DNA of 64,000 nucleotides from Nitrosarchaeum sp. (GTDB lineage: Archaea > Thermoproteota > Nitrososphaeria > Nitrososphaerales > Nitrosopumilaceae): positions 1,856,001 through 1,920,000 of the forward strand of contig OZ245020.1 of the NCBI GenBank assembly GCA_965223865.1. The letters run 5' to 3'. Both the position numbers and the translations under genes were made by a program. Below the pieces are notes generated by a model that was not told where the DNA came from, searched no databases, and saw only the letters and a list, made by a program, of their open reading frames with translations. Shown in pieces: positions 1-64,000 of this stretch (its first letter is position 1; the number at the start of each line of letters is the position of its first letter).

Positions 1-139
1 TTGCTCAATTAGTTTTTTAAAATCCACAAGGATAATTTGTTTTAAATTTTGTATAAATGAACCAACTTACTAATTTTTACCAATCGATTCAATGTCAAAA
101 CATTTCCTTTAAATTGAGATTGAAATTGTTTTTCAACAA

Positions 140-215
140 GCTCCTGTGGTGTAGTCCGGCTAAGCATACTGCCCTCTCAAGGCAGTGATCTCGGGTTCAA
201 ATCCCGACGGGAGCA
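140..215 (+). tRNA. tRNA-Glu(CTC)
   Basis: Cloverleaf: acceptor GCTCCTG/CGGGAGC, anticodon arm CTGCC-CT(CTC)AA-GGCAG, T-loop GGTTCAAATCCC; CCA not encoded. Confidence 0.97.
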
Positions 216-216
216 T
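196..216 (+). repeat. attL core (tRNA-Glu 3' end)
   Basis: Identical to 47331-47351. Confidence 0.93.
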
Positions 217-285
217 CCTAACACTTGCGCCCATGCCCTGTCAAATTTGGGGCTTAAAAGAAAATCGTATTTGGAGGAATAGGAA

Positions 286-1484
286 ATGAATCTCACAGAT
301 ACGCAAGAAAAATTCCCAGAAGTCAAAAATCAAGGAATACACAACTACTCAAGGCAAGTGGTATGCTACAAAAAAGACTGGAAAAGACAAATCAAGGAGA
401 TGTAGGAATTGCATTTCTCGAGAAACTTCACTTGAACGGCCTGGAAGACGGACGCATCATAGTTTATGGTGCACGGTTGCAGCTGATCTTAAAGCTGTTC
501 AACAAAAACAGAGTCAGACTGGCAGATGCTACAAAGTCAGACTGTGAGCGGGTTCTTTTTGCCATATTAAACACAAAGACAAACAAGGGAAGGTATTACA
601 GCGGAGAAAGCAAGGCAGCATATGCACTTGCTCTGTTGCGCCTTATTCACTATGCAAAGACAGGCGAAATTGGCAACAAGGATGAGGGCTATGTTGAGGA
701 AGTATCGTGGATTAGGCCAAGCAGATACAGAAACAAAGACGATGATGTATCCATTCTTCCTGAAGATCTTCTAACACCAGAAGAACTCTACTCTATTATC
801 GGCAAGACAAGAAACGAAAAGGAAAGAGCAATGCTGTGGGTTATGTTTGAAGGAGCGTTCAGGCCCGGTGAGCTGCTAAACCTTCGTGTGGGAGGAATCG
901 AGTTTAAGAGCAAATACATACTTGTCAGCACAATAGGGAAGACAGGAAAGAAGCGAGTTCCACTGGTATATTCTTTCAAGCCTTTGCTGGAGTGGCTCTC
1001 AAAGCATCCCCAAAGAAACGAGCCAAAGTCATACCTTTGGTATTCAGAGACATCAACACAAAAAAGAACGTCATACAGGTACCTGAGAAAGATACTGAAG
1101 CGATGTGCAACAGATGCACAGATCAAAAAAAGAGTATGGAACTACCTGATAAGGCACACACAGCTTACCATGCTTGCAAAGAAACTATCAGACCAGACAC
1201 TGTGCGTCTTTGGAAACTGGTCCAAGGGATCAAAGATGCCAGCAAGGTATGTTCATTTGTCAGGCAAAGACGTTGAAAATGCATTGCTTGAGCTTCACGG
1301 GATAAAAAATGAAGACGAAAATAAAACCAAAGTAATGTTTAGGGATTGTCCCAGATGTGCAGAGAAGAACACGCCAGATTCGCAGAGATGCTCAAAGTGC
1401 GGATTCATACTAGATGAGCAACTACTTTCAGTTGTAGCAGATTCAGAGCAAGAAATATTGCAAGATATGCATACGACAGTGTAG
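286..1484 (+). pseudogene. Tyrosine recombinase/integrase with C-terminal Zn ribbon; probably frameshifted near 360 and 3'-truncated
   Basis: ORF 363-1484 has AFRPGEL, GKTG, YLIRH, RYVHL and CPRC/CSKC. ATG 286 (after GGAGG) gives MNLTD...GIHNYSRQV in another frame. The 3' end runs into an antisense virB4 fragment. Confidence 0.8.
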
Positions 1485-1965
1485 ATGGCACTGCATGCAA
1501 AGTAAAACATTTGGCGTATTCTATTGGAATTTCTGCTGAGACTGCAGATTCATCAAAGTTTTCCTTAAAGTCATGAATGGTTTGAATTTCTAGTTTGTTT
1601 AGATGTTCTCTGATAATTTTGTAGTGTGGAGGTCTGCTGTTGTCAAGGTATTCGAGTTTTAGCCGTTCTAACATATCTCCTAGCGGCTCATTTGATTCCA
1701 GATGAACCTGCATTACAGGCATAACCATCTGATGTCCTTCCACCGTAACTGTTACTCCTCTTCGCGATAGCGTAATCTTGATTTTGTCTTGTATTACCCT
1801 CAAAATATCAAAGAATTTTCCAAGTTTTTCAGCCTGGTTTGTCTCAGACAGATTGGCAAAGTTGGTTGGAATTATGCTATAGCTGAATTGAAATTGTGGT
1901 TTTGGCTTTGATTTTACCTTAGGATTTTGTTTTTTGAGATTTTGTCCCAATAGATGCAGTTTCAC
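1405..1965 (-). pseudogene. N-terminal fragment of VirB4-like ATPase (paralog of 36468-38408)
   Basis: FQFSYSIIPTNFANLSETNQAEKLGKFFDILRVIQDKIKITLSRR matches FKYSYSIIPTNFVNLSEENQTQKMGQFFDILRVIEDRIKITMSRR; similarity stops at TLSYA (~1465). Confidence 0.9.
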
Positions 1966-2173
1966 ATCATATTAGAATCAATTATGATAAAAGCGGAGAA
2001 AAAATAAGCAGACAAAAAGAGATTAAGATCATTAGGAGTATTTGTGTTCTGGGGTTGGCACAGTAACACCTCATCATATTTGCAATAGCAATAATATCAA
2101 CAATTGCATTGTCTGCAAAGTCGACTCAACATTATGTCAAGAATGTAGTATTATTATACAATCCATTCATTTC

Positions 2174-2383
2174 TCATTTTTCTTTTGTAATTTCCAAAAC
2201 GCGTCTTTGCTGTTCGTCTAAAATCTTTTCAAATTCTTTTCTTAGAACATTCAGTTTTGATTCCTTGGATGGTTCATCAAGTGTTGAAAACTTTATTGCC
2301 TTTAGCTCTTCTGCAATTGCACCTAGTTTTTCGCTTGTCTCATATATGAGATCATCAATCAGCTTTTGTTTTTCTGGTTCCAA
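2174..2383 (-). CDS. Small helical hypothetical protein
   Basis: 69-aa ORF co-oriented with the module; charged helical composition. Confidence 0.6.
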   Translation of the reverse strand: MEPEKQKLIDDLIYETSEKLGAIAEELKAIKFSTLDEPSKESKLNVLRKEFEKILDEQQRRVLEITKEK

Positions 2384-2449
2384 GTCAGGTATAGTATGGC
2401 AAAGGTTGTAGTTATCTTTTGAGGATGTGTTATACTATATGATTTCTTT

Positions 2450-2890
2450 TTATTTTTCTAGTGTTCTTATTGTCTTTTTGTTGTGATGCCACGCAGTAAA
2501 ATGTAGGACAGCAATAATTGCAGCAATCAAGCTACTTGCCTGAACATCTATAGCTAAGTCATTCTTGTCAAACAAAAATGGCATAAACAAGACAAATGAA
2601 CTCTCTATTGACATTTGAATAGATACGGCAGCTACAGCATGAAATTTTGCATAAAGACTTTGAAACACAATATTTGACTCGTATTGCTTTATGAGATGTC
2701 TGTTTTGCAGTGTTATTCCCATGTCAAAAACAAAGGAGAGCACCCAAACTGCATACAGTAATGCCACAACCAACAGAGGAACGTCAAAATCAAACCAATA
2801 GTAAAAAAATAGAGGAGATGACAGAGCAGAAAGAAGCAGAATCAAGAACATGATTCTTTTGTGGAATCTCTTCTTGATACTAGGATTCAT
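2450..2890 (-). CDS. Multi-pass membrane protein of module copy A (paralog of 33680-34138)
   Basis: About 4 hydrophobic segments; shared DMxIT and YESNIxFxxLYAK motifs. Confidence 0.85.
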   Translation of the reverse strand: MNPSIKKRFHKRIMFLILLLSALSSPLFFYYWFDFDVPLLVVALLYAVWVLSFVFDMGITLQNRHLIKQYESNIVFQSLYAKFHAVAAVSIQMSIESSFVLFMPFLFDKNDLAIDVQASSLIAAIIAVLHFTAWHHNKKTIRTLEK

Positions 2891-2902
2891 TTCTACTGCT
2901 GC

Positions 2903-3253
2903 CTATTGTTTTCTGCTGGCAATCTCAATTGGTTCAATTCTGTATTGCACCGACTTTACAGCACCATATGCGATAAGGCCTACAGCGACTGCAATCAGAA
3001 TAAAGTTGTATCCGTCTGCAAAGATGTCCTTTACAGTATCAGTAAGTATGGCCGAACCATCACCGCAATGCTTTGCAGTTGTGCCTGACAATAGTCCAGT
3101 ATCCTTGATACAAAGGGATGCAACGTCTACACCAAGCACGTCAGGCACAACAGTAACCAGAATTATGATTCCTATCAGTGCAACTACGATCTTGATGAGA
3201 AATCCACCAATGGATTCTCCTTCCTTGAGATCACCACTTCTACTTTTCAGCAT
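2903..3253 (-). CDS. Two-TM pilin-like (VirB2-like candidate) protein, copy A
   Basis: MLKSRSGDLKEGES start shared with 33307; two hydrophobic helices; conserved Cys pair; CTTTTATCAAATT promoter about 25 nt upstream in both copies. Confidence 0.7.
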   Translation of the reverse strand: MLKSRSGDLKEGESIGGFLIKIVVALIGIIILVTVVPDVLGVDVASLCIKDTGLLSGTTAKHCGDGSAILTDTVKDIFADGYNFILIAVAVGLIAYGAVKSVQYRIEPIEIASRKQ

Positions 3254-3393
3254 CAATGTATAATGTGTAATTTGATAAAAGCCAGGAAAAAGTTCAAGTA
3301 ATTTGCTGCATAAATTACAGTCAACAATTTAGCAATATGATCAATTAATTTTCATAAGCCCTGTTGAAATGAAATTGTCTTTTGTAGATTTCA

Positions 3394-3531
3394 ATGGCAG
3401 CTGCCTCAAAAAAGAAAACAGCAACAACCACTGCAAAAAAATCTACAAGAAAAGCAACAACTGCAAAAAGAAAAACTGCAACAAAGAAAGCAACTACAAA
3501 ATCAATCACAACTAAAAAGACAAGAAAATAA
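3394..3531 (+). CDS. 45-aa Lys/Ala/Thr-rich basic protein (histone H1-like)
   Basis: Translates to MAAASKKKTATTTAKKSTRKATTAKRKTATKKATTKSITTKKTRK; below the ORF-track cutoff. Confidence 0.7.
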   Translation: MAAASKKKTATTTAKKSTRKATTAKRKTATKKATTKSITTKKTRK

Positions 3532-3552
3532 GAATAATAGCAGTAGATTAAA

Positions 3553-3849
3553 CTAAACCAACTTTTCTTTTTTCTTTTTGCTTAGTTCAATTCCAACCTG
3601 AATTAATGTTTGATAATTTTCATCATGAAGTTCATTTAGTTTTTGTAATTCCTTGTGATATTTTTTGTTTGTTTGCAAGTCTTTGTCAGAGAGTTTGGGC
3701 AAGTAAACATCACCGAATATCTTATGTGAATTTTTATTCACTCTTTCCTTTTGTTCTTTTATTTTTCTAATCTTTTCTGTTTGTTTTTCAAATATTTGCT
3801 CTAGTTCATTTATAGAATAATTAGCATAGTTGTTCTTCAATTCCTTCAT
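3553..3849 (-). CDS. Hypothetical coiled-coil protein
   Basis: 98-aa ORF overlapping the end of the upstream gene. Confidence 0.6.
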   Translation of the reverse strand: MKELKNNYANYSINELEQIFEKQTEKIRKIKEQKERVNKNSHKIFGDVYLPKLSDKDLQTNKKYHKELQKLNELHDENYQTLIQVGIELSKKKKEKLV

Positions 3850-4525
3850 CTACAATTATAGAAACATTACAATTTGAACATTTATCCAATGGAACTATCA
3901 TTATGTCTTTATCATTTACTGTAACAAAGTCTCTGCTAATTTCTTTACCGTCTGATAATATGCTGATCTGATTTTGCAGTAAGTCAACATCATAGATTTT
4001 CTCTAGTGGAGTAATTTTTAGTCTGTTGTTTGTTACTTCAATCTTTATGGGATTACTTTTCTCGTTTTGCCTCATCGATTTACCTTGGTTAATTTTTGCA
4101 AACAAACTTGTAATGAGATCAGTTATTGGCTTGCTGAAAAATTTCTTTTGAGGTTTTGCAATTACTATTTTTTTAGATGCTTGCCTCTTTGTTTGTTTCT
4201 TATTGACTGCAGTCTTTTTCATTTTCAGGTTTTCAGGCTTGTCTCTGCTTAGTGATGTTCCTCTTATCAGAAACATTAGATTTGCTTTTATCATCTGGTC
4301 AGGAGTCATTATCTTGGTGTTGACTAGCCCCAGTCCCAAAAACATGGTCAAAATCACGCCTGGAGCAATGAAATCCTTGGTAACAAAGTAGGCAACCATT
4401 GCGGCAAGCATTCCTGCAAGTATCATACCAAGCTGTCTAAACGACACTTTTCCAATTGGAAGTGGTAGCGCCTTCTCATGCATTATAGAATCATTTTCAA
4501 ATATTACTAGTTCAACATGTCTCAA
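3821..4525 (-). CDS. PrgI/VirB3-like membrane protein, copy A
   Basis: N-terminal GKVSFRQL followed by two TM helices, typical of PrgI-like proteins; paralog of 32250-33041. Confidence 0.7.
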   Translation of the reverse strand: MRHVELVIFENDSIMHEKALPLPIGKVSFRQLGMILAGMLAAMVAYFVTKDFIAPGVILTMFLGLGLVNTKIMTPDQMIKANLMFLIRGTSLSRDKPENLKMKKTAVNKKQTKRQASKKIVIAKPQKKFFSKPITDLITSLFAKINQGKSMRQNEKSNPIKIEVTNNRLKITPLEKIYDVDLLQNQISILSDGKEISRDFVTVNDKDIMIVPLDKCSNCNVSIIVDEGIEEQLC

Positions 4526-5961
4526 TATTCTGTATCCTCCAAAGAATTGTTGGGATTAGCTTTGTTAATTTTGATTGTAACCTTGTTTTTGAAATGAATT
4601 GTCTTGCTAAATGACTTTCTTTGTTGTTTTTGCAAATAATGATTTTTTATCACGTGTATTAATGAAATCTTTTTGAACTTGATGTATGTGAATAATCCAG
4701 CAACAATTATCAAGATAAAAATTCCAAATAGTGAGAAATTAAAAATCTCATTTTCCTTACTCGTGGTAGCATCAACGAGATTTGTAACAGTATCTAATTT
4801 ATCTACACCATCATCAAAATTATTATCAATAATGCCTTCTATCATGTCATCATTTGACATGACAGTGTCTTGTGCATTGACATTGTTATCTGTTACAGAC
4901 CCTTTTTGATTAGAAATATCATCTGTTGTATCCTTGAAATTAGAAATTACATCATTAGTATTATCACTAAGGTTTGAGTCAGCTGTAAAATCACTGACTG
5001 CCAAATCAGTGTCTAGAAGATTGTTTTCGTCAGCATTATTCTCAACAATATCTACTGTTGACATGGCGTTGTCTTTTTCTATATTGTCTGGTTCATCTTG
5101 TGATACGTATGAAAGCAATTCAAATTCAAACACTTTGAATGGTTTTGTTACATGAACTGGACTATACTTTACACCAGATAATGGAAAAGGAATGTCGGGA
5201 GTTACCAAATATGATGTTGTAACATCATCATGCGTATTGGTAATGTCTACATCATATCCTATCTTGTAAACATTAGAAAATATTTTTTCAGTAGATGTTA
5301 TTGAATTATCATTATAATCTACCATATTCAGTGTTGCAGAGTATTCCAAACTGTCATCAAATACTTTCATGTGGGGGTTTGAATCAAAATCCAAGGATTC
5401 AGTAACTGTTCCCCATATCGAGCCTGCTTTGAGCAGTTTAGGCGCCTCTGCATACTTGAAAATTGAGAATATTGTGTTCTCTATGGATTGAGCATATTGT
5501 ATGGTGTCTGGATGAATTGCACTAGCTGACTTTACGTCAAAATTCTCAGGGTTTATGTGAAATATTGAACGCTTAATTGAATTGTCTGAGATGTTACTAA
5601 TTGAGACATTTGCCACCCAAATGTGGTTATCAATCTGATCACCAGTATCAGAAGACAGAAAATTGACAAAATCTAATTTTATTACATAGCATAGACTAGA
5701 ATTGTGGTCCAGGTTTTTGGTAAAGTAATGATAATTTTCAGAGGAATAATCAGGAATGTGATGAGGATCACAAATTTTGTATGTGTAAGAATCACCGACA
5801 GACAAATTCTTTCCCAGATGCCACATTCCATCTTGATATAGAACAGCAATCTGTTTGTTATAGTTAATTGAGTACGCTTGTGGAATTATGACATTGTATG
5901 AAATACCAAATATTGTGATAATTACAATAGACAGCGATAGATAAATCCTGAATTTTTTCAC
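4522..5961 (-). CDS. Membrane-anchored surface protein with acidic stalk, copy A
   Basis: Signal peptide, conserved N-domain (GKNLSVGDSYTYKICDP), D/N/T-rich linker, C-terminal TM; paralog of 30666-32060. Confidence 0.85.
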   Translation of the reverse strand: MKKFRIYLSLSIVIITIFGISYNVIIPQAYSINYNKQIAVLYQDGMWHLGKNLSVGDSYTYKICDPHHIPDYSSENYHYFTKNLDHNSSLCYVIKLDFVNFLSSDTGDQIDNHIWVANVSISNISDNSIKRSIFHINPENFDVKSASAIHPDTIQYAQSIENTIFSIFKYAEAPKLLKAGSIWGTVTESLDFDSNPHMKVFDDSLEYSATLNMVDYNDNSITSTEKIFSNVYKIGYDVDITNTHDDVTTSYLVTPDIPFPLSGVKYSPVHVTKPFKVFEFELLSYVSQDEPDNIEKDNAMSTVDIVENNADENNLLDTDLAVSDFTADSNLSDNTNDVISNFKDTTDDISNQKGSVTDNNVNAQDTVMSNDDMIEGIIDNNFDDGVDKLDTVTNLVDATTSKENEIFNFSLFGIFILIIVAGLFTYIKFKKISLIHVIKNHYLQKQQRKSFSKTIHFKNKVTIKINKANPNNSLEDTEY

Positions 5962-6014
5962 AAAAAAATTATCTGGATTTCTTTAAAAGTAAAAAAAAGA
6001 AAAAGTGGAAATTA

Positions 6015-6143
6015 TTAGTTAAGAATTGAGGTCTCTATCTTTTGTATTGGATGATTGAATATGTCGTGATGGGTGGCAGCTATCTGTTCTTTGTTAAAAG
6101 TAAGGGCACATCTGTAGCATCTCCAAGAGGTAGCAGTCTGCAT
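6015..6143 (-). CDS. 42-aa C2H2-type zinc-finger microprotein, copy A
   Basis: MQTATSWRCYRCALTFNKEQIAATHHDIFNHPIQKIETSILN; near-identical paralog at 28303-28431. Confidence 0.85.
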   Translation of the reverse strand: MQTATSWRCYRCALTFNKEQIAATHHDIFNHPIQKIETSILN

Positions 6144-6236
6144 CGATTTGGTATCGAGTTTCACAATATAACATTGACGTATGATTTATCGTTGATTTAA
6201 GGACAATACGTAGTCTCTATAGATTTTGATTGGAAA

Positions 6237-6311
6237 TTATTCGTTATCGTCAATGAAAATCCAAGATAATCCTTGTACTTCTTCCCAGGATGACGAGTTT
6301 GATTGGTTCAT
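6237..6311 (-). CDS. 24-aa micropeptide, copy A
   Basis: MNQSNSSSWEEVQGLSWIFIDDNE; paralog at 30559-30630; shared upstream TGAATCTTTTATACAAA promoter. Confidence 0.7.
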   Translation of the reverse strand: MNQSNSSSWEEVQGLSWIFIDDNE

Positions 6312-6635
6312 GGTACCTTTTTGCAAAATTTGTATAAAAGATTCAAGAATGATTCATTCATATCGATAAACAGCATTATCTAAATAGTATTGTCACGTTA
6401 TTAGATGTACCAAGATGTGGAGCTGTCATCAAAATTCCTGATCGGTTTTGGTCTTAAGCTCCAGTAATCATTGTAAAATCGAGTCATTTTTCGTTTTTTA
6501 ATTCTGTTTGGCAATCATCATCGAACCTCTACAGTTACTTTTGCTGAAATTTTCACGAATACAGAATGTAATTCACACGCCTAAAAATACCACTATTGAA
6601 TCAATCCTATGTTTGGTGCGATGTGTCACCAGTCA

Positions 6636-6791
6636 TCATGCAGGCCAGTCATCTCGACCGACTGCATATGATTTTCTGACATTTTTGATAATTTCTGCCA
6701 ACCTATTGTTAATCTCGTTATGATCGTGGTCGTCCATCTCTAGAATTTCCCTAAACTCCTGGATTAGCTCTTCCTTGTTTTCTTGAATCAT
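6636..6791 (-). CDS. 51-aa helical hypothetical protein, copy A
   Basis: MIQENKEELIQEFREILEMDDHDHNEINNRLAEIIKNVRKSYAVGRDDWPA; paralog at 27498-27647. Confidence 0.8.
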   Translation of the reverse strand: MIQENKEELIQEFREILEMDDHDHNEINNRLAEIIKNVRKSYAVGRDDWPA

Positions 6792-6864
6792 CAAGTCCTA
6801 CAAACTATAATTTGAGTTATTGATAAGCGTTTAGTGTTTTCTTTTATTTTAACAGATGTCAATA

Positions 6865-9450
6865 TTATTGATCCCGATATTTTCTATAAACAATAAATCC
6901 AATCAATAAAATCAGCGAAAGCCCCAACAAGACTGCAATCCATTGCGCAAAAACTCCTTGAAACAACAGGCTTTCAGCTTTTCTTTGTGGTGGACTAATC
7001 TTAACATCATCAAGTTCAGGCAATGTAGTTTTTGCAATGCCACCCCAAATGTTCTCGGCAGAAATGTTCAACTCATCATCAAGATAATCTGAAGGCACTG
7101 GCATGAAGCATATGTTATCATCATCATTTGATTTTGTTTTAAAACATTCTGAAAGAGTCGAACCAGAAAATATTTTATCGTTGATCTTTAATGATTCAAT
7201 TTCTCCAAAATTAGGATCAAAAGCATACAGTAACACTCTAGGATTTGCAGGATCCCTTTTCATGTCAAGTGCGTTATCATCATCCATGTTTACCAGATAT
7301 TCATATTTAACAGAAAAGTCATGCCAAGTATTATCAAAGACATGAGTAATCTCGTTGGTTCCATCACTTGCGGTAATTGAAACATAAAATGGCGACAGTG
7401 CATGCAAACCAGTTGTTAATGGTATTGAAAGTCTTGCATTTTCAGAGTCTAACAAATATTTTTCAGAAATGTCAATGACATCGTTATCTGAGAATGATTG
7501 CGAAGATATTACATCATACTGCGTAAATAATGACGCAATCCTTCTTGTTTTATCCAAAGTTATAGAACCAAATCCAGAAACGTGATTCTCATCCATGGGA
7601 TAAATGTCATCATCATTGACCACAACAATTGGATTACCATCAATATCAAGACCAGTAATTATCTGTGAGAACCCGTCATCGCCAGTATCGTAGAATATCT
7701 TGTCATACATGTACTGGTCCAGATGTTCCGTGCCTGAAATGTCAAACCTAGGCGCAACATTCAAGTATAATTCAACAGAATTGTCCTGGTTGCCATCTGA
7801 ATCAACTGCCTTGACTCTTAGAGTATTGTGAAAAAATGCTTCAGGATACATGTATTCGGTAAATGCCAAGTGTGTCACGTCATGTCCTGCAAAGTGACTG
7901 GACTGTAATGTATCAAACACCGTAGCATTTTCAAATCTTGGAATCTTTTTTGCATCATCATATACAACATCTAAAATTCCAGGATAGTCAAAGAAAATTT
8001 TACCGTATCCAGACTTTACAAAGTTTGAAGTTGTGTGTCGTTCAACTTGAAAAGGTATTTCATCAGGAAACTCGGTTGCAATTAGCTTGTCAGAAATCTC
8101 ATCGCTCTTTTTGATGTTAGTCTGATTGATTATGATTCCAACATCGTGAGCTTCATCCCATGTTAGATCAATGTCATCAGAATACTCAGTGCTAGCTACC
8201 GTACCATCCAGTAGTTCAAACTTCCACGGGTCAGCACCCCATGTAGAATAAAAATAATCATTTGCCTTGCTTCGTCTGTCTTCATGAATTCCAATCACAT
8301 CATCAGGGTTTGCATCTGTGCTTTCAGAGCCAAAATAATGCAATGCGATTCCCATCCTGTCATCAAAGGCAAGTCTTTGGTCGTCTCGCAAAACTGGATA
8401 AACATATGCATCATAGATTGGCTCATACTCTACAACTAGAGCCGAAGTCGAGTTGTCATTCTGATCAATCTGCGGTACGATGTTGAACAGTTTTGTGTTG
8501 TATGATATTGTGTGGTTTCCAATTAGATCAAGTGATGTTGAATTATACACCGTGTTTCCACCACCATAATCAAATGTTCCAGCCCATGGCTCAAATCCAG
8601 AAATGATCATTGTGTTAGTGCAGCTTGCAAGCTCGCACTGAAACTCGTCTTCCAAGGTCAAAGGGGAATAGTCTTTTGTTATCTCAACAAAGATTGTTCC
8701 AACCCTGTCGTTTTTCCACTTGTAGATTGGGTTGTGAATGACATTGATTGCATCCCAGACATAGTATGACTTGTCAAGATTTCTTGAAATGTATCCATCG
8801 TCTTCTGTGAATTCAAATGAATCTTTTTCCATGGCGACCTCAAGGTATGGCAAAATCACAGATGGAAAGTAACTGGCCAAAGCACTAACAGTGGGCCATC
8901 CGCAATGCCATGTACTGCCTGACTTGTGACACACATACTGCTCAGCTGATGCCCTCTTAGAGATTGACACAGGTTCAGATTCCCCAATTACAGGAGATAT
9001 GATGGCAGTTCCAGCATCTGATGCAGAACCATATGTGCCACCTGTTGGATCATCCTCAGAATCATGACCATGAATAACACAATCAGGGCCGTGCGAGACT
9101 CCAATCAGATTTGCAGTGGATTGCAATGGACAAGGTTGAAAATGTCTGCATCCTTCAGTCCATGTGTTAATTTCATACACAAACGCATCTCCAGGATAAA
9201 ACGTCTTGTCAGGATTGTTTCTGTGGTAGATACCATGGTGTGCAGATTTGATTGTTATTTGCACATGGACAAAGCATCGCTCCTTGTACAACGTGTCAGT
9301 GGATACAGCATCACTCCCAGACACAGAATGAAACTCGGCAATTACTATTTCATCAGCATATGCGATGAATGTTTTGCTGTCATTATCATTATACATAATG
9401 GTCACATTCCCAAAGATTAGCAAAATAATCAGAAATACTCGTGGTTCCAC
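6865..9450 (-). CDS. Large membrane-anchored surface protein with Cys-rich N-domain, copy A
   Basis: Signal peptide and C-terminal TM with basic tail; aligns end to end with 24890-27447; GTG start inferred from the paralog. Confidence 0.88.
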   Translation of the reverse strand: MEPRVFLIILLIFGNVTIMYNDNDSKTFIAYADEIVIAEFHSVSGSDAVSTDTLYKERCFVHVQITIKSAHHGIYHRNNPDKTFYPGDAFVYEINTWTEGCRHFQPCPLQSTANLIGVSHGPDCVIHGHDSEDDPTGGTYGSASDAGTAIISPVIGESEPVSISKRASAEQYVCHKSGSTWHCGWPTVSALASYFPSVILPYLEVAMEKDSFEFTEDDGYISRNLDKSYYVWDAINVIHNPIYKWKNDRVGTIFVEITKDYSPLTLEDEFQCELASCTNTMIISGFEPWAGTFDYGGGNTVYNSTSLDLIGNHTISYNTKLFNIVPQIDQNDNSTSALVVEYEPIYDAYVYPVLRDDQRLAFDDRMGIALHYFGSESTDANPDDVIGIHEDRRSKANDYFYSTWGADPWKFELLDGTVASTEYSDDIDLTWDEAHDVGIIINQTNIKKSDEISDKLIATEFPDEIPFQVERHTTSNFVKSGYGKIFFDYPGILDVVYDDAKKIPRFENATVFDTLQSSHFAGHDVTHLAFTEYMYPEAFFHNTLRVKAVDSDGNQDNSVELYLNVAPRFDISGTEHLDQYMYDKIFYDTGDDGFSQIITGLDIDGNPIVVVNDDDIYPMDENHVSGFGSITLDKTRRIASLFTQYDVISSQSFSDNDVIDISEKYLLDSENARLSIPLTTGLHALSPFYVSITASDGTNEITHVFDNTWHDFSVKYEYLVNMDDDNALDMKRDPANPRVLLYAFDPNFGEIESLKINDKIFSGSTLSECFKTKSNDDDNICFMPVPSDYLDDELNISAENIWGGIAKTTLPELDDVKISPPQRKAESLLFQGVFAQWIAVLLGLSLILLIGFIVYRKYRDQ

Positions 9451-9606
9451 AAAATTTAACACATTATTTTTTAAAAAGCAAAAACAATCGGCATCACATT
9501 GACTGCAATGAAATGTTGAATGGATGTTTGCTTTTTGTTTTATTCATTTAACATTTTCTATGCATTGTGGAATCAGATCTTATAAATCTCAAAATCAATC
9601 AATGTC

Positions 9607-9777
9607 ATGAATCAAAATCTTTCTTTTAGAAGGGAAAAACTCTACTGTAAGTACTGCAAAGGGACACCCACTATTGACATTCCAGATAATGTAGATCTCA
9701 CATCTCCATCAAGTGTCGAGTTTGTAGAAAATGTGAGATGTACCATCTGCAAGAATATTGGTTATGTAAGACGGTAA
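9607..9777 (+). CDS. 56-aa Zn-ribbon microprotein
   Basis: CKYC...CTIC; TTATAAA box upstream. Confidence 0.65.
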   Translation: MNQNLSFRREKLYCKYCKGTPTIDIPDNVDLTSPSSVEFVENVRCTICKNIGYVRR

Positions 9778-10285
9778 ACTCTTTTCACACATTATGATAT
9801 GTTGTTATGTCTTGACAGTCAGCAATATTTCATATTGGACCAACAAAATAAGATAATTTTACAGACAAGCATTCAAAGACATCACATGTACGGTAAAGAT
9901 AAAGCATTACGGTCGTTCCAATTATCGCATCCAAAGTAACAAGACTAGCAATGCTGTAATCAGTTGTTTTGAGTAATGGCTTAGTTCGGTGCTCATTTGA
10001 TGCTATTACTGTGACAAATCAGAGATTTTAGTTTGCTTTTTATTTTCTTTAAAAAAATACCAATTTTTATCTGAAAAATAAATGAATGTTAACTAGCTGG
10101 AAAAATCAATTTTTATTTTATGAAATCATACAAATTATCGATAGCAATTGATTGAATAGAAACATCAACTCGATGAAAAAGAGCTGGTGGGTGACGAATC
10201 AAAGGATTCCAAGCCTGGTTTTCAAGATATTGCTATCAAGCTTATTTTACAATGAGTGTATCCGGAAAATTTTTGAAGACGTCAA

Positions 10286-10633
10286 TTACAGTAACTTTAA
10301 TGCTTCATCAATTATTTTTGTATGATCAGCTTTGACATCAGTCGTTAGGTAGATCAGGTGTTCTGTTCCCATAGGAATTGTAATACGCTTAACCTTGGCA
10401 TATTCTGCCAAGACGTATTTGCCTTCCCCAATCTTGTCTGAAAGCTCATTACGTGCATTCCAAGAATTTATTGCTTGTTGAAGTGATTTTTTGCTTTCTT
10501 CTGGAGTCAGAACGTTTGTTACACCTTCACTATGTCCAGTGTGTTCAATTTTTCCATCTTTGTTTGCAATTGTAGCAAATCGAATCTGAGGATCAATGGC
10601 CAAGATTTTGTCATACAATGCCTTGTAGTCCAT
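10286..10633 (-). CDS. Thaumarchaeal roadblock/profilin-like small protein (DUF6659-like)
   Basis: ILAIDPQIRFATI...IGEGKYVLAEYAKVKRITIP pattern; paralog at 17105-17470. Confidence 0.75.
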   Translation of the reverse strand: MDYKALYDKILAIDPQIRFATIANKDGKIEHTGHSEGVTNVLTPEESKKSLQQAINSWNARNELSDKIGEGKYVLAEYAKVKRITIPMGTEHLIYLTTDVKADHTKIIDEALKLL

Positions 10634-10715
10634 AATAGATAATGTACGTTATTTGATGAAAAGTTTTCTTTCCAGATGATTGATCAGAAAATCATGAATA
10701 GTGACAAAATAACCA

Positions 10716-10970
10716 TTATGCAGGGACGGATAATTTTTTCATGTAATCGTAATGGGTTCTCAAAAAATCCATGATCTTTCTGTCTTCTTTTTTGTCAATT
10801 GGAGCTCCGTTTGCAAGAATGCTAAGATACCTCAAGTTAGATTCTAGTTGATGAAGCGATTTCTTAATTCCCTCATCATAGTTTAACCTCAAAAATTCTA
10901 TAATATTATCTTCTGTCTGCAAAATATCCTTTTCCAACTTTTTGATGTCTTGACGAACATCAGCTTGCAT
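10716..10970 (-). CDS. Hypothetical protein
   Basis: 84-aa ORF with normal composition. Confidence 0.75.
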   Translation of the reverse strand: MQADVRQDIKKLEKDILQTEDNIIEFLRLNYDEGIKKSLHQLESNLRYLSILANGAPIDKKEDRKIMDFLRTHYDYMKKLSVPA

Positions 10971-11183
10971 CAGAATCTTATCAACAAAATAAAAAATAAC
11001 TTTGATTCTCGAATTTCTTTATCATTGTAAAGATTATTGAAAAAAAGTAAACAAATTTTGGAACCAAATCAGACACAAGTTATAATACTGCATATTCTTA
11101 GTTGAGACAGTCAAAACCAGGACTGCATTACAAACTATACAATTTGTAGAATTTCTTATATTAGATAAAACTGGATGCACCTC

Positions 11184-11333
11184 ATGGGGGACAGGTGCCA
11201 GAACTGCAACAAAAAGATGGACTATCAGTGGCTCACGCACTGTTCTGATGAGTGCCTCTTAGATGCCATAAAGGACAGCAAGTCAATAAGCAACACTCCC
11301 ATAGAGGACTGGGACTCTAATCCTTGGGTATAG
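11184..11333 (+). CDS. 49-aa Cys-rich (CxxC...CSxEC) microprotein
   Basis: MGDRCQNCNKKMDYQWLTHCSDECLLDAIKDSKSISNTPIEDWDSNPWV. Confidence 0.65.
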   Translation: MGDRCQNCNKKMDYQWLTHCSDECLLDAIKDSKSISNTPIEDWDSNPWV

Positions 11334-11440
11334 GACCAAGTGTTCAAATCCACAATATAGCATGACTTGTAGTGGTTCGTGAAAAGATATTTCAAGAATC
11401 ATTTTTCGCACCCTTCGTCTAGATCCTGTTGAGACATAAC

Positions 11441-11539
11441 TCAGATCTTTCTGCATATGTCACATACTGCCTCAAACGTATCCTCATCTAATGCAACGGA
11501 TACTCCTGATGAATAACATCTGCGACAAAGTCCTATCAT
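11441..11539 (-). CDS. 32-aa Zn-ribbon microprotein
   Basis: MIGLCRRCYSSGVSVALDEDTFEAVCDICRKI; same layout as the adjacent ORF. Confidence 0.65.
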   Translation of the reverse strand: MIGLCRRCYSSGVSVALDEDTFEAVCDICRKI

Positions 11540-11548
11540 GCCTGGTAG

Positions 11549-11665
11549 TTACCTCCTGCATTTTTCGCACAGAGGAATTGTAGTCACGCCTATCTCATTT
11601 AATAACACTTCAGTGAGAAACGTCTCTACTTGTCCAACTTTACATTTATGGCATGTGCCTATCAT
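11549..11665 (-). CDS. 38-aa Zn-ribbon microprotein
   Basis: MIGTCHKCKVGQVETFLTEVLLNEIGVTTIPLCEKCRR. Confidence 0.65.
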   Translation of the reverse strand: MIGTCHKCKVGQVETFLTEVLLNEIGVTTIPLCEKCRR

Positions 11666-11830
11666 GAAAATACCGACTAGTCTTAGATAATTTCAACCAA
11701 GCGATTTAATTTTGATTCGATCAGAGTCAATTTTTGCTCATTTAGCCGTTTACAGTAATATCATCATGTTGGCAGATTTGATTATAGATTGACAGATTGT
11801 TATCTTACAACGATTGACAGATGCAAGTCG

Positions 11831-11983
11831 TCACTTGAATTTTTTTAGACCTTCAGATAGTACTTGGTTTATCACGTTAGAAAAACTGACAGAGCCTTCG
11901 GATTTTTTCAGTTGTTGTGCCTGAATGCCTCTAAGCTTTGCAGCAATTTCGTCATCAAGCATTATTGTTATTCTTTTTGACAT
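11831..11983 (-). CDS. Ribbon-helix-helix (CopG-like) DNA-binding protein, 50 aa
   Basis: MSKRITIMLDDEIAAKLRGIQ...SFSNVINQVLSEGLKK; classic RHH pattern. Confidence 0.8.
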   Translation of the reverse strand: MSKRITIMLDDEIAAKLRGIQAQQLKKSEGSVSFSNVINQVLSEGLKKFK

Positions 11984-12356
11984 GAGTATCATGCCAGAAT
12001 TCAAAACTTTGTTTCATAGCATCTATAACGTCGTTATTAGCAAACAGTATTTTGGATTGTGAAGATCCTTTCTCTTTTTTTGTAGTTACAGTCATAAGTC
12101 TTAAAAGGGATTTAAAAAATTAAAGGTTGTTTTGTTTTTGATTTACAGTTATTCAAATTATTGTAAAAAAGAAGACAAATTTTCAAAAAGGTTAGTAACT
12201 TGTCCATTTAACTTGATAAAGAATTACAATCAGAGATTTATAGGTAATAGATCTAACTGAGGAACCTAAATCTAACATTAAAACCACAATACATAATATT
12301 TGCATTTTTTGCTCTGTTAAAAAATATGTTATTAATGAAAAGGACCCAAGTAATGT

Positions 12357-13286
12357 GTGGAAGAATATCTTGAAGAGGTTTTCAATAAATGTTCACAAGA
12401 TACATGTAACAAGGGTCCGCTAGTTACAGATACAGAATCAGGTGAAGTGATGTGTGCAGCCTGCGGAATAGTACTAGAAGAAAAGATTGAAGAAAGAGGT
12501 TACGAAAATAGCATATTTACAAAAGGAGATAATATCTCAAACAGCAGAGTTGGTCCAAGACTGAAGCTGTCATTATATGATATGGGCTTGTCAACAATAA
12601 TCCATTCACGAAATGCTGACTCATCAGGTAAACGACTATCAGGTAAGATTAGAGAGGAATTTTATCGTTTGAGAAAATGGGATATGTATTCCAAATCAAA
12701 ACGAAACAAAAAGTATACTGAGCCTTTTATAATGCTTGATGCAATAAGAGCCAAGCTTAACCTGTCAGAATCAGTAGTAGAAAAAGCTGCACAGATGTAT
12801 AGAAAAGCTGTATCTCACAATCTCACAAACGGTAGAAGCAAGCCAGTACTTATTTCAGCTGCCATTTATGCTGCATGCAGGTCCACCAATACTCCAAGGA
12901 CTCTAAAAGACGTTGCAGATGCTGCCAATGTGAAAAGAAAAAATCTTCAGAAAACATACAGAATTTTAGCTAATGGTTTAGAACTGACTTTGGATACTTA
13001 TGATCCAATCGATTTTATCACAAGACTCGCATCCTCTGTTGGAGTGAAAGAAAAGACTAGACTGGATGCAATAGAGTTGCTTCTAAGAGCAAGAGAAATG
13101 GAGATCACTTCTGGAAAAAATCCCATAGGAGTGGCATCTGCTGCTTTGTACTTGTCATGTGTTTATAACAGAGAAAATATCACTCAAATGCAAATTGCAG
13201 AAGCTGCTGGAGTAACCAATGTTACTGTAAGGGCTAGATACCACGATCTACTAAAGGAGGTAAAAGATAATACCATTTTGTTTTAA
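12357..13286 (+). CDS. tfb: Transcription initiation factor IIB (TFB)
   Basis: Zn ribbon (C..C, ESGEVMCAACG), DMGLST, two cyclin folds (GRS...SAAIYAACR, SGKNPIGVASAALY). Confidence 0.95.
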   Translation: MEEYLEEVFNKCSQDTCNKGPLVTDTESGEVMCAACGIVLEEKIEERGYENSIFTKGDNISNSRVGPRLKLSLYDMGLSTIIHSRNADSSGKRLSGKIREEFYRLRKWDMYSKSKRNKKYTEPFIMLDAIRAKLNLSESVVEKAAQMYRKAVSHNLTNGRSKPVLISAAIYAACRSTNTPRTLKDVADAANVKRKNLQKTYRILANGLELTLDTYDPIDFITRLASSVGVKEKTRLDAIELLLRAREMEITSGKNPIGVASAALYLSCVYNRENITQMQIAEAAGVTNVTVRARYHDLLKEVKDNTILF

Positions 13287-13526
13287 ATATTTTTGAGATT
13301 AAAAGAAATTATATAAACACATTTTCAGGTATCAAATCAAGTAGTTTTTATTTTTGAGATTGCTGATATACAAAACAAGCGACTTGAGTTATTACAAGCA
13401 AAAACCATGTATTGATTGTAAGAGAATAAAATGCGAGATAAACTGTAACTGTGATTGTCATTATAATTTTAGAAATGGATAATAATACCAGTTTTCACAA
13501 TAAAATAGATTCAATAGTCTTATGTA

Positions 13527-13712
13527 TTGATTGAAATTTGTAAAATGTTGTTTGATACTGATAATTTCAATTTGTGTCCTTTGTGTTTAAGTGATGGGCA
13601 TTCCATTAAATTGGAATTAACGGAATCCATGTTGTTAGTATGCAAGAGATGTTCTCATGCATTTGAAGTAAAACAAAATGAAAATAGAATGCTTTCTAGT
13701 ACCATGAATTAA
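13527..13712 (+). CDS. Small Zn-ribbon protein
   Basis: CPLC...CKRC. Confidence 0.45.
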   Translation: MIEICKMLFDTDNFNLCPLCLSDGHSIKLELTESMLLVCKRCSHAFEVKQNENRMLSSTMN

Positions 13713-14241
13713 TTTTCAAAGAAGCAAGCATTAACTATATTTTTAATCTGACAGCTTTATTTTGGCATATTTGCTATGTTAGTATTGCAATAATGGAAAC
13801 AATTGCTTCTTTAGGTTCAACATTTAGGAACAAATGTCAAAAAATTGAATTAGATTTACATTTCTGGGTGATCTAAAGAAAATCTGTATAAATCAAATAT
13901 TTTAAAAATTATTGCAAATAGATAATATTGGTCAAAATTTATTTAATTTTTATTGTGTTTACATCAAAAATATACGGATTTCTCAGTTTACTTATTGCAC
14001 AATATAATGAGTGATTATGAGGTTTTGATGATAATTGAGAAAGGCATTTGTACTAATCAACTGTGATTTGGGAAAAGAAGCAGATAAGATGTCTTCTCAT
14101 CATGAGGTATTTTGGATAAAATAATATTTTAGTAGATTTGCAGGATTTGTTAATAGATTTTAAGATATATTTGAAAAAACCAAATAAATATTAGTGAAAA
14201 TAATCTAATCTTTAATTTTTAATTTGACGTAGTTATGTCAT

Positions 14242-14453
14242 ATGATTGAAGATTTCAATACTCAGATCATGGAACAAGAGACATCAGCTACAAATTATGT
14301 AGTGGTTTTTTCTGACCAAACAGAAAATTATTGTATAGGAATGGTAGATATGGTAAATTCTACAAAAATGGCAGCTGAATTGGGAGGCCCAAAAATGTCC
14401 ATCTATTATCAAATTTTTCTAAATTTCATGTCTAAGATTTTGAGTCATTTTGG
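14242..14453 (+). pseudogene. N-terminal fragment of class III adenylate/guanylate cyclase
   Basis: YCIGMVDMVNSTK...YYQIFLNFMSKILSHFG; breaks off before the second metal-binding (GD) motif. Confidence 0.7.
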
Positions 14454-15899
14454 GAACAAAATACTGGAGCCTATCAAACATTCAAAAACAGAGAGGACAG
14501 ATGGACAAAACTTGGGAATTTCTTGGAATTTTAGATAAATCAACAATCTCGTGCTGTATGGTTATAGTTCCAATAACAACGGATGTGAAACAGGCCATAC
14601 TTGCAGCATCAAACATTTCAGGACAGTCATCCAAAAACCCATACAACAATCCAATCCGCTCCTTTGAGGTTTGGTGGGACAAATCACAAAAACAACTGCA
14701 GATAGTACTGTGTTCGCATACAAGAGAAGATCTAGAAAAATTCAAGATGTCATTTAATGTAATGTATCCCAATACATCATTTGTAAATTTGAATAGAATA
14801 ACACCAAAGTGGTATCATCCTACCAAGATACAATACCAAACATTTGATGTTTCTACATATCATGGCCATTATTCTACTGCTCTTGATAAAACAAATTCTC
14901 ATCATATCATAACTAGAATTGCAAATACGATACAACTATCTGACAAAGCCTGGATACAGTTTGTATTTGCACCATACAACTTTACACCATATCTCAAGTT
15001 ACATCTAAGCAGACTAAATCAAAAGATCAAGACAGTAACTACTAAAAAATACAGAACATGGATTGAAGAACTACAAAACAAAAAACCATATGAGAATCCT
15101 GAAAACGGTTTGGACTTTTACAATCATTACAAGGAATTGCAATCGAACACATCACAAAAGATGCAAGACTCTCACGTCATGATGAGCATAAGAGGATTGG
15201 TACAATCAGAAAACAACAACAATTTACCAGAATCAATCTCATCATTTGAAGATATAAAATCAAACCATGATCATCTTACCACATACAACTATAACTATTC
15301 TAAATTTTACAACATCAAATCAAATAGAGCTGGTTGTCCAATCAGGATAAACAACACAAAGAAGAGATTTCAGAGAATCTCCATATTTGAATTAAGATTG
15401 CTGCCATCTCCTAGAAAATATCTAGAAAGAGCAATCAAGGACTATTTTGAGCAGTCCATAATTTTTGGAGAGTACAAAACAAGAAAACCTCTTCCATTTT
15501 TGATTTTAAATCCATCAGAATTATCATTATTCATTCACCTACCAAATCCTACCATCACTAAAAATCTTCAAATCACAAGAAATGTATCACTACCATCAAA
15601 ACAGACTAGTAAAATTGGTCTCAATATTGGATATTTCAACAAGATTGAGGCTAAAAATCAGGAAATTTACGGTGATTTGGTCAAATCAACTGATAATGAC
15701 TGTGCAGTAATCTCTCCTGAAGATTTCTCTAGACACATCTATTGTGTTGGAGGATCCAGAACATGCCATATACAACATGAAGAAATGGTCCAAGATGGGA
15801 TTTGACATGTGTCATGTGTGGTCTACTAGCAAGAAACTACAAGAGATTTATGACAAACAGATTGATGATACTGAAAATGTCAAGGTGTTTGTTGTTTAA
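14450..15899 (+). pseudogene. Remnant of VirD4/TraG(HerA)-like coupling ATPase, cut at Walker A
   Basis: Ends with EDFSRHIYCVGGS where GxGK(S/T) is expected; a separate protein-like tail (DPEHAIYNMKKW...KVFVV) follows in another frame at 15753-15899. Confidence 0.6.
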
Positions 15900-15921
15900 C
15901 ATTGTGTTTACAAAGTTATGT

Positions 15922-16221
15922 TTACAGTTCAAGATCTTTTAATGGGTTTACAAACGGTTCTTCTGGTTCTTTTTTCTCTTCGTTTGTAATTGGTTTCTTA
16001 CTTGTATTGTCTTGATGTGATATTACTCTATTGATTTCAGCTTTTGTAAACTGTGGATCATGTTTTTTCATTACAATGACAGAATCATCAATAAGTTCAA
16101 CTAACAAGTAGCTGTTATGATCAAGATTCATCTTTTTGACTATTTCAGCTGGAATCCCAAAGCATAATGTGTTGTTTCCTTCCATCCAGACATTTTTGAC
16201 ATATCGTAGTGTTTCACCCAT
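15922..16221 (-). CDS. AbrB/SpoVT-like DNA-binding protein
   Basis: GNNTLCFGIPAEIVKKMNL...YLLVELIDDSVIVMKK swapped-hairpin pattern. Confidence 0.7.
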   Translation of the reverse strand: MGETLRYVKNVWMEGNNTLCFGIPAEIVKKMNLDHNSYLLVELIDDSVIVMKKHDPQFTKAEINRVISHQDNTSKKPITNEEKKEPEEPFVNPLKDLEL

Positions 16222-16466
16222 AAAATATTCTAATAAAATCTGATTTAACCAGGATCAGGAAGTTCCTGACCGTCAGTCAATTACTGACCATCAGTAAACT
16301 CAGGATCCATTTTCAGAATAATTTATTTAACAAAAGGGCCTATCTAGGCACGAATTTGGCCCAAAATTATGATTCTTTGGTTCAGTGGTGTGGTTCACAG
16401 AAAAGTTCGCAATTATACTATAACCTAATTTCTAATCCTTTTTTTCTTTTATTGTTGTTATTTCTG

Positions 16467-16863
16467 TCATTTCGTATCTGTATTATTTCTAAAGTTTGTA
16501 GAGAATTCCTTCAAAAACTTGTTGTATGATTCCATCATCGATAATCTCATGTTAAGATATCCCTTAAAGAATTCATTTGACATATCAATTTGAAATGTGT
16601 AAAATTTTGAGTATGATTCCAGATAATTATCCAATACACTGATGGAGTTTTCATCCATACCAAAATTCCCAAACATCTTGTTTTCTATAGTATAACCAAT
16701 GTCATAGATTTCCTCTAATAATTTCATGTATTCTCTGGAATAATCAGAAAATGATTTGATGTAGGGGCATTTGGGATTCTAATCTCTTTATCATCTTCAA
16801 GGTGTGTTTTTCCATGGTTTCAGATACTGAAAGTGATGATGATTGTGGTCTTGTTTCAGACAA
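16467..16863 (-). pseudogene. Frameshifted thaumarchaeal hypothetical protein
   Basis: TTG 16863 reads ...KMIKRLESQMP, then continues in another frame (YIKSFSDYSREYMKLLEE...) at a C4 run near 16765. Confidence 0.6.
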
Positions 16864-16894
16864 TACATTAGAATTGAATTTTAGGTATTTTAAT

Positions 16895-17101
16895 CTAGAT
16901 TCTAGATTTTTCTGTTTTTTTCCTGTACTGGTTACCTTTTGGTTTACTTCTTAACATGTATCCACAACATGGACACCACAATCCTTCCCATTTTATGTAA
17001 ATTGAACATATGGTACATCTTTTGGCACCTTTCTTGTACCAGGAATCATCTTGTTTTCCTTTGGTGATTTTATACCTGTGACATGTACCTTGGCAGACCA
17101 T
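16895..17101 (-). CDS. Small Cys-rich Zn-binding protein
   Basis: CxGxC...KRCTIC...WCPCCGYMLRSKP. Confidence 0.8.
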   Translation of the reverse strand: MVCQGTCHRYKITKGKQDDSWYKKGAKRCTICSIYIKWEGLWCPCCGYMLRSKPKGNQYRKKTEKSRI

Positions 17102-17104
17102 GAT

Positions 17105-17470
17105 CTAGTTATCAGAAATATTATTGATCAAATCCAGTATTTCATTAATGATTTTCTGGTGATCATTTTTCATTTCGGTGTGAACCATCAAAAGATAGTT
17201 GTCATTTATGGGAAACGACATTCTTTTCATCTTTTCGTATTCACCCATGGAATATCTGTTCTTTCCGATTCTGTATTCGATGTTTTTTCTTGTATCCCAT
17301 CTTTGTACGGCATAAAAGTGGACCATCTTCAATTCGTCTTCTGTAAGTATAGGAGTCATTCCTTTTCTGTATCCTCCACATATCTTCTCGCCATTTTTGG
17401 CCATAATTATGGCATACTGGATTGACTCGTCTATGTTCATTATTTTTTCATAAAATTTCTCAAAGTCCAT
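17105..17470 (-). CDS. DUF6659-like roadblock/profilin-fold protein
   Basis: Paralog of 10286-10633. Confidence 0.75.
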   Translation of the reverse strand: MDFEKFYEKIMNIDESIQYAIIMAKNGEKICGGYRKGMTPILTEDELKMVHFYAVQRWDTRKNIEYRIGKNRYSMGEYEKMKRMSFPINDNYLLMVHTEMKNDHQKIINEILDLINNISDN

Positions 17471-17550
17471 AGGAAAGTTTCAATAAAGTTGTTAAAATAA
17501 GATCTTATCAAGATAACTTTTGACAAAATCATAGTGAATTAATTTTTGGA

Positions 17551-17700
17551 TTAAATCCCACCAACATGATCAGTCCAATACTCTGAAGGATTAGTAAATT
17601 TTCTCTTCTTTGGATGAGCCTTAGTGTAGTGTCTATCTAATCTTTCTTGATTGGCAAATTTCATCTTACATTCTTTACAAATATGACTACTAGAATCCAT
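17551..17700 (-). CDS. 49-aa classical C2H2 zinc-finger protein
   Basis: CKECKMKFANQERLDRHYTKAH = C-x2-C-x3-F-x5-L-x2-H-x4-H. Confidence 0.8.
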   Translation of the reverse strand: MDSSSHICKECKMKFANQERLDRHYTKAHPKKRKFTNPSEYWTDHVGGI

Positions 17701-17828
17701 TAGATGGTAACAGTTGTCATAATTTGTTAAAAGTTTGTTCCTAGTTTAAGAAAATTCATGAGAGAATCTGTCAAAGTCCAAATGATTAGCCCTATTGTCT
17801 TATAATCAATAACACAACAACCACCACT

Positions 17829-18344
17829 ATGAAAAAGATCATATTGTACATAGCCTCAAGTCTGGATGGATATATCGCAAGAAAGAACGGAGATATAGAT
17901 TGGCTTCCAGAAAGTGGCACATCTTGATACAATGAATTTTACAAAACCATAGATACAGTGGTTATGGGCAAAACAACATACAATCAGGTACTAACATTTG
18001 GAGAGTACCCTTACAAAGACAAGAAATCTTTTGTATTTACTAGAAAAAACAACGACAAAACAAAAGAAGATGAAAACGTAGAGTTTGTATCTGATGTTGA
18101 TAAATTTGTAAAATATATTCTTCCTGATTTGGATGGAAACATTTGGTTAGTTGGAGGTGGGAAAATCATCTCGTCTTTTGTTAATCATGGAATAGTAAAT
18201 GAAATAATACTATCTATTATCCCAGTAGTTCTTGGAAATGGAATACCATTGTTCAAGAACATACAAAAAGAAACAAATCTTGAATTAGTAAAAACCATAT
18301 CATATGATAAACTAGTTGAATTACACTACAGAGTCTTAAGATAA
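17829..18344 (+). pseudogene. DHFR/RibD C-terminal family protein with premature stop
   Basis: MKKIILYIASSLDGYIA...DWL, in-frame TGA at 17925-17927, then VVMGKTTY, IWLVGGG and PVVLGNGIPLF. Confidence 0.88.
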
Positions 18345-18564
18345 CAAAAAAACTATTGTTAGTTTGATTTTCTCAGGAGAAATCCCCACTCTCTGTCAAG
18401 AGGAAAATGTCATAATATGACTTCCAATAATATGAATCACGCAGTAAATTATTCTGAAGAAGGAGAATATGATTTGACTAATTCAGTAATGAGTGATACC
18501 GTAAAAAAGTAGAATTCTTTATGAATTTATTTGATTGATGGTTAGATACACAAGGGAAAATAAA

Positions 18565-18696
18565 ATGACTAATAATAGATACGAAAAACTAATCAGATTT
18601 GCAAATGAAGAAATCCTGGAGAAAGGCAATCTAGATGTCATTGACGAGGCCTTTGATACCAGTTACATTTTGCATGCAGTACGGTCAACGCTGTAA
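18565..18696 (+). pseudogene. SnoaL/ester-cyclase-like N-terminal remnant
   Basis: RFANEEILEKGNLDVIDEAFDTSYILH, then ends after 43 aa. Confidence 0.5.
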
Positions 18697-18790
18697 GTTT
18701 TGAATCAAATTTTGTTGGTTGTTCTTGAGTTTTTATCATAAGCGAGAATCATAATCCTTACTTAAATTAAAAAAATTTGGTAAAGGAACA

Positions 18791-19216
18791 ATGGCTGGTT
18801 CAATTAACAAAATACTGGTTCCTATGGATGGTTCAAGAAATTCCTACAGAGGTCTAGATCAAGCAATCCGTTTGGCAGATTCAGTTAATGCCTCAATAAC
18901 TGGATTGTATGTAACACCCTCAAGCATTCCAAGTGCCTCTCCAATGACTGCAGGCATTCGAGATAACATCAAAAAAGAGGCAGACTCCATCATGGAGAGC
19001 GCAAGAAGAAAGGCAGTTAGTCAAGGAGTAGAGTTTCAAGAAAGAATAACTAGCGGCAATGTGGGTTCTGCAATATCTACATATGCAGACCATAACAAGT
19101 TTGATGTAGTTGTTATAGGAAGCAGAGGTCTATCAGGAGTAAAACAATCACTACTTGGCAGCGTAGCAAACCACGTAGTTCATGCCGCAAAAGCATCGGT
19201 ACTGGTTGTAAAATAA
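18791..19216 (+). CDS. Universal stress protein (UspA family)
   Basis: KILVPMDGS...VVIGSRGLSG...LLGSVANHVVH. Confidence 0.95.
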   Translation: MAGSINKILVPMDGSRNSYRGLDQAIRLADSVNASITGLYVTPSSIPSASPMTAGIRDNIKKEADSIMESARRKAVSQGVEFQERITSGNVGSAISTYADHNKFDVVVIGSRGLSGVKQSLLGSVANHVVHAAKASVLVVK

Positions 19217-19309
19217 AAAATCCAGTATTCCTTTTTTTGATTATATTATTTCAGAATATTAAAAGGACAAATGTATGCTATTTTCCCACATCATCATCAT
19301 GTTTTTTGC

Positions 19310-20170
19310 TTATTTGTCCAGGTAAATTGCCTTTAGCACATCTGTCTTGCTTACAACTCCACCAAGTTTACCATTGATGTTTACGCCCAACCCGTTGATG
19401 TTGTTTTCAATCATGATTTTGCATGCCTGGGCCAAATCCTCTTCAAAGTCAATGCTAATGACATTCCTGCTCATTACATCTTTTGCCTGAATGGTCTTTC
19501 CAAAGCCAGAGTCAGAGAGAAATCCCTTTCTTGTAAAGAATACAGAAATTGCAGGATCAGAGTTATCTAGTACGCTGTCAGAGTTTCCCTGCTCTAATGC
19601 GACATTAAATAAATCTCGAAATGTCAGTATGCCCTCAAGATCATTACTGCTGTTGTTTTTCAGAAATAATCTTGAAATTTTTTCATCAACCATCTTTGAT
19701 ACTATATCCTTGAGATGGTCTTCTGAGTTCATTGAAACATAGGATATTGTCATGACATCACCAACACTGTGTTGGCCTTTGTAATTTTGGATATAATGGG
19801 CAACAAGATCAGTCTTTGTAATTATCCCCTCCAGTCTCTTGCGGTTTGAAACAACTCCCAATGAACCAATTTTCTTATCAAGCATCATCTCAACACAACT
19901 CTCTATATTCATCGAATCGTGCACAGACATGAGATTATTCATAATTTGGGAAACTGGAATGTCATCAAGGTTCTTTTCAGTATCATCGTTTAACAAAAAC
20001 AACCCGATGTTTTTTTCTGTGATTATCCCAACAGGAGAATCCTCTTCTTCTGTAATTACCAGTCTGCTGATGTTATTCTTTGAAAGCTCAGAAATCACAT
20101 GAGACAACGAAGAGTTTTTGTCAGTTGTTATTGGTTCTTTTGAAATGGAATGCAAGTACGACATTATCAC
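19310..20170 (-). CDS. Tandem CBS-domain protein
   Basis: Repeated CBS motifs (GIITEKN, GIITKTDL, GILTFRDL, GVVSKTDV). Confidence 0.92.
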   Translation of the reverse strand: MIMSYLHSISKEPITTDKNSSLSHVISELSKNNISRLVITEEEDSPVGIITEKNIGLFLLNDDTEKNLDDIPVSQIMNNLMSVHDSMNIESCVEMMLDKKIGSLGVVSNRKRLEGIITKTDLVAHYIQNYKGQHSVGDVMTISYVSMNSEDHLKDIVSKMVDEKISRLFLKNNSSNDLEGILTFRDLFNVALEQGNSDSVLDNSDPAISVFFTRKGFLSDSGFGKTIQAKDVMSRNVISIDFEEDLAQACKIMIENNINGLGVNINGKLGGVVSKTDVLKAIYLDK

Positions 20171-20175
20171 TCACG

Positions 20176-20591
20176 TTATTTGATCAAGTATACTGGAATC
20201 TTGGATTTGTGAAGGACATGGTTTGAGACACTTCCAATCATGTCCCCTTTTGCAGTTCCTGATCCAGTGGTACTCATTACAATGTGGTCAAACTTGCCAT
20301 TTCTTGCAACATTTAGGGTTACGTGGCTTGGGGAACCCCTAAGTAATTTTGTGGCAAACTTGACGTTTTTGTTTCCTGCACGTTTTGTTGCCTTTTTGAG
20401 CAGTGCTTCTCCGTCATCTTGTAATTGCTTATCAAATGCTTTTGTTCTGGGACACCTTCTGGAACATGTGGTATCACATGGATGCATGTTACTTGCCCAT
20501 GGGTAAAGCCTGCAAGAGTTATTGCCCTGTCTAGCGCCTCGAAGGATTTTTTTGAGCCATCAACAGGAACCAAAATTCTGTTAAGATCCAT
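20176..20591 (-). pseudogene. Universal stress protein, frameshifted
   Basis: N-half RILVPVDGS...HVIPHVPEG and C-half ...IGSVSNHVLHKSKIPVYLIK are in different frames; shift near 20452. Confidence 0.88.
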
Positions 20592-20734
20592 AACAATTCA
20601 GCTCAAAAAGGGTTCAATATTAACAGTGATATCCAATTCCATTGCTGGAAAATAATTTGTGTTTTGAAAAGCCATGAACGATTTATTAGTTATTCTTGTT
20701 CCTTTTATTGATATTTTGACGTTATCTATAACAT

Positions 20735-20906
20735 ATGAAGATAGACATTCCAATTTCATGTCCAAAGTGTGATGGAAACATGTACTGTGTTAGTTATGAT
20801 GATAGTACACTACTAAACATACTCAAAAAGAGAAGCTGGCAGTTGTGTAAGAGCTGTGACTGAGATTAGTACTGATGATTTTAAGAAATTGATTTGTTGT
20901 GTATGA
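20735..20906 (+). pseudogene. Small Zn-ribbon protein, probably frameshifted
   Basis: MKIDIPISCPKC...WQLCKSCD stop; tail EISTDDFKKLICCV in an adjacent frame. Confidence 0.5.
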
Positions 20907-20993
20907 ATCTGATTTTATGTGATAACAGTTCTAGGACTGATTGGTTTTCTTGAAGAAGATTATTGTTTCTTAGAAAAACAAAATATGTTTTAG

Positions 20994-21386
20994 CTATTTT
21001 GCAATGTGGTTAACTATATCAGTGGAAGTGACTATTCCAGTAATTTTACCATTCTCAGATACGGCAAGTTTTCTAATTTTTTTGCTACTCATTATTTTTA
21101 CTGCAGAAGATATTGATTCGTCATGATTAATCGTAATTAGTGGAGAAGACATTATTTTTTCAACTGGAGTATCAAATGGAAGACTGTTTGTGGCAACTTT
21201 TGTTGCAAAATCCCTATCAGTAATAATTCCAACAGGAATTTCATTTTCTTTGACAATAATTGCGCCTATTTCTCCTTGTTCCATCATCTTTGCTATTTGA
21301 AGTGCAGTAGTTGCAGGACTTACAGAGATTAATGGAGTACTCATAATATCGGTGACTAGAATTGAAGAAAAATCTCCACTACTCAT
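20994..21386 (-). CDS. CBS-domain pair protein
   Basis: DIMSTPLISV...GIITDRD...IMSSPLITI...GIVTSTDI. Confidence 0.93.
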   Translation of the reverse strand: MSSGDFSSILVTDIMSTPLISVSPATTALQIAKMMEQGEIGAIIVKENEIPVGIITDRDFATKVATNSLPFDTPVEKIMSSPLITINHDESISSAVKIMSSKKIRKLAVSENGKITGIVTSTDIVNHIAK

Positions 21387-21530
21387 TACTGTTGTTATAA
21401 ATAATGATATTTTAAGATATTCATAAATTTTTTAATTTATCGATAAATCTCAAAACAAATCTTTGATTCTTGAGAATATTGAGTCTGAGAGTTGTTATCT
21501 CAGTTTTATTATTTTCAAATATATCATTCT

Positions 21531-21665
21531 ATGAAACTAAAATGTTCTCGCTGTTCTAAAACAACTGATGTTACCATAGATAAACTAGTTTTCGAAAACG
21601 AAGATGAGGAAAATTTTGTAACATATTTGGCAGCAGAACTGTCAAAACCCAAATTGACAAATTGA
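21531..21665 (+). CDS. 44-aa single-CxxC microprotein
   Basis: MKLKCSRCSKTTDVTIDKLVFENEDEENFV...; promoter shared with the next ORF. Confidence 0.55.
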   Translation: MKLKCSRCSKTTDVTIDKLVFENEDEENFVTYLAAELSKPKLTN

Positions 21666-21702
21666 GTTTTGTCGCTTTTATTGATTTGAGTCATATCATT
21701 TC

Positions 21703-21861
21703 ATGAGAATAAGATGTCCAAGCTGTTCCCACAAGTTCACACCATCTGAAGACGAATTGTACCTGGACTATGAGATGAACTATGACAATGATGAGAGGTT
21801 TGTCCGGGAGAGACTGCCAATACTAAAGTCGTCTTTTGTCATTTCTGAAAACAGGGGATAA
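21703..21861 (+). CDS. 52-aa single-CxxC microprotein
   Basis: MRIRCPSCSHKFTPSEDELYLDYEMNYDNDERFV... Confidence 0.55.
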   Translation: MRIRCPSCSHKFTPSEDELYLDYEMNYDNDERFVRERLPILKSSFVISENRG

Positions 21862-21884
21862 TAATCAGCAATAATGGTATTTTT

Positions 21885-22208
21885 TTATTCGGATATATCA
21901 TCTACAAACTTCTTTCTGGCTTTTACTGAGCGATAAAACCTTGCCCAAAATACAAGAGCAATTCCTGCCATCGATATGACATGAATGGATGAACCCAAAT
22001 TCTCCAACAACGGATTTTCAATATATTCAAAATCAAACATTACGTCAATTATTTCTGAAATTATCAGTATTGTTAATACCATGGAAATCTGAAATTGGAA
22101 ACTTTTGATTTTTCTGTGCTGTATTGCAAGTATGCCAAATATTGTCAATGTCGCCAAAAGAAGCAAAAAGGTGACATTGCTAAATATCAAAACTAGAAAG
22201 TCAATCAT
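21885..22208 (-). CDS. Small 3-TM membrane protein
   Basis: Hydrophobic helices; translationally coupled to the upstream gene. Confidence 0.8.
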   Translation of the reverse strand: MIDFLVLIFSNVTFLLLLATLTIFGILAIQHRKIKSFQFQISMVLTILIISEIIDVMFDFEYIENPLLENLGSSIHVISMAGIALVFWARFYRSVKARKKFVDDISE

Positions 22209-22489
22209 GCATCAACACTTCTTTTTGCATTAATTCGTGTTTTTAGGTACGCCAATCCAAAAACAATCAAAACAGCATAAGACAGTGGCTCCACAATTGT
22301 TTCAGCTGCAATTTCATAGTGTAAAACCTCCAAAACATGGTAGAGTCCGTGAATTACGGCAAATACCGATAGTGCACCCATCGGAATCCTGAGATCATTG
22401 TTTTTGAGCCTGATACTGAAATAGATGGGCACAATGGCTGCGGCAAAAATCAAAATTCCACTTGCCAGATCAAAACCTGATGATGTCAT
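22205..22489 (-). CDS. Small 3-TM membrane protein
   Basis: Hydrophobic helices with HGLYH. Confidence 0.8.
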   Translation of the reverse strand: MTSSGFDLASGILIFAAAIVPIYFSIRLKNNDLRIPMGALSVFAVIHGLYHVLEVLHYEIAAETIVEPLSYAVLIVFGLAYLKTRINAKRSVDA

Positions 22490-22495
22490 CTGTTT

Positions 22496-22858
22496 TTATT
22501 CCTCCATGGAAAAAAATTCCCTTGCCGCAAGATCCAGCCTGGTTGTGTTCTCTTCAACTTCAACAGAAACGTTGTCATCCTCATAGTTTACCTTGATGGA
22601 TTTTATCGTACTCTTAAACAAGCTGAATTTCTTGCCATCCTCTCTTATCTCGATCCTGTCAGTTACCAGCAGGTTGTTCTCTAGCATCCACTTTATCTTC
22701 CTGTAGACTGTGCTGTGAGAAATGTTGTGTAGTTTCATCAATGCCGGTACAGATTTTGAGTTTTGTTTGGTGGAATTGAATATTCTGACAATGTCTTCAT
22801 CAGACAATGCAGTCAACAAAACCTGTTTGAATTTTTCATTTGTAATAATCAAATACAA
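22496..22858 (-). CDS. Winged-helix transcriptional regulator (ArsR-like)
   Basis: LTALSD...ISHSTVYRKIKWMLENNLL...DGKKFSLFKS. Confidence 0.85.
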   Translation of the reverse strand: MYLIITNEKFKQVLLTALSDEDIVRIFNSTKQNSKSVPALMKLHNISHSTVYRKIKWMLENNLLVTDRIEIREDGKKFSLFKSTIKSIKVNYEDDNVSVEVEENTTRLDLAAREFFSMEE

Positions 22859-22941
22859 TCACTTTAGATGCCGATATGATTAGTAGATGGCAAATTGGCT
22901 TTAAGGGTTAAACACAAATTCTACTTTATAGTTTATGTAGA

Positions 22942-22970
22942 TCTCACTATGTGAGTCCTACATTGTGGGA
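22942..22970. promoter_or_regulatory. Tandem imperfect palindromes between divergent regulator and copper-protein genes
   Basis: TCTCACTATGTGAGT overlapping TCCTACATTGTGGGA. Confidence 0.5.
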
Positions 22971-22997
22971 TTTGTCTTTTCGTTTTAATCTTGATCA

Positions 22998-24848
22998 TTG
23001 GTACCTACTCCAATGACTTTAACAAAGAAGACAAAATCGATGTACTTTACTACAACGATACTATCTGTACTGACTATAGCACTGTTCACAATTAGTCCAA
23101 TTAATAATGCAGAGGCAGGCGGAGGAGATGATCGCATAGAGTTTGATGTTACTGATACCCCAGGACACTGGTTTGACACTGGCAATGATATTGCAGGAAC
23201 TCGTTCCCTTGCAGTGGCAAGTCCTGACGTAGAGGTAAAGTTTAGAGGAGAGTCAAACACGGTTCACACATACACCAGCTTGCTGTATCCTACAGGTGCT
23301 GCAAACATGCCTTTTGAAACCGAAGCCCAAAAGGGAAGTGAAGAGGTGGATTTGGAGACTCCTGGCCTTTACGTGTTTACATGCCAGATTCATCCATACA
23401 TGTTTGGCGCTGTAATAGTTGATGATCCTTCAACTGCAGGACTTGATCTTGGAGAGGAGATAACTACAATCAATGGAATTACGGTTCCTACAAGCAGTGA
23501 TCTTGCAACAAGACTGTTGAGGACATTCTTTATTGCGACAAACCCTGACAACTGGCAGGACTATACATCACCTGCACCATGGCATGTGACATACCCAGAT
23601 GTGGATGTCCGAATAACTGGCGGAGCAGTGGTTAATCTGCCTGCGGTATTGGATGCAAGGTATGGAAATGACATTGCCCTAGAAGGCTTGTTTAATCCTT
23701 CAACTCCTGGAGTTGGTGAGGTATGGGTAAATACTCAGTTTGAGTTAACATCAGGAAAAGACAAACCTGGTACTGCTACTGTAATTAATGCACAGACATG
23801 GGAGCCAGAAAGAAAGGTATCGCTGCCACAGATTGAGATGAACAATCCTCACAACATGTGGACTGACAGAGACCAGAACCTGATATACCAAACACAGTGG
23901 TTTGATTCCAAGCTTACGGTGTTTGACAGGGAAACTGGAAAGCTTGTCAAAAACATCAGCGTTGGAGAGTCTCCTGCTCATGTCATGACCAGGGTTGACA
24001 CTGACCATATTCACGTTACACTAAACGGTGAGGAGGACAGCAGGTCTGTAGTTGAGCTAAAACCTTTGGCAAAAGGAGTTGAAAGAGAGATTGACATCGG
24101 ACGAGGACATCCGCATGCTCATTGGATGAGCCATGACGGACAAACAATGGTAACACCCAATGTGCTTGACTCTGATTCAACAATCTATGACTTTGATTCA
24201 GACTCTGTTACTGCAATAACTGATGCAGGTTCTCATCCCATTGCAACTGGTATGATGCCTGATTCAAGCAAATACTATGTAGCAAACCTACTTGACAGCA
24301 CCATGACAGTAATTGAGACCTCTTCTGGAGATGTACTTGGTACAGTCAACCTGATTGCAGACTATGACCCAATCAGCGGTACAATAACCGGCCCGGTGGG
24401 TGCATTGCCAATACAGACCCCAGTGAGCCCTGATGGCAACTATATGGTTACTGCAAATACGTTAACTGGAACCATCACCATATTAGACACTGACACAGAT
24501 CAGTTAGTTGCAATGCTTCCATGTGATCCTGGATGCCACGGAGTCCAGTTTGGAGCAAAGGAAGGTGGAGGATACTATGCATATGTCTCAAGCAAGTTCT
24601 CAAATGAGTTAATTGTGGTAGATGCAGATCCTGACAACAACGGTGATGCATCAGATGCACAGATTGCGGGTCGTGTAGCGTTGGTCTCATTGCCAAGTAC
24701 TGCCATTGATGATACAATAATAGGAAGTGATGGCATGGGAGGACAAGGAGTGTTAACGATTCCATTGCCCTATAATGGCTGGGTTCAAAACCTTCCAGAT
24801 TCTTGGAAGAGCCAACTAACTGCAGAACAGCAAAACCCAATCCAATAA
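22998..24848 (+). CDS. Secreted cupredoxin (type-1 Cu) + His-rich beta-propeller protein
   Basis: Signal peptide; NTVHT...PGLYVFTCQIHPYM type-1 Cu ligands; YVTN-like blades (VSPDG, MPDSSKYYVANL). Confidence 0.85.
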   Translation: MVPTPMTLTKKTKSMYFTTTILSVLTIALFTISPINNAEAGGGDDRIEFDVTDTPGHWFDTGNDIAGTRSLAVASPDVEVKFRGESNTVHTYTSLLYPTGAANMPFETEAQKGSEEVDLETPGLYVFTCQIHPYMFGAVIVDDPSTAGLDLGEEITTINGITVPTSSDLATRLLRTFFIATNPDNWQDYTSPAPWHVTYPDVDVRITGGAVVNLPAVLDARYGNDIALEGLFNPSTPGVGEVWVNTQFELTSGKDKPGTATVINAQTWEPERKVSLPQIEMNNPHNMWTDRDQNLIYQTQWFDSKLTVFDRETGKLVKNISVGESPAHVMTRVDTDHIHVTLNGEEDSRSVVELKPLAKGVEREIDIGRGHPHAHWMSHDGQTMVTPNVLDSDSTIYDFDSDSVTAITDAGSHPIATGMMPDSSKYYVANLLDSTMTVIETSSGDVLGTVNLIADYDPISGTITGPVGALPIQTPVSPDGNYMVTANTLTGTITILDTDTDQLVAMLPCDPGCHGVQFGAKEGGGYYAYVSSKFSNELIVVDADPDNNGDASDAQIAGRVALVSLPSTAIDDTIIGSDGMGGQGVLTIPLPYNGWVQNLPDSWKSQLTAEQQNPIQ

Positions 24849-24889
24849 CTTTTTTCTTTTTATTTTTTAAGAAATGCTTATTCTATTTT

Positions 24890-27447
24890 GTGGAATCCAG
24901 AATATTTCTAGCTACATTATTGATATTTGGCAATGTGACCATATTGTACAATAGTACAGCGTATGCTGATGAAATAATTTTGTTTGAAACTCTTCGCAGA
25001 TCAGGAAGTGATGAAGTATCAACTGACAACCTGTACAAAGAAAGATGCTGGGTAAATGTACAAATTACAATAAAATCATCACATCACAACATCTACCACA
25101 GAAACAATCCAGACAAGACATTTTATCCTGCTGATGCCTTTGATTACGAAATTAATACTTGGATTGAAGGATGCCGTCACTTCCAACCCTGTCCTTTACA
25201 ATCTACTACCTTGATTGATGTTCCAAACGGGCCTGCATGTGAGATACATGGACATGATTCTGAAGATGACACAGTTGGTGGGACATATGGTGCTGCATCA
25301 AACTCTGGCACTGCAGTAATTCCAGCTGATTTTGACGATTTAGATTCAGCATCAATATCAAAGAGAGCTTCAGCTGAACAATACGTCTGCAACAAGGCAG
25401 GAACAAAGTGGGTTTGTGGATGGCCTACAAGGACTGCATCTGCAAGCTATTCTCCAAATGTAATACAGCCAAACATGGAAGTCACAATGGAGACCGTCGG
25501 ATACGAGTTCACAGAAGAAGATGGTCACATATCTAGAAATCTTGATGAATCCTATTACGTTTGGGATGCAATCAATGTTGTTCACAGTCCATTATACAAG
25601 TGGAAAAATGATAGAGTTGGAACCTTGTTTGTAGAGATTGAAAAGAGTCATGATCCTCTAGTCTTAGAAGATGAATTCTTTTGTGAATCTGCAAGCTGCA
25701 TCAACACAATGGAGATTCCAGGATTCAAACCATGGACTTGGGAGTTTGATTATGGCGATGGTAACACAGTGTACAATGCAACATCCCTTGCTGACATTGG
25801 AGAGCATGAAATTGAATATACCACAACGCTTTACAACATTGTACCGCAGATTGATCAGAACATCAACTCAACAAATGTTCTAGTTGTGGAATACGAGCCA
25901 ATCTATGACGCATATGTGTATCCTGTATTGTCCGATGACCAAAGACTAGCCATTCATGATAGGATGGGTGTTGCACTACACTATTTTGGCTCTGAGAGTA
26001 CAGATGCAAATCCTGATGATGAAATAGGTATTCATGAGGACAGACGTTCTAAAATTAATGATTATTTCTATTCAACTTGGGGCGAGGACCCTTGGAAATA
26101 CGAACTGCTAGATGGCACTGTAGCTGATACAGATTACTCTGATAGTATGGATTTGATATGGGATGAGGCACATGATGTTGGAATTGTAACTAACGAATTA
26201 CCTGTAAAAATATCTGAAGATATTACAGATAAATTGATTCCAACTGAATTTCCAAACGTAGTACCTTTTGAAGTTGTACAGCATGAGACTGCAAACTTTC
26301 TCAAAGCAGGTTACGGCAAAATCAAATTTGAGTATCCAGGTCTATATGATGTTCTAGTGGATCCGGTACTGAACATTCCAAAGTTTGAGAATGCCACCGT
26401 ATATGATACATTGCAATCATCATACTTTGCAGGACATGAAGTTACTCATCTGACAAACACAGAATACATGTATCCAGAATCATTTTTTCACAATACCTTG
26501 AGTGTAACAGCATTTGATGCAGACACAAATCAAGATGATTCAGTTGAAATCAAATTGGAACTCATACCTAGATTAGATATTCCAGGTACACAATATATTG
26601 ACGGATATATGCATGACAAGATTCTGTTTGATACCCAAGATGACGGATTATCCCAAATAATAACCGGTCTAGACATTGACAAAAATTCTATTGCCATAGT
26701 CAATGGACATGATATCTACGTTTTAGATGATCTTGAAAATTCTGGTTTTGGTTCTGTATCAATAGACAAAACTAGACGAATCCTGTCATCATTTACACAA
26801 TATGATACGATAGTAGATCAAACGTTTGCAAACGATGATGTGACTGATATTTCAGACAAGTATCTATTGGATACTGAAGATGCAATATTGCCTATTCCGT
26901 TGACAACTGGTCTGGATGCACTGTCACCATTTACCATATCCATCACTGCAAATAATGGAATCGATGAAATTACAAACACGTTTGATCAGACATGGTATGA
27001 TTTTTCAATTGACTACTCTTATGAGATAAACATGAATGATGATAACATATTAGACATCAAAAGAGACGAGGCAAATCCCAGAGTTTTGCTGTATCAGTAT
27101 GATGATAACTTTGGAGAAATAGAGTCATTGAAGATAAATGACGTTACAATTAGTGATGAAGATTTACTAGAATGCTTCAATATAAAATCTCTAAACACTT
27201 GTGTAGTTTCAGTACCACAAAAACATCAATTAGATGAGCTAAACATTACTGCAACTAACATTTGGAATGGGAAAGCATCTGCAACATTACCTGAAATTGA
27301 TGAAAATATTTTGAATCCGAAACCACCTGATGCAGAACATCTGATATTTGATGGAATTTTAGAATCATGGATAGTCATACTTTGGTGTTTTTGCTGATGA
27401 TACTTACAGTATTTTGGATTGTCAAAAAATACCAATCAGACAAGTAA
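24890..27447 (+). CDS. Large surface protein, copy B (C-terminal anchor frameshifted near 27381)
   Basis: Paralog of 6865-9450; ORF stops at 27397 but the TM tail VFLLMILTVFWIVKKYQSDK continues in another frame to 27447. Confidence 0.85.
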
Positions 27448-27497
27448 ATCTGAAAATTATCAAGACTTATCAATCCCTTCTGATTTATTGTGACATC

Positions 27498-27647
27498 TTG
27501 ACAATTCAAGATAAGGAAAAATTCGTTCAGGAATTTCGATCTATTCTAGACATGAATAACTATGATTATGATGAGATGAACGCAAGACTGGCAGAAATTA
27601 TCAAGAATGTGAGAAAATCATATCCTGCTGGCAGAGATGATTATTGA
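27498..27647 (+). CDS. ~49-aa helical protein, copy B
   Basis: KEKFVQEFRSIL...RLAEIIKNVRKSYPAGRDDY matches 6636-6791. Confidence 0.8.
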   Translation: MTIQDKEKFVQEFRSILDMNNYDYDEMNARLAEIIKNVRKSYPAGRDDY

Positions 27648-27745
27648 TTAAACTATATAGATTTAGGTTAAATTCGTACTCATACTAGGCATATGGTATA
27701 TTGTATAGTGATGTTTTTAGGTATGAATTCAGATCTATAGTTTTG

Positions 27746-27886
27746 ATGAATACATCGACAAAAGACGAGATCATAAATGATTTTGTAGGTGTGATTAACC
27801 AGATTGACCACAAGCCATCTGATGAGATAGAATCCAGCCTGCAAAAAATAGTACATAAGGTCAGACCTCATATTCATAAAGTCTAA
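27746..27886 (+). CDS. 46-aa helical protein, distant paralog of the preceding ORF
   Basis: KDEIINDFVGVI...EIESSLQKIVHKVR. Confidence 0.6.
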   Translation: MNTSTKDEIINDFVGVINQIDHKPSDEIESSLQKIVHKVRPHIHKV

Positions 27887-27934
27887 CCTGTGGATTTCTC
27901 ATCTACTTATGTTTTGGCCTTTTTAAAATAATTA

Positions 27935-28135
27935 ATGTTTTACTGTGTGAAATCAGTCAAACTGCAACACAGAACATACCTTGGAAAAGACAACAAAACA
28001 AAATATCTTCAACACAGAATCAACATTCCTCATGAAATAATCAGAAAATTAAACTGGACAGAAGAGAATCAAATCATTCTAAAGATAAACATAAAGAAGA
28101 AAATCATAATTTTGGAGCTTAAGACCAAAAACTAG
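27935..28135 (+). CDS. AbrB/SpoVT-like small DNA-binding protein
   Basis: QHRINIPHEIIRKLNWTEENQIILKINIKKKIIILE. Confidence 0.7.
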   Translation: MFYCVKSVKLQHRTYLGKDNKTKYLQHRINIPHEIIRKLNWTEENQIILKINIKKKIIILELKTKN

Positions 28136-28302
28136 CGCTAGTATCTTGGTGACAGCTCTGATAAATATCACTCTGTAAAATATTTACATATGTACTATAT
28201 GCTATATGTAATTCATCATAATAATATGAGCTCTATGTACTGTCCTTGAATCAACGATAATTCATACGTCAGCATTATATCCTAAAATGTCATCTACATT
28301 TT

Positions 28303-28431
28303 ATGCAGACTGCTACAACCTGGAAATGCTACAGATGTAACCTAATATTTAACAAAGAACAGATAGCTGCTACACATCATGATATATTCAAACACCCTGT
28401 ACAAAAGATAGAGCTCTCAATTCTAAACTAA
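28303..28431 (+). CDS. 42-aa C2H2-type zinc-finger microprotein, copy B
   Basis: MQTATTWKCYRCNLIFNKEQIAATHHDIFKHPVQKIELSILN. Confidence 0.85.
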   Translation: MQTATTWKCYRCNLIFNKEQIAATHHDIFKHPVQKIELSILN

Positions 28432-28699
28432 TCTTTTCTTTTTTTAAATTAATTAAGATGCACTTTGATGAAAAATTCTACATATGATGTTTGTTGTTGT
28501 TAATGATACAGTAATTGTTTATTATTGTCATTTAATGTGTCATGAAATAGCTCCTGATACAATAAATCAAATTCTGCAAAAAATACAATTCAAGACACAA
28601 TTTCTAGCTACTTTTCTACTACTATATAGATTACAAACAATACAGAATCTATAATGTGATTGCACATGTAGTGATGCACATAACTTGTCTTAACAGAGA

Positions 28700-30317
28700 T
28701 TGAAACTTCACTCATTTGTCATTACGACGTTTATCTTTTTTTCATTGGGTTCTATGTCACTGATATTCACAAATATGTCATTTGCAGAAAGTGAGAAAAA
28801 AAGCATGATTGTGACGCCTCTTGGCACCTACGAATCAGGCATATACGACAAAGCCGGTGCAGAAATAGTGACACATGATCATACAACTCAACGTCTGTTT
28901 GTCACAAATGATCATTCTCAAACTATAGATGTACTTGATATTAGTAATCCAAAAAACCCCATACTGGAATTCTCCATAGATGTTACACCATATGGTAATT
29001 TGGTCAACAGCATTGATGTGCATAACCAAATCATTGCAGCTGCAATAGAACCTGAATCACACGACCATCTTGGCAAAGTAGTTTTTTTTTGATATACACG
29101 GAAATTACTTGAATGGTGTTCAAGTAGGTTTTCTTCCAGATATGTTGACCTTCACTCCTGTAGGTGACAAGATACTGGTTGCAAATGAGGGAGAACCCAA
29201 ATCTTATTGTAATGATAGCCAAAATGATCCTGAAGGCTCAATAAGCATAATTGACATATCAAACAACAAAATACAAAATCCTATCGTTACTGCTATAGGT
29301 TTTGATCAGTTTAATGGACAAGAAGAAAAACTGCAAGAAAAAGGAATCAGAATATTTGGTCCAGGTGCCACATCTGCACAAGATTTAGAACCAGAATACA
29401 TTACGATTTTACCTGATGGCAAAACAGCAGCAATAAGCCTGCAAGAAAATAATGCAGTAGCAATCCTGGATATTGATTCAGCACAAATAACAGAACTACT
29501 GCCTATGGGATACGTAGATCATAGCATCTTAAAAAACAAGATTGATGCAAGCGATGAGGATGGTAAAATCAACATTTCAAACTGGCCAGTCAAGGGAATG
29601 AGACAGCCTGACGGGATTGACTCTTTTGTTGTAAATAATGACATATTTTTGATCACTGCAAATGAGGGAGATCCTCGAAATTATGGTTGTATAGTCAATT
29701 ATGAGGATACAGAAGAGGAAAAGGTATCAGATATTTTATTGGACTCTGATTCATTTCCAGACAAACATATACTGCAAAAAGATGAAAATCTGGGACGTCT
29801 GAAGGTAAGCTTGCTAGAAGGCGATACTGACAACGATGGCGATTACGATGAACTCTTCACATTTGGCAGCAGGTCATTTTCCATATGGACTGTTGATGGC
29901 CAGCTAGGGTATGATAGTGGAGATGACTTTGAACAGATTATTGCATCCAAGTTTCCAGACAACTTTAATGCAAATCACTACTACAACGAATTTGACAAAC
30001 GAAGTAACAACAGGGGCCCTGAACCTGAAGGAGTGATTGTTGAAAGAATAGGTGCAAAACAGTTTGCATTTATTGGTCTTGAGAGAATGGGTGGAATGAT
30101 GATATATGACGTAACTAATCCATATAATCCAGAATTTGTTGATTACATAAACAACAGAAACTTTGCAGTAGATCCTTCAAAAGAATTGTCTGGTGCAGGG
30201 GACCTTGGACCAGAAGAACTCTTGTTTATACCCAAATATCACAGTGCTATAGACAATCCTCTACTAGTAGTTGCAAATGAGGTAAGTGGAACTATAACCA
30301 TTTACAAAATTGAATGA
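28700..30317 (+). pseudogene. Choice-of-anchor I / alkaline-phosphatase-like beta-propeller, frameshifted at T9
   Basis: AEIV, LPDMLTFTP, VANEGEP, DLEPEYI, QPDGI, ANEGD, FGSRSFSI, GPEPEG; split at 29082-29090. Confidence 0.9.
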
Positions 30318-30558
30318 ATCAATCATTCAATTTTCTTTTATACTATTTCACATATTGTAGTTTGGAATTCACACGGTGGAGTCATTCAGCCGTTTAACCG
30401 ACCATATACCTACTAGGGTTGGGCAATATTGGCCCAATTCTAAATTATTGTTATTCTATGATCAAAGAATATGGTTTTATTTTTTCATACTTTTCACTGA
30501 TGATTTGTATGAACAAATTATTTTTGAATCTTTTATACAAACTTTGTAAAGAGATGTC

Positions 30559-30630
30559 ATGAATCAATCTAATCTAACTTGGGAAAAAGTGCAAGGATTA
30601 TTGTGGATATTTGTTGAAGATAACGAATAA
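30559..30630 (+). CDS. 23-aa micropeptide, copy B
   Basis: MNQSNLTWEKVQGLLWIFVEDNE. Confidence 0.7.
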   Translation: MNQSNLTWEKVQGLLWIFVEDNE

Positions 30631-30665
30631 TCTCGTTACTTTTAAAGAAATTCAGATAGTCTTTT

Positions 30666-32060
30666 GTGAAAAAGATAAAGATCTACCTTCCTTTACTTGT
30701 AATTATAGTAACAACAATTGGACTGACATTTGATATTATAATTCCAAATGTTTATTCGTTGACTCCGCCATCATACAATGAACAGATTTCTGCATTATAT
30801 CAGAACAATATGTGGCAACTAGGCAAAAACCTGTCTATTGGCAATTCATACACCTACAAAATTTGTGATCCTTCTGCAATACTGAATTATTCAGCTGAGA
30901 GTTACCATTACTTTACAAAAGATCTGGAGCACAACTCTAGTCTGTGTTATATCATAAAACTGGACTTTGTCAACCTACTAAATTCAGATGAAAACCAGAT
31001 TAATAGTGACATTTGGGTGGTTCAAGCCTCAATAAGTGATGTTTTCGGTACAGATAATCCCATAAGACGCTCAGTTTTCCATGTTGATTCTGATACTTTT
31101 GAGGTCAGATCAGCTGATACTATTCATCCAGATACTATAAGATACACTCAATCCTTGGAAAACACGATATTTTCAATTGTAAAATACACTACATCTGAGC
31201 CCAAATTTCTGCAACAAGGAATCAAGTGGGGTGAAGTCACTGAATATTTGGATAAAATGCAAATCAATCCATACATGGAAGTGTTGCAAGATGACTTAGA
31301 ATTTTCTACAATTCAAAATGCTGTGGATTATTCTCAAAATAAACTAATCAAAACAGAAAAGACGTTTGATGTATACAAGGTAGGATATGAAATTGACATC
31401 ATTGATGCTGATCTACGAGAAGAAAATACAAACAATGTAATTAACTATTATCTCATTCACTCACAATTTCCATTTCCATTATCAGGAACCTTATACAGCC
31501 CAGCTCATGTAGTAGAGCCATTCAAAGAATATGAGTTTGAATTGATTTCGTTTATTTCATTTAATGTAATTGAAGAAGATAATTCAATTGAAGAAACTTA
31601 TAATCTAATTGATGATGTCATAGATGAGTCTATTGATAACAATATTATCGATCCAGTGATTGAAGATATTGTAATTGATAACACAGTAGAAGACAATATT
31701 GTTGATGATGTCATTGATGATGATCCTGTGCTGATTGACGATACAACAGATGAAGTTGTTCCAGAAAATGTAGATGCCGATGACATAGTTGATGAGATAA
31801 TAGACGATGACGATATTATAGTTGAAAATATTGTTGAATCTGCGATTGATGATAGTAAAAACAACAATCCATCCGTTACTAATGTGATTGGTCTTGTATT
31901 GTTATTGGCGGTTACAATTGGTGGATTTGTATATTACAAGAAATTCAAAGACAAGAATTTAAAATCAACTAAGAATAATAATTTCAAATCTGATTCAATA
32001 ATCAAAACAGTTCACTTCGATGATAGGATTACAATCAATATCAAGAAAAAACAACAATAA
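30666..32060 (+). CDS. Membrane-anchored surface protein with acidic stalk, copy B
   Basis: Paralog of 4522-5961. Confidence 0.88.
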   Translation: MKKIKIYLPLLVIIVTTIGLTFDIIIPNVYSLTPPSYNEQISALYQNNMWQLGKNLSIGNSYTYKICDPSAILNYSAESYHYFTKDLEHNSSLCYIIKLDFVNLLNSDENQINSDIWVVQASISDVFGTDNPIRRSVFHVDSDTFEVRSADTIHPDTIRYTQSLENTIFSIVKYTTSEPKFLQQGIKWGEVTEYLDKMQINPYMEVLQDDLEFSTIQNAVDYSQNKLIKTEKTFDVYKVGYEIDIIDADLREENTNNVINYYLIHSQFPFPLSGTLYSPAHVVEPFKEYEFELISFISFNVIEEDNSIEETYNLIDDVIDESIDNNIIDPVIEDIVIDNTVEDNIVDDVIDDDPVLIDDTTDEVVPENVDADDIVDEIIDDDDIIVENIVESAIDDSKNNNPSVTNVIGLVLLLAVTIGGFVYYKKFKDKNLKSTKNNNFKSDSIIKTVHFDDRITINIKKKQQ

Positions 32061-32249
32061 CGATATTTCGACATTCATTAAATAATTGTATGATCTTTGG
32101 TCGATTACACTTATGTTCATCCATGTCTAATATGGTCTAGGGAGGACCAATAACGTCTCTAACCCGTAAGCCGTTCCAAAATTCGCCTGAATTTTAGGTT
32201 CTCCCATTTCTTCCTTTTATGCAAATGACCATCATATTTTAGAAATCTG

Positions 32250-33041
32250 ATGAGGCACGTTGAGCTAGTAGCGTTTGAGAACGACTCCATTTTGCACCAA
32301 AAGGCCCTGTCATTGCCTGTAGGCAAGGTGTCATTAAGACAGTTGGGAATACTGGTTGTAGGAATACTGGCTGTATTTTCAACCTATGCAATCACTGACA
32401 ACATCATTGTGCCTGCAATACTTTTTGCAGTATTTCTGGGAATTGGTCTGCCAAACACCAAGATAATGACGCCAGATCAGATGATAAAAAGTGTGATTTT
32501 GTTTCTGATTAGAGGAACATCACTTTCAAAGAAACCAGAGTATATGCAAAAAGATGGGAAATTAAAATCAAATTCTAAAGAACAAAAAGATAACCAGAAC
32601 AACTACATTCAAAGCTCTGAAATCCAGTCAAACAACAACACCATAATGTCAAAAATCATCTCACAACTAGAATCTCTTTACAAAAAGAAAGAATCAACAG
32701 AATCAAAACAAGATAAAAACATTGTAACAACCAACAAGGACAAGAACTATTCTGTCAAAGTAGAATTAACTCCAGAAAATATGTTAAACATAACTCCAAT
32801 AAAGACAATAAGAAACAAAAATCACGAGAGCAATTCAATTGATAAACTACTAAGCTCATTGACAACTTCAAAAAATAATTTACATGATCAGAAAGATTCA
32901 GACTTTTTACAGGAACATATGTCTATTTTGTTAGATAATAATAAAATAGAATCAGACAAAATTATATCAAAAAATGATTCTGCTTCTGTTCTCTTGGATA
33001 AAAATTCAAAGTATGACATTGAGATAATTGTGGATAAATGA
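32250..33041 (+). CDS. PrgI/VirB3-like membrane protein, copy B
   Basis: MRHVELVAFENDSILHQKALSLPVGKVSLRQL plus two TMs and NTKIMTPDQMIK. Confidence 0.7.
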   Translation: MRHVELVAFENDSILHQKALSLPVGKVSLRQLGILVVGILAVFSTYAITDNIIVPAILFAVFLGIGLPNTKIMTPDQMIKSVILFLIRGTSLSKKPEYMQKDGKLKSNSKEQKDNQNNYIQSSEIQSNNNTIMSKIISQLESLYKKKESTESKQDKNIVTTNKDKNYSVKVELTPENMLNITPIKTIRNKNHESNSIDKLLSSLTTSKNNLHDQKDSDFLQEHMSILLDNNKIESDKIISKNDSASVLLDKNSKYDIEIIVDK

Positions 33042-33306
33042 CAGCTTCAAATTAAAACGTCATAGATAAAAACTTCACTGTCAATTGATCACTTTTTCTT
33101 TAATAGAATTATTGTGTTATGTTACATGTTCATGCAAATAGGGCCTGTATTGTTGTTGACGTAACATGAAGATGGTGTGGTAACAGTAAACCTTGCTTTT
33201 CGAATATCTGGTCCTATTTCGTGAAAAGTAGGTGAATCTGCCATGTTATTTTATTGCTGTTGCCACATTATTTTTTGCCTTTTATCAAATTCAACATGTA
33301 CAGTTA

Positions 33307-33669
33307 ATGCTGAAAAGTAGATCAGGAGACCTGAAGGAAGGCGAGTCCTTTGGTGGTTTTATTGCCAAGCTTGCAGTCGCTTTGGTTGCAGTGATAATAG
33401 TTGCAACAATCGTGCCTGATGTGTTGGGCCTGAACATTGCCGAATTGTGTGTTGAAGAAGACACCATACTGGGAGGCATAACCGGCAACCACTGTGGTGA
33501 TGATTCTGTGTTCTTGACTGATGCAGTCAAAACAATCGTAGGTGACGGATACAGTATGCTGCTTGTGCTGATTGGCCTTGCATTCATAGGATTTGGTGCC
33601 TACAAAGGTGTTCAATACCGAATACTCAGTTCTCCTGAAGAAATCAAAACAACCGAAAAAAGACAGTAA
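33307..33669 (+). CDS. Two-TM pilin-like protein, copy B
   Basis: Paralog of 2903-3253; start placed by conservation. Confidence 0.7.
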   Translation: MLKSRSGDLKEGESFGGFIAKLAVALVAVIIVATIVPDVLGLNIAELCVEEDTILGGITGNHCGDDSVFLTDAVKTIVGDGYSMLLVLIGLAFIGFGAYKGVQYRILSSPEEIKTTEKRQ

Positions 33670-33679
33670 CAATAAGAAA

Positions 33680-34138
33680 ATGAATTACGTTACCAAAAAA
33701 CCTCAAAAATCAACTGTATTTTTGGTGATGTTTTACTCGTTGTTGCTGTCTCCTCTATTTTTTTACATATGGGTTTTTGAAAGGCCAGAAATTCCAATAG
33801 TTTTGATAGTTTCCTTGTATTGTGTTTGGCTAGTATCGATGATTATGGATATGAGAATCACTTTGTCCATAAAAAGTCTAATTGTGTTGTATGAATCAAA
33901 CATAATTTTTAGAAATCTTTATGCAAAGTACAGACCAGCTGTTGCAATTCTAATACAGCTATTAGTTGAAACATCGTTTGTCTTGTTGATTCCATCTTTG
34001 ATTTTTCCACGTGAGTTTGGTGTAAAATTATTTTTTGATTATCAAACATCTGCAGTTTTGGCTGGAATTATCAGTGTAATTCATTTTATGGCATGGAGAA
34101 ATAACAAGAGGATGATACGATTGATTAAAGAGATTTAG
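33680..34138 (+). CDS. Multi-pass membrane protein, copy B
   Basis: Paralog of 2450-2890. Confidence 0.85.
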   Translation: MNYVTKKPQKSTVFLVMFYSLLLSPLFFYIWVFERPEIPIVLIVSLYCVWLVSMIMDMRITLSIKSLIVLYESNIIFRNLYAKYRPAVAILIQLLVETSFVLLIPSLIFPREFGVKLFFDYQTSAVLAGIISVIHFMAWRNNKRMIRLIKEI

Positions 34139-34313
34139 AAGATATCGAATACAAATTCTTTAATTTCTTTATAGCCTTTTATTTGAGCGATGAGAACTGT
34201 ATGTAAGGATAAACATGATGATGATTATGAACAAAACATACACGTTAGAAAACCGTATGTTGTTGAGCACTTTATTCAATGTCTCTTTTGTAGACTTTGA
34301 CAGAAACAAAGAA

Positions 34314-34416
34314 AAGCTGTAAAAGCTGTAAGAAATTTGGGATTTAGATTTATTTTTTAGCTAATATTTTTTTAAAAAATATTTGGAGAGGAGAAAACAT
34401 ACAGCTTTTACAGCTT
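34314..34416. repeat. Perfect 17-bp inverted repeat flanking an AT-rich palindromic core
   Basis: AAGCTGTAAAAGCTGTA (34314-34330) and TACAGCTTTTACAGCTT (34400-34416). Confidence 0.9.
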
Positions 34417-34587
34417 CTAGGCATGAACAGGCTTAAGTCCTTAACATAATTTTACATTGATGTTGCTAGAATCAAACAGCGTAATCTCTTCATATTAAGA
34501 GGTTCAACTGGTTCGAACCTTATGACTAATCGAGTTCATATGGACTTCACATGTTAATTTTCAGTCTTTGTTCCAAGTTTTCAGTAG

Positions 34588-34728
34588 CAATATACACTCT
34601 CATCTGATTTGTTAAATCTAAACATGATGGATTTTCTTAACAATTTACTTCCTGTAACATTAGGAAATATAGTGGGAGGTTCAATTTTTATCAGTCTTTC
34701 GTACTGGATTTCATATATTCGAAAATAA
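34588..34728 (+). pseudogene. C-terminal remnant of a formate/nitrite transporter (FNT)
   Basis: [23 protein letters not shown] is the FNT C-terminal signature; in-frame stop just upstream. Confidence 0.75.
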
Positions 34729-34803
34729 TTCAGATGAATGATGAAAATGTAATGTGAACCAAAAATTGATCATGTTAAAATAAACCTATGACTCACCAAG
34801 GGT

Positions 34804-35397
34804 ATGTCTACTAACTATAAAGAAAAGATCGGTGAACTCGTTGGAGTGGAAGTAATAGAGAAGAATGGTATTGATGTTGAGAAACTAAGAAATCTACTTT
34901 TAGCAGGAGTAGGAGCTGAATTTACCACATATTACTACTACACAATCCTCCGAATGCATTGCACTGGACAAGATGGAGAGGGTCTCAAAGAAATAGTTGA
35001 AGATGCCAGAATTGAAGACAGAAATCACTTCGAAGCAATGGTTCCAAGACTATACGAGATTGGAGGTGCACTTCCCAGAGACATCCGAAAATTCGCTGAT
35101 GTGGCGGGGTGTCCTGACGCATTCCTACCAGACAACTGGGAGAATGTAGAAGAGATTCTCAAGGTTCTTCTTGAAGCAGAAAGATGTGCAATCCGTTCTT
35201 GGGGCGAAGTATGTGACTATACAATGAACAAAGACCATAGAACTTATGCTATTGCTCAGGCAATTATGCAAGAAGAGATTGAACATGAAGCTTGGTTTGT
35301 AGAACTCCTAACCAAGAGACCATCGGGACATTTCAGACGATCATTTGTTGGTCAATCCCCACACACAAAGGGACAAGGTGGATTAATACACCTGTAA
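34804..35397 (+). CDS. DPS-like (DpsL) ferritin-family protein
   Basis: [13 protein letters not shown]...[12 protein letters not shown]...ERCA...EEIEHEAWF...PSGHFRR. Confidence 0.92.
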
Positions 35398-35433
35398 GAA
35401 TTTATAAAAATTCTTCTTTTATTTTTATTAATC

Positions 35434-35790
35434 ATGTTTCGTATCTGTAAGGCTGCAGAAATTAAAGACAACTCTATGAACAAGTTTACTGTAGATAAAA
35501 AGGACATTCTTGTAGGGAAAAGAAACGGTAAGTTATTTGCTTGTGATAATTGGTGTCCTCATAGAGGAGCATCTATGCACAAAGGTTTCTACAAGGAAGA
35601 CAACATAGTTTGCTATATGCATGATTATGAGTTTGACATTGAATCAGGAAAACTCACTAACATGAAGTCTTGGAAAAAAAGTGATACTTGGGTTGAACAG
35701 AATCCTGCATGGAGAGCATCAGGCGATCTTATTATGTATGATGTTGAGATAATGGGTGATGATATTTACCTTAAACTCCGAGAAAAATAA
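35434..35790 (+). CDS. Rieske [2Fe-2S] ferredoxin
   Basis: CPHRG...CYMH. Confidence 0.9.
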   Translation: MFRICKAAEIKDNSMNKFTVDKKDILVGKRNGKLFACDNWCPHRGASMHKGFYKEDNIVCYMHDYEFDIESGKLTNMKSWKKSDTWVEQNPAWRASGDLIMYDVEIMGDDIYLKLREK

Positions 35791-35829
35791 TCTACTCAAG
35801 TTTTTATTTATAAATTCAAAATATACATC

Positions 35830-36099
35830 ATGGTTAAAAAACGAAAACCTGTACTTTTCATTGATGATAGCAAGGAATCAAGTGCCGCCATCCAGTTACT
35901 AGAAAATGAAAAAATTGAATATACTCCTTATCACATTAAAAAATTTGAAGAAAGTTGTTGCGGAGAAGTTCCAACTACTACAACACCATCAGTTTTTGCG
36001 CCAGATGGAGTCTTTCAAGGCTTTGATGGAGTTAGAGATTATATCGTCTATAGAAAAAGTGAACAATATGATGATGAAAGTCCAAGTGCATACTGGTAA
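35830..36099 (+). CDS. Small glutaredoxin-like protein
   Basis: Thioredoxin-like layout (TPSVF...GFDGVRDY) without canonical CxxC. Confidence 0.55.
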   Translation: MVKKRKPVLFIDDSKESSAAIQLLENEKIEYTPYHIKKFEESCCGEVPTTTTPSVFAPDGVFQGFDGVRDYIVYRKSEQYDDESPSAYW

Positions 36100-36137
36100 A
36101 TGAGTATCAACATTACTGGAAATTTTAGGGGCATAAA

Positions 36138-36317
36138 ATGGATCCTGAAAAAAGAAAAGAGTATCTAAAAGAATATCGTTCTAGGCCAGAAGTCAAGGAA
36201 CATGAGAAGCAATACAGAAAAGAGTATTACTCAAGACCAGAAATTAAGGAACGGCAAAATGCATATCAACTACAGAGATACATAGAGAATAATCTAAAAA
36301 GAGAAAAAAAGAAATGA
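36138..36317 (+). CDS. 59-aa basic protein with internal repeat
   Basis: KEYRSRPEVKE / KEYYSRPEIKE. Confidence 0.55.
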   Translation: MDPEKRKEYLKEYRSRPEVKEHEKQYRKEYYSRPEIKERQNAYQLQRYIENNLKREKKK

Positions 36318-36467
36318 AAAGATTCACAGATTTTAGAAGTTACTTATTATGTAAAAACATATTTTCTTAAACGATTAAATTTTGATTGATATTTTAAGAA
36401 ATTATTTTTAAAATTATAATTGCATTTCAGATACTTTTCCCTTTTATTAAATTCAATATCATAATTT

Positions 36468-38408
36468 GTGAAATCGATTTCAATCCTTTCAAAGGAGAAA
36501 AATAAACAAAAGAATAATCAAAATACAAATTCAGTCAAGAAAACTGACAATAACGATCCAAATCAATTCAAGTACAGCTATAGTATAATCCCAACCAACT
36601 TTGTCAATTTATCAGAAGAAAACCAGACACAAAAGATGGGACAGTTCTTTGATATTCTAAGAGTCATAGAAGACAGAATCAAAATTACAATGTCTCGAAG
36701 GATGGTTCCCATAACTGTAGAAGGCCAGACAGTAGACATGCCAGTTATGCAAATTCATCTAGAATCACATCAGCCACTAAGTGATGTTTTAGATCAAATT
36801 AAGGTAGAATACATTTCAGGTGACAGGCCGCCAAAAAGTCAGATTGTAAGGGAAAATCTCAGTAATATGGAAATTATTCAAACTGTTCATGAAAATAATG
36901 ATAATGAATTTGTTGAAAATAATTACAACAATTCAATTTTTGCCCAATGTTTTTCGCTCTATAATCTTCCTGCCACTTTACCATACGCATGGATCACCAA
37001 CATCTTTGGATTGTGTTCACAAGTTCAGATTATGATAAATCCTGTTGCAAAGGATGAGGCCATTACACGAATGGTCAGATTCAAAAATATCATCTATGAG
37101 GATTCCAAAAAAGACAGATCTACAGCTGAGCTTTACAAAAGGGCTGATGATACTGAAAATTCTCTGAGACGAGATGATACTGGACTGTATGAATGTGTAA
37201 TCAACTGTATGGTCACTGCACAAAACAAAAAACAGTTACATGATAATTCTAAATTATTTAAAAAACAAGTAAAAAGATATGGTGGCTCATTTGGTGTGGT
37301 TTCAGCAAAACAGGCTGCAATGTTAATTGAGGGATATGGCAAGAAACTAACGTTAGATAGAGGAAGTTGTGTAATTTTGTATTCATTTGTATCAGCTGAC
37401 ATGCTGGAAATTCCAAACGGAATACCATTGGGAATCAACATGATATCAAAGGGACCAGTTATTTTTGATATTGCAAAAAGAACAAACTATAACATTGCAG
37501 TAATTGGAAAAAGCGGTTCAGGAAAATCATTTACTGTAAAGATTTTACTAAACAGATTACACCAGAAATTTCCATACTCTCACATCTTTGTGATTGATCC
37601 TATGGGAGAATATGGTGCAATCTCCCAGTTTTTTGGAATGCAAAATTTGAACATCACCAAAAATGATGAACATTTGGGATTGGATCCGTTTGTTTTACTG
37701 GAACCGCAGGATGCAGCTGACATTCTGGCAGAGATGACTAATGCGCCAGACACCACAAAGATACAGTTTCAAAAGTATTGTGACAAGGCAAAAAACATGA
37801 AGGAATTTTATGACAAATTAACACCAAGACACAGAAAATATCTGGATCATCTGATGGATGGTCCTCTGTCTAGAATAATCCTAGGAGAACCAAAACTGAA
37901 TGACTCCAAGAAAATTATCATTTCAATGGATGGTGCAACTGGAAATGATTCAGAATCAATGGTACTCGTGTTGTTGTTAAATAAGATTTTCAAGATTTGT
38001 AATCAATTACCAACTAAAACAAGAAAGATTTTGGTGATTGATGAGGTATGGATGTTATTCAAGATGCCAGGAGCTGCAAAGTATGTCAACATGATAGTGA
38101 GAATGGGCAGGAAACTAAACATCAACTTTATCTTTATTTCACAAAGAATCGAGGACATTTCAAAAGAGGATGACACTGGAATTGGAAAAATCATAGACAA
38201 CATGGAGACCAAAATCATTTTGGGATTGGAAGAACAGGCAGCTGAAACTGCAAGAAAAGTTTTGAATTTGTCAGATCAGGAAACCAGCAAACTAAAGTCA
38301 TTTAATCGTGGTCATGCATTGTTTTTGACTAAAAATCATCGAATTCATGCAAAGTTTGAACCTACTTCACAAGAAAAAGAGATGTTTGATACGACACCTT
38401 TGGAATAA
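36468..38408 (+). CDS. VirB4-like conjugative-transfer ATPase
   Basis: NYNIAVIGKSGSGKS (Walker A), VIDPMGEY, ILVIDEVW (Walker B), RMGRK, ISQ, GHALF. Confidence 0.9.
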   Translation: MKSISILSKEKNKQKNNQNTNSVKKTDNNDPNQFKYSYSIIPTNFVNLSEENQTQKMGQFFDILRVIEDRIKITMSRRMVPITVEGQTVDMPVMQIHLESHQPLSDVLDQIKVEYISGDRPPKSQIVRENLSNMEIIQTVHENNDNEFVENNYNNSIFAQCFSLYNLPATLPYAWITNIFGLCSQVQIMINPVAKDEAITRMVRFKNIIYEDSKKDRSTAELYKRADDTENSLRRDDTGLYECVINCMVTAQNKKQLHDNSKLFKKQVKRYGGSFGVVSAKQAAMLIEGYGKKLTLDRGSCVILYSFVSADMLEIPNGIPLGINMISKGPVIFDIAKRTNYNIAVIGKSGSGKSFTVKILLNRLHQKFPYSHIFVIDPMGEYGAISQFFGMQNLNITKNDEHLGLDPFVLLEPQDAADILAEMTNAPDTTKIQFQKYCDKAKNMKEFYDKLTPRHRKYLDHLMDGPLSRIILGEPKLNDSKKIIISMDGATGNDSESMVLVLLLNKIFKICNQLPTKTRKILVIDEVWMLFKMPGAAKYVNMIVRMGRKLNINFIFISQRIEDISKEDDTGIGKIIDNMETKIILGLEEQAAETARKVLNLSDQETSKLKSFNRGHALFLTKNHRIHAKFEPTSQEKEMFDTTPLE

Positions 38409-38497
38409 GTGTTTTGAAAAAATGATACAAAAATGATAAAAATTGGGTATGGAGATAGAGTTTGAAGATATGGAGAAAACAATGAGGAGTGATAAAA

Positions 38498-39172
38498 CTA
38501 TTCTGTACTCTTAGAATAACATGTGGTTAATGTCCAGCCTTTTAAATCCTCTACAAGATAAGGGTATTTTTCAATCTGTTCTTCATTAAAAGTTGTTATT
38601 TTTGGTCCATCAATGTTATCCCCATTCATACAGTAATTATTTTTATTAAATTCTAATAATGAAGAATATGGATCCACCCATAAAATATCTGTGTGAACAC
38701 CTAAACTTACATCATTATTTGTACAAGTAAATGCAATTGTATTTTGAGGATCAGATAGTATTGAAGTTACCCCATTAGACAATATTCCCAAACATACATG
38801 TTCTGCAATTTCCTCAAAATCATTTGAAAATACTACAACTATGTCATCTCCTTCATAATACAAAGATGCGGGTTCAATATCTGAAGCAACCGGAATTTCT
38901 AGTGCCGTAGCCAAATACACATTAGAAGTACCACTTGTACTACCTTTTTGATATTGCTGAAACCAAGGGGTTTCAGTTGCATCATTTCTCTTAATGGAAT
39001 CATGATATTGATAATACAAATATGTTCCATTAGGAGTTGCAACAATCACATATCTGAGATTCTTAAATAGTTCATTGTCTTCAGACCAATTAAGACGTCT
39101 ATCTGAATCTAGTTTTAATAGAAAATCCCGTGTGTTATCGGAATATTTAGAGATGCAACACAACCAGATCAA
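38498..39172 (-). CDS. Hypothetical protein, weak Cache-like extracellular sensor pattern; 5' end uncertain
   Basis: YVIVATPNG...TPWFQ...SNVYLATALEIPV. Confidence 0.45.
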   Translation of the reverse strand: MIWLCCISKYSDNTRDFLLKLDSDRRLNWSEDNELFKNLRYVIVATPNGTYLYYQYHDSIKRNDATETPWFQQYQKGSTSGTSNVYLATALEIPVASDIEPASLYYEGDDIVVVFSNDFEEIAEHVCLGILSNGVTSILSDPQNTIAFTCTNNDVSLGVHTDILWVDPYSSLLEFNKNNYCMNGDNIDGPKITTFNEEQIEKYPYLVEDLKGWTLTTCYSKSTE

Positions 39173-39326
39173 GGGATTTGATAGATTTAATCCAAATGTT
39201 CAAGCAAAAGCTGATGCTAGATTGTTAGAACAGTTACATGAGCATCCAGGATCTGCTGGAAAGATATTTGAAAATATGAAAAATAGAAGTATTAATGAAA
39301 CAATGAGAGATACATCTTTCTGATTT

Positions 39327-40052
39327 TCATTTTCTTCCATACAAAGATTTTAGCTCTTCTAATGGAACTTTGGGATATAGTTCTAATTCATCGGAAATTT
39401 GATTTTCTTTTTCACACAAACTTAATCCTTTGGTACCTATTGTAATCCATTGTTCCGCTTCTGTTTCGTAAATAACTGATTCATGATTTGATTTCGGACG
39501 TAGTCTTCCAGTAACTATTTCATTAGTTAACATTTCATCTTTCATTGTAGGTAGTAAGAACCATACAGGATTACCATCCTGATTTTCACGTAATATTGAT
39601 GGATACCCATATCTAAATTCAATCTTTTCTTCTTCTAGTATTATTCCAAAATTGGCACCCATTTCTTTATCATATTGAATTTGAATTTCTCTTGTTCTAG
39701 CATTCGGTACTTTTTCCAATCGTTGATTCAAAGTAACAAAAGCTTTCCTCTCCTCATCATACCAACAATCATTCCACACATTGTGATCTGGAATGTCAGA
39801 AGGTACTTTATCAGAACGAGTTATTGGCATTGTAATAGAACGGTCTAAATTTTTCTGAATATTTTCAATCGCTTGTTTTGTATTGTTGATTTCAGTCAGA
39901 ATATCTAGCCTTGTCTTTTGTTTGTCTGGATGATCATTTTTGATAGAATCCAACTTTTGTTCTAATTCTGATAATTCCGATTGTAATGGCTTTAACATCT
40001 CTTCAAATCTACTAATGTATGGGTTTTGAGTCAATGTACTGCTCATGTACAA
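39327..40052 (-). CDS. Hypothetical protein with N-terminal coiled coil
   Basis: 241-aa ORF. Confidence 0.75.
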   Translation of the reverse strand: MYMSSTLTQNPYISRFEEMLKPLQSELSELEQKLDSIKNDHPDKQKTRLDILTEINNTKQAIENIQKNLDRSITMPITRSDKVPSDIPDHNVWNDCWYDEERKAFVTLNQRLEKVPNARTREIQIQYDKEMGANFGIILEEEKIEFRYGYPSILRENQDGNPVWFLLPTMKDEMLTNEIVTGRLRPKSNHESVIYETEAEQWITIGTKGLSLCEKENQISDELELYPKVPLEELKSLYGRK

Positions 40053-40104
40053 TTACGCTCCATTTGCATAAAAGTACTCCGACTCTTGCCTGTTTGCATA
40101 TTTT

Positions 40105-40151
40105 TATTAGTACTAATATTCTATATATTGTTTTCGTTATTAGTACTAATA
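40105..40151. promoter_or_regulatory. Two perfect 14-bp palindromes TATTAGTACTAATA
   Basis: At 40105-40118 and 40138-40151, between divergent genes. Confidence 0.75.
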
Positions 40152-40177
40152 TATCATAGTAACATGTCATAGATATA

Positions 40178-40351
40178 ATGCCAAAATGGAAAAAAGATGA
40201 AACAATATTCCCATTAAAGGTCATAGTAAATGACAGAAATATTAGAATTAATCTACCTCGTCAGCTGTGGGAGGAAGATCTTAACAGTGCAGAATCAATA
40301 ATAATTGAAAAGCACAAGAATGGTAGAATCTCCATTAGGAAACAAGATTAA
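40178..40351 (+). CDS. 57-aa AbrB-like protein
   Basis: MPKWKKDETIFPLKV...RINLPRQLWEEDL...IIIEKHKNGRISIRK. Confidence 0.65.
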   Translation: MPKWKKDETIFPLKVIVNDRNIRINLPRQLWEEDLNSAESIIIEKHKNGRISIRKQD

Positions 40352-40525
40352 TCATATTCTGCCACATTATGTTTGAAAGAGAACTTAACGCTTGAGTTCT
40401 AATCCCGGTAACGGTACTTAACGTCAATCATTTTCATGACACAATTCAAACCGTATCAAATTAGAAATTAAAGACTCAGATCCAAATTTGAAATTTGCAT
40501 TGTGAGTGTAGGGTTGTGTTAGACT

Positions 40526-42130
40526 TTATTCTAATTCTATTTTGTATATGGTAGTTGTCCCACTGACCTCATTTGTAACTACTAAAAGCGGTTGATCTAT
40601 TGGACTGTGATACTTTGGTATGAATAACAATCCTTCAGGTCCAAGATCTCCTGCTGCTGACAGATCTTCATCTGGTTCAACTGAAAAATCCCTGTTGTTT
40701 ATGTAATCTAGAAATTCTGGATTGTAAGGATTTGTCACATCATAAATCATCATACCTCCCATTCTCTCAAGACCCACAAATGCCAATTGCTTGGAACCAA
40801 TCCTTTCCACAATTACTCCTTCAGGTTCTGGACCTCGGTTGTTACTTCTTTTATCAAACTCGTTATAGTAGTGATTTGCATTAAAGTTGTCTGGAAATTT
40901 ATCTGCAATAATGCGCTCAAAGTCATCACCGCTATCAAAAATCAACTGACCGTCAATGGTCCAAATAGAAAATGATCTGCTTCCAAATGAGTACAATTCA
41001 TCATAATCCCCGTCATTATCAATATCTCCTTCCAACAAGCTTATCTTCAATCGGCCCAGATGGTCATCTTTTTGCAGCATGTTCTTGTCTGGAAATGACT
41101 CAGAGTCCAACCGAATATCAGATACTTTTCTCTCTTCTCTGTCTTCATATCCTACTATGCAATCATAGTTTCTTGGATCACCCTCATTAGCAGTTATCAG
41201 AAACATGTCATTTTTTACAATGAATGAATCAATCGAATCTGGCTGTCGCAGGCCTTTGACAGGCCAATTGGCAATATTGATTTTATCATCTTCATCGCTT
41301 GCATCCATCTCATTTCCCATCACATCATGATCCACATAGCCTAATGGCAGTAATTCTGTAATTTGAGCTGAATTAATGTCAAGAATGGCAACTGCATTAT
41401 TCTCTTGCAGTGTTATTGCAGCAGTTTGAGAGTCAGGCAAAATTGTGATGTACTCAGGCTCCAAGTCTTGAGCAACAGTAGAATTTGGCCCAAATATCCT
41501 AATTCCTTTCTCTCTGAGTTCCTCTTCTTGTCCGTTAAATCGAGAAAAGTCTACAGTGATGACAGTTGGACTGTCTACCCCATGTGAAATGTCTATTATG
41601 CTGATCGAACCTTCTGGATCCAACTTGCCAGTACAGTAAGATATCGGTTCGCCTTCATTTGCCACCAATATCTTATCGCCTACAGGAGTAAAGATTAACA
41701 TGTCGGGAAGATGGCCTACCTGAATCTGATTTAGGTAACCTCCATCAACACCAAAAAAAACTACACTGCCCAGATCGGCTTTTGAGTTGGGCTCTATTGC
41801 AGCTGCAATGATTTGTTTTTTAACATCAATACTGTTTACAACATTGCCATAAGGGGTAATGTCTATTGAGAATTCCAATAATGGGTTTTCAGGACTGCTT
41901 ATATTCAGTACATCTATTGCTTGAGAATCGTCGTTTGTAACAAAGAGACGTTTTGTATATGGATCATATGTTGCTATTTCTGCCCCTGCATTGTCATATA
42001 CTCCTGTTTCATAGGTGCCAAGTGGGGTAACTGTGATTCCTGAATCCGTTTCTGCAAATGAAACATTTTCAAAAGCAATCAGCACCATCAATGATAAGAA
42101 AATTCCTGCCCCACATGTCCAAAAGTTCAA
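40526..42130 (-). CDS. Choice-of-anchor I / alkaline-phosphatase-like secreted protein (intact)
   Basis: Same motifs as 28700-30317 with GDLGPEG intact; signal peptide. Confidence 0.9.
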   Translation of the reverse strand: MNFWTCGAGIFLSLMVLIAFENVSFAETDSGITVTPLGTYETGVYDNAGAEIATYDPYTKRLFVTNDDSQAIDVLNISSPENPLLEFSIDITPYGNVVNSIDVKKQIIAAAIEPNSKADLGSVVFFGVDGGYLNQIQVGHLPDMLIFTPVGDKILVANEGEPISYCTGKLDPEGSISIIDISHGVDSPTVITVDFSRFNGQEEELREKGIRIFGPNSTVAQDLEPEYITILPDSQTAAITLQENNAVAILDINSAQITELLPLGYVDHDVMGNEMDASDEDDKINIANWPVKGLRQPDSIDSFIVKNDMFLITANEGDPRNYDCIVGYEDREERKVSDIRLDSESFPDKNMLQKDDHLGRLKISLLEGDIDNDGDYDELYSFGSRSFSIWTIDGQLIFDSGDDFERIIADKFPDNFNANHYYNEFDKRSNNRGPEPEGVIVERIGSKQLAFVGLERMGGMMIYDVTNPYNPEFLDYINNRDFSVEPDEDLSAAGDLGPEGLLFIPKYHSPIDQPLLVVTNEVSGTTTIYKIELE

Positions 42131-42248
42131 TCTTCATTATGACAAACTTGTTTTGAGATTTCTAGTTCTAGTTGATAGTTTCCATAGGCCTACAGAATTT
42201 CATAATCTATATAGAAAAACAATACCAAAATTTGCAATAAACAATCGT

Positions 42249-42713
42249 ATGGCAAAGCAATATGACAAACTTCTTGTTCCATATGACGGATCCAGCTTTT
42301 CAAAGAAGGCCATTTCTGAAGCTGCAATGATCTCAAAAACATTTGGTTCACAAATCATGATATTAAATGTGGTAAATGAGTCCTCATTTAAGGAGCAGCC
42401 ACCCTCTTTGTTTTCAGGCTATATTCAAGGAACAAAAGTTGTAAAGAATTTTACAAACCAGGCTCTAGAAAATATGGAAAACCTGTTACAGAGTATCTGC
42501 TTTGATCTTGAGAAACAAGGAATTAAAGCAACCAGCCATGTTGTTTCTGGCTATCCAAAAAAAGAGATATTGAAATTTGCCAAGAGGCAAGATGTAGACC
42601 TCATAGTCATGGGAAGCCAGGGACTGGGAGGAATGAAAAAACTCAGAGTCTTAGGAAGTGTAAGTAGATGGATTACAGAAAATTCAGACTGTCCTGTTTT
42701 AATAGTCCATTGA
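42249..42713 (+). CDS. Universal stress protein
   Basis: KLLVPYDGS...DLIVMGSQGLGG...LGSVS...CPVLIVH. Confidence 0.93.
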   Translation: MAKQYDKLLVPYDGSSFSKKAISEAAMISKTFGSQIMILNVVNESSFKEQPPSLFSGYIQGTKVVKNFTNQALENMENLLQSICFDLEKQGIKATSHVVSGYPKKEILKFAKRQDVDLIVMGSQGLGGMKKLRVLGSVSRWITENSDCPVLIVH

Positions 42714-43803
42714 TTTACGCATAAAATCAGTATTCAGTTTTTATCTGCTGCAATTTTATTTTAAAAAATTTACTTCCCTGTGAGATTCACATTCTTTAAT
42801 CAAGGCTCCATCATGATCTTGAATTTTACATCCACAGGTGAAGATTATGTGCATCCTGATTTAGATATTGAGATTTATGATAAAAGAAAATACTTGATAC
42901 ATCACAAAGATTATCTGGATTTACGGTCTTTACGTAAATACTATTGTATTTACTTTAAACTTATACCATGCAAGTAGAGATGCAATGATGTGTTTTGTAA
43001 GTAGCCCCCTACAAGTCGTCTCATTTTCTCTATTGCATCATTGCAATTATCTCACTAATCATACGTGAAATTACCTGAAGCAGCTATTATGAGTAAGAAC
43101 TACGATTTCCCCAATGTTTGAACTAGAAGTTGCAGGTAAAATTCTTTAATTTCTTATGGAATTGATGAGTGTATTTGCTCGATTCTTGTAACACAAATGA
43201 GGATTTGACCAAAGGGTTCTTCAGAGTTCACTTTGAATTCAAAGCACCATAGTTTGATGAAAGAGCACAAAAGATTGCTGCTAAATTAGTGGGGCTATGA
43301 CACCATTGAACTCGAAGCAAACAACGACTCATGTGGATGAATTGGGTGTCATGCAGGTTTACTACATCAAATCCATTTTAAAACATGCATGACATTTCAA
43401 ACCAATGGTTTATTTCTGTAGAACAACCATCTGAATCCTTATCTTATTGTTTTGATGCTTGAAGGCATTATGAAAAAAATGGAGTTTAAGACCAATAACG
43501 AATCGTAATCATCGCTGTGGCAGATGACTTATGCCGGGGACGCAGTTACTTGGTGAGAACTCCAATCACAGTTACACAAGATTGTATTTAACGTGTCAGA
43601 ATATTTTCTTGGTTTGTTATGGAAGGATGATTCAAAACGATAAAACAATTCTGAAATTAATAAATGTGAAAAATTGTCCTGGTGGTATGCTGTGTGTCAG
43701 AATATGTGCAAGATACAAGACTGCAAGAAATACAAGAAACTTAGATTTACTCTAACGTAATAGGATCTCTATCTTTTTTAACTCTGACAAAATAATCACA
43801 TTA

Positions 43804-44922
43804 GTGATTCACAAGAAGTCTTTTCAGTTTCCTGTTATTGCCACTATTCTTATTTCATTTTTAATATCTACAGGCTTTTCAAGCACGTCTTTTGTAGACG
43901 CATATGAGGAGGGTAAAAAAAATGAACATCTCAGAAAACAACTGGAAAGAGGAACCGCCCTTGAGAACGCAGTCTGTAAGCCTGGCTATGTACTGGCAGT
44001 CCTGCAGTCTGACAGGCCTGCATGCTTGAGCCAAACCACTTTTCTAAAGTTAGAAGAACGCGGATACGTAAAGTCAGTAATCAAAGAGTTTCCTCAAGAA
44101 CCATCATCCCCACCAGAAAAAATCAAAAAAGAGACAACCATTCCTACTGCAGAAGCAAATGTGCACTCAGGATCCACCGTCAAAGGAGATACTGGGCAAA
44201 CATCCGCCGCAGAAATAACTAACGTTCCTGCCTCTGCAGGTTCCATAGTGAATTTCTACATCATTGATAATGACCTGAACATAAGCCCCAATGGAGTGGA
44301 CATTGTTGATGTCACCAACCTCCTTCAATTCTCAATAAACGGAATTCCGATAGAGGGTCCAAAAACAATGACTGAGACAGGATCTGACACCGGACAGTTT
44401 TATGTAAAATTGCGACTTCCAGATTCCATAAATGGAAAACCGTTAAGCCAGGACGATGTGGTTGAAGTAAGATACCTTGATGAGTCAGATGCCGGGGGAA
44501 ACCCACAAACAAGTTCAAAATCAATACCATTATCACAGACATATGCCCAGATTCAGACCTCTGGCTACAACGGCAGCGGAGCTAAGACAAGAATCGGACA
44601 TGAGTTTGCCGTAAGGATCTATGAGCCTGATGCAAATCTTGACTCCCGGGATGAAGACAAAATTCCACTCAACAGAATCGAGTACAGGGGAGAGGGAGGA
44701 ATAAGGACAACTTTGGCCAATCCTGTGTTTGATGCAAACATGTCCGTACTTAGGGAGACAGGGGAGAACACTGGAATATTTGAGGTGATAATCAAGATTC
44801 CACGAACAATTGACGGGGACACCGTCCACATTGGCGACTGGTTTGAGCTTAGGTATGTTGACGTGTCTACGCCGTCTAGCTCCTCTGAAGAAATCAAGCT
44901 GCGCGGCAAGATAGGAAGCTAA
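43804..44922 (+). CDS. Secreted S-layer-like Ig-repeat protein
   Basis: Signal peptide, Cys-pair domain (CKPG...PAC...KLEERG), repeated D.D.N...ETG..TG.F units. Confidence 0.75.
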   Translation: MIHKKSFQFPVIATILISFLISTGFSSTSFVDAYEEGKKNEHLRKQLERGTALENAVCKPGYVLAVLQSDRPACLSQTTFLKLEERGYVKSVIKEFPQEPSSPPEKIKKETTIPTAEANVHSGSTVKGDTGQTSAAEITNVPASAGSIVNFYIIDNDLNISPNGVDIVDVTNLLQFSINGIPIEGPKTMTETGSDTGQFYVKLRLPDSINGKPLSQDDVVEVRYLDESDAGGNPQTSSKSIPLSQTYAQIQTSGYNGSGAKTRIGHEFAVRIYEPDANLDSRDEDKIPLNRIEYRGEGGIRTTLANPVFDANMSVLRETGENTGIFEVIIKIPRTIDGDTVHIGDWFELRYVDVSTPSSSSEEIKLRGKIGS

Positions 44923-44949
44923 TTCCTCATTTCTGTTTGTTTTTTCACC

Positions 44950-46281
44950 ATGTTTGAGAACAAATATTTCACAAACAATATCAGGCAGATGTTTCTTTTG
45001 AGTTGTAGTTTGCAAAAGACGCATTGGGTCTTATTGGTAGTAGTGTCAATATCGCTTATGACCGGCATTTTTACCAATCCGGTCCATGCTGCTGCACCAT
45101 TAGGCTTTGACAAGCCAACATACACGTGGACTGACAAGATCTTCATCACCATAGTTGCACCTGACTTTAATTTTGACACGCATTCAATTGATGAGATTGG
45201 AAATGATTCCTTTAACCCAGTAAAGATTTCAACGCGAGGTCATACGCTTGACCAGTACAAGCTAGTTGAGACCGGCCCCAGTACTGGGATATTTACGGGA
45301 GAGATAATCCTCACTGGATTCTGCCATGACGCTGACGGCAATACTGGTACCGGAATTCAGTCACGAAACTCTTCTGAATGCAACATAGGAGATGACACCA
45401 ATCCCAGAACCGGACCGTCACAGAATGGTGGTCCCACAAACGGGTTTTTAGAGGCAGACAATGATGACGGAATAACCATCTCATTTGAATACACTGAAAA
45501 TGAGACAGTCCTGGGCTCTACTCCCATCAGGTGGAATATTGGGGAAGTACAGTGGCTTGAGGCAAGCTATCCTGCAACAGGGACTGGAATAATACGCGTT
45601 ATTGATCCTGACATGAATCTGAATCCTGAGGCCGTTGACAATTTTGGCATTGATGTATGGTCTGACTCTGATGCTGGAGGTATTGATCTGACAGTAACTG
45701 AGACAGGTGAGATGACAGGTGTGTTTGAAGGAACTGTATTTTTTAGCACCACAAACGAGTCCTCTGGCAGCAGGTTATTGGTTGGACAAGGTGACACAGT
45801 GACTGCAGAGTATGAAGACAATACATTGCCAAAACCATACACGATAGCAGACGAACTTGATGTAACTGCAACTGCAATCATAGGTACTGTTGTACCGCCT
45901 CTTGAGAGGATAACCGTTAATGGATGCAAAACAGTAGATCCTTTTGGAAACGCATTGAGTAATGTGTCAGTTACCCAGCAGACCCTAATTACGTGTGAGT
46001 TGTCAAACGGCCAGAACAAAGAACAGCAGTTTGCGTATCTTGTCCAGATAAAAAATTCTGGTAATGATAATGATGATAATGGTGGCAGCAATAGTGATGG
46101 CATGACAGTTCATCTATCTTGGATGACCGGATCTCTTTTTTCAGGACAAACTCTTAGTCCTTCTCTGTCATGGAGTCCACAAAACCCAGGAACCTATGAT
46201 GTTACCGTGTTTGTGTGGGAAGGCATTAACAATCCCACACCACTAACAAATCCTGCATTTATGGTTATAGATGTCAATTAA
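44950..46281 (+). CDS. Secreted S-layer (SlaA-like) domain protein
   Basis: Repeated ETG..TG.F.G units; C-terminal YLVQIKN...SWSP..PGTY.VTVFVWE domain. Confidence 0.75.
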   Translation: MFENKYFTNNIRQMFLLSCSLQKTHWVLLVVVSISLMTGIFTNPVHAAAPLGFDKPTYTWTDKIFITIVAPDFNFDTHSIDEIGNDSFNPVKISTRGHTLDQYKLVETGPSTGIFTGEIILTGFCHDADGNTGTGIQSRNSSECNIGDDTNPRTGPSQNGGPTNGFLEADNDDGITISFEYTENETVLGSTPIRWNIGEVQWLEASYPATGTGIIRVIDPDMNLNPEAVDNFGIDVWSDSDAGGIDLTVTETGEMTGVFEGTVFFSTTNESSGSRLLVGQGDTVTAEYEDNTLPKPYTIADELDVTATAIIGTVVPPLERITVNGCKTVDPFGNALSNVSVTQQTLITCELSNGQNKEQQFAYLVQIKNSGNDNDDNGGSNSDGMTVHLSWMTGSLFSGQTLSPSLSWSPQNPGTYDVTVFVWEGINNPTPLTNPAFMVIDVN

Positions 46282-46652
46282 GATGCTTTAGGAACTTGAG
46301 AATTTTCCCCTAATCTTTTATCATGTTATTTCCTGTATGTTAGTGACCTGAACAGAATGAAAAATGTTCAGTAAGTTCTGGGGCCCAAACAATTTTTTGC
46401 ATTATATGTCCATTCCCAAAAAAATAACTTCCAATAATCTTTTTGACATTTGAGGTTTCTTTAGGGAGGGTTTTCAAAAACTACGTTCGGTTGTCTTCTG
46501 GACATTTATCTTTCCTTTTTAAGGTGGAGATGTGAACAAGTTGACCAAATCTCCCTCCCGGTGCCAAATTCAAGCGTTTAGAGCCTTTACATTCAATTAA
46601 AGAATCTCAAATTCTCAACACATACTCTTTTCTCAAAATCTTTTGCACAGTT

Positions 46653-46832
46653 TCAAAATATTCTCTTCTGGTGTTTTTTAACAACCTCCATCTTGTCTTC
46701 ATTTCCAAATTCAGTCTCTTGAATATTCTTAATGTCCTCATCCTTGTAATCCTCACCCAATTCTTCCTTTGCGATATCAACCAACTGCTTGATTCGAAGC
46801 TTTTTTCTCCAGGCTTGGGCATATTCTGCCAT
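46653..46832 (-). CDS. 59-aa hypothetical protein
   Basis: MAEYAQAWRKKLRIKQLVDIAKEELGEDY...; more protein-like than the overlapping track ORF. Confidence 0.45.
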   Translation of the reverse strand: MAEYAQAWRKKLRIKQLVDIAKEELGEDYKDEDIKNIQETEFGNEDKMEVVKKHQKRIF

Positions 46833-47039
46833 GACTTTTCTAGTTTTTTATGATCTTTAAAGGTCACTACGTTATGTCATGCAATGAATTTCTCTTATTA
46901 AAAATAAATGAAATTCCAGGCTCGCAAGTTCAGAAACTGAACTGTCTATTCACATCTTAATTCAAAACAAGAACAAAAGAGAATCAAAAAGTTTGGTTGA
47001 TCCCAAATACTTCTGGCACGTCACATTGGTTGACAAAAC

Positions 47040-47261
47040 ATGAGTACATACAACATACAAGAAAAAGTCTCTGAGAACAAAAAGACAAAACTCGGAGTAG
47101 TCGGCTTGATTGCCTTGCCGATAGCTGCTGCAATGTACAGTTCAGGAACTGTATCATTAGAACAAGTGCCACAAATACTTACAAGCGGAGTATTTCCAAT
47201 TGGATTTACCTTGTTCTCATGGGCAATTGCAGTTAAAATGGCAATGAAATTGAGAAAGTAA
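47040..47261 (+). CDS. Small two-TM membrane protein
   Basis: 73 aa, two hydrophobic helices. Confidence 0.7.
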   Translation: MSTYNIQEKVSENKKTKLGVVGLIALPIAAAMYSSGTVSLEQVPQILTSGVFPIGFTLFSWAIAVKMAMKLRK

Positions 47262-47330
47262 GATCTACTCTTACCTTTTCTATCTTTTTACAATTTGTTC
47301 CTACTGCGTCCAAAATAGTCACTAAAAACC

Positions 47331-47351
47331 TTCAAATCCCGACGGGAGCAT
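47331..47351 (+). repeat. attR core
   Basis: Identical to 196-216. Confidence 0.93.
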
Positions 47352-47374
47352 TATTTTAAAAATAAAAAAAGAAG

Positions 47375-48154
47375 CTAGTTGCTTCCTATCAAGAATATTA
47401 CGCTTGCTGTAGTAGTGATGTCTTGGTCTGAAGAAAACACAGGAGTTGATGACTTGAATGACGCATCTTCGGCAAATGCAGCCCCACTATACAATGGTAT
47501 TGGTGGAGGAACTCCAAATTCAGAAAGACTAACTGCTTTTACTCCAATAATTTTATGGTTTAAGGGAGCAAGTGCGTTTTCTGCTTTCTTTTTTGCGTTA
47601 AGTACTGCCTGGCCTAAAAGATCATCTTTTAGATCAATTTCTGTCTGAGGAGAAAGTGTAAAGTATACATTATCAACTCTGTTTGCACCAGATGATACAG
47701 CACTATCAATAATATCTGCTGCCATGTCAAGTTGAGATGTTTCAGCTGTTATTGTATTTGTTACGCGGTATCCAACAAGTTCCTGTGTATATCTTTCAGT
47801 TTTTGGATCTCTATAGTTGTCGTATACAGGATAAATGGTAAGACGAGAAGTGCTAATTTCATCTTCTAAAATTCCTAGAGATGTGATTGCGTCAACAACA
47901 GAAGTCATTGCATCAGAATTTTTAGACAGTGCTTCTTTAGCTGTCTTTTCTTGAGTTTCCATTCCAAATGTAATTACCAACAAATCGGGTTCAACAGAAG
48001 CCGTAGCTGTTCCTGTTATGGAGATCACCTTTTCTCTTGATGGAAAAGGAGTTGTCTCTGCCTCAGCTTGATTACCTGCAAGTGTCAAATTTGCAGCAAA
48101 AGCAAAAACAAAGACCAGTCCTGCTATTGCGGCAAGTTTCACTTGTTTGTTCAT
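47375..48154 (-). CDS. SIMPL domain (DUF541) protein
   Basis: ISITGTATASVEPD...GYRVTNTI...GANRVDNVYF. Confidence 0.92.
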   Translation of the reverse strand: MNKQVKLAAIAGLVFVFAFAANLTLAGNQAEAETTPFPSREKVISITGTATASVEPDLLVITFGMETQEKTAKEALSKNSDAMTSVVDAITSLGILEDEISTSRLTIYPVYDNYRDPKTERYTQELVGYRVTNTITAETSQLDMAADIIDSAVSSGANRVDNVYFTLSPQTEIDLKDDLLGQAVLNAKKKAENALAPLNHKIIGVKAVSLSEFGVPPPIPLYSGAAFAEDASFKSSTPVFSSDQDITTTASVIFLIGSN

Positions 48155-48260
48155 ATGATGATAATCAGGTGTTACTATTTATGAAATACGTCTAAAAGAT
48201 ACGGATTTTTGATAATCAGAAAATAGTTTCTTTAAATAATTAAAAGATGACACAAATCTG

Positions 48261-48917
48261 TTGGGATTAAGAGACATTCAACTTAAAGAAGAATATAGGT
48301 CTGACAGAAATGACATAGTTGCAGAATTTTTCTTTCCATGCTTAAGTCATTGTATAGAGTATGATAGATGTGTCGATTTAATTTCGATTCAGACATTAGC
48401 TACAATATCTATGGCATTTGATAATTTTGCCTCAGGAAAAGCAAAATTAAGAATGATTACAGGACACAGATTCAAAATTTCTGATCTTAATATCCTCACA
48501 AAAGTATTCTCAGAAAAATATACCAAAGGATTTGAAGGTACTTTTATCAAAGACACCAAGATTCAAAAACTCCAAGATTTTGTCAATAATGGTCAAATGG
48601 AATTAAAGATCGCAATACCAAATTCAGAGAAAATTACAAATTCATTTTCTGAAAGAATTGGCATATTCATAGGTGAACATGATCAAACAGTTGCATTTAC
48701 TGGAACATCAATGGAATCCTTCTCCACACAAACAAGAGATTTTGAATCAGTGGATGTCTTCACATCATGGAATGATAAATCTAGAGTTGAGAGGAAAATT
48801 AAAGACTTTGAAGAGTTGTGGAAAAATGAAACGAATAATATCGAAGTATATGATTTTGTATATGCTGAAAAGAAAAGCTTACTGAAATATTCCTCAGAGT
48901 GGGCATTTAGTATTTAG
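48261..48917 (+). CDS. Stand-alone PLD-like domain related to the N-terminus of ResIII-type helicases
   Basis: YRSDRNDIVAEFFFPCL...ERIGIF...VAFTGT...FESVDVFTSW. Confidence 0.65.
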   Translation: MGLRDIQLKEEYRSDRNDIVAEFFFPCLSHCIEYDRCVDLISIQTLATISMAFDNFASGKAKLRMITGHRFKISDLNILTKVFSEKYTKGFEGTFIKDTKIQKLQDFVNNGQMELKIAIPNSEKITNSFSERIGIFIGEHDQTVAFTGTSMESFSTQTRDFESVDVFTSWNDKSRVERKIKDFEELWKNETNNIEVYDFVYAEKKSLLKYSSEWAFSI

Positions 48918-49477
48918 AGATGAAAAGGTTTTTCTAAACCAGTTTTGTTTTCATAAAAATCCATTTTGTTTATTTTGTAGTAAATGACCTCACCTCTTCG
49001 TTCAATGACAGCAATTACTGGTTCCTTTCCCATTTGTGTAATTTGATCAATTTTTTTTTGAAGATGTCCCATTTTTTCTTGTTGGCCTTCATTTAATCCA
49101 AATATCAGAAATTTTGCTCCTTTTTCACCAAACTGACCTCTCTCATAAACTCTAAAGTCAGATCCAAATCCAAATCCATCTTTTACAACATAACCTCGAT
49201 TTCTCAAATCACGATATATCAAAAATTTTGTTAAAATTTCATTATCTTTTTTTTGGCAAAGATTCAGCATAGTGTCAAAATCAATCTTTTTTTTTCTTTT
49301 TGTGAGTATCAATTTTTCCAAATAAAGTAAATAAAGAGATTCAAATGGTTCTAGAAGTAACTTTTCTTTTTCAATTTCTCCAAAACCCTTGAGTTGGAGA
49401 TCATGAATCATTTCCCTTTTAGATATACTTACTTGGTCTACTACTAATTCTCCTTCAACAAGTGGGGTTTCTTCCAT
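48914..49477 (-). CDS. endA: tRNA-intron endonuclease
   Basis: FLIYRDLRNRGYVVKDGFGFGSDFRVYERG. Confidence 0.92.
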   Translation of the reverse strand: MEETPLVEGELVVDQVSISKREMIHDLQLKGFGEIEKEKLLLEPFESLYLLYLEKLILTKRKKKIDFDTMLNLCQKKDNEILTKFLIYRDLRNRGYVVKDGFGFGSDFRVYERGQFGEKGAKFLIFGLNEGQQEKMGHLQKKIDQITQMGKEPVIAVIERRGEVIYYKINKMDFYENKTGLEKPFHL

Positions 49478-49574
49478 GATTAAGATGAAGTCATGTATTT
49501 TCAATATAAGCATTGGAAAAATAGAATTGATTGATGTCTAACCGTTAAAATATGGGGATTTTGGTTTTTTTATC

Positions 49575-50087
49575 ATGCATGGAGCAAACTATAGAGATGG
49601 TACTGGACAACCATTTACTAGAAAACAATACATCAAAGGTAAGCCACAAATAAAAATTGCAAAATTTCAAGGTGGTAAGAGAGGAAATTATCAGTATTGT
49701 GTGCAGTTGCTTTTAAATGAAAAAATTCAGATTCGACATATGGCAATTGAATCATGCAGATTAGCAGCAAACAAAACACTTGAAAAAACAACTGGTGAAT
49801 CAGGATACTATTCAAGGCTGAGAATTTACCCACATAACTTGTTAAGAGAAAATAAAATGATTGCAGCAGCTGGTGCAGACAGACTCCAAGAAGGTATGAG
49901 AAGAGCATGGGGCAAAGCAACAAGCCTTGGTGCTAGAGTAAGGCAAGGTCAATGCATCATGGAGTTATACGTAAACACAGAGGCACATGTAGAGGCAGCT
50001 AAAAAATCGTTAAAAAGTGCATGTGTAAAATTACCAGGAACACCAACAATTAAGGTTGTAAATTGGGATGGAAAACCATCACCATAA
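49575..50087 (+). CDS. rpl10e: 50S ribosomal protein L10e (uL16)
   Basis: RIYPHNLLRENKM...GADRLQEGMRRAWGK. Confidence 0.97.
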   Translation: MHGANYRDGTGQPFTRKQYIKGKPQIKIAKFQGGKRGNYQYCVQLLLNEKIQIRHMAIESCRLAANKTLEKTTGESGYYSRLRIYPHNLLRENKMIAAAGADRLQEGMRRAWGKATSLGARVRQGQCIMELYVNTEAHVEAAKKSLKSACVKLPGTPTIKVVNWDGKPSP

Positions 50088-50342
50088 GTCTTCGAATTTG
50101 GATTTTCTATCTTCGATAAATTCTAAAAATTCTTGAAATTCAAAATTAGTGGGTTCTCTTTTTAGGATTCTTTTTGATTGATAATAAAATGCATTATAGA
50201 TACGTCCTACAACAATTCCAAGAATAAAGGATTTCGAAGTATCAATAGAAGATAAATTTTCAGATAATTGAATAATTTCTTGTTTATTTGAAATGGTCTC
50301 CTGAATTTTTTGCTCCAATTTTTTTATTATATTTTCATCCAT
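50079..50342 (-). CDS. Conserved hypothetical protein
   Basis: 87-aa ORF (GRIYNAFYYQSKRILKREPT). Confidence 0.75.
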   Translation of the reverse strand: MDENIIKKLEQKIQETISNKQEIIQLSENLSSIDTSKSFILGIVVGRIYNAFYYQSKRILKREPTNFEFQEFLEFIEDRKSKFEDLW

Positions 50343-50405
50343 TAGTTTTCTTAGCTGAAATAGTTAAAAACAGTTTAATATCCAAATTTTACCCTTAGGG
50401 ATGTT

Positions 50406-50479
50406 GCAGTCATAGTACAGTTTGGTTAATATTCGAGCTTGCCAAGTTCGTGACCCGGGTTCGAATCCCGGTGACTGCA
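50406..50479 (+). tRNA. tRNA-Gly(GCC)
   Basis: Acceptor GCAGTCA/TGACTGC, anticodon arm CGAGC-TT(GCC)AA-GTTCG, T-arm CCGGG-TTCGAAT-CCCGG. Confidence 0.96.
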
Positions 50480-50908
50480 TTATCTTTGATTATTTTGCAA
50501 ACCTTTTTCAATAATTTTCAGAGCATCCTCCGCTTTTTCTGGGCGAGGAAGCTGAATCATAAACACATTGTCTTTTCCATAATTGGATTTAGGAGATGAT
50601 AATGCAAGCATTGATGTTTTTGCAAGAGATTGAAAAAAAATCAAATGTTTGTTTGCATTAATCATTAGTTTTTCCACAATTCCACCCTCAGAGAAAGTTA
50701 AAACAATTTCAACAAAAACGTGGCCAAGTCCATCTTGTAATATGTTAAGATCAGTGTTTATTGAAAGAGGTTTTCCAGCAACTTTGGATAAGATTTCATC
50801 ATATCTCTTTTCTTCAAGAATTATGCAAGGAACAGCATTGCCCTCAAAATCAAAAGTAGTAACATCTTCATGAGATTGAGCAATTAATCTCTCTAGTTCA
50901 TCACTCAT
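50480..50908 (-). CDS. Conserved hypothetical protein
   Basis: 142-aa ORF coupled to the antiporter gene. Confidence 0.8.
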   Translation of the reverse strand: MSDELERLIAQSHEDVTTFDFEGNAVPCIILEEKRYDEILSKVAGKPLSINTDLNILQDGLGHVFVEIVLTFSEGGIVEKLMINANKHLIFFQSLAKTSMLALSSPKSNYGKDNVFMIQLPRPEKAEDALKIIEKGLQNNQR

Positions 50909-52229
50909 TTTCTTTTTCTTTTAAAATAGGCACCACTTTATCGCTTGCCCTTACCAGAAATGGAGAAATGAATGCAGTTACGATTGAGATCACACCAATC
51001 AGAGGGAATAAAAATGCACTTACAGCGCCAATATCAACTCCTGCTTTTACTATAACAATTGAGAATTCCCCTCTTGGCGCTGCTAAGGTAAAAGCCGAAC
51101 GAAGTGATTTGCCTCTTTTTTGCCTAAACAAAATGTTGCCCAACATATTACCACCAAATTTCATACCAGTAGCAACAGCTATTAGAGCAATGGCGATAAA
51201 GATATAATTTTCAAGTTGAGATATATCCATTAATGCACCTACTGAAATAAAGAAGATGGCTACGAACATATCCTTAATTGGACTAGCTAATAGTTTTGAG
51301 ACTTCTGCAGATTTTGATTCTGCAACCAAAACACCAGCAAGAAATGCCCCAATTGCTACAGACAAACCCACAATATTTGCCAATAATGCATATCCAAAAC
51401 AAACCCCAAGAACACTCAAGAGTAATATTTCATGATGTTCTGAGGCCGCTACTCGATCAATAAGTGGAGGAATAACCTTGGTTCCAATAGTAAAGGTTCC
51501 AACAATCAATCCGGTTGCAACAATAACCACAACTATAATAGATTCTATAGATACAGTTCCAACCAATGCAATTGACTGCAAAGAAGAAATCAAAATAACT
51601 GCAATTACATCTTCTACAATCAATATTCCTAGTACAAGAATTGAAGATTGAGTTTTGATCCTTCCTAACTCTTCTAAAATTTTTACAATAATTGCAGTAC
51701 TAGATATTGAAAGAGCTCCTGCAATAAACAGGGAGTCCATAAAATTCATTCCAAGTGCGCTAGCTGCATAAAATACAGCACCTAGAGTAGTAAACAATCC
51801 AATTGTACCTACTCCAATTGCCACTCTACCAATGCTTCGAATCTTTGCATAGGGAAATTCTATGCCAATTACAAACAAAAGCAAAATTACACCAATCTCA
51901 GAAAACAAATTGAGTGCAGAAATATCAGATAAAATTCCAACTCCTTCTAAAGCATCAGAGGATGGTGCACCTTCAGGTAATATCCAAGACCAGAGAGGAG
52001 AAAGTGGACCAATAAGCATTCCAGCAAAAAGATACCCAATTATCAAGGGTTGTCGAATTTTGAAAAAGGCAAGAGTTACAACTGCTCCAATAATCATGAT
52101 AAAAGCTAAATCAGTTACAAATGTAGTATGGGGTAATTCCGGGGTAATTTGTTCAATTAAGCTTGACACAGTATTATTCAACGAACTTTGAATTCCCGAT
52201 GAGTCAATTTGTAATGCAGAATTTTGCAT
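50901..52229 (-). CDS. Cation:proton antiporter (CPA2/Kef family)
   Basis: About 13 TMs; SISSTAI, LIVED, GAFLAG, FFISVG, PRGEF. Confidence 0.95.
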   Translation of the reverse strand: MQNSALQIDSSGIQSSLNNTVSSLIEQITPELPHTTFVTDLAFIMIIGAVVTLAFFKIRQPLIIGYLFAGMLIGPLSPLWSWILPEGAPSSDALEGVGILSDISALNLFSEIGVILLLFVIGIEFPYAKIRSIGRVAIGVGTIGLFTTLGAVFYAASALGMNFMDSLFIAGALSISSTAIIVKILEELGRIKTQSSILVLGILIVEDVIAVILISSLQSIALVGTVSIESIIVVVIVATGLIVGTFTIGTKVIPPLIDRVAASEHHEILLLSVLGVCFGYALLANIVGLSVAIGAFLAGVLVAESKSAEVSKLLASPIKDMFVAIFFISVGALMDISQLENYIFIAIALIAVATGMKFGGNMLGNILFRQKRGKSLRSAFTLAAPRGEFSIVIVKAGVDIGAVSAFLFPLIGVISIVTAFISPFLVRASDKVVPILKEKENE

Positions 52230-52353
52230 GTTTTGAGTTCACAAATTTGTTTAAAAACAGTTGCGCAACTAGTAATAAACTAAAAAAAATTAGAGCCAAA
52301 ATAAAAAACAATTTTTCTTTGAAGGTCTTTATGGTTATTTGGAATAAGATAAT

Positions 52354-52417
52354 TGCAGGGTGATGAGTAGGTCAGCTGAAAATAATGTAGAGATATGACC
52401 TGGGGTATCTGACTGCA
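52354..52417 (+). ncRNA. Candidate C/D-box sRNA
   Basis: TGCAG stem, C box GTGATGA (52360-66), D' CTGA (52376-79), D box CTGA (52409-12), closing CTGCA. Confidence 0.6.
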
Positions 52418-52643
52418 TAGTGGGTTACGTTAGAATTACCTAATTATTAATAGTACGGTACTATACCGTACTTTATGATTCAATGTGAATATTGTCCAAA
52501 AGGTTTTGTTGAAACAGCAAATGGTTTGGCTGAAAAGACATTTCATGAATTACTTCATGAACCAGAAGTTGTTAACAAGTAACTCTTTTCATTTTTTATT
52601 TTTGACCTAACTTTTTTAACGTCAGATTTTCTTTTGGATAGAT

Positions 52644-54173
52644 ATGGCTGTCAAGGAAACAAAGAAAAAAACAAAAAAGACTGCAAGTACCACAAAAAAA
52701 ATTACCAAACGTGAACCTACACCAGCTGCAATTCTAAAAAAGGTAGCCACAGTTTCTGATTCAAGCAAAGCATTACAAAAAGAAATCAAAGTAATGTCCA
52801 AAATTTTCAGTGATAATCAAAAAGTTCTCGTATCTATGAAAGGTATGATTGATACCCTTACTTCTACTCTTGAAAACATACAAAAGCAATCAAAACAAAT
52901 TAATCTGTTAGAAGATGATACCCAAAAACTCTATGCAGGATTAAATCAAGTAAGGACACAATCAAATCTAGTAACAAAAATTAATGATCAAACTGCAAAG
53001 ATTCAAGAAGAAGTCAACAAGATTAATGAAATACAAAAATCATCACCAAAGATCCTAGATCTATCTCAACAAGTAGAAGATAGTATGAACTCGATTAGAA
53101 ATAATTCTCAGATGATCATAAAAATTGCTCAGAGAATTGACGAAGTAAGAGACGATTTAAGAAAGGTTTCTGGAAAAACAGATTCTTTCTTAGAGATTGG
53201 ATCAGAGATTGACAATTTAAAAAATAACATTCAAAATATATCTGGAAAAACAGATCAGTTAGAGACCAATTCACAGATAGTTACAAGTCTCAAAGAAGAT
53301 CTAGGCAATATTTCAGACAAGGTAAATTCTGCATCTACACTAAGTTCAGAACTAGAGGCAATCAAAGTGACAATTGATGCAATATCATCAAAGGCATCAA
53401 AAATAGAATCTTTAGGAGGAGTAATTGAGGGTCTAAAACAACAATTTAACACAATTTCCTCAAATGTTGATTCTATCAACAACGTGAACATAAATACAAT
53501 CAAAGATCTCAATGGAAAAATAGATAAAATTGAGACTGAAGTTGGCTCCTTAACAGATAGAGCAAATTCTACTGCCTTTGTTGGTGAAGGTCTCAAATCA
53601 GTTCAGGAAGATTTTTCCAATTTTAAGAAAAATGTATATGATAAAACAAACATCATAGAGCAAAAAATTTCTTCAGTAAATGATGTGTTGAAAAGACAAG
53701 ATGTATCTACATCAGAATTTCATAAAAAAACAGATAAAATATTTGAAGAACTTCAATCCGTCAAAAATGTCACAAACAAGACCTCAAGTGATTCTTCAAA
53801 AGAGATGATGGCATTATTGAAGTTATCAGAATTTCAATCAAACATTAGAATGCTTTCTGAATCAAAATATGGAGATGTAAAGGAACTTGAAAACATGGCA
53901 TCACAAACTGCCGATATTGTAAATCTTTTTGATAGAATAACAATTGAATCAGGTGAAAATATTCCACTTCCTCATGAGGTCAGACAGTGGACAGTAGGTA
54001 AAATTTTTGATTGTGCAGATAGGTGGGAAATTAGATTCAGTGACCTATTTTCGATCTTAATTAATGCAATTGGAAGGGATATGTTAAAAGAATCTATCAG
54101 AATTCAACAAGTAAGAGACATTTACGGAATAAGGGCAGTAGATGAAATTAGAAAAGAATTGAATATCTCTTAG
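52644..54173 (+). CDS. Long coiled-coil protein
   Basis: Heptad-rich 509-aa ORF. Confidence 0.85.
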   Translation: MAVKETKKKTKKTASTTKKITKREPTPAAILKKVATVSDSSKALQKEIKVMSKIFSDNQKVLVSMKGMIDTLTSTLENIQKQSKQINLLEDDTQKLYAGLNQVRTQSNLVTKINDQTAKIQEEVNKINEIQKSSPKILDLSQQVEDSMNSIRNNSQMIIKIAQRIDEVRDDLRKVSGKTDSFLEIGSEIDNLKNNIQNISGKTDQLETNSQIVTSLKEDLGNISDKVNSASTLSSELEAIKVTIDAISSKASKIESLGGVIEGLKQQFNTISSNVDSINNVNINTIKDLNGKIDKIETEVGSLTDRANSTAFVGEGLKSVQEDFSNFKKNVYDKTNIIEQKISSVNDVLKRQDVSTSEFHKKTDKIFEELQSVKNVTNKTSSDSSKEMMALLKLSEFQSNIRMLSESKYGDVKELENMASQTADIVNLFDRITIESGENIPLPHEVRQWTVGKIFDCADRWEIRFSDLFSILINAIGRDMLKESIRIQQVRDIYGIRAVDEIRKELNIS

Positions 54174-56209
54174 ACGCCAGAATCATCAATTTCTTTGAAT
54201 TGTTCTTTCTTTCTTTTGAGTGCTGCAAATATACCAATTATAGCTGCTATCCAAATTGTACTAAATACAACATTGGAAATGCTGACATACATGTAAGGGG
54301 TTGCATCCATCAAATTTGTTTTAATTAGTAGAGCCCTATCGCTAATATCCATCATTCCAGTATGATACGCAGAACTATCCTTTGGAACAGCAGATATTTT
54401 TTCAATACTAGCAATCAGAGTATTCACATCACTTTCTATTCTTAGAAAATTTGTAGATTCAGTAGGGAAAATCCATACGGGATTTTTGTTTTCAGAAAGA
54501 TTGTTCAATACTATTCCCAAGTCTTGTTTGATTGATGTAAGATGAGATTTAATGGCAACAGGATCAGATGAACCAATAATGCCATCTAGGTTCCCACGCA
54601 TTCTATCTAGAGGATAAATTTTAGAATCGTACTCGTAAAATGCCATTACTGCGCCAAATAAAATAATTGCAACAATTCCTATCATTGAAAGTCTGTAAAT
54701 AGTATTTGCCATCTTTTCACTCTTGCTTAGAGTTCTATTTTCACTTGATTTATTTCTTTTAAATCTAGTGTGGGAAAGACTCATGTATGCTATGTAGAAG
54801 AAACCAATAGTTTGTAATCCAATTATAGGAACAAAAATCGGATTATTTGAAAAAATAGATATAAAAATTCCCAAAATTCCATAAACGCCAAAAAAGATCT
54901 CAAGTAATGTTGTTTGAGTAAAAGGTAAATTGTAAGCCTTGTTTTTCCAGTCATCTTCTTTAGTAATTATTCCATATTTTGGAGTTCTCAAAAACTCATT
55001 TTTCTTTCCCACTATGGCATCAAATACTGCGACACTATTGTTTACAGACATCCCAGCATTATACACTAAGAGTGCGGGAAGAATTTTTGCTTTTGATTTC
55101 CAAGATTTATGATACATACTCTGTATAATCATTATGTAGGCCCCAGGACCCATTGCGAGATATGTTGCAAGTGTTAGTGCAGGGATAAAGCTTACAACAT
55201 AAAGATTCATCTGAGAAGCTAAAAGAACAGGCAGAGCAAGAAATTGTATAAGCATTAGAGGATAAACAATGTGACGTGTTAGTTGAATGAACGCTTGAAT
55301 TTTTGTCTCTACTGCAACTTTACGTTTTATTACAATATTAGTCAACAGTTTGATGGCACACTGTATTGAGCCCTTTGCCCAACGGAACTGTTGCCTCTTT
55401 GCAGCATTCATCTGAACTGGAAGTTCTGCATCAACTACAATGTCTGGCAAAAATACACACTTCCATCCTTTCATTTGTGCTCTATAGCTAAGGTCCAAGT
55501 CTTCAACTAATGTTGCAGTGTGCCATCCACCTGCATCTTCAATACAATCTCGCTTCCAAATTCCAGCAGTTCCATTAAAATTCATAAACAAATGTGAATT
55601 GCTTTTGGCCTTTTGTTCTATAAGAAAGTGAAAATCAAGGCTAAGTGCTTGTGCCTGTGTGATTGCTGAATAGTTTTCATTCACATGACCCCAACGGCAC
55701 TGAACTAATCCAATGTTAGACTTTGCAAAGTGAGGAATTGCTTTTTTTAAAAACCAATCAGGAGGGATAAAATCTGCATCAAAAATTGCTACATATTCTG
55801 TGTCTGTTGTGTGCATCGCATATTTCAATGCACCTGCCTTGTACCCTTTTCTTGTGCCTCGTCTAACATGTTCAATTTTGAATCCATGTTTTTTGTAATC
55901 ATCAACAACATTTTCTAAAAGATCAACAGTATCATCATCAGAATCATCTAATACCATTATGCGCATATTTTCTTTTGGATAATCCATATGACATACTGCA
56001 TCAACCAACCTTTTGGCGACATATTTTTCATTATAGATAGGAAGTTGTATCGTAACTGAAGGAGTCCCTATTTCGGTAGTATCTAGAACTTCTTTTCTTC
56101 TACCAGAAAGATATGCAAGATAATAAAAATTGCAAGTATACGCAATTATTATAATCGCTGATAAAATAAACAGATCAAAAATAAATTGTGTGAAAGGATT
56201 TAGCGCCAT
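54170..56209 (-). CDS. GT2 cellulose-synthase-like glycosyltransferase
   Basis: QLPIYNE, DDS, KAGAL, DADF, VED, QQFRW plus TMs. Confidence 0.95.
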   Translation of the reverse strand: MALNPFTQFIFDLFILSAIIIIAYTCNFYYLAYLSGRRKEVLDTTEIGTPSVTIQLPIYNEKYVAKRLVDAVCHMDYPKENMRIMVLDDSDDDTVDLLENVVDDYKKHGFKIEHVRRGTRKGYKAGALKYAMHTTDTEYVAIFDADFIPPDWFLKKAIPHFAKSNIGLVQCRWGHVNENYSAITQAQALSLDFHFLIEQKAKSNSHLFMNFNGTAGIWKRDCIEDAGGWHTATLVEDLDLSYRAQMKGWKCVFLPDIVVDAELPVQMNAAKRQQFRWAKGSIQCAIKLLTNIVIKRKVAVETKIQAFIQLTRHIVYPLMLIQFLALPVLLASQMNLYVVSFIPALTLATYLAMGPGAYIMIIQSMYHKSWKSKAKILPALLVYNAGMSVNNSVAVFDAIVGKKNEFLRTPKYGIITKEDDWKNKAYNLPFTQTTLLEIFFGVYGILGIFISIFSNNPIFVPIIGLQTIGFFYIAYMSLSHTRFKRNKSSENRTLSKSEKMANTIYRLSMIGIVAIILFGAVMAFYEYDSKIYPLDRMRGNLDGIIGSSDPVAIKSHLTSIKQDLGIVLNNLSENKNPVWIFPTESTNFLRIESDVNTLIASIEKISAVPKDSSAYHTGMMDISDRALLIKTNLMDATPYMYVSISNVVFSTIWIAAIIGIFAALKRKKEQFKEIDDSGV

Positions 56210-56261
56210 CCCTAGTTTCTCAGAATGACTAATCGCTATTTATACTTGCAAAATATTTTAC

Positions 56262-57206
56262 TTATTTTTGCTCAAAGATCTTGATTGCTTGTGGAGGACA
56301 AACTCCTTCACATGCCAAACAGAATATACAATCAGGTTCTTTAGACATTAATGGTTTTTTCTCAGATGCAGGATTTCCTGGGGTGTCAAACCATTCGTAA
56401 ACACCAACAGGACATGCTTCTATGCATCCTCCGTCGGCCACACAAATATCATAATCAACCGAAACAAATTCTCCCCAAACCCCCAAAATTGCGTTGTTGG
56501 ATCCTCTTCTACCCCAAGTTTTGATGGTATGATCAGCGCCAGTAAATGGTGATGAAGGTTTCATCTTTGATTTATAGTCTACATCTATTGGACCAGGTTT
56601 AGCACCATCAGGTACTTCAATTTCCCCTTCATCTTCTTCAATTTCTTCAGCTGCTTCAGCTGCTTTTGGTTTAGCACCAAGGACAATTTTTGCCAGAGGG
56701 GTTAATTCTTCTAATCTTTTGATTGCCTGAGGTTCATTTAGTTTCTCAGATTTTGCAAGATAAGAAATCATCTTGTCTGCCAAGATGGTATTACGGAGAA
56801 TAGTATCTATAACCATTTTTGCAAAATGATCTGCCTTTTTTCTGTAATCTTTAACCCAATTAGGATCTCCGAATTTTTCAATTGGGAAAATTTGATAAAT
56901 TATATCAACAACTTCGCCAGTAACTATTTCTACAGTTACAGACAATTCAACTTCTTCGTATCCCTTTGCATCAGGATTGGTCATATTCTGTTCTTTCCAT
57001 CTGTATGTTGCAAAAATTCTGTCTGCATATGCATCCATCTCAAATGCCTTTTTCAAACCATCATGTACAGATTTTATTTCATTAGGTTCTTCAAGTTTGA
57101 TTGGTAATCTATAAAGTCCAAGTTTGAAGCCATGTAAAGGATATACGCCTCTTTTGGCAGTTGGTGCCTCCATCGACCAAACTCGATCTTTTAGAAGTAA
57201 TGACAT
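56262..57206 (-). CDS. Protein with C-terminal 4Fe-4S dicluster ferredoxin domain
   Basis: CVADGGCIEACP...CIFCLACEGVCP. Confidence 0.9.
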   Translation of the reverse strand: MSLLLKDRVWSMEAPTAKRGVYPLHGFKLGLYRLPIKLEEPNEIKSVHDGLKKAFEMDAYADRIFATYRWKEQNMTNPDAKGYEEVELSVTVEIVTGEVVDIIYQIFPIEKFGDPNWVKDYRKKADHFAKMVIDTILRNTILADKMISYLAKSEKLNEPQAIKRLEELTPLAKIVLGAKPKAAEAAEEIEEDEGEIEVPDGAKPGPIDVDYKSKMKPSSPFTGADHTIKTWGRRGSNNAILGVWGEFVSVDYDICVADGGCIEACPVGVYEWFDTPGNPASEKKPLMSKEPDCIFCLACEGVCPPQAIKIFEQK

Positions 57207-57242
57207 TCAGTTTGAATTATTTGAATTTATTTAAAAAGGTTA

Positions 57243-57551
57243 TCAGTCATCGTCAGGACATGTAAGCTCACGAAGTTCAGTATATTTTTTTTCCATAGAA
57301 TCTGCATGATTTAGAACTTGTTCCATATTAAATTGGTCTTTGGAGAAATACCATCGAATTGGCACCCAATGTCCAATTCCATCCATATCATGGATCATGC
57401 CCTTATCGGCTTTAACATTAAGTTTGTCATCAATAGAGGTTTCTTTAACTGTTAAGCCTCTTTTTGTTTTGTCTTCCATAATAAAATCAGTGTTACCATC
57501 TTTGATATAGTAGAAGGAACCTTTCTTTAGAATAGGAAGGTCTAGAAGCAA
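57243..57551 (-). CDS. Conserved hypothetical protein
   Basis: 102-aa ORF in operon with rhodanese. Confidence 0.8.
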   Translation of the reverse strand: MLLDLPILKKGSFYYIKDGNTDFIMEDKTKRGLTVKETSIDDKLNVKADKGMIHDMDGIGHWVPIRWYFSKDQFNMEQVLNHADSMEKKYTELRELTCPDDD

Positions 57552-57552
57552 T

Positions 57553-58398
57553 TTATTTTTCCACGGGATTTCCTATCATGTTACCCCATTCAGTCCATGA
57601 ACCATCATAGTTTCTAACCTTTGGGTAGCCAAGTAGATATTTTAGAACAAACCAGCTATGTGAGGATCTCTCTCCAATTCTACAATAACAGATTACATCC
57701 TTATCAGCAGTAACGCCTTTTGGTTCATAATTTTGTTTTAATTCTTCAACAGACTTGAATGTTCCATCAGTATCATTTACTGCAGTTGCCCATGGGATAT
57801 TGTTTGCACCGGGAATGTGTCCTCCTCTTTGTGCATGTTCCATTGGATATTCAGGAGGAGCAGTAATTTCACCTGTGAATTCTTTTGGGGATCTTACATC
57901 TACCATTACAGTATCTTCACGGTCTAGTGTACGACTAACATCAAATAGATATGCTCGTAATCCTTCATCAGGAGGGACTGCAGAATACGTAGTTGAAGTA
58001 AAATGTGGTTCTTCTGTTGTATATTCTCTATTTTCTAATTCCCATTTTTTTCTCCCACCATTCATAATTTTGAGATTTTCATGTCCATAATATTTGAAAA
58101 CCCAAAAAACAAACGCTGCAAACCAATTGTTAAAGTCTCCATAAAGAATTACTTCAGAGTCTTTTGTAATTCCATTTTTTGACATTAACTCCTCAAATTG
58201 TTTTTTATTAATGATATCTCGGGTTACGGGATCATTGACATCACGTTTCCACCAAATTAGACTAGCGCCTTTGATGTGACCTTTTTGATATCCATTTACA
58301 GGATCATAATCTACTTCGACTAATTTCCTATTGTCATTAGGAGGATTTTGAAATACCCACTCGGTATCAACTAACACTTCAGGATGTGCATAACTCAT
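57553..58398 (-). CDS. Thiosulfate sulfurtransferase (tandem rhodanese)
   Basis: GHIKGA, DVRSPKEF, GHIPGA, YCRIGERS, YDGSWTEW. Confidence 0.96.
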   Translation of the reverse strand: MSYAHPEVLVDTEWVFQNPPNDNRKLVEVDYDPVNGYQKGHIKGASLIWWKRDVNDPVTRDIINKKQFEELMSKNGITKDSEVILYGDFNNWFAAFVFWVFKYYGHENLKIMNGGRKKWELENREYTTEEPHFTSTTYSAVPPDEGLRAYLFDVSRTLDREDTVMVDVRSPKEFTGEITAPPEYPMEHAQRGGHIPGANNIPWATAVNDTDGTFKSVEELKQNYEPKGVTADKDVICYCRIGERSSHSWFVLKYLLGYPKVRNYDGSWTEWGNMIGNPVEK

Positions 58399-58485
58399 AG
58401 TATTTTGAGAATTTGTTTTCATACTTAATTGTTTTTCTAGAAAATTAAGTAAAAATATCATTTTTAAGTAAATGAAAACAATGAG

Positions 58486-59307
58486 ATGTGTTTGAGACTT
58501 CATAAAGTTGCAGTTGTAAGCAAGGTAGGATCAAAAGATTCAGAAAATGCTGCCAGGGACGTCACAAAAAAATTCCTAGCAAAAAAAGCCAAAGTGTTTA
58601 CTATTTCTCCAGTAGAGGTTGAGGGAGCAAAGAAACTAGAATCGCTTGAAGAACTAAAAAATATGAAATTAGATCTTGTAGTTACACTTGGAGGAGATGG
58701 AACTACACTTAGAGTGTTCAGGAATCTTGAAAATGAAACACCTATTCTTACCATCAATGTAGGAGGTAACAGAGGAATTCTAGCAGAAATTACCATCGAA
58801 GAGATTGATGATGCAATAAATAATATTTTAAAAGACAAGTTCTTTTTGGATAAAAGAACGAGAGTCGTTGCCTCACGTGGAGGGAAAGAATTTCCACCAG
58901 CACTAAATGAGATTTACATTTGTAGAACAAATCTTACAAAAACTTCAGAAATCGAAATAAAATTTCAAAACGATACGGTAAAACAAAAAATGGATGGAGT
59001 AATTATTGCAACTCCTAGTGGTTCAACTGGTCACTCATTTTCATTAGGAGGTCCAATTCTTCATGAAAGTTTGGATGTTTTGATAATAACACCTGTTGCA
59101 CCAGTTTATAGATTAGAATCCATTGTAGTTCCAGATGAAAAAATTGAAGTAATTTCATCGCATGACTGCAGTATAGTTATGGACGCACAAGTTGTAAAAT
59201 CGGCAGGATTTGAAGAACCAATCATAATAAAAAAATACAAAAAGCCAGCAGTCTTCATACGATTAAAGAAACGTGGTTTGAGGCAGATGAGCAAACTTGG
59301 ATTTTAG
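58486..59307 (+). CDS. nadK: NAD kinase
   Basis: LGGDGT, ALNE, DGVIIATPSGSTG. Confidence 0.95.
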   Translation: MCLRLHKVAVVSKVGSKDSENAARDVTKKFLAKKAKVFTISPVEVEGAKKLESLEELKNMKLDLVVTLGGDGTTLRVFRNLENETPILTINVGGNRGILAEITIEEIDDAINNILKDKFFLDKRTRVVASRGGKEFPPALNEIYICRTNLTKTSEIEIKFQNDTVKQKMDGVIIATPSGSTGHSFSLGGPILHESLDVLIITPVAPVYRLESIVVPDEKIEVISSHDCSIVMDAQVVKSAGFEEPIIIKKYKKPAVFIRLKKRGLRQMSKLGF

Positions 59308-59797
59308 GATTTTAGACGCGAGTGCATTTTATGCAGGAGTTCCCTTTGTGTCAGAGAATGATTGCTATACTACATCACTTGTATACGAAGAAATCAAACA
59401 TATTAAAAAAAATCATGAGGCAGTAAGAACTCTTTTAGAAACAAATCGACTGAAGATAATGGATCCAGATAATGAATCAAAAAATTCTGCAATTTTATTG
59501 GCAAAAAAAACGGGAGATTATCAACAATTATCAAAACAAGATATTTCAATTGTTGCCTTGTGCATTAAACTCAAAGGTCAAATAATTACAGATGACTTTG
59601 CAATAACAAATGTTGCACATAACATGGGTCTAAAAACATCACCAATAATGACTAGGGGAATCAGAGATGTTGGAAGATGGATTCATTATTGTCCAGGTTG
59701 TCGAATAAATCACATCGCAGGAAAGGAATGTCCAAATTGTGGAACGCCGTTAAAAAGAAAACTGCTCAAAAGGAAATCTTTTTCTTTGTCACCCTAG
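59297..59797 (+). CDS. nob1: Nob1 PIN-domain rRNA maturation endonuclease
   Basis: LDASAF...LSKQD...TDDFAI plus CPGC/CPNCG. Confidence 0.92.
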   Translation: MDFRILDASAFYAGVPFVSENDCYTTSLVYEEIKHIKKNHEAVRTLLETNRLKIMDPDNESKNSAILLAKKTGDYQQLSKQDISIVALCIKLKGQIITDDFAITNVAHNMGLKTSPIMTRGIRDVGRWIHYCPGCRINHIAGKECPNCGTPLKRKLLKRKSFSLSP

Positions 59798-59899
59798 AAA
59801 TGAACCATCATATATTGTAACATTTTCAAAACTTGTATTCTAACTGAAAAAAACGAGGCCGTATAGACTAACACAAATTTGTTAATACATCTAATTACA

Positions 59900-60586
59900 T
59901 CATGAATCATGTAGAGTTTTTTGATTTGATGTTTTTAGAAATTTACTTTGTGACTCTAGAATTTTTTTTATTTTTTTTGCTCTTGCCTCACCTAATCCTT
60001 CAACCTTTGCAAGCTCAGTAGTAGTTGCTGTGAAAACTTTGAGAGGGGTTCCAAATTTTTCTAGCATTCTTACGGCAAATTTCTCACCCACTCCTGGAAG
60101 ACTACACAGTGATGATAGTTGTTGTTTTTCTAAATCATTGGATTTTCGGATTTTTTTTAAATATGGTCCTTTTGGTGATTCTTTTCTTGAACACATTGAA
60201 ACAAGAAGCTTTGCAGTATGGGTTGCACTAGGTGTAGGAATTACTGGAATTTTAAAATCAATGACAACTGTTGAAATTGCACCATAAAAGATTAATGGAT
60301 TATCAGCGATTTCATCTATTTCATCAACATTTCCTTCCATCAAAATTATAGGATATTGGAAATGTTCCTTTAGTCTTGAGCATTGATCAAATAATCTTCC
60401 ATCAAAAACAGAGGACAATAAATCACGAATGCTTTTTCTTTCAATTACTGTTTCGGGAGCTACAATGTAATCTCCTATTGGGAGAGTTTTCATTTCTAAA
60501 TTCAGACCTACAGATTTTAGTAGATCAGGAATTCCGCTTTTACGTTCACGTTCATCTACAATTATTCTCAAATTTTCGAGTTTCAA
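59900..60586 (-). CDS. xpf: ERCC4/XPF nuclease with HhH motifs
   Basis: VDERE, GDY, IERKS, LPGVG, VEGLG. Confidence 0.93.
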   Translation of the reverse strand: MKLENLRIIVDERERKSGIPDLLKSVGLNLEMKTLPIGDYIVAPETVIERKSIRDLLSSVFDGRLFDQCSRLKEHFQYPIILMEGNVDEIDEIADNPLIFYGAISTVVIDFKIPVIPTPSATHTAKLLVSMCSRKESPKGPYLKKIRKSNDLEKQQLSSLCSLPGVGEKFAVRMLEKFGTPLKVFTATTTELAKVEGLGEARAKKIKKILESQSKFLKTSNQKTLHDS

Positions 60587-60637
60587 TAAGTTGAATTGGG
60601 TTAATTTGTTAATATTTTATTTGAAATTTTAACGAGA

Positions 60638-61045
60638 TTATTTTCTAGAGTCTTCACTTGTAGGAGGTTGGTCGGCCATCTTTGCACCACTTCCGGCTCC
60701 ACCTTTCATCATTTCAGTAATCTTTGTCTCTTGTTCTTTTAGCGTTTCTTTGATTCTTGTTTCTTGTTTTTCAAGAACAGTGGAACGAGTTTTTGCCATC
60801 TCAAGTCTTTCTTCGAGGTCATCAATTAGTTCTTTTTTTGTAGATTTTATCAGAATTGAGCCAGCGTGTTTGTAGACATTATCTGAATCATTTGCTTTTC
60901 TTAATTCCTCAAGGGCTTTTTCTGTCTCAACTTTTTCCATTTCAAGATGTTGTTTTTGAGTCATTATTGATTGTAAATTCTGTTGTGATTGTTGCAGTTT
61001 CATCAGTTGCTCTTGAAGCCAAGGTGGCATTTGTCCTGTTGACAT
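60638..61045 (-). CDS. pfdB: Prefoldin beta subunit
   Basis: Coiled coil with VYKHAGSILIK hairpin; superoperon context. Confidence 0.93.
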   Translation of the reverse strand: MSTGQMPPWLQEQLMKLQQSQQNLQSIMTQKQHLEMEKVETEKALEELRKANDSDNVYKHAGSILIKSTKKELIDDLEERLEMAKTRSTVLEKQETRIKETLKEQETKITEMMKGGAGSGAKMADQPPTSEDSRK

Positions 61046-61069
61046 GTTAAATCGTTGTTTAGAGTTTCA

Positions 61070-61315
61070 TTATATCTTTACCGATTCAATAGAATCATAA
61101 CTTGCTTGAATTAATCGTAAAGTAGAGTTAAGATTCGCACGAAGATGAGGAATGTGTTCAGAATCTATAGAAATTTCAAGTTTTTTATCTAGAGACATCG
61201 TTGTTTTTGTTGGATTTTCAGGATAGTATTCATTATCAGTGTTTACTGAATCAAAAATTGCTCTTGTTTTCTCTTTTGCATCAACAATAATTTTTGCATT
61301 AAAGCTTGATGTCAT
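61070..61315 (-). CDS. pcc1: KEOPS subunit Pcc1
   Basis: LRANLNSTLRLI motif; lies between eL43 and prefoldin. Confidence 0.85.
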   Translation of the reverse strand: MTSSFNAKIIVDAKEKTRAIFDSVNTDNEYYPENPTKTTMSLDKKLEISIDSEHIPHLRANLNSTLRLIQASYDSIESVKI

Positions 61316-61508
61316 ATGCTGTTCCTGCAATTTTAAAACTGCATTTTTTACAGGACCATATTCCAACGGCATCTCTAGTAAATTTTTTCGAGCCGCATTC
61401 TGGACAAGTTCTTGTTTCTTTTAGGGTAAGATGAATCTTAGTATACTGCTTTCTAATTTTAATTCCATATCTTGCGCCCAATCCTTTTAGAGATTTTTTC
61501 TTTGCCAT
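61299..61508 (-). CDS. rpl37ae: 50S ribosomal protein L37Ae (eL43)
   Basis: GARYG...CPECG...GIWSCKKC. Confidence 0.96.
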   Translation of the reverse strand: MAKKKSLKGLGARYGIKIRKQYTKIHLTLKETRTCPECGSKKFTRDAVGIWSCKKCSFKIAGTAYDIKL

Positions 61509-61509
61509 T

Positions 61510-62325
61510 TTATTGATCGCTACCCTTTACTTCTTTTAACTTTTCTCGGATTTTTGAGCCAATATTTACAGAAATTTCACCGCATTTTATTATTTCATCC
61601 AAACTGAAACCATCATCCCCCCCTTTTTGTAGTGCACAAATGTTTCCATCAGAATCAGTTGTAATTGTAATTCTTGCATCCATTACATCCCATTCATCAG
61701 CATTTGGGTCCACTACAATGTAATTTCCAATCTTTCCCATAGTCACAGATACAGGAATTGTTGTGATCGGTACGTCAGTTTCTTGACCTTCGATTAGTTT
61801 GGGAACATCGTCGACCAACTCCCATTTTGGAGTTTTTGAAGACAAAACAGCAGCTGTTGCAGCATAGGCGCATGCATCAAAAAGATTACCATCGTAATCA
61901 ATTACGACATTATCAGCAAAAACACCTACAACAGATTTGTCTTTTTCAATTACTAATTGAGATAAATCAATCATGTGACTTTCTCTAATTCCTCTATCAA
62001 CAACTCTTGCCAATTCAATGACATCAGGACCAGGCGGTCCTGTTTCAACACTAGGATGAGATAAGGGTAAAAGCTCAGCGGTACAGATGAAGATTCCCTT
62101 ATCACCCATATCTGGGAAAGGTCTATCAGGTTGAATTTTTACACCGCAGACTACTTCACTACCACCAAGTCGAACTCTAGCAGAACCATTTGCTTTTGGA
62201 ATTGCATTAGTTTCAATGGTTAATTCTCTTGATTCATCTAATGCTCTACCGTCAATTCTCTTTCCTTGTTCTAACAATTCAAGAATTTGTGATTTCTTTA
62301 ATTCATCTATTACTCCTAATGACAT
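61510..62325 (-). CDS. rrp42: Exosome subunit Rrp42
   Basis: RIDGR...ELARVVDRGIRES. Confidence 0.96.
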   Translation of the reverse strand: MSLGVIDELKKSQILELLEQGKRIDGRALDESRELTIETNAIPKANGSARVRLGGSEVVCGVKIQPDRPFPDMGDKGIFICTAELLPLSHPSVETGPPGPDVIELARVVDRGIRESHMIDLSQLVIEKDKSVVGVFADNVVIDYDGNLFDACAYAATAAVLSSKTPKWELVDDVPKLIEGQETDVPITTIPVSVTMGKIGNYIVVDPNADEWDVMDARITITTDSDGNICALQKGGDDGFSLDEIIKCGEISVNIGSKIREKLKEVKGSDQ

Positions 62326-63063
62326 TTATTCTTCTCCTCCATTACCAAAATACTTTTCATTCAATGCTTTCTTTTGTAAATCATAAACAATTTTGCAACC
62401 GTTAATTCCTGTTTCTACACATTTCTGGTATTCTTCAGGAGTAAGAACACCATCTAGCTGCAATAAAGTAATTTTTTCAAGATTTGGCATGTAACCTATA
62501 GGCATGTCTGCTTGGCCAGCTTGATCTTCTTCATTGTTGACATCAAGAATTACAGTATCTGCAACTTTGCCAGCAGCACATGCTGCAACCATATCTCTCA
62601 TAGGAATTCCAGCATCAGCTAAGGCAACAGATGCAGCAGAAAGTGCAGCACAACGAGTTCCACCATCAGCTTGAAGAATCTCAATGAAAACATCAACTGC
62701 AGTTCGTGGGAATTTTTCTAGCATAACTGCTGGCTGTAGAGCCTCTTTGATGACTTTGGAAATTTCAATTTCTCTTCTAGAAGGAGCAGGGTTTTTTCTT
62801 TCAGTTACTGAAAAAGGTTCCATGTGATACCTAACTCTCAAAATTCCAGTATCTGTGTTTGACATGTGTTTTGGATGAACATCTCTTGGGCCAAAAACAC
62901 CAACAAGTATTTTGTTATCACCAAATTCAATATAGGCAGAGCCATCGGCATTTTTTAAACCGCCAGCTTTAATCATTATTCTTCTTGGTTCATCAATTTT
63001 TCTTCCGTCGCATCGGATACCATTTTCATCTAATAATACTAACTCTGATTCTCTTCCACCCAT
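62326..63063 (-). CDS. rrp41: Exosome subunit Rrp41
   Basis: ADGSAY...PSRREIEIS...QADGGTR. Confidence 0.97.
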   Translation of the reverse strand: MGGRESELVLLDENGIRCDGRKIDEPRRIMIKAGGLKNADGSAYIEFGDNKILVGVFGPRDVHPKHMSNTDTGILRVRYHMEPFSVTERKNPAPSRREIEISKVIKEALQPAVMLEKFPRTAVDVFIEILQADGGTRCAALSAASVALADAGIPMRDMVAACAAGKVADTVILDVNNEEDQAGQADMPIGYMPNLEKITLLQLDGVLTPEEYQKCVETGINGCKIVYDLQKKALNEKYFGNGGEE

Positions 63064-63743
63064 TATGATTCACCTTTTGATTCTAACATTTCCTTTACCT
63101 GATCAGTCAAATTTGCAACATGTGCGTGCTCATCAACCATTTGGATTGCTTTTTTAGCCTTTAATAATCCCTCGGGATTCTCACAAGAGACAACCACCCA
63201 ACCATTTTGTCCTATGGTTATTGCAGCATTTGTAGCCATTTCAATGGTTTGAATCATAGTACCTCTTTTTCCAATTAGACGTGGAACTTTACTTGAAGAT
63301 ATTTTGACCAAGTCTCCAGAGTCTATCTTTCCAAGATCTCTATCAGAAATGGTTACTAGAGGATCACGTGTTCTATCAAAATTAGCAATTCTTGCAGCAA
63401 CAAGATCTCCTGTTTTTAGCTTTGAAGATAAATCATCAGCATGTGCTGAAAAATCACGTCCAAAAACGTCTTGTGCTGGTAAAAATCCAACATAACAGGA
63501 ATTGATATCCAATTCCCAGGATAATGATGAATGTGAGACGACTTTGCCAATTACCAGATCATTAATTTTTGGAATATACTTTCCAGTTAACGGAATTACT
63601 TTAACAGAATCATCATAAATTTCTGAAATGCCTACTGTAGTGGCAATTATTTTGTTTCCTTCCAAGACAACATTTTGTTCTGGCCTAAATGGTCCAGTAG
63701 TCACTATATCACCAGGGATAACGTATTTTCTTCTATTATCCAT
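63063..63743 (-). CDS. rrp4: Exosome subunit Rrp4
   Basis: VIPGD, S1 and KH domains (VPRLIGKRG). Confidence 0.96.
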   Translation of the reverse strand: MDNRRKYVIPGDIVTTGPFRPEQNVVLEGNKIIATTVGISEIYDDSVKVIPLTGKYIPKINDLVIGKVVSHSSLSWELDINSCYVGFLPAQDVFGRDFSAHADDLSSKLKTGDLVAARIANFDRTRDPLVTISDRDLGKIDSGDLVKISSSKVPRLIGKRGTMIQTIEMATNAAITIGQNGWVVVSCENPEGLLKAKKAIQMVDEHAHVANLTDQVKEMLESKGES

Positions 63744-64000
63744 TATTTCATTACCTCTACTGTAGCAGAACCTTTGGTTATAGAACCTAGTCTATCAATC
63801 ACGTTTGGCCTTGCTGCAGCGGGTATTTCAAGTATTGCTTTTAGTGAACCATTATTTTGCCATTCTTCTTTCTTTAGAGAACCTACTGATTTTAAAACAG
63901 CATATGATTGTGAAGCGTATTGTGCTGGGATAATAATTTCAAGTGAAAGATTCTCAGATTTTAGTGGGATTATAGAGCGAAGTTTTTCTACAATATCTTT
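63743..64000 (-). CDS. Ribosome maturation factor SBDS/Sdo1, C-terminal part (cut by window edge)
   Basis: IIPAQYASQSY...EEWQNNGSL...ITKGSA; upstream of rrp4. Confidence 0.88.
   Translation of the reverse strand, partial: KDIVEKLRSIIPLKSENLSLEIIIPAQYASQSYAVLKSVGSLKKEEWQNNGSLKAILEIPAAARPNVIDRLGSITKGSATVEVMK

Follow-up and report, generated by a model that had tools for sequence, protein, structure and literature searches.

Putative thaumarchaeal ICEs were reportedly described by Abby et al. in 2018 (PMC5797428), in addition to Krupovic et al. 2019. The T4SS of pCF10 comprises PrgI/VirB3, PrgJ/VirB4, PrgH/VirB6, and the adhesin PrgB. According to the main text of Krupovic et al. 2019 (PMC6563490), putative thaumarchaeal ICEs encode VirB4, VirD4, VirB6, VirB3, a prepilin peptidase, and TFIIB, the last being reported in all of them, and do not encode a relaxase. 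The elements analysed here share with these ICEs, as they are outlined there, the integration at tRNA genes, a tyrosine integrase, the VirB4 and VirD4 ATPases, VirB6- and VirB3-like membrane proteins, a prepilin-peptidase-like gene, a TFIIB homologue, the lack of a relaxase, stress cargo (Usp and CBS proteins), a size of tens of kb, and the nesting or stacking of elements. In contrast to them, the island described here contains two inverted transfer operons that belong to different lineages and are both degraded. In addition, gene order in the operon is strictly conserved across the genus, as against the little synteny reported between the ICEs of PMC6563490, and the operon encodes two large surface proteins, of which none is mentioned in the main text of that study. 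The island is a new composite, degraded member of the thaumarchaeal ICEs with two lineage-specific surface proteins. The first-pass annotation had regarded the system as uncharacterised, which is not the case given the putative ICEs with such components described in 2019 (PMC6563490, main text).

For the comparison with pCF10, the PrgI family of Pfam and the structure 8beg in the PDB were used. As in monoderm T4SSs, there is a VirB4 that best matches monoderm-type VirB4 families, a weak PrgI match, and a polytopic VirB6-like protein. A large anchored surface protein is also present, with Ig-like domains that are similar to those in PrgB and the AgI/II adhesins at the fold level only (Z 7.6-8.4). 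Unlike in the monoderm systems, a cell-wall hydrolase, a VirB8-like protein, and a relaxase were not recognised here, anchoring relies on a transmembrane helix at the C-terminus instead of a sortase, and the host has an S-layer instead of peptidoglycan. With Ced, Ted, and the Sulfolobus conjugative plasmids, as far as they are presented in PMC9905601, the module has the archaeal T4SS core in common, namely a VirB4-like ATPase, a VirB6-like channel, and a small two-helix membrane protein. Ced and Ted are, in the same account, chromosomal and conserved import systems, whereas the module analysed here is located on mobile islands.

Insertion site and integrase

The window is the whole stretch of 64,000 nucleotides that was analysed (Nitrosarchaeum sp., GCA_965223865.1, OZ245020.1:1856001-1920000), and its host is a Nitrosopumilus-like ammonia-oxidising archaeon. 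A tRNA-Glu(CTC) gene is found at 140-216 on the plus strand (ARAGORN; Rfam tRNA, 60.5 bits). Its last 21 nt (attL, 196-216) are exactly repeated in direct orientation at 47331-47351 (attR, plus strand), and these repeats, 47.1 kb apart, bound a 47.1-kb insertion (216-47351) enclosing both operon copies. In the sister genome G030, the left flank stops at 1905508 and the right flank begins at 1905506, at 93-94% identity. The site is precisely empty there, with one att copy, joined flanks, and nothing in between. It is very likely that 216-47351 is a composite, degraded ICE that inserted site-specifically into tRNA-Glu, carries the mating-pair-formation operons of two different lineages of one ICE family head to head, and has a module of conjugative type.

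The insertion encodes a tyrosine integrase carrying a zinc ribbon at its C-terminus (363-1484, plus strand; Pfam Phage_integrase, 2.6e-16). Its first about 50 codons are in a different frame (from the ATG at 286) and its final about 28 residues are absent. The alignment with the integrase of element C (442 aa), another element of the same genome, covers residues 52-414 of the latter at 57% identity.

Two diverged copies of the transfer operon

The presence of two inverted, diverged copies, as proposed in the first-pass annotation, is borne out by BLASTP pairs and by collinear inverted DNA blocks. Copy A on the minus strand and copy B on the plus strand correspond in eight collinear gene pairs with protein identities of 39-83%, inverted around 15.3 kb. 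At the DNA level, 8130-9107 corresponds to 25212-26189 (978 nt, 72%), 5647-5862 to 30774-30989 (73%), 6001-6143 to 28303-28445 (83%), and 1645-1896 to 36564-36815 (71%), and additional inverted blocks are likewise collinear.

The large membrane-anchored surface proteins (copy A, 6865-9462, 865 aa; copy B, 24803-27447, 864 aa) are 67% identical over 842 residues (E = 0). Their translations both contain the previously noted stretch in which 34 of 40 residues match, and a crude hydropathy scan found N-terminal and C-terminal hydrophobic segments in both, in agreement with the proposed anchoring. The two large surface proteins of the module (about 860 and 470 aa) had been considered unassignable to any family. 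Profile searches including Pfam and NCBIfam yielded no sequence-family match for the 865-aa protein. This protein is predicted to consist of tandem Ig-like β-sandwich domains (AlphaFold2 pLDDT 72.5, near 90 for residues 40-350). The model matches C-domains of AgI/II-type adhesins, Gram-positive pilins, and the Ig-like domains of PrgB with Z-scores of 7.6-8.4. The copy-B protein is 86% identical to that of locus L038 in G030 and has a 1-nt frameshift at about 27385, where a T-run lies within the sequence of the C-terminal anchor. The ORF stops at 27397 while the anchor runs on in another frame, matching the G030 orthologue; given the homopolymer, the frameshift could also be a sequencing error. 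The second surface protein (4522-5961, 479 aa; 30666-32060, 464 aa) is 42% identical between the copies, and that of copy B is 75-77% identical to the G030 loci. The 479-aa protein has a signal-like N-terminus, a globular part of about 290 aa, an acidic linker, and a C-terminal anchor, with TM segments in the crude hydropathy scan. It could not be placed in a family, and its 147 homologues are all unnamed and all without Pfam domains.

Between these genes, copy A encodes a 52-aa protein (6636-6794) and a 49-aa Cys/His micro-ORF (6015-6164), and copy B has small ORFs of 77, 61, 66, and 42 aa (27414-28431). The 52-aa protein is 58% identical to the 77-aa ORF. The micro-ORF is the best-conserved piece, with 83% identity to the 42-aa ORF (28303-28431; E = 3e-26) and also 83% at the nucleotide level. 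The 66-aa ORF is also present in elements C, D, E, and F and absent from copy A.

The PrgI/VirB3-like membrane proteins (3821-4525, 234 aa; 32250-33041, 263 aa) share 39% identity and match Pfam PrgI with E = 0.0014 (copy A; 19.6 bits, below the cutoff of 27) and E = 0.0044 (copy B). Seven of the eight family members match at E <= 0.05, and the crude hydropathy scan shows two adjacent TM segments; with PrgI scores below threshold, the protein is best termed VirB3-like. The pilin-like proteins (2903-3256, 117 aa; 33232/33304-33669, 145 aa) are 53% identical, contain a conserved Cys-containing loop in copy A, and have the two TM segments expected from the first reading (same scan). The copy-A protein gave no match in Pfam, NCBIfam, or PDB sequences, and for the pilin-like protein a similarity to any solved pilin sequence was not detected. 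The following protein (2450-2890, 146 aa; 33593-34138, 181 aa; 41% identity) had been described as having four TM segments. It is polytopic, but the scan supports three segments and a fourth is not clear; the copy-A protein has no match in Pfam or PDB sequences.

VirB4 had been listed for both copies, which is true in full only for copy B (36468-38408, 646 aa), copy A having an N-terminal fragment without the ATPase domain (1405-1965). The 54% identity is confined to residues 24-174 of the 186-aa copy-A ORF, aligning to residues 33-182 of copy B. About 174 residues of VirB4 are retained, without a Pfam match, and the homology stops near 1444 within the 3' end of the integrase. Contigs from three runs, which belong to three studies, span this junction with 0 differences. 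The copy-B protein matches Pfam P-loop_TraG (2.8e-17), DUF87, and AAA_10, and its top PDB sequence match is the VirB4 structure 4ag5 (3.2e-19). In NCBIfam, VirB4_plasma (1.1e-27), CD1110 VirB4-like (5.8e-27), and TraC (4e-23) score best, compared to 3.9e-8 for CedB (against 1e-27 for conjugative VirB4) and 2.1e-5 for HerA. The proposed T4SS-like DNA-transfer module is supported, the ATPase matching conjugative VirB4 families far above HerA or FtsK.

Different cargo was said to sit inside each copy. Copy B indeed contains two inserts, but copy A is almost free of inserted cargo. The first insert is a choice-of-anchor-I gene split into ORFs of 130 and 402 aa (28700-30317, plus strand), with 77-79% nucleotide identity to an intact minus-strand gene (40526-42130, 534 aa; Pfam choice_anch_I, 3.7e-130). 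The other (34804-36099, plus strand) encodes a ferritin-like protein (Pfam Ferritin, 3.9e-23), a Rieske protein (1.9e-17), and an 89-aa protein without a match.

Remnants of further element genes

The approximately 15 kb between the copies, earlier taken as cargo, are so only in part, as they also include element backbone. This consists of a TFIIB homologue (12357-13286, plus strand; Pfam TFIIB repeat, 3.2e-40), which is collinear with copy B, and a VirD4/TraG-like coupling-protein remnant (14438-15896, plus strand). Many TFIIB paralogues are present in the genome. When the 1058-aa element-C protein is used as a tblastn query, the VirD4 remnant matches only residues 4-431 and 1012-1058, meaning that the N-terminal 431 residues are fused directly to the 47 C-terminal ones, with a deletion of the ATPase domain. 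Positions 14438-15754 (1317 nt) are 100% identical to element D, and among the pieces listed no contig bridging the two junctions of this patch was found. Behind copy B, only the last about 57 residues of a VirB6-like protein remain (39141-39311, plus strand; 54%, E = 3e-15), matching residues 546-602 of the 605-aa protein of L038. A conserved 241-aa element protein, which follows VirB6 in sister elements, is located at 39327-40052 on the minus strand; it is 41-71% identical to the VirB6 neighbours in element C and L038 and has no informative Pfam match. The machinery had been called either incomplete or atypical. It is incomplete, because sister elements have VirB6-like and VirD4-like genes of which only remnants are present here. 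Judged from its genes, both operons are now broken and the machine of the island cannot work alone because of the lesions in VirB4-A, VirD4, VirB6, and the copy-B large protein.

Element C as the apparently intact template

The module is found at about seven places in the 2.0-Mb genome. In element C (C1:1606961-1615022) all seven module genes are uninterrupted and compact, and together with its integrase and tRNA-Ser it is apparently a complete ICE with an intact module. It is therefore a better source for the parts list of the system than the pair of copies proposed for this earlier. The order of the operon, which is seen intact in element C as well as in sister genomes, is large Ig-like surface protein, small ORFs, surface protein of about 470 aa, PrgI/VirB3-like, pilin-like, and small polytopic protein, and VirB4; the VirB6-like protein, a protein of about 250 aa, and the integrase are found 3' of VirB4 in the intact operon, and the gene of the VirD4-like ATPase upstream. 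This 1058-aa VirD4-like protein matches TraG-D_C (29 bits, cutoff 22), TrwB_AAD_bind (23.7, cutoff 20.5), and, above its cutoff, DUF87. For the model of the 618-aa polytopic protein, TrwI/VirB6 ranked first in two independent structure searches. In Foldseek, VirB6 chains take all of the top five places (probability 0.96-1.00, E 0.06-0.24), and VIA-align placed it at rank 1 of 48,161 (Z 8.0, 222 residues aligned). As these scores are middling (Foldseek E > 0.05; Z 8.0 for a helical bundle), the protein is probably best described as VirB6-like.

Origin and function of the island

The two copies are 15.3 kb apart within one att-bounded island and have a common gene order, as if the element had doubled its own transfer operon in inverted orientation and the copies had then diverged in the island. 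Such a duplication in situ is hardly conceivable given that both copies have nearer relatives in other genomes than in each other. In all 6 genes, copy B shares 71-91% identity with the G030 copies and 39-67% with copy A, and copy A is nearest to G091 in three of the 6 genes, namely the large protein, the pilin-like protein (93% identical), and the small membrane protein. In the large-protein tree the copies are in different supported clades, A with G091 and a second G000 copy (support 95/95) and B with the G030 copies (87/98). Synonymous differences between A and B are saturated (pS 0.70-0.76), whereas the host flanks are 93-94% identical to the empty-site genome, thus differing by 6-7%. Going by these sequence comparisons, copy A derives from one element lineage and copy B from another, and they do not go back to a local duplication of one module. 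In copy A, one deletion reaching the integrase probably removed the VirB4 ATPase, VirB6, and its neighbour. Alternatively, though with clearly lower probability, the integrase and the tRNA-Glu site could belong to the copy-B element, copy A being an inverted fragment of a second element that landed behind the integrase. Element E has integrase fragments, the large protein, and VirB4 fragments on one strand, the integrase of the window is 60-63% identical to the element-E fragments compared to 57% to element C, and collinearity with the integrase extends to TFIIB, the VirD4 remnant, and copy B. However, this difference in identity is small, no intact B-type element was seen to have an integrase next to it, and one deletion running from the 3' end of the integrase into VirB4 accounts for the junction, provided that copy A was laid out like element C (integrase, 250-aa protein, VirB6, VirB4).

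In an intact element, the integrase would excise the DNA at the tRNA repeat, VirD4 would deliver it, and VirB4, VirB3, and VirB6 would form the membrane translocon. By analogy to the adhesins of Gram-positive conjugative plasmids, the two anchored surface proteins may make or stabilise the contact across the S-layer. That the composite island is still a working unit, in which the copy-B VirB4 and both sets of membrane and surface proteins cooperate and element C supplies the missing parts in trans, is unlikely in view of five independent lesions (VirB4-A, VirD4, VirB6, the copy-B large protein, and the split cargo gene). The full-length copy-B VirB4, the intact catalytic part of the integrase, and the VirD4-like and VirB6-like genes of element C in the same cell would fit such a cooperation. 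So would the dN/dS values of 0.06-0.23 in all computable comparisons of module genes (14 of 15 pairs), but these mostly reflect the history before the copies met. In addition, the proteins differ by 33-60% between element types and cross-complementation is therefore uncertain. Element C could still move the island in trans, if the integrase works from an internal start. Even less probable is a non-conjugative module, either a domesticated DNA import system like Ced and Ted or a device for surface adhesion or secretion, although the large protein is adhesin-like and Ced and Ted likewise combine VirB4-, VirB6-, and VirB2-like proteins as far as described in PMC9905601. The genes are located in insertions that are bounded by att sites, carry an integrase, and have empty counterparts in relatives, a VirD4-like coupling protein accompanies them, many copies are decaying, their distribution is patchy (41 of 151 genomes), and the score for CedB is far lower than those for the conjugative VirB4 families. 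A relaxase was not seen, which would suit a non-conjugative device, but its absence is the rule for archaeal conjugative elements according to the main text of PMC6563490.

Distribution of the module

The full gene set is present in the same order in all five same-genus loci examined. Among 151 genomes of the family, VirB4 was found in 41 and the large protein in 37; 36 genomes contain both, 5 have VirB4 alone, 1 has the large protein alone, and 109 have neither. Because the ATPase is of the conjugative type and the genes co-occur elsewhere, neither of the two refutations proposed for the module (an ATPase of the HerA or FtsK families, genes that do not co-occur) holds. Outside G000, the profile of the large protein detects homologues in 38 of 119 genomes from two families of one order, compared to 0 of 81 in other families.

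Two inverted copies of the transfer operon

The first-pass annotation had proposed two inverted copies of one operon with common genes and gene order, and both the DNA and the encoded proteins bear this out. A repeat search of the window revealed collinear inverted matches between 1645-9321 and 25001-36815, which are 55-978 nt long and 71-84% complementary. BLASTP comparison of the minus-strand ORFs of 1405-9462 (copy A) with the plus-strand ORFs of 24803-38408 (copy B) resulted in eight pairs in identical order. The large proteins (865 aa in copy A, 864 aa in copy B) match at 67% over 842 residues, and the other pairs are a small ORF (52 and 77 aa, 58%), a Cys/His micro-ORF (49 and 42 aa, 83%), the ~470-aa protein (479 and 464 aa, 42%), the PrgI/VirB3-like protein (234 and 263 aa, 39%), the pilin-like protein (117 and 145 aa, 53%), the small membrane protein (146 and 181 aa, 41%), and VirB4, for which the match (54%) is confined to residues 24-174 of the copy-A ORF of 186 aa. 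The 40-residue stretch that had been quoted for the two copies is correct, with 34 of 40 residues matching in the translations. Two assignments stand only in part. The membrane anchors and hairpins were recovered by a hydropathy scan, but the protein described as having four transmembrane segments has three clear ones, and VirB4 is full-length in copy B but only a fragment in copy A.

Non-coding blocks are found 5' of the ~470-aa gene in both copies (6233-6373 versus 30497-30634, and 6159-6213 versus 28233-28287). The block pairs are 78-84% alike between the copies, and their order relative to the Cys/His micro-ORF differs. They may represent regulatory DNA.

The insertion site and the boundaries of the island

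A tRNA-Glu(CTC) gene is located at 140-215 (ARAGORN, Rfam), followed by a tyrosine integrase gene on the plus strand at 363-1484 (Pfam Phage_integrase, 2.6e-16). The 21 nt at the end of the tRNA region (196-216) are exactly repeated at 47331-47351, which is the sole long match to the tRNA region inside the window. In G030, another genome of the genus, the two 3-kb flanks, left of the tRNA end and right of 47351, are 94% and 93% identical to the window, respectively, and they adjoin each other with one att copy, the left flank ending at 1905508 and the right flank starting at 1905506. The repeat, the integrase, and the abutting flanks in G030 therefore define 216-47351 as a 47.1-kb site-specific insertion, in which the integrase, the direct att repeats, and the site-specific integration of a thaumarchaeal integrative and conjugative element (ICE) are all present. 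Because ~15 kb and ~18 kb are found between the same flanks in two further genomes of the genus (G003 and G073, respectively), the site has been used repeatedly, and the tRNA-Glu gene appears to be a recurrent integration site within the genus. By our reading of the translations the host core genes, encoding a tRNA-splicing endonuclease-like protein, a ribosomal protein, and a tRNA-Gly, start past ~48.9 kb. Rfam identified two tRNAs and nothing else in the window at the gathering threshold.

Two other stretches on the plus strand, 40394-40416 and 46544-46568, resemble tRNA 3' ends. Neither matches any of the 37 tRNA 3' ends that ARAGORN predicts in the genome of the source organism (G000) if up to three mismatches are allowed. 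Relatives of 40394-40416 are present near the ends of element E of the same genome and of a G030 element, with three mismatches and one mismatch, respectively, and the stretch may be a conserved element terminus. Two adjoining secreted or surface proteins of 372 and 443 aa are encoded at 43804-46281, between the last element gene and attR. This is the GC-richest part of the island (0.445), and the 372-aa protein has no Pfam match.

Related elements in the same genome

In the 2.01-Mb G000 genome VirB4 has five matches and the large protein has eight, and the contents of the respective elements were mapped by tblastn with all module proteins. Element C (C1:1606961-1615022) has the seven module genes in compact and uninterrupted form. 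Its surroundings encode a TFIIB-like Zn-ribbon protein (weak, Pfam E = 0.0058), proteins of 392 and 241 aa without Pfam matches, a weakly matching prepilin-peptidase-like protein (Peptidase_A24, E = 4.3e-4, below cutoff), and a 1058-aa protein with TraG-D_C, TrwB_AAD_bind, and DUF87 matches, each above cutoff, which we read from these domains as a putative VirD4-like coupling ATPase. The seven-gene module is followed by restriction-modification cargo, and the element further comprises a 618-aa polytopic protein, a 260-aa protein, a 442-aa integrase with 57% identity to the window integrase, and a tRNA-Ser(CGA). A candidate for the distal att site is found at a distance of 70.5 kb, where 15 nt of the end of the tRNA-Ser are repeated.

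In element D (~729.5-754.5 kb) the VirD4-like gene is full, the ~470-aa gene is represented by two N-terminal fragments, and there are two large genes, one of them B-like and the other A-like, inverted, and frameshifted. No VirB4 was detected in this region by tblastn. The B-type large surface gene (plus) and the inverted, frameshifted A-type gene (minus) form a pair at C1:741579-754474, and no VirB4 is encoded between them. Element E (~853-866 kb) has fragments of VirB4, VirB6, and the integrase as well as a partial large gene, and small module remnants are found near 646.5 kb and 369 kb.

Origin of the two copies

The inverted arrangement could be the result of a duplication in situ. This explanation is rejected by the gene-by-gene identities, the saturation of synonymous sites, and the separate placement of the copies in the tree. 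Copy B is 71-91% identical to two G030 elements versus 39-67% to copy A, while copy A is closest to an element of G091, another genome (large protein 77%, pilin-like protein 93%, small membrane protein 68%). According to the Nei-Gojobori method pS between A and B is 0.70-0.76 and thus saturated, dS is 0.5-0.9 between copy B and G030 and 0.7-1.5 between copy A and G091, and dN/dS is 0.06-0.23 in all computable pairs (14 of 15). In the maximum-likelihood tree of 16 large-protein sequences, copy A clusters with G091 and the inverted element-D copy (support 95/95). Copy B is grouped with a copy from G030 (87/98), and element D and a further G030 copy are placed nearby. A third group (100/100) comprises element C and copies of G030 and G073. 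The program flags long outgroup branches, which have no bearing on the ingroup nodes. Sequence comparison thus indicates that copies A and B are two element lineages that were brought together. Given that G000 and G030 differ by only 6-7% in their host flanks and that the A-B sites are saturated, the copies must be far older than the residence of the island.

The integrase may belong to either of these lineages. If it came with copy A, the layout would be that of element C and a single deletion would be sufficient to generate the present arrangement. If it came with copy B, the layout would be that of element E, with integrase and operon in the same direction.

Decay of the island

Element C provides a template for the losses in the island. 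The homology of the copy-A VirB4 ends at about residue 174, exactly at the end of the opposite-strand integrase ORF. The window integrase aligns to residues 52-414 of the 442 residues of the element-C integrase; the last ~28 residues are missing, and the first ~50 codons are in a different frame. The junction can be explained by one deletion that extended from the integrase tail across the 250-aa gene and VirB6 into VirB4, of which two thirds were removed. At the level of contigs, at which the sequencing runs were compared, this junction is crossed with 0 differences by contigs of runs X1 (216-1828), X5 (869-1766), and X7 (1419-1595), and X5 is from a study other than that of X1.

The VirD4/TraG-like coupling ATPase has full-length homologues of 1058 aa in elements C and D, while the window retains a remnant of residues 4-431 (14462-15757) and 1012-1058 (15756-15896), with residues ~432-1011 missing. 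Within it, 14438-15754 (1317 nt) is 100% identical to the VirD4-like gene of element D (G000:C1:734287-735603). The flanks of this patch are ~70-80% identical (right side 70%), and its right end is the VirD4 deletion junction. Judged from these identities the patch is recent, derived from element D, and joined to an older tail, and it looks like the product of gene conversion, or of a patch transfer, that took place recently between elements residing in one genome. The depth of one unitig of run X1 (14951-15754) is roughly double that of its neighbours, as would be expected with two copies. The patch ends at 14438 and 15754 are bridged by none of the contig pieces listed, and the identity patch needs read-level confirmation. 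One X1 contig fits right of 15754 and then continues leftward with at least 255 unlike letters. It may stem from a variant present in the sample, whose VirD4 differs and is perhaps undeleted.

Of the VirB6-like protein only a 57-residue C-terminal stub is found in the window (39141-39311), which aligns to residues 546-602 of its closest relative of full length (E = 3e-15). In the large gene of copy B a 1-nt shift in a T-run removes the C-terminal anchor. The anchor continues in another frame, where it matches the G030 orthologue, and this frameshift needs read-level confirmation as well. The cargo gene for a choice-of-anchor-I surface protein within copy B (28700-30317) is split into ORFs of 130 and 402 aa, and an intact, inverted paralogue of 534 aa with 77-79% nucleotide identity is located at 40526-42130. 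The VirB4 of copy B is full-length, and a TFIIB homologue is encoded at 12357-13286 (3.2e-40). Three proteins of element C have no detected counterpart in the window, namely the 392-aa protein, which is encoded directly after the TFIIB-like gene and is by its position a candidate for the ParB-like protein, the 241-aa protein, and the peptidase-like protein. In total, the evidence points to a non-autonomous relic, which is probably dead as a self-transmissible element. The integrase core and the att sites might still permit excision, and the island might be mobilised by element C.

Copy B has ferritin-like, Rieske, and 89-aa genes (34804-36099) inserted upstream of VirB4, after the genes of the membrane proteins. 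There is no such insert before VirB4 in elements A and C.

Identity of the module proteins

The first-pass annotation had taken the ATPase to be of the T4SS type and not one of the non-conjugative HerA/FtsK families, and the matches indeed favour VirB4. The 646-aa VirB4 of copy B scores above the Pfam cutoffs for P-loop_TraG (62.9 bits, cutoff 25.8), DUF87, and AAA_10. In NCBIfam it matches the mycoplasma ICE VirB4 (1.1e-27), a clostridial VirB4-like family (5.8e-27), TraC (4e-23), and VirB4_CagE (3.8e-20), all below the equivalog cutoffs, as would be expected for a distant branch. The best solved relative is the C-domain of Thermoanaerobacter VirB4 (4ag5, 3.2e-19). A HerA or FtsK ATPase is much less compatible with these data, given E-values of 2.1e-5 (HerA) and 3.6e-4 (FtsK_SpoIIIE) versus 1e-27 for VirB4 families, and of 7e-7 and 8e-5 for HerA-like PDB chains versus 3e-19 for VirB4. 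The copy-B protein is accordingly assigned to the VirB4/TrbE-like ATPases of thaumarchaeal ICEs, of which copy A has a fragment. A Ced/Ted import system was also considered and rejected; the CedB model matches at 3.9e-8 with 32 bits compared to a cutoff of 700, and the locus is a patchy, unconserved insertion.

The gene of the PrgI-like protein is located three genes upstream of VirB4, and the protein has a two-transmembrane hairpin. The two copies score 19.6 and 18.0 bits against PrgI (PF12666; gathering threshold 27 bits), and seven of eight relatives have a PrgI match with E <= 0.05, the best one with 0.0011, though none reaches the cutoff. The similarity to PrgI/VirB3 is weak but consistent, so that the assignment by profile is a putative one. 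Against PDB sequences the profile matched SecE alone (E = 0.0092), which we take as chance. The pilin-like protein has no match in Pfam, NCBIfam, or PDB sequences, and hhalign aligns it to the VirB6-like protein with a probability of 0.6%. Family and PDB-sequence searches with the small membrane protein, and Pfam and NCBIfam searches with the ~470-aa protein, were empty. All 147 homologues of the latter are unnamed, and its ESM Atlas assignment to an unnamed 'peptidase family' cluster (0.91) was given no weight.

Pfam, NCBIfam, and PDB-sequence searches with the large protein were empty, too. Its 116 homologues are all unnamed Nitrosopumilus and Nitrosotenuis records without a Pfam domain. The structural model (49 sequences, pLDDT 72.5, near 90 for the first 300 extracellular residues) is nearly all beta. 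Foldseek retrieves strings of Ig-like domains, namely contactin (2.7e-8), titin, the Ig-like part of PrgB at rank 9 (3.7e-6), and the S-layer protein SbsC, with low TM-scores as expected for beads on a string. The top VIA-align match is the C-domain of BspA (Z 8.4, 211 aligned), followed by the C-termini of S. mutans antigen I/II, by Gram-positive pilins, and by PrgB (Z 7.6, 308 aligned), and Z-scores of 7.6-8.4 are in the middling range by the tool's own scale. From the model we take only that the protein probably consists of tandem Ig-like domains, of the sort common in surface adhesins, and nothing beyond. An ESM Atlas lead to Ig-like/CARDB (0.84) was given no weight.

Pfam and PDB-sequence searches with the 618-aa protein of element C were empty. 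In a Foldseek search of the PDB with its AlphaFold2 model (28 sequences, pLDDT 64.8), ranks 1-5 are five TrwI/VirB6 chains of the R388 T4SS (probability 0.96-1.00, TM on target 0.39-0.47, E 0.06-0.24). Independently of Foldseek, VIA-align against 48,161 representatives puts VirB6 (7o3v_F) first with Z 8.0, which alone is indecisive for a helical bundle, at an rmsd of 5.8 Å; 222 of 261 residues are aligned to model residues 76-319, and the other top rows are short helical hairpins. Based on the rank of the fold and the fixed place of the gene between VirB4 and the integrase, we call this protein VirB6-like with moderate confidence.

Comparison to known elements and possible mechanism

Ten putative thaumarchaeal ICEs have been described, and according to the main text of that study (PMC6563490) most but not all have VirB4 and VirD4. 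Their parts include VirB6, VirB3, TadC, FlaI/PilT, a prepilin peptidase, and pilins; TFIIB is present in all, usually just upstream of a ParB-like gene; a relaxase is absent; and one ICE is nested inside another. PMC9905601 cites these ICEs as the known conjugative elements of Nitrososphaeria, and states that a recognisable pilin or relaxase is absent from all archaeal conjugative plasmids. The island itself is ordinary in kind. Compared to the main text of PMC6563490, whose supplements may cover related elements and annotate these proteins, new here are the composite inverted architecture, the clear decay record, the two conserved surface proteins, and the strictly syntenic operon. The module is not the subject of any of the listed full-text literature matches for Nitrosopumilus and VirB4.

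From established T4SS knowledge and the published description of the archaeal elements, an intact member would be expected to follow the usual ICE cycle. The integrase would excise the element at the tRNA repeat, the VirD4-like ATPase would deliver the substrate, translocation would proceed via the VirB4/VirB3/VirB6 membrane complex, and the two anchored surface proteins would make or hold the cell-to-cell contact. All roles of the module proteins are meant in this conditional sense. It is a speculative and rather doubtful idea that the two surface proteins are dedicated mating-contact parts of a Nitrosopumilales-specific conjugation machine, the counterpart in the S-layer world of Gram-positive aggregation substances such as PrgB. 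If true, these proteins and the intact element C would for the first time provide a parts list of ammonia-oxidising archaeal conjugation that is complete and can be tested, and the many recombining copies in a 2-Mb genome would imply a continuing shuffling of surface genes between co-resident elements, a reading based on the identical 1317-nt patch and the second inverted pair of A-type and B-type genes at 741-754 kb. The ammonia-oxidising archaea are of global importance, they are genetically intractable, and to our knowledge conjugation has never been shown in them. Here, an apparently intact ICE (element C) resides beside several dated wrecks of its relatives in one genome. Together these elements define the conserved genes of the transfer operon, show how such elements decay and recombine, and are a source of concrete candidates, both for structural studies and for a vehicle of gene delivery.

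Distribution and synteny

The co-occurrence of the module genes in other genomes, which the first-pass annotation had implied, was found at two scales. Among 151 genomes of the family, G000 included, VirB4 is present in 41 (E <= 1e-10) and the large protein in 37 (E <= 1e-5), each in 12 of 27 genera. Both are found together in 36 genomes, VirB4 only in five, the large protein only in one, and neither in 109, counts that comprise non-independent kin and a few weak matches to far longer proteins. In 20 VirB4-centred loci of 20 kb from 17 genomes, the large protein and the VirB6-like protein are each encoded in 13. The full gene order is kept in all five same-genus loci. In eight loci of other genera the large gene is located downstream of VirB4, with the ~470-aa gene after it in four. 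The two large surface proteins travel with VirB4 across one order.

In a class-wide set of 201 genomes, searched with a profile of the large protein, matches were obtained in 33 of 114 genomes of the home family, in 5 of 5 of a second family of the same order, and in 0 of 81 of twelve other families. VirB4 also matches 10 of these 81 genomes. Therefore, the large protein is, among the genomes searched, an order-specific addition to a wider VirB4 system.

A tRNA-Ile(GAT)-like gene of 87-93 nt, which is absent from copy B, is present in module loci of G030 (L038:4428-4515), G091 (L040:2913-2999), and element E of G000 (L015:5314-5406). In all three it is located between the VirB6-like and the ~250-aa genes.

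Follow-up and report, generated by a model that had tools for sequence, protein, structure and literature searches.

A putative multi-copy micropeptide gene family of Nitrosopumilaceae with a common upstream box and copies on an apparent conjugative-type element

Two short reading frames in the window (the whole 64,000-nucleotide stretch analysed here, C1:1856001-1920000 of a 2.01-Mb genome in four contigs) very probably belong to a real coding gene family. Its products, peptides of about 21-29 residues, appear to be restricted to the Nitrosopumilaceae and have so far gone unnamed. The reading that we prefer, with a probability of roughly 0.5, is that of a docking micropeptide acting in trans: a free interaction motif, made from a leaderless mRNA under a common operator, with a sub-lineage of copies captured by a mobile element.

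Results

Two related reading frames and their paralogues

Copy 1 (6237..6311, minus strand) encodes 24 residues followed by TAA (MNQSNSSSWEEVQGLSWIFIDDNE; family HMM E 1.4e-15), and copy 2 (30559..30630, plus strand) encodes 23 residues followed by TAA (MNQSNLTWEKVQGLLWIFVEDNE; family HMM E 2.9e-16). Both read exactly as the first-pass annotation of this DNA had described them, and the single-codon indel that it had proposed between them is borne out by the codon alignment. Besides this indel, 12 of the 23 aligned codons differ, with six synonymous changes and six replacements (S>L, S>T, E>K, S>L, I>V and D>E), and nine base changes fall at third codon positions compared to four at first and two at second positions. 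When the 141-nt unit was compared by blastn with the whole genome, the second copy was recovered at E 1.4e-23 and a third copy, outside the window, at E 2.7e-26; the likeness of the copies far exceeds chance. Peptide identity between the modules in which the copies lie (described below) is 74-79%, compared to 67% for the flanking 865-aa protein and 44% for the 479-aa protein.

The combination of blastn with an HMM scan of all six frames yielded six short copies in this genome, including the two in the window. The third copy (C1:745318-745392) is of the window subtype; the module around it is the same one, present here for a third time and partly disrupted. The remaining three are diverged (C1:923518-923592, MENRNNQNQSWEEVRGLSWIFFEE; C1:1982338-1982421, MANHCNQNESNQTWEEVRGLSWIFYED; C1:1274628-1274696, MNDNTESTWEDVIGLSWLISEE) and are set among ordinary chromosomal genes. 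Three longer, weaker relatives returned by the HMM scan end ...GLSWIFAKEDD... or ...GLSWILAKEDD....

Sequence pattern and range of the family

Together with 74 non-redundant members from other genomes, the six copies here form a set of 80, and 70 of these are 21-29 aa long; two additional matches are without any ATG, GTG or TTG start. The peptides begin with a variable, polar N-terminus (N/Q/S-rich, and rich in T as well), continue with the core [ST]WEE[VI]xGLSW[IVL][FI], and end with one variable residue and then two to six mostly acidic ones. W-E-x-x-x-G-L-S-W is the invariant part of the core, with the hydrophobic pair and the acidic tail after it. R or K occurs within the core in some subtypes only. 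Both window copies fall within this definition in length (21-29 aa), core and acidic tail (HMM E 1e-15 to 3e-16). The core lies ~3 to 7 residues from the stop, with ~15-20 residues beyond the motif in one subfamily; one subfamily ends in an invariant ...ACA, and one carries CxxC...CxxC around the motif. For the Cys-containing 49-aa subfamily AlphaFold gave a mean pLDDT of 58, too low to be informative, and the ESM Atlas holds this 49-aa form in unnamed clusters only.

The paralogue profile matched 62 of 201 Nitrosopumilaceae genomes, often several times per genome, with matches in 47 of the 144 high-quality genomes and in 11 of the 27 genera, and the class-wide sample gave matches in 66 of 145 Nitrosopumilaceae genomes vs none of 105 genomes from 13 other (sister) families; both sets are samples of larger groups in which related genomes are not independent. 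Some Nitrosopumilaceae genera are nearly or fully without the peptide (e.g. 1/17, 0/11 and 0/16 genomes). Three genomes flagged as unpublished (G077, G092 and G093) contribute to the tallies only. The record titles and database names on matching sequences are Nitrosopumilus, Nitrosarchaeum and Nitrosopumilaceae.

Searching a collection of 5.8 billion proteins gave 177 matches at E <= 0.01, for which the only names given were "hypothetical protein", and no Pfam domain was present among the 120 matches listed of these 177. A profile search of 1.84 billion representatives returned 90 clusters at E <= 0.001, all of them at most 109 aa long. No model matched the peptides in Pfam and NCBIfam scans, and a Pfam scan of three family peptides with E up to 10 returned 0 families. 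We found no paper on such a family; the supplements of PMC6563490 could list small ORFs of integrative-conjugative elements of this kind.

Evidence that the frames are coding

Stop codons are absent from the matches listed from the 201 Nitrosopumilaceae genomes, and in the class-wide search two of the listed matches are interrupted, by TGA in one and by TAG in the other, while the rest are open. The 74 non-redundant homologues retain both start and stop. At the DNA level the same residues are written in different ways: among 31 unique core DNAs the invariant Gly appears with all four codons, and Ser (TCN and AGY), Leu (TTR and CTN) and Arg (AGR and CGN) each appear with two codon families. Column entropy in these 31 DNAs is 0.74, 0.28 and 1.06 for codon positions 1, 2 and 3. 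Over 74 unique cores, pN/pS was 0.30 in frame (pS 0.71) vs 0.74 and 1.67 in the shifted frames, which contain stops. RNAalifold predicted 0 pairs of consensus RNA structure for 16 diverse members, and an Rfam scan of the window found two tRNAs only.

The first-pass annotation had taken the frames to encode a real peptide, too small for annotation thresholds to catch, and had named frame-breaking changes in homologous loci as the mark of an RNA or DNA element instead. The codon usage pattern and the open frames in nearly all homologues favour the peptide. Judged from the DNA, the peptides are presumably translated in vivo.

A common promoter arrangement

As claimed earlier for both copies, TGAATCTTTTATACAAA precedes each reading frame at TATA spacing, with TTTATA beginning 27 nt before the ATG of copy 1 (6333..6338, minus strand) and likewise at -27 in copy 2 (30532..30537, plus strand). 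An upstream box begins at -49 in both. It reads TGAATGAATCATTCTT in copy 1 (6345..6360, minus strand), and in copy 2 it is the second part, TGAACAAATTATTTTT, of a two-part element that starts with ACTGATGATTTGT (30496..30525, plus strand).

The same arrangement recurs across the family. A TATA-like hexamer begins between -26 and -29 in 62 of the 70 short members, and the 16-nt box, allowing at most 4 mismatches to TGAACAAATCATTCAT, is present in 42 of the 70 vs 1.3% of shuffled upstream regions. Its position is -49 or -50 in 38 of the 42 box-bearing members. The second conserved piece (GATCATT, corresponding to the first part of the copy 2 element) lies ~17 nt farther upstream, and the consensus of the two-part element is cAc.GATcATT.aTaTGAACAAAT.aTTC. 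With TTTATA at -27 plus the -49 box, both window copies have the promoter of the family. In the longer family members another word, GGCATGCCACAA, is conserved upstream instead. Runs of five or more T after the stop were found in 17 of 70 members vs 19% of shuffles, which is no clear enrichment.

The box has the shape TGAA-N7-TTCA with an AT-rich centre, which we take to resemble Lrp-type operators. It stops just short of the TATA box, a position suited to an activator or repressor, and is thus a candidate operator of a shared regulator. That most copies have this box in common suggests one regulator for all of them. Comparable box-plus-TATA layouts occur at a few other sites of the genome, including 30315-30343 of the window. 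The usual archaeal distance from TATA box to transcription start puts the mRNA start near the ATG that follows a TATA box at -27. The mRNA here probably starts at the ATG or a few bases from it, i.e. it would be leaderless or near-leaderless. The earlier proposal of an independent unit with its own promoter agrees with the fixed TATA spacing across members and with the separability of the peptide from the 479-aa gene (see below).

The window copies in a conjugative-type module

Both window copies lie in what appears, from its gene content, to be an integrated conjugative-type element. We assign the module to the conjugative type because it is marked by a VirB4/TraG-type ATPase (36468..38408, plus strand; PF19044 2.8e-17, PF01935 1.1e-16, PF12846 1.1e-15), of which a truncated copy is present at 1405-1965. 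A tyrosine integrase (363-1484) adjoins tRNA-Glu (140-215), and a PrgI-like membrane protein in the module was matched weakly, below the Pfam cut-off. Thaumarchaeota integrative-conjugative elements with such genes have been described (PMC6563490).

Copy 1 is flanked upstream by the gene for an 865-aa module protein (6865..9462, minus strand), whose homologues flank the peptide elsewhere, and downstream by that for an N-terminally anchored 479-aa protein with no Pfam family (4522..5961, minus strand). Their counterparts around copy 2 are an 864-aa homologue (24803..27397, plus strand) and a 464-aa homologue (30666..32060, plus strand), the latter starting 35 nt past the copy 2 stop. The 479-aa and 464-aa genes each have their own TTTAAA box (5982-5987, 26 nt before the GTG, and 30641-30646, respectively), placed 25-26 nt before the GTG in both. 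Between copy 1 and the 479-aa gene lies a 42-aa C2H2 zinc-finger mini-ORF (6015..6143, minus strand), which had no match in a Pfam scan; its 42-aa homologue in the second module (28303..28431, plus strand) is upstream of the micropeptide. The swapped order that had been noted for these two small genes is therefore real, with the zinc-finger ORF downstream of copy 1 and ~2.1 kb upstream of copy 2. A homologue of this mini-ORF adjoins the peptide in another genome (L009).

The window subtype, which we call the Q subtype (MNQSN...VQGLSWIFV[DE][DE]NE), was always found between homologues of the 865-aa and 479-aa genes, in three modules here and in three other genomes, one of them of another genus (loci L009, L097, L011/L044 and L042). 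The view of this subtype as a constant part of the module thus extends to other genomes. Inserts between the peptide and the 479-aa gene differ, being the C2H2 ORF at copy 1, a 264-266-aa frame in L097 and L042, and a 268-aa frame in L009. Since these inserts differ and the 479/464-aa genes have their own TTTAAA box, the micro-gene is a separable unit.

Chromosomal members and their neighbours

The first-pass annotation had suggested a role for the peptide in the transfer system. That the peptide is specific to this system is not supported, as four other subtypes occur in ordinary chromosomal settings and the family reaches 62 of 201 genomes. Neighbours vary between these subtypes, and most members sit in housekeeping neighbourhoods with no module gene within 1.5 kb. 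The next co-directional gene also varies by subtype and is often missing or convergent; this genome's fourth copy has no nearby co-directional gene or a convergent one. At loci with ribose-5-phosphate-isomerase-like genes, those genes are on the opposite strand. The next gene begins 35-49 nt past the stop in copies 2 and 3. Because the downstream gene varies or is absent, and the peptide is separable from the 479-aa gene, we favour action in trans rather than in cis.

No genes for modifying enzymes, transporters or proteases recur beside family genes. Small Cys-rich proteins do recur, such as the C2H2 ORF here and a CxC/CxxC protein of 62-66 aa that follows the sixth copy and also its orthologue. 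DUF6659 (PF20364) was seen within 1.5 kb of the peptide at 15 loci, in ~7 distinct arrangements as grouped by eye; this genome has 30 matches to it, 22 of them over the cut-off, and none within 1.5 kb of its six copies. We regard this neighbour as a weak lead only.

The motif in RAM proteins and beside TrmB genes

Twenty of 21 longer database matches are proteins of ~100 aa composed of a stand-alone RAM domain (PF01037), a linker and a tail with the motif. The linker is N/D-rich, and the tail (SKPSWEE[IV]RGLSWIFYE) carries the motif of the free peptide and is most similar to the fifth copy of this genome. The motif ends ~25-31 residues past the folded domain, a beta-alpha-beta-beta-alpha-beta domain of ~73 positions that is absent from the micropeptide (Pfam, 0 families). 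An AlphaFold model of the fusion has a confident RAM fold and a disordered linker (mean pLDDT 74.8), with a helix of modest confidence in the tail (93-102, pLDDT ~61). The promoter box of the free genes was not recognised upstream of the fusion genes, as judged by eye and unscored. The full fusion is encoded at seven metagenome loci, with none found in the 201 sampled family genomes or in the species-representative collection; all its instances come from protein databases or metagenome contigs. Of 7 close RAM relatives that have no tail, 5 still read WEIFIILD in the codons past the stop, a decayed remnant.

One genus has seven loci at which the final codons of the peptide gene share an 11-nt overlap with the ATG of a gene for a TrmB-family regulator (PF01978). 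After this gene come a RAM protein and then a Cys-rich protein of 61-67 aa. The TrmB/RAM operon layout is limited to this genus. Its parts are dispersed in the genome analysed here, where none of the six copies adjoins a RAM gene. All 201 family genomes searched carry RAM-domain genes, also in genera that yielded no peptide, so that the peptide is not an obligate companion of RAM proteins; RAM copy number and peptide presence show no visible relation. A complex prediction for a 31-aa version of the peptide (L029) together with its TrmB regulator and RAM protein had a score of 0.00 and speaks neither for nor against binding. The small Cys-rich neighbours, the RAM fusion and the TrmB overlap point to small regulator modules.

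Discussion

Relation to known small peptides and motifs

Small proteins and leaderless micro-genes are known to occur in archaea; what is new here is the fixed promoter box, the multiple copies per genome, the mobile carriage and the reuse as a RAM tail. On account of these four features we consider the family a new variant and not a member of a described family. In Methanosarcina mazei, sP26 is a 23-aa regulatory microprotein that binds glutamine synthetase. The peptides here are like it in size, in being encoded by a stand-alone small gene and in the presumed binding of a larger protein, but they have no sequence relation to it and are multi-copy and under a common promoter box, with some copies mobile-borne, and the motif also occurs fused to a sensor domain.

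TnaC is a leader or arrest peptide of 24 aa. Peptides of this type resemble the family in length, in a conserved C-terminal half with an invariant Trp, in being first on the transcript and, in one genus only, in coupling to the next gene. They differ from it in that the peptide here is without a constant downstream gene and has a variable distance from motif to stop. As a leader or arrest peptide would be expected to precede the same gene throughout, we looked for a constant downstream gene and found none; the tight overlap is confined to 7 loci of one genus. Enterococcal pheromone-inhibitor precursors are hydrophobic, signal-peptide-like peptides of ~22 aa that are plasmid-encoded, exported and processed. 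Like the window copies they come from a tiny ORF with its own promoter inside a transfer module, whereas the peptide here is polar and acidic with hydrophobic runs of at most 4 residues, and most of its relatives are chromosomal.

An N-terminal segment of AAA ATPases of the Vps4/CdvC type, W-[DE]-[DE]-[VI]-x-G-L, resembles the core. The best non-family match in this genome, ...NISWNEVIGLEDAK..., lies in a 397-codon open frame at C1:1127312 (E 2.1, not significant), which we take to be an AAA ATPase by its motif. It has SW.EVIGL in common with the sixth copy, and the sequence past GL differs. In AAA proteins the segment lies within a folded domain, unlike in the micropeptide, and the match is a resemblance only.

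Several further assignments were considered and set aside. A type I toxin or small membrane protein does not fit a peptide with no membrane-spanning stretch, hydrophobic runs of at most 4 residues and net acidic charge. A secreted conjugation or quorum peptide was rejected for want of a hydrophobic signal-like segment and of a recurring transporter or protease gene. The PIP box, by which proteins interact with PCNA, has the consensus Qxx[ILM]xx[FWY][FWY], with steps of three residues from Q to the aliphatic residue and on to the aromatic pair; in VQGLSWIF the spacings are two residues, and in most members R or I stands where Q would be. The HbYX and LIR motifs, in their consensus forms, fail in spacing or in C-terminal position across members.

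Proposed mode of action and competing explanations

We propose that each gene is self-contained, its two-part upstream box being followed by TATA at -27 and its transcription starting at the ATG or right beside it, and that the free peptide would dock in trans onto a conserved cellular protein. Through the common upstream box, one regulator would control every copy. Action in trans and the identities of the partner and the regulator are the parts that we infer. The most likely arena is a network of small transcription-regulator modules, because the motif is tethered to RAM domains and heads a TrmB/RAM operon in one genus. The window copies belong to a sub-lineage, borne by an integrated conjugative-type element, that has kept the host-type promoter box, and the element's copy would then respond to the same circuit of the host and act on it in turn. 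Tentatively, the peptides may be encoded ligands or adaptor tails for the small sensor or regulator modules (stand-alone RAM, TrmB/Lrp), a set much expanded in ammonia-oxidising archaea, and so form a layer of transcription control based on peptides, with the free motif competing with or substituting for the RAM tail and the element's copy plugging into the circuit or jamming it.

The main rival is a peptide that acts in cis, its nascent chain stalling or pacing the ribosome and so controlling the next gene on the same leaderless transcript. A length of 21-29 aa with a conserved C-terminal part and a variable N-terminus would suit this, as in TnaC; so would the 11-nt overlap with the next ATG at the seven TrmB loci, a classic sign of translational coupling, the next gene starting 35-49 nt past the stop in copies 2 and 3, and the end of the RAM-fusion motif ~25-31 residues past the domain, which is roughly the length of the ribosomal tunnel. 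We nevertheless think it rather unlikely, as many copies have no nearby co-directional gene or a convergent one, the downstream genes vary by subtype, the 479/464-aa genes have a TATA-like box of their own, and the distance from core to stop varies from ~3 to 7 residues, with ~15-20 residues after the motif in one subfamily. Somewhat less likely to our minds is a peptide dedicated to the transfer apparatus, for signalling, exclusion or assembly, with the chromosomal copies as remnants or domesticated forms. The window subtype is always between the 865-aa and 479-aa genes in three modules here and in three other genomes, its surroundings include the VirB4/TraG-type ATPase, the weak PrgI-like protein and the integrase beside tRNA-Glu, and Thaumarchaeal integrative-conjugative elements with such genes are described in PMC6563490. 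Against this, most members lie in housekeeping surroundings, module copies have the same promoter box as chromosomal ones, and a search of 2.9 million viral contigs gave a single pattern match, which lies outside the family. A secreted form of the signalling or exclusion peptide suggested earlier is made improbable by a polar, acidic sequence with no signal-peptide-like or membrane segment and a longest hydrophobic run of 4 residues. A transfer-specific reading fits the module subtype only, and for that subtype there may be a role in assembly.

That the genes encode RiPP-like precursors of a modified or exported peptide, with the conserved part as recognition sequence, seems very improbable. 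The N/S/T-rich variable N-terminus with a single conserved region and the invariant ...ACA end of one subfamily would be compatible with it, but modifying-enzyme or transporter genes do not recur alongside, and a motif that is found fused to a cytoplasmic RAM domain points to a function inside the cell. The view that the open frame is incidental to a conserved DNA or RNA element could draw on the conservation of the upstream DNA box itself and on an ORF below the length used by ordinary gene finders. The conserved residues are written with different codon families, however, pN/pS is lowest in the peptide frame, start and stop are retained by the non-redundant homologues, and neither a consensus RNA structure nor an Rfam match was obtained, so that this explanation appears close to refuted. 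Among these readings we continue to prefer the docking micropeptide that acts in trans.

Implications

Nitrosopumilaceae are among the most abundant archaea of oceans and soils. To our knowledge their gene regulation is almost unexplored, and genetic tools are lacking. The family described here is multi-copy per genome yet invisible to standard annotation, and it offers a concrete set of small proteins to seek in existing proteomic and transcriptomic data. Its -49 box is a candidate regulon marker, and a link of the family to the stand-alone RAM domains, whose expansion is puzzling, can be tested. The window copies are also an example of a mobile element that carries a paralogue of a host micro-gene along with its host-type control region.

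Longer relatives and remnants of the micropeptide

The micropeptide family includes two longer subfamilies. Members of the first, of ~50–58 aa, carry an N-terminal extension (...PEPxTxLVExxPVK...) and end in the same GLSWIF-acidic motif as the micropeptide, and their genes are preceded by a conserved upstream word, GGCATGCCACAA, unlike that of the short members. This subfamily was found in other genomes (loci L035, L036, L052, L053, L054 and L099) and on contig C1 of this genome, at C1:777737 (minus strand), C1:1003506 (plus) and C1:244356 (minus). The second group, of 44–52 aa (database proteins P0006, P0015, P0024, P0103 and others), starts with MV[QE] and has an invariant ...ACA end; CxxC...CxxC surrounds the shared motif in some members and is absent from others.

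On five metagenome contigs (L143–L147), near relatives of the RAM-tail fusion, in which a stand-alone RAM domain is followed by a linker and the micropeptide motif, terminate after ...DDHPKI. The codons beyond this point still spell WEIFIILD and are a decayed remnant of the fusion tail.

Outside the family, the top match of the micropeptide profile was ...NISWNEVIGLEDAK... in a 397-codon open frame at C1:1127312 (plus strand), and was not significant (E = 2.1). Its sequence resembles a conserved stretch that, in AAA proteins of the Vps4/CdvC type, immediately precedes the ATPase domain.

Other small genes and the state of the modules

DUF6659 (PF20364) had 30 matches across this whole genome, including those in the window at 10286–10633 and 17135–17446 (both minus strand), and 22 of the 30 were above the cut-off; at 15 loci of other genomes, the micropeptide has a DUF6659 gene no more than 1.5 kb away. 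Stand-alone RAM domains are comparably numerous in this genome (27 matches). Both are small-protein expansions. A 42-aa C2H2 zinc-finger mini-ORF (C-x2-C-x12-H-x5-H) is present in module 1 (6015–6143, minus) and module 2 (28303–28431, plus), is conserved between the two, and also adjoins the micropeptide in another genome (L009). Neither copy matched Pfam, and the mini-ORF is probably a further small gene missed by annotation.

The VirB4/TraG-type ATPase of module 2 is full length (36468–38408, plus; 646 aa); module 1, which adjoins an integrase and tRNA-Glu (140–215), retains only an N-terminal piece of 186 aa (1405–1965, minus). A third module copy outside the window (C1:741600–754400), with its 464-aa gene in two pieces (209 and 163 aa) ~5 kb apart, followed by a second, inverted 865-aa homologue, is decaying or rearranged. 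The alignment of the 402-aa "choice-of-anchor I" domain ORF (PF22494; 29109–30317, plus) with its profile begins only at position 100. Directly upstream lies a 130-aa ORF with a signal-like N-terminus (28700–29092, plus); we read the two as a single gene in two pieces, probably broken.

Box and TATA sites lacking the micropeptide

A box of the micropeptide type (TGAAnnAATCATTC) followed by a TATA box, with no micropeptide ORF downstream, occurs at four sites: 30315–30343 in the window, C1:647988 and C1:1459082 (all plus), and C1:27516 (minus). Downstream sequence is common to the window site and C1:647988, and likewise to C1:1459082 and C1:27516. These sites may be additional members of the micropeptide regulon, their products perhaps being small RNAs or other tiny ORFs.
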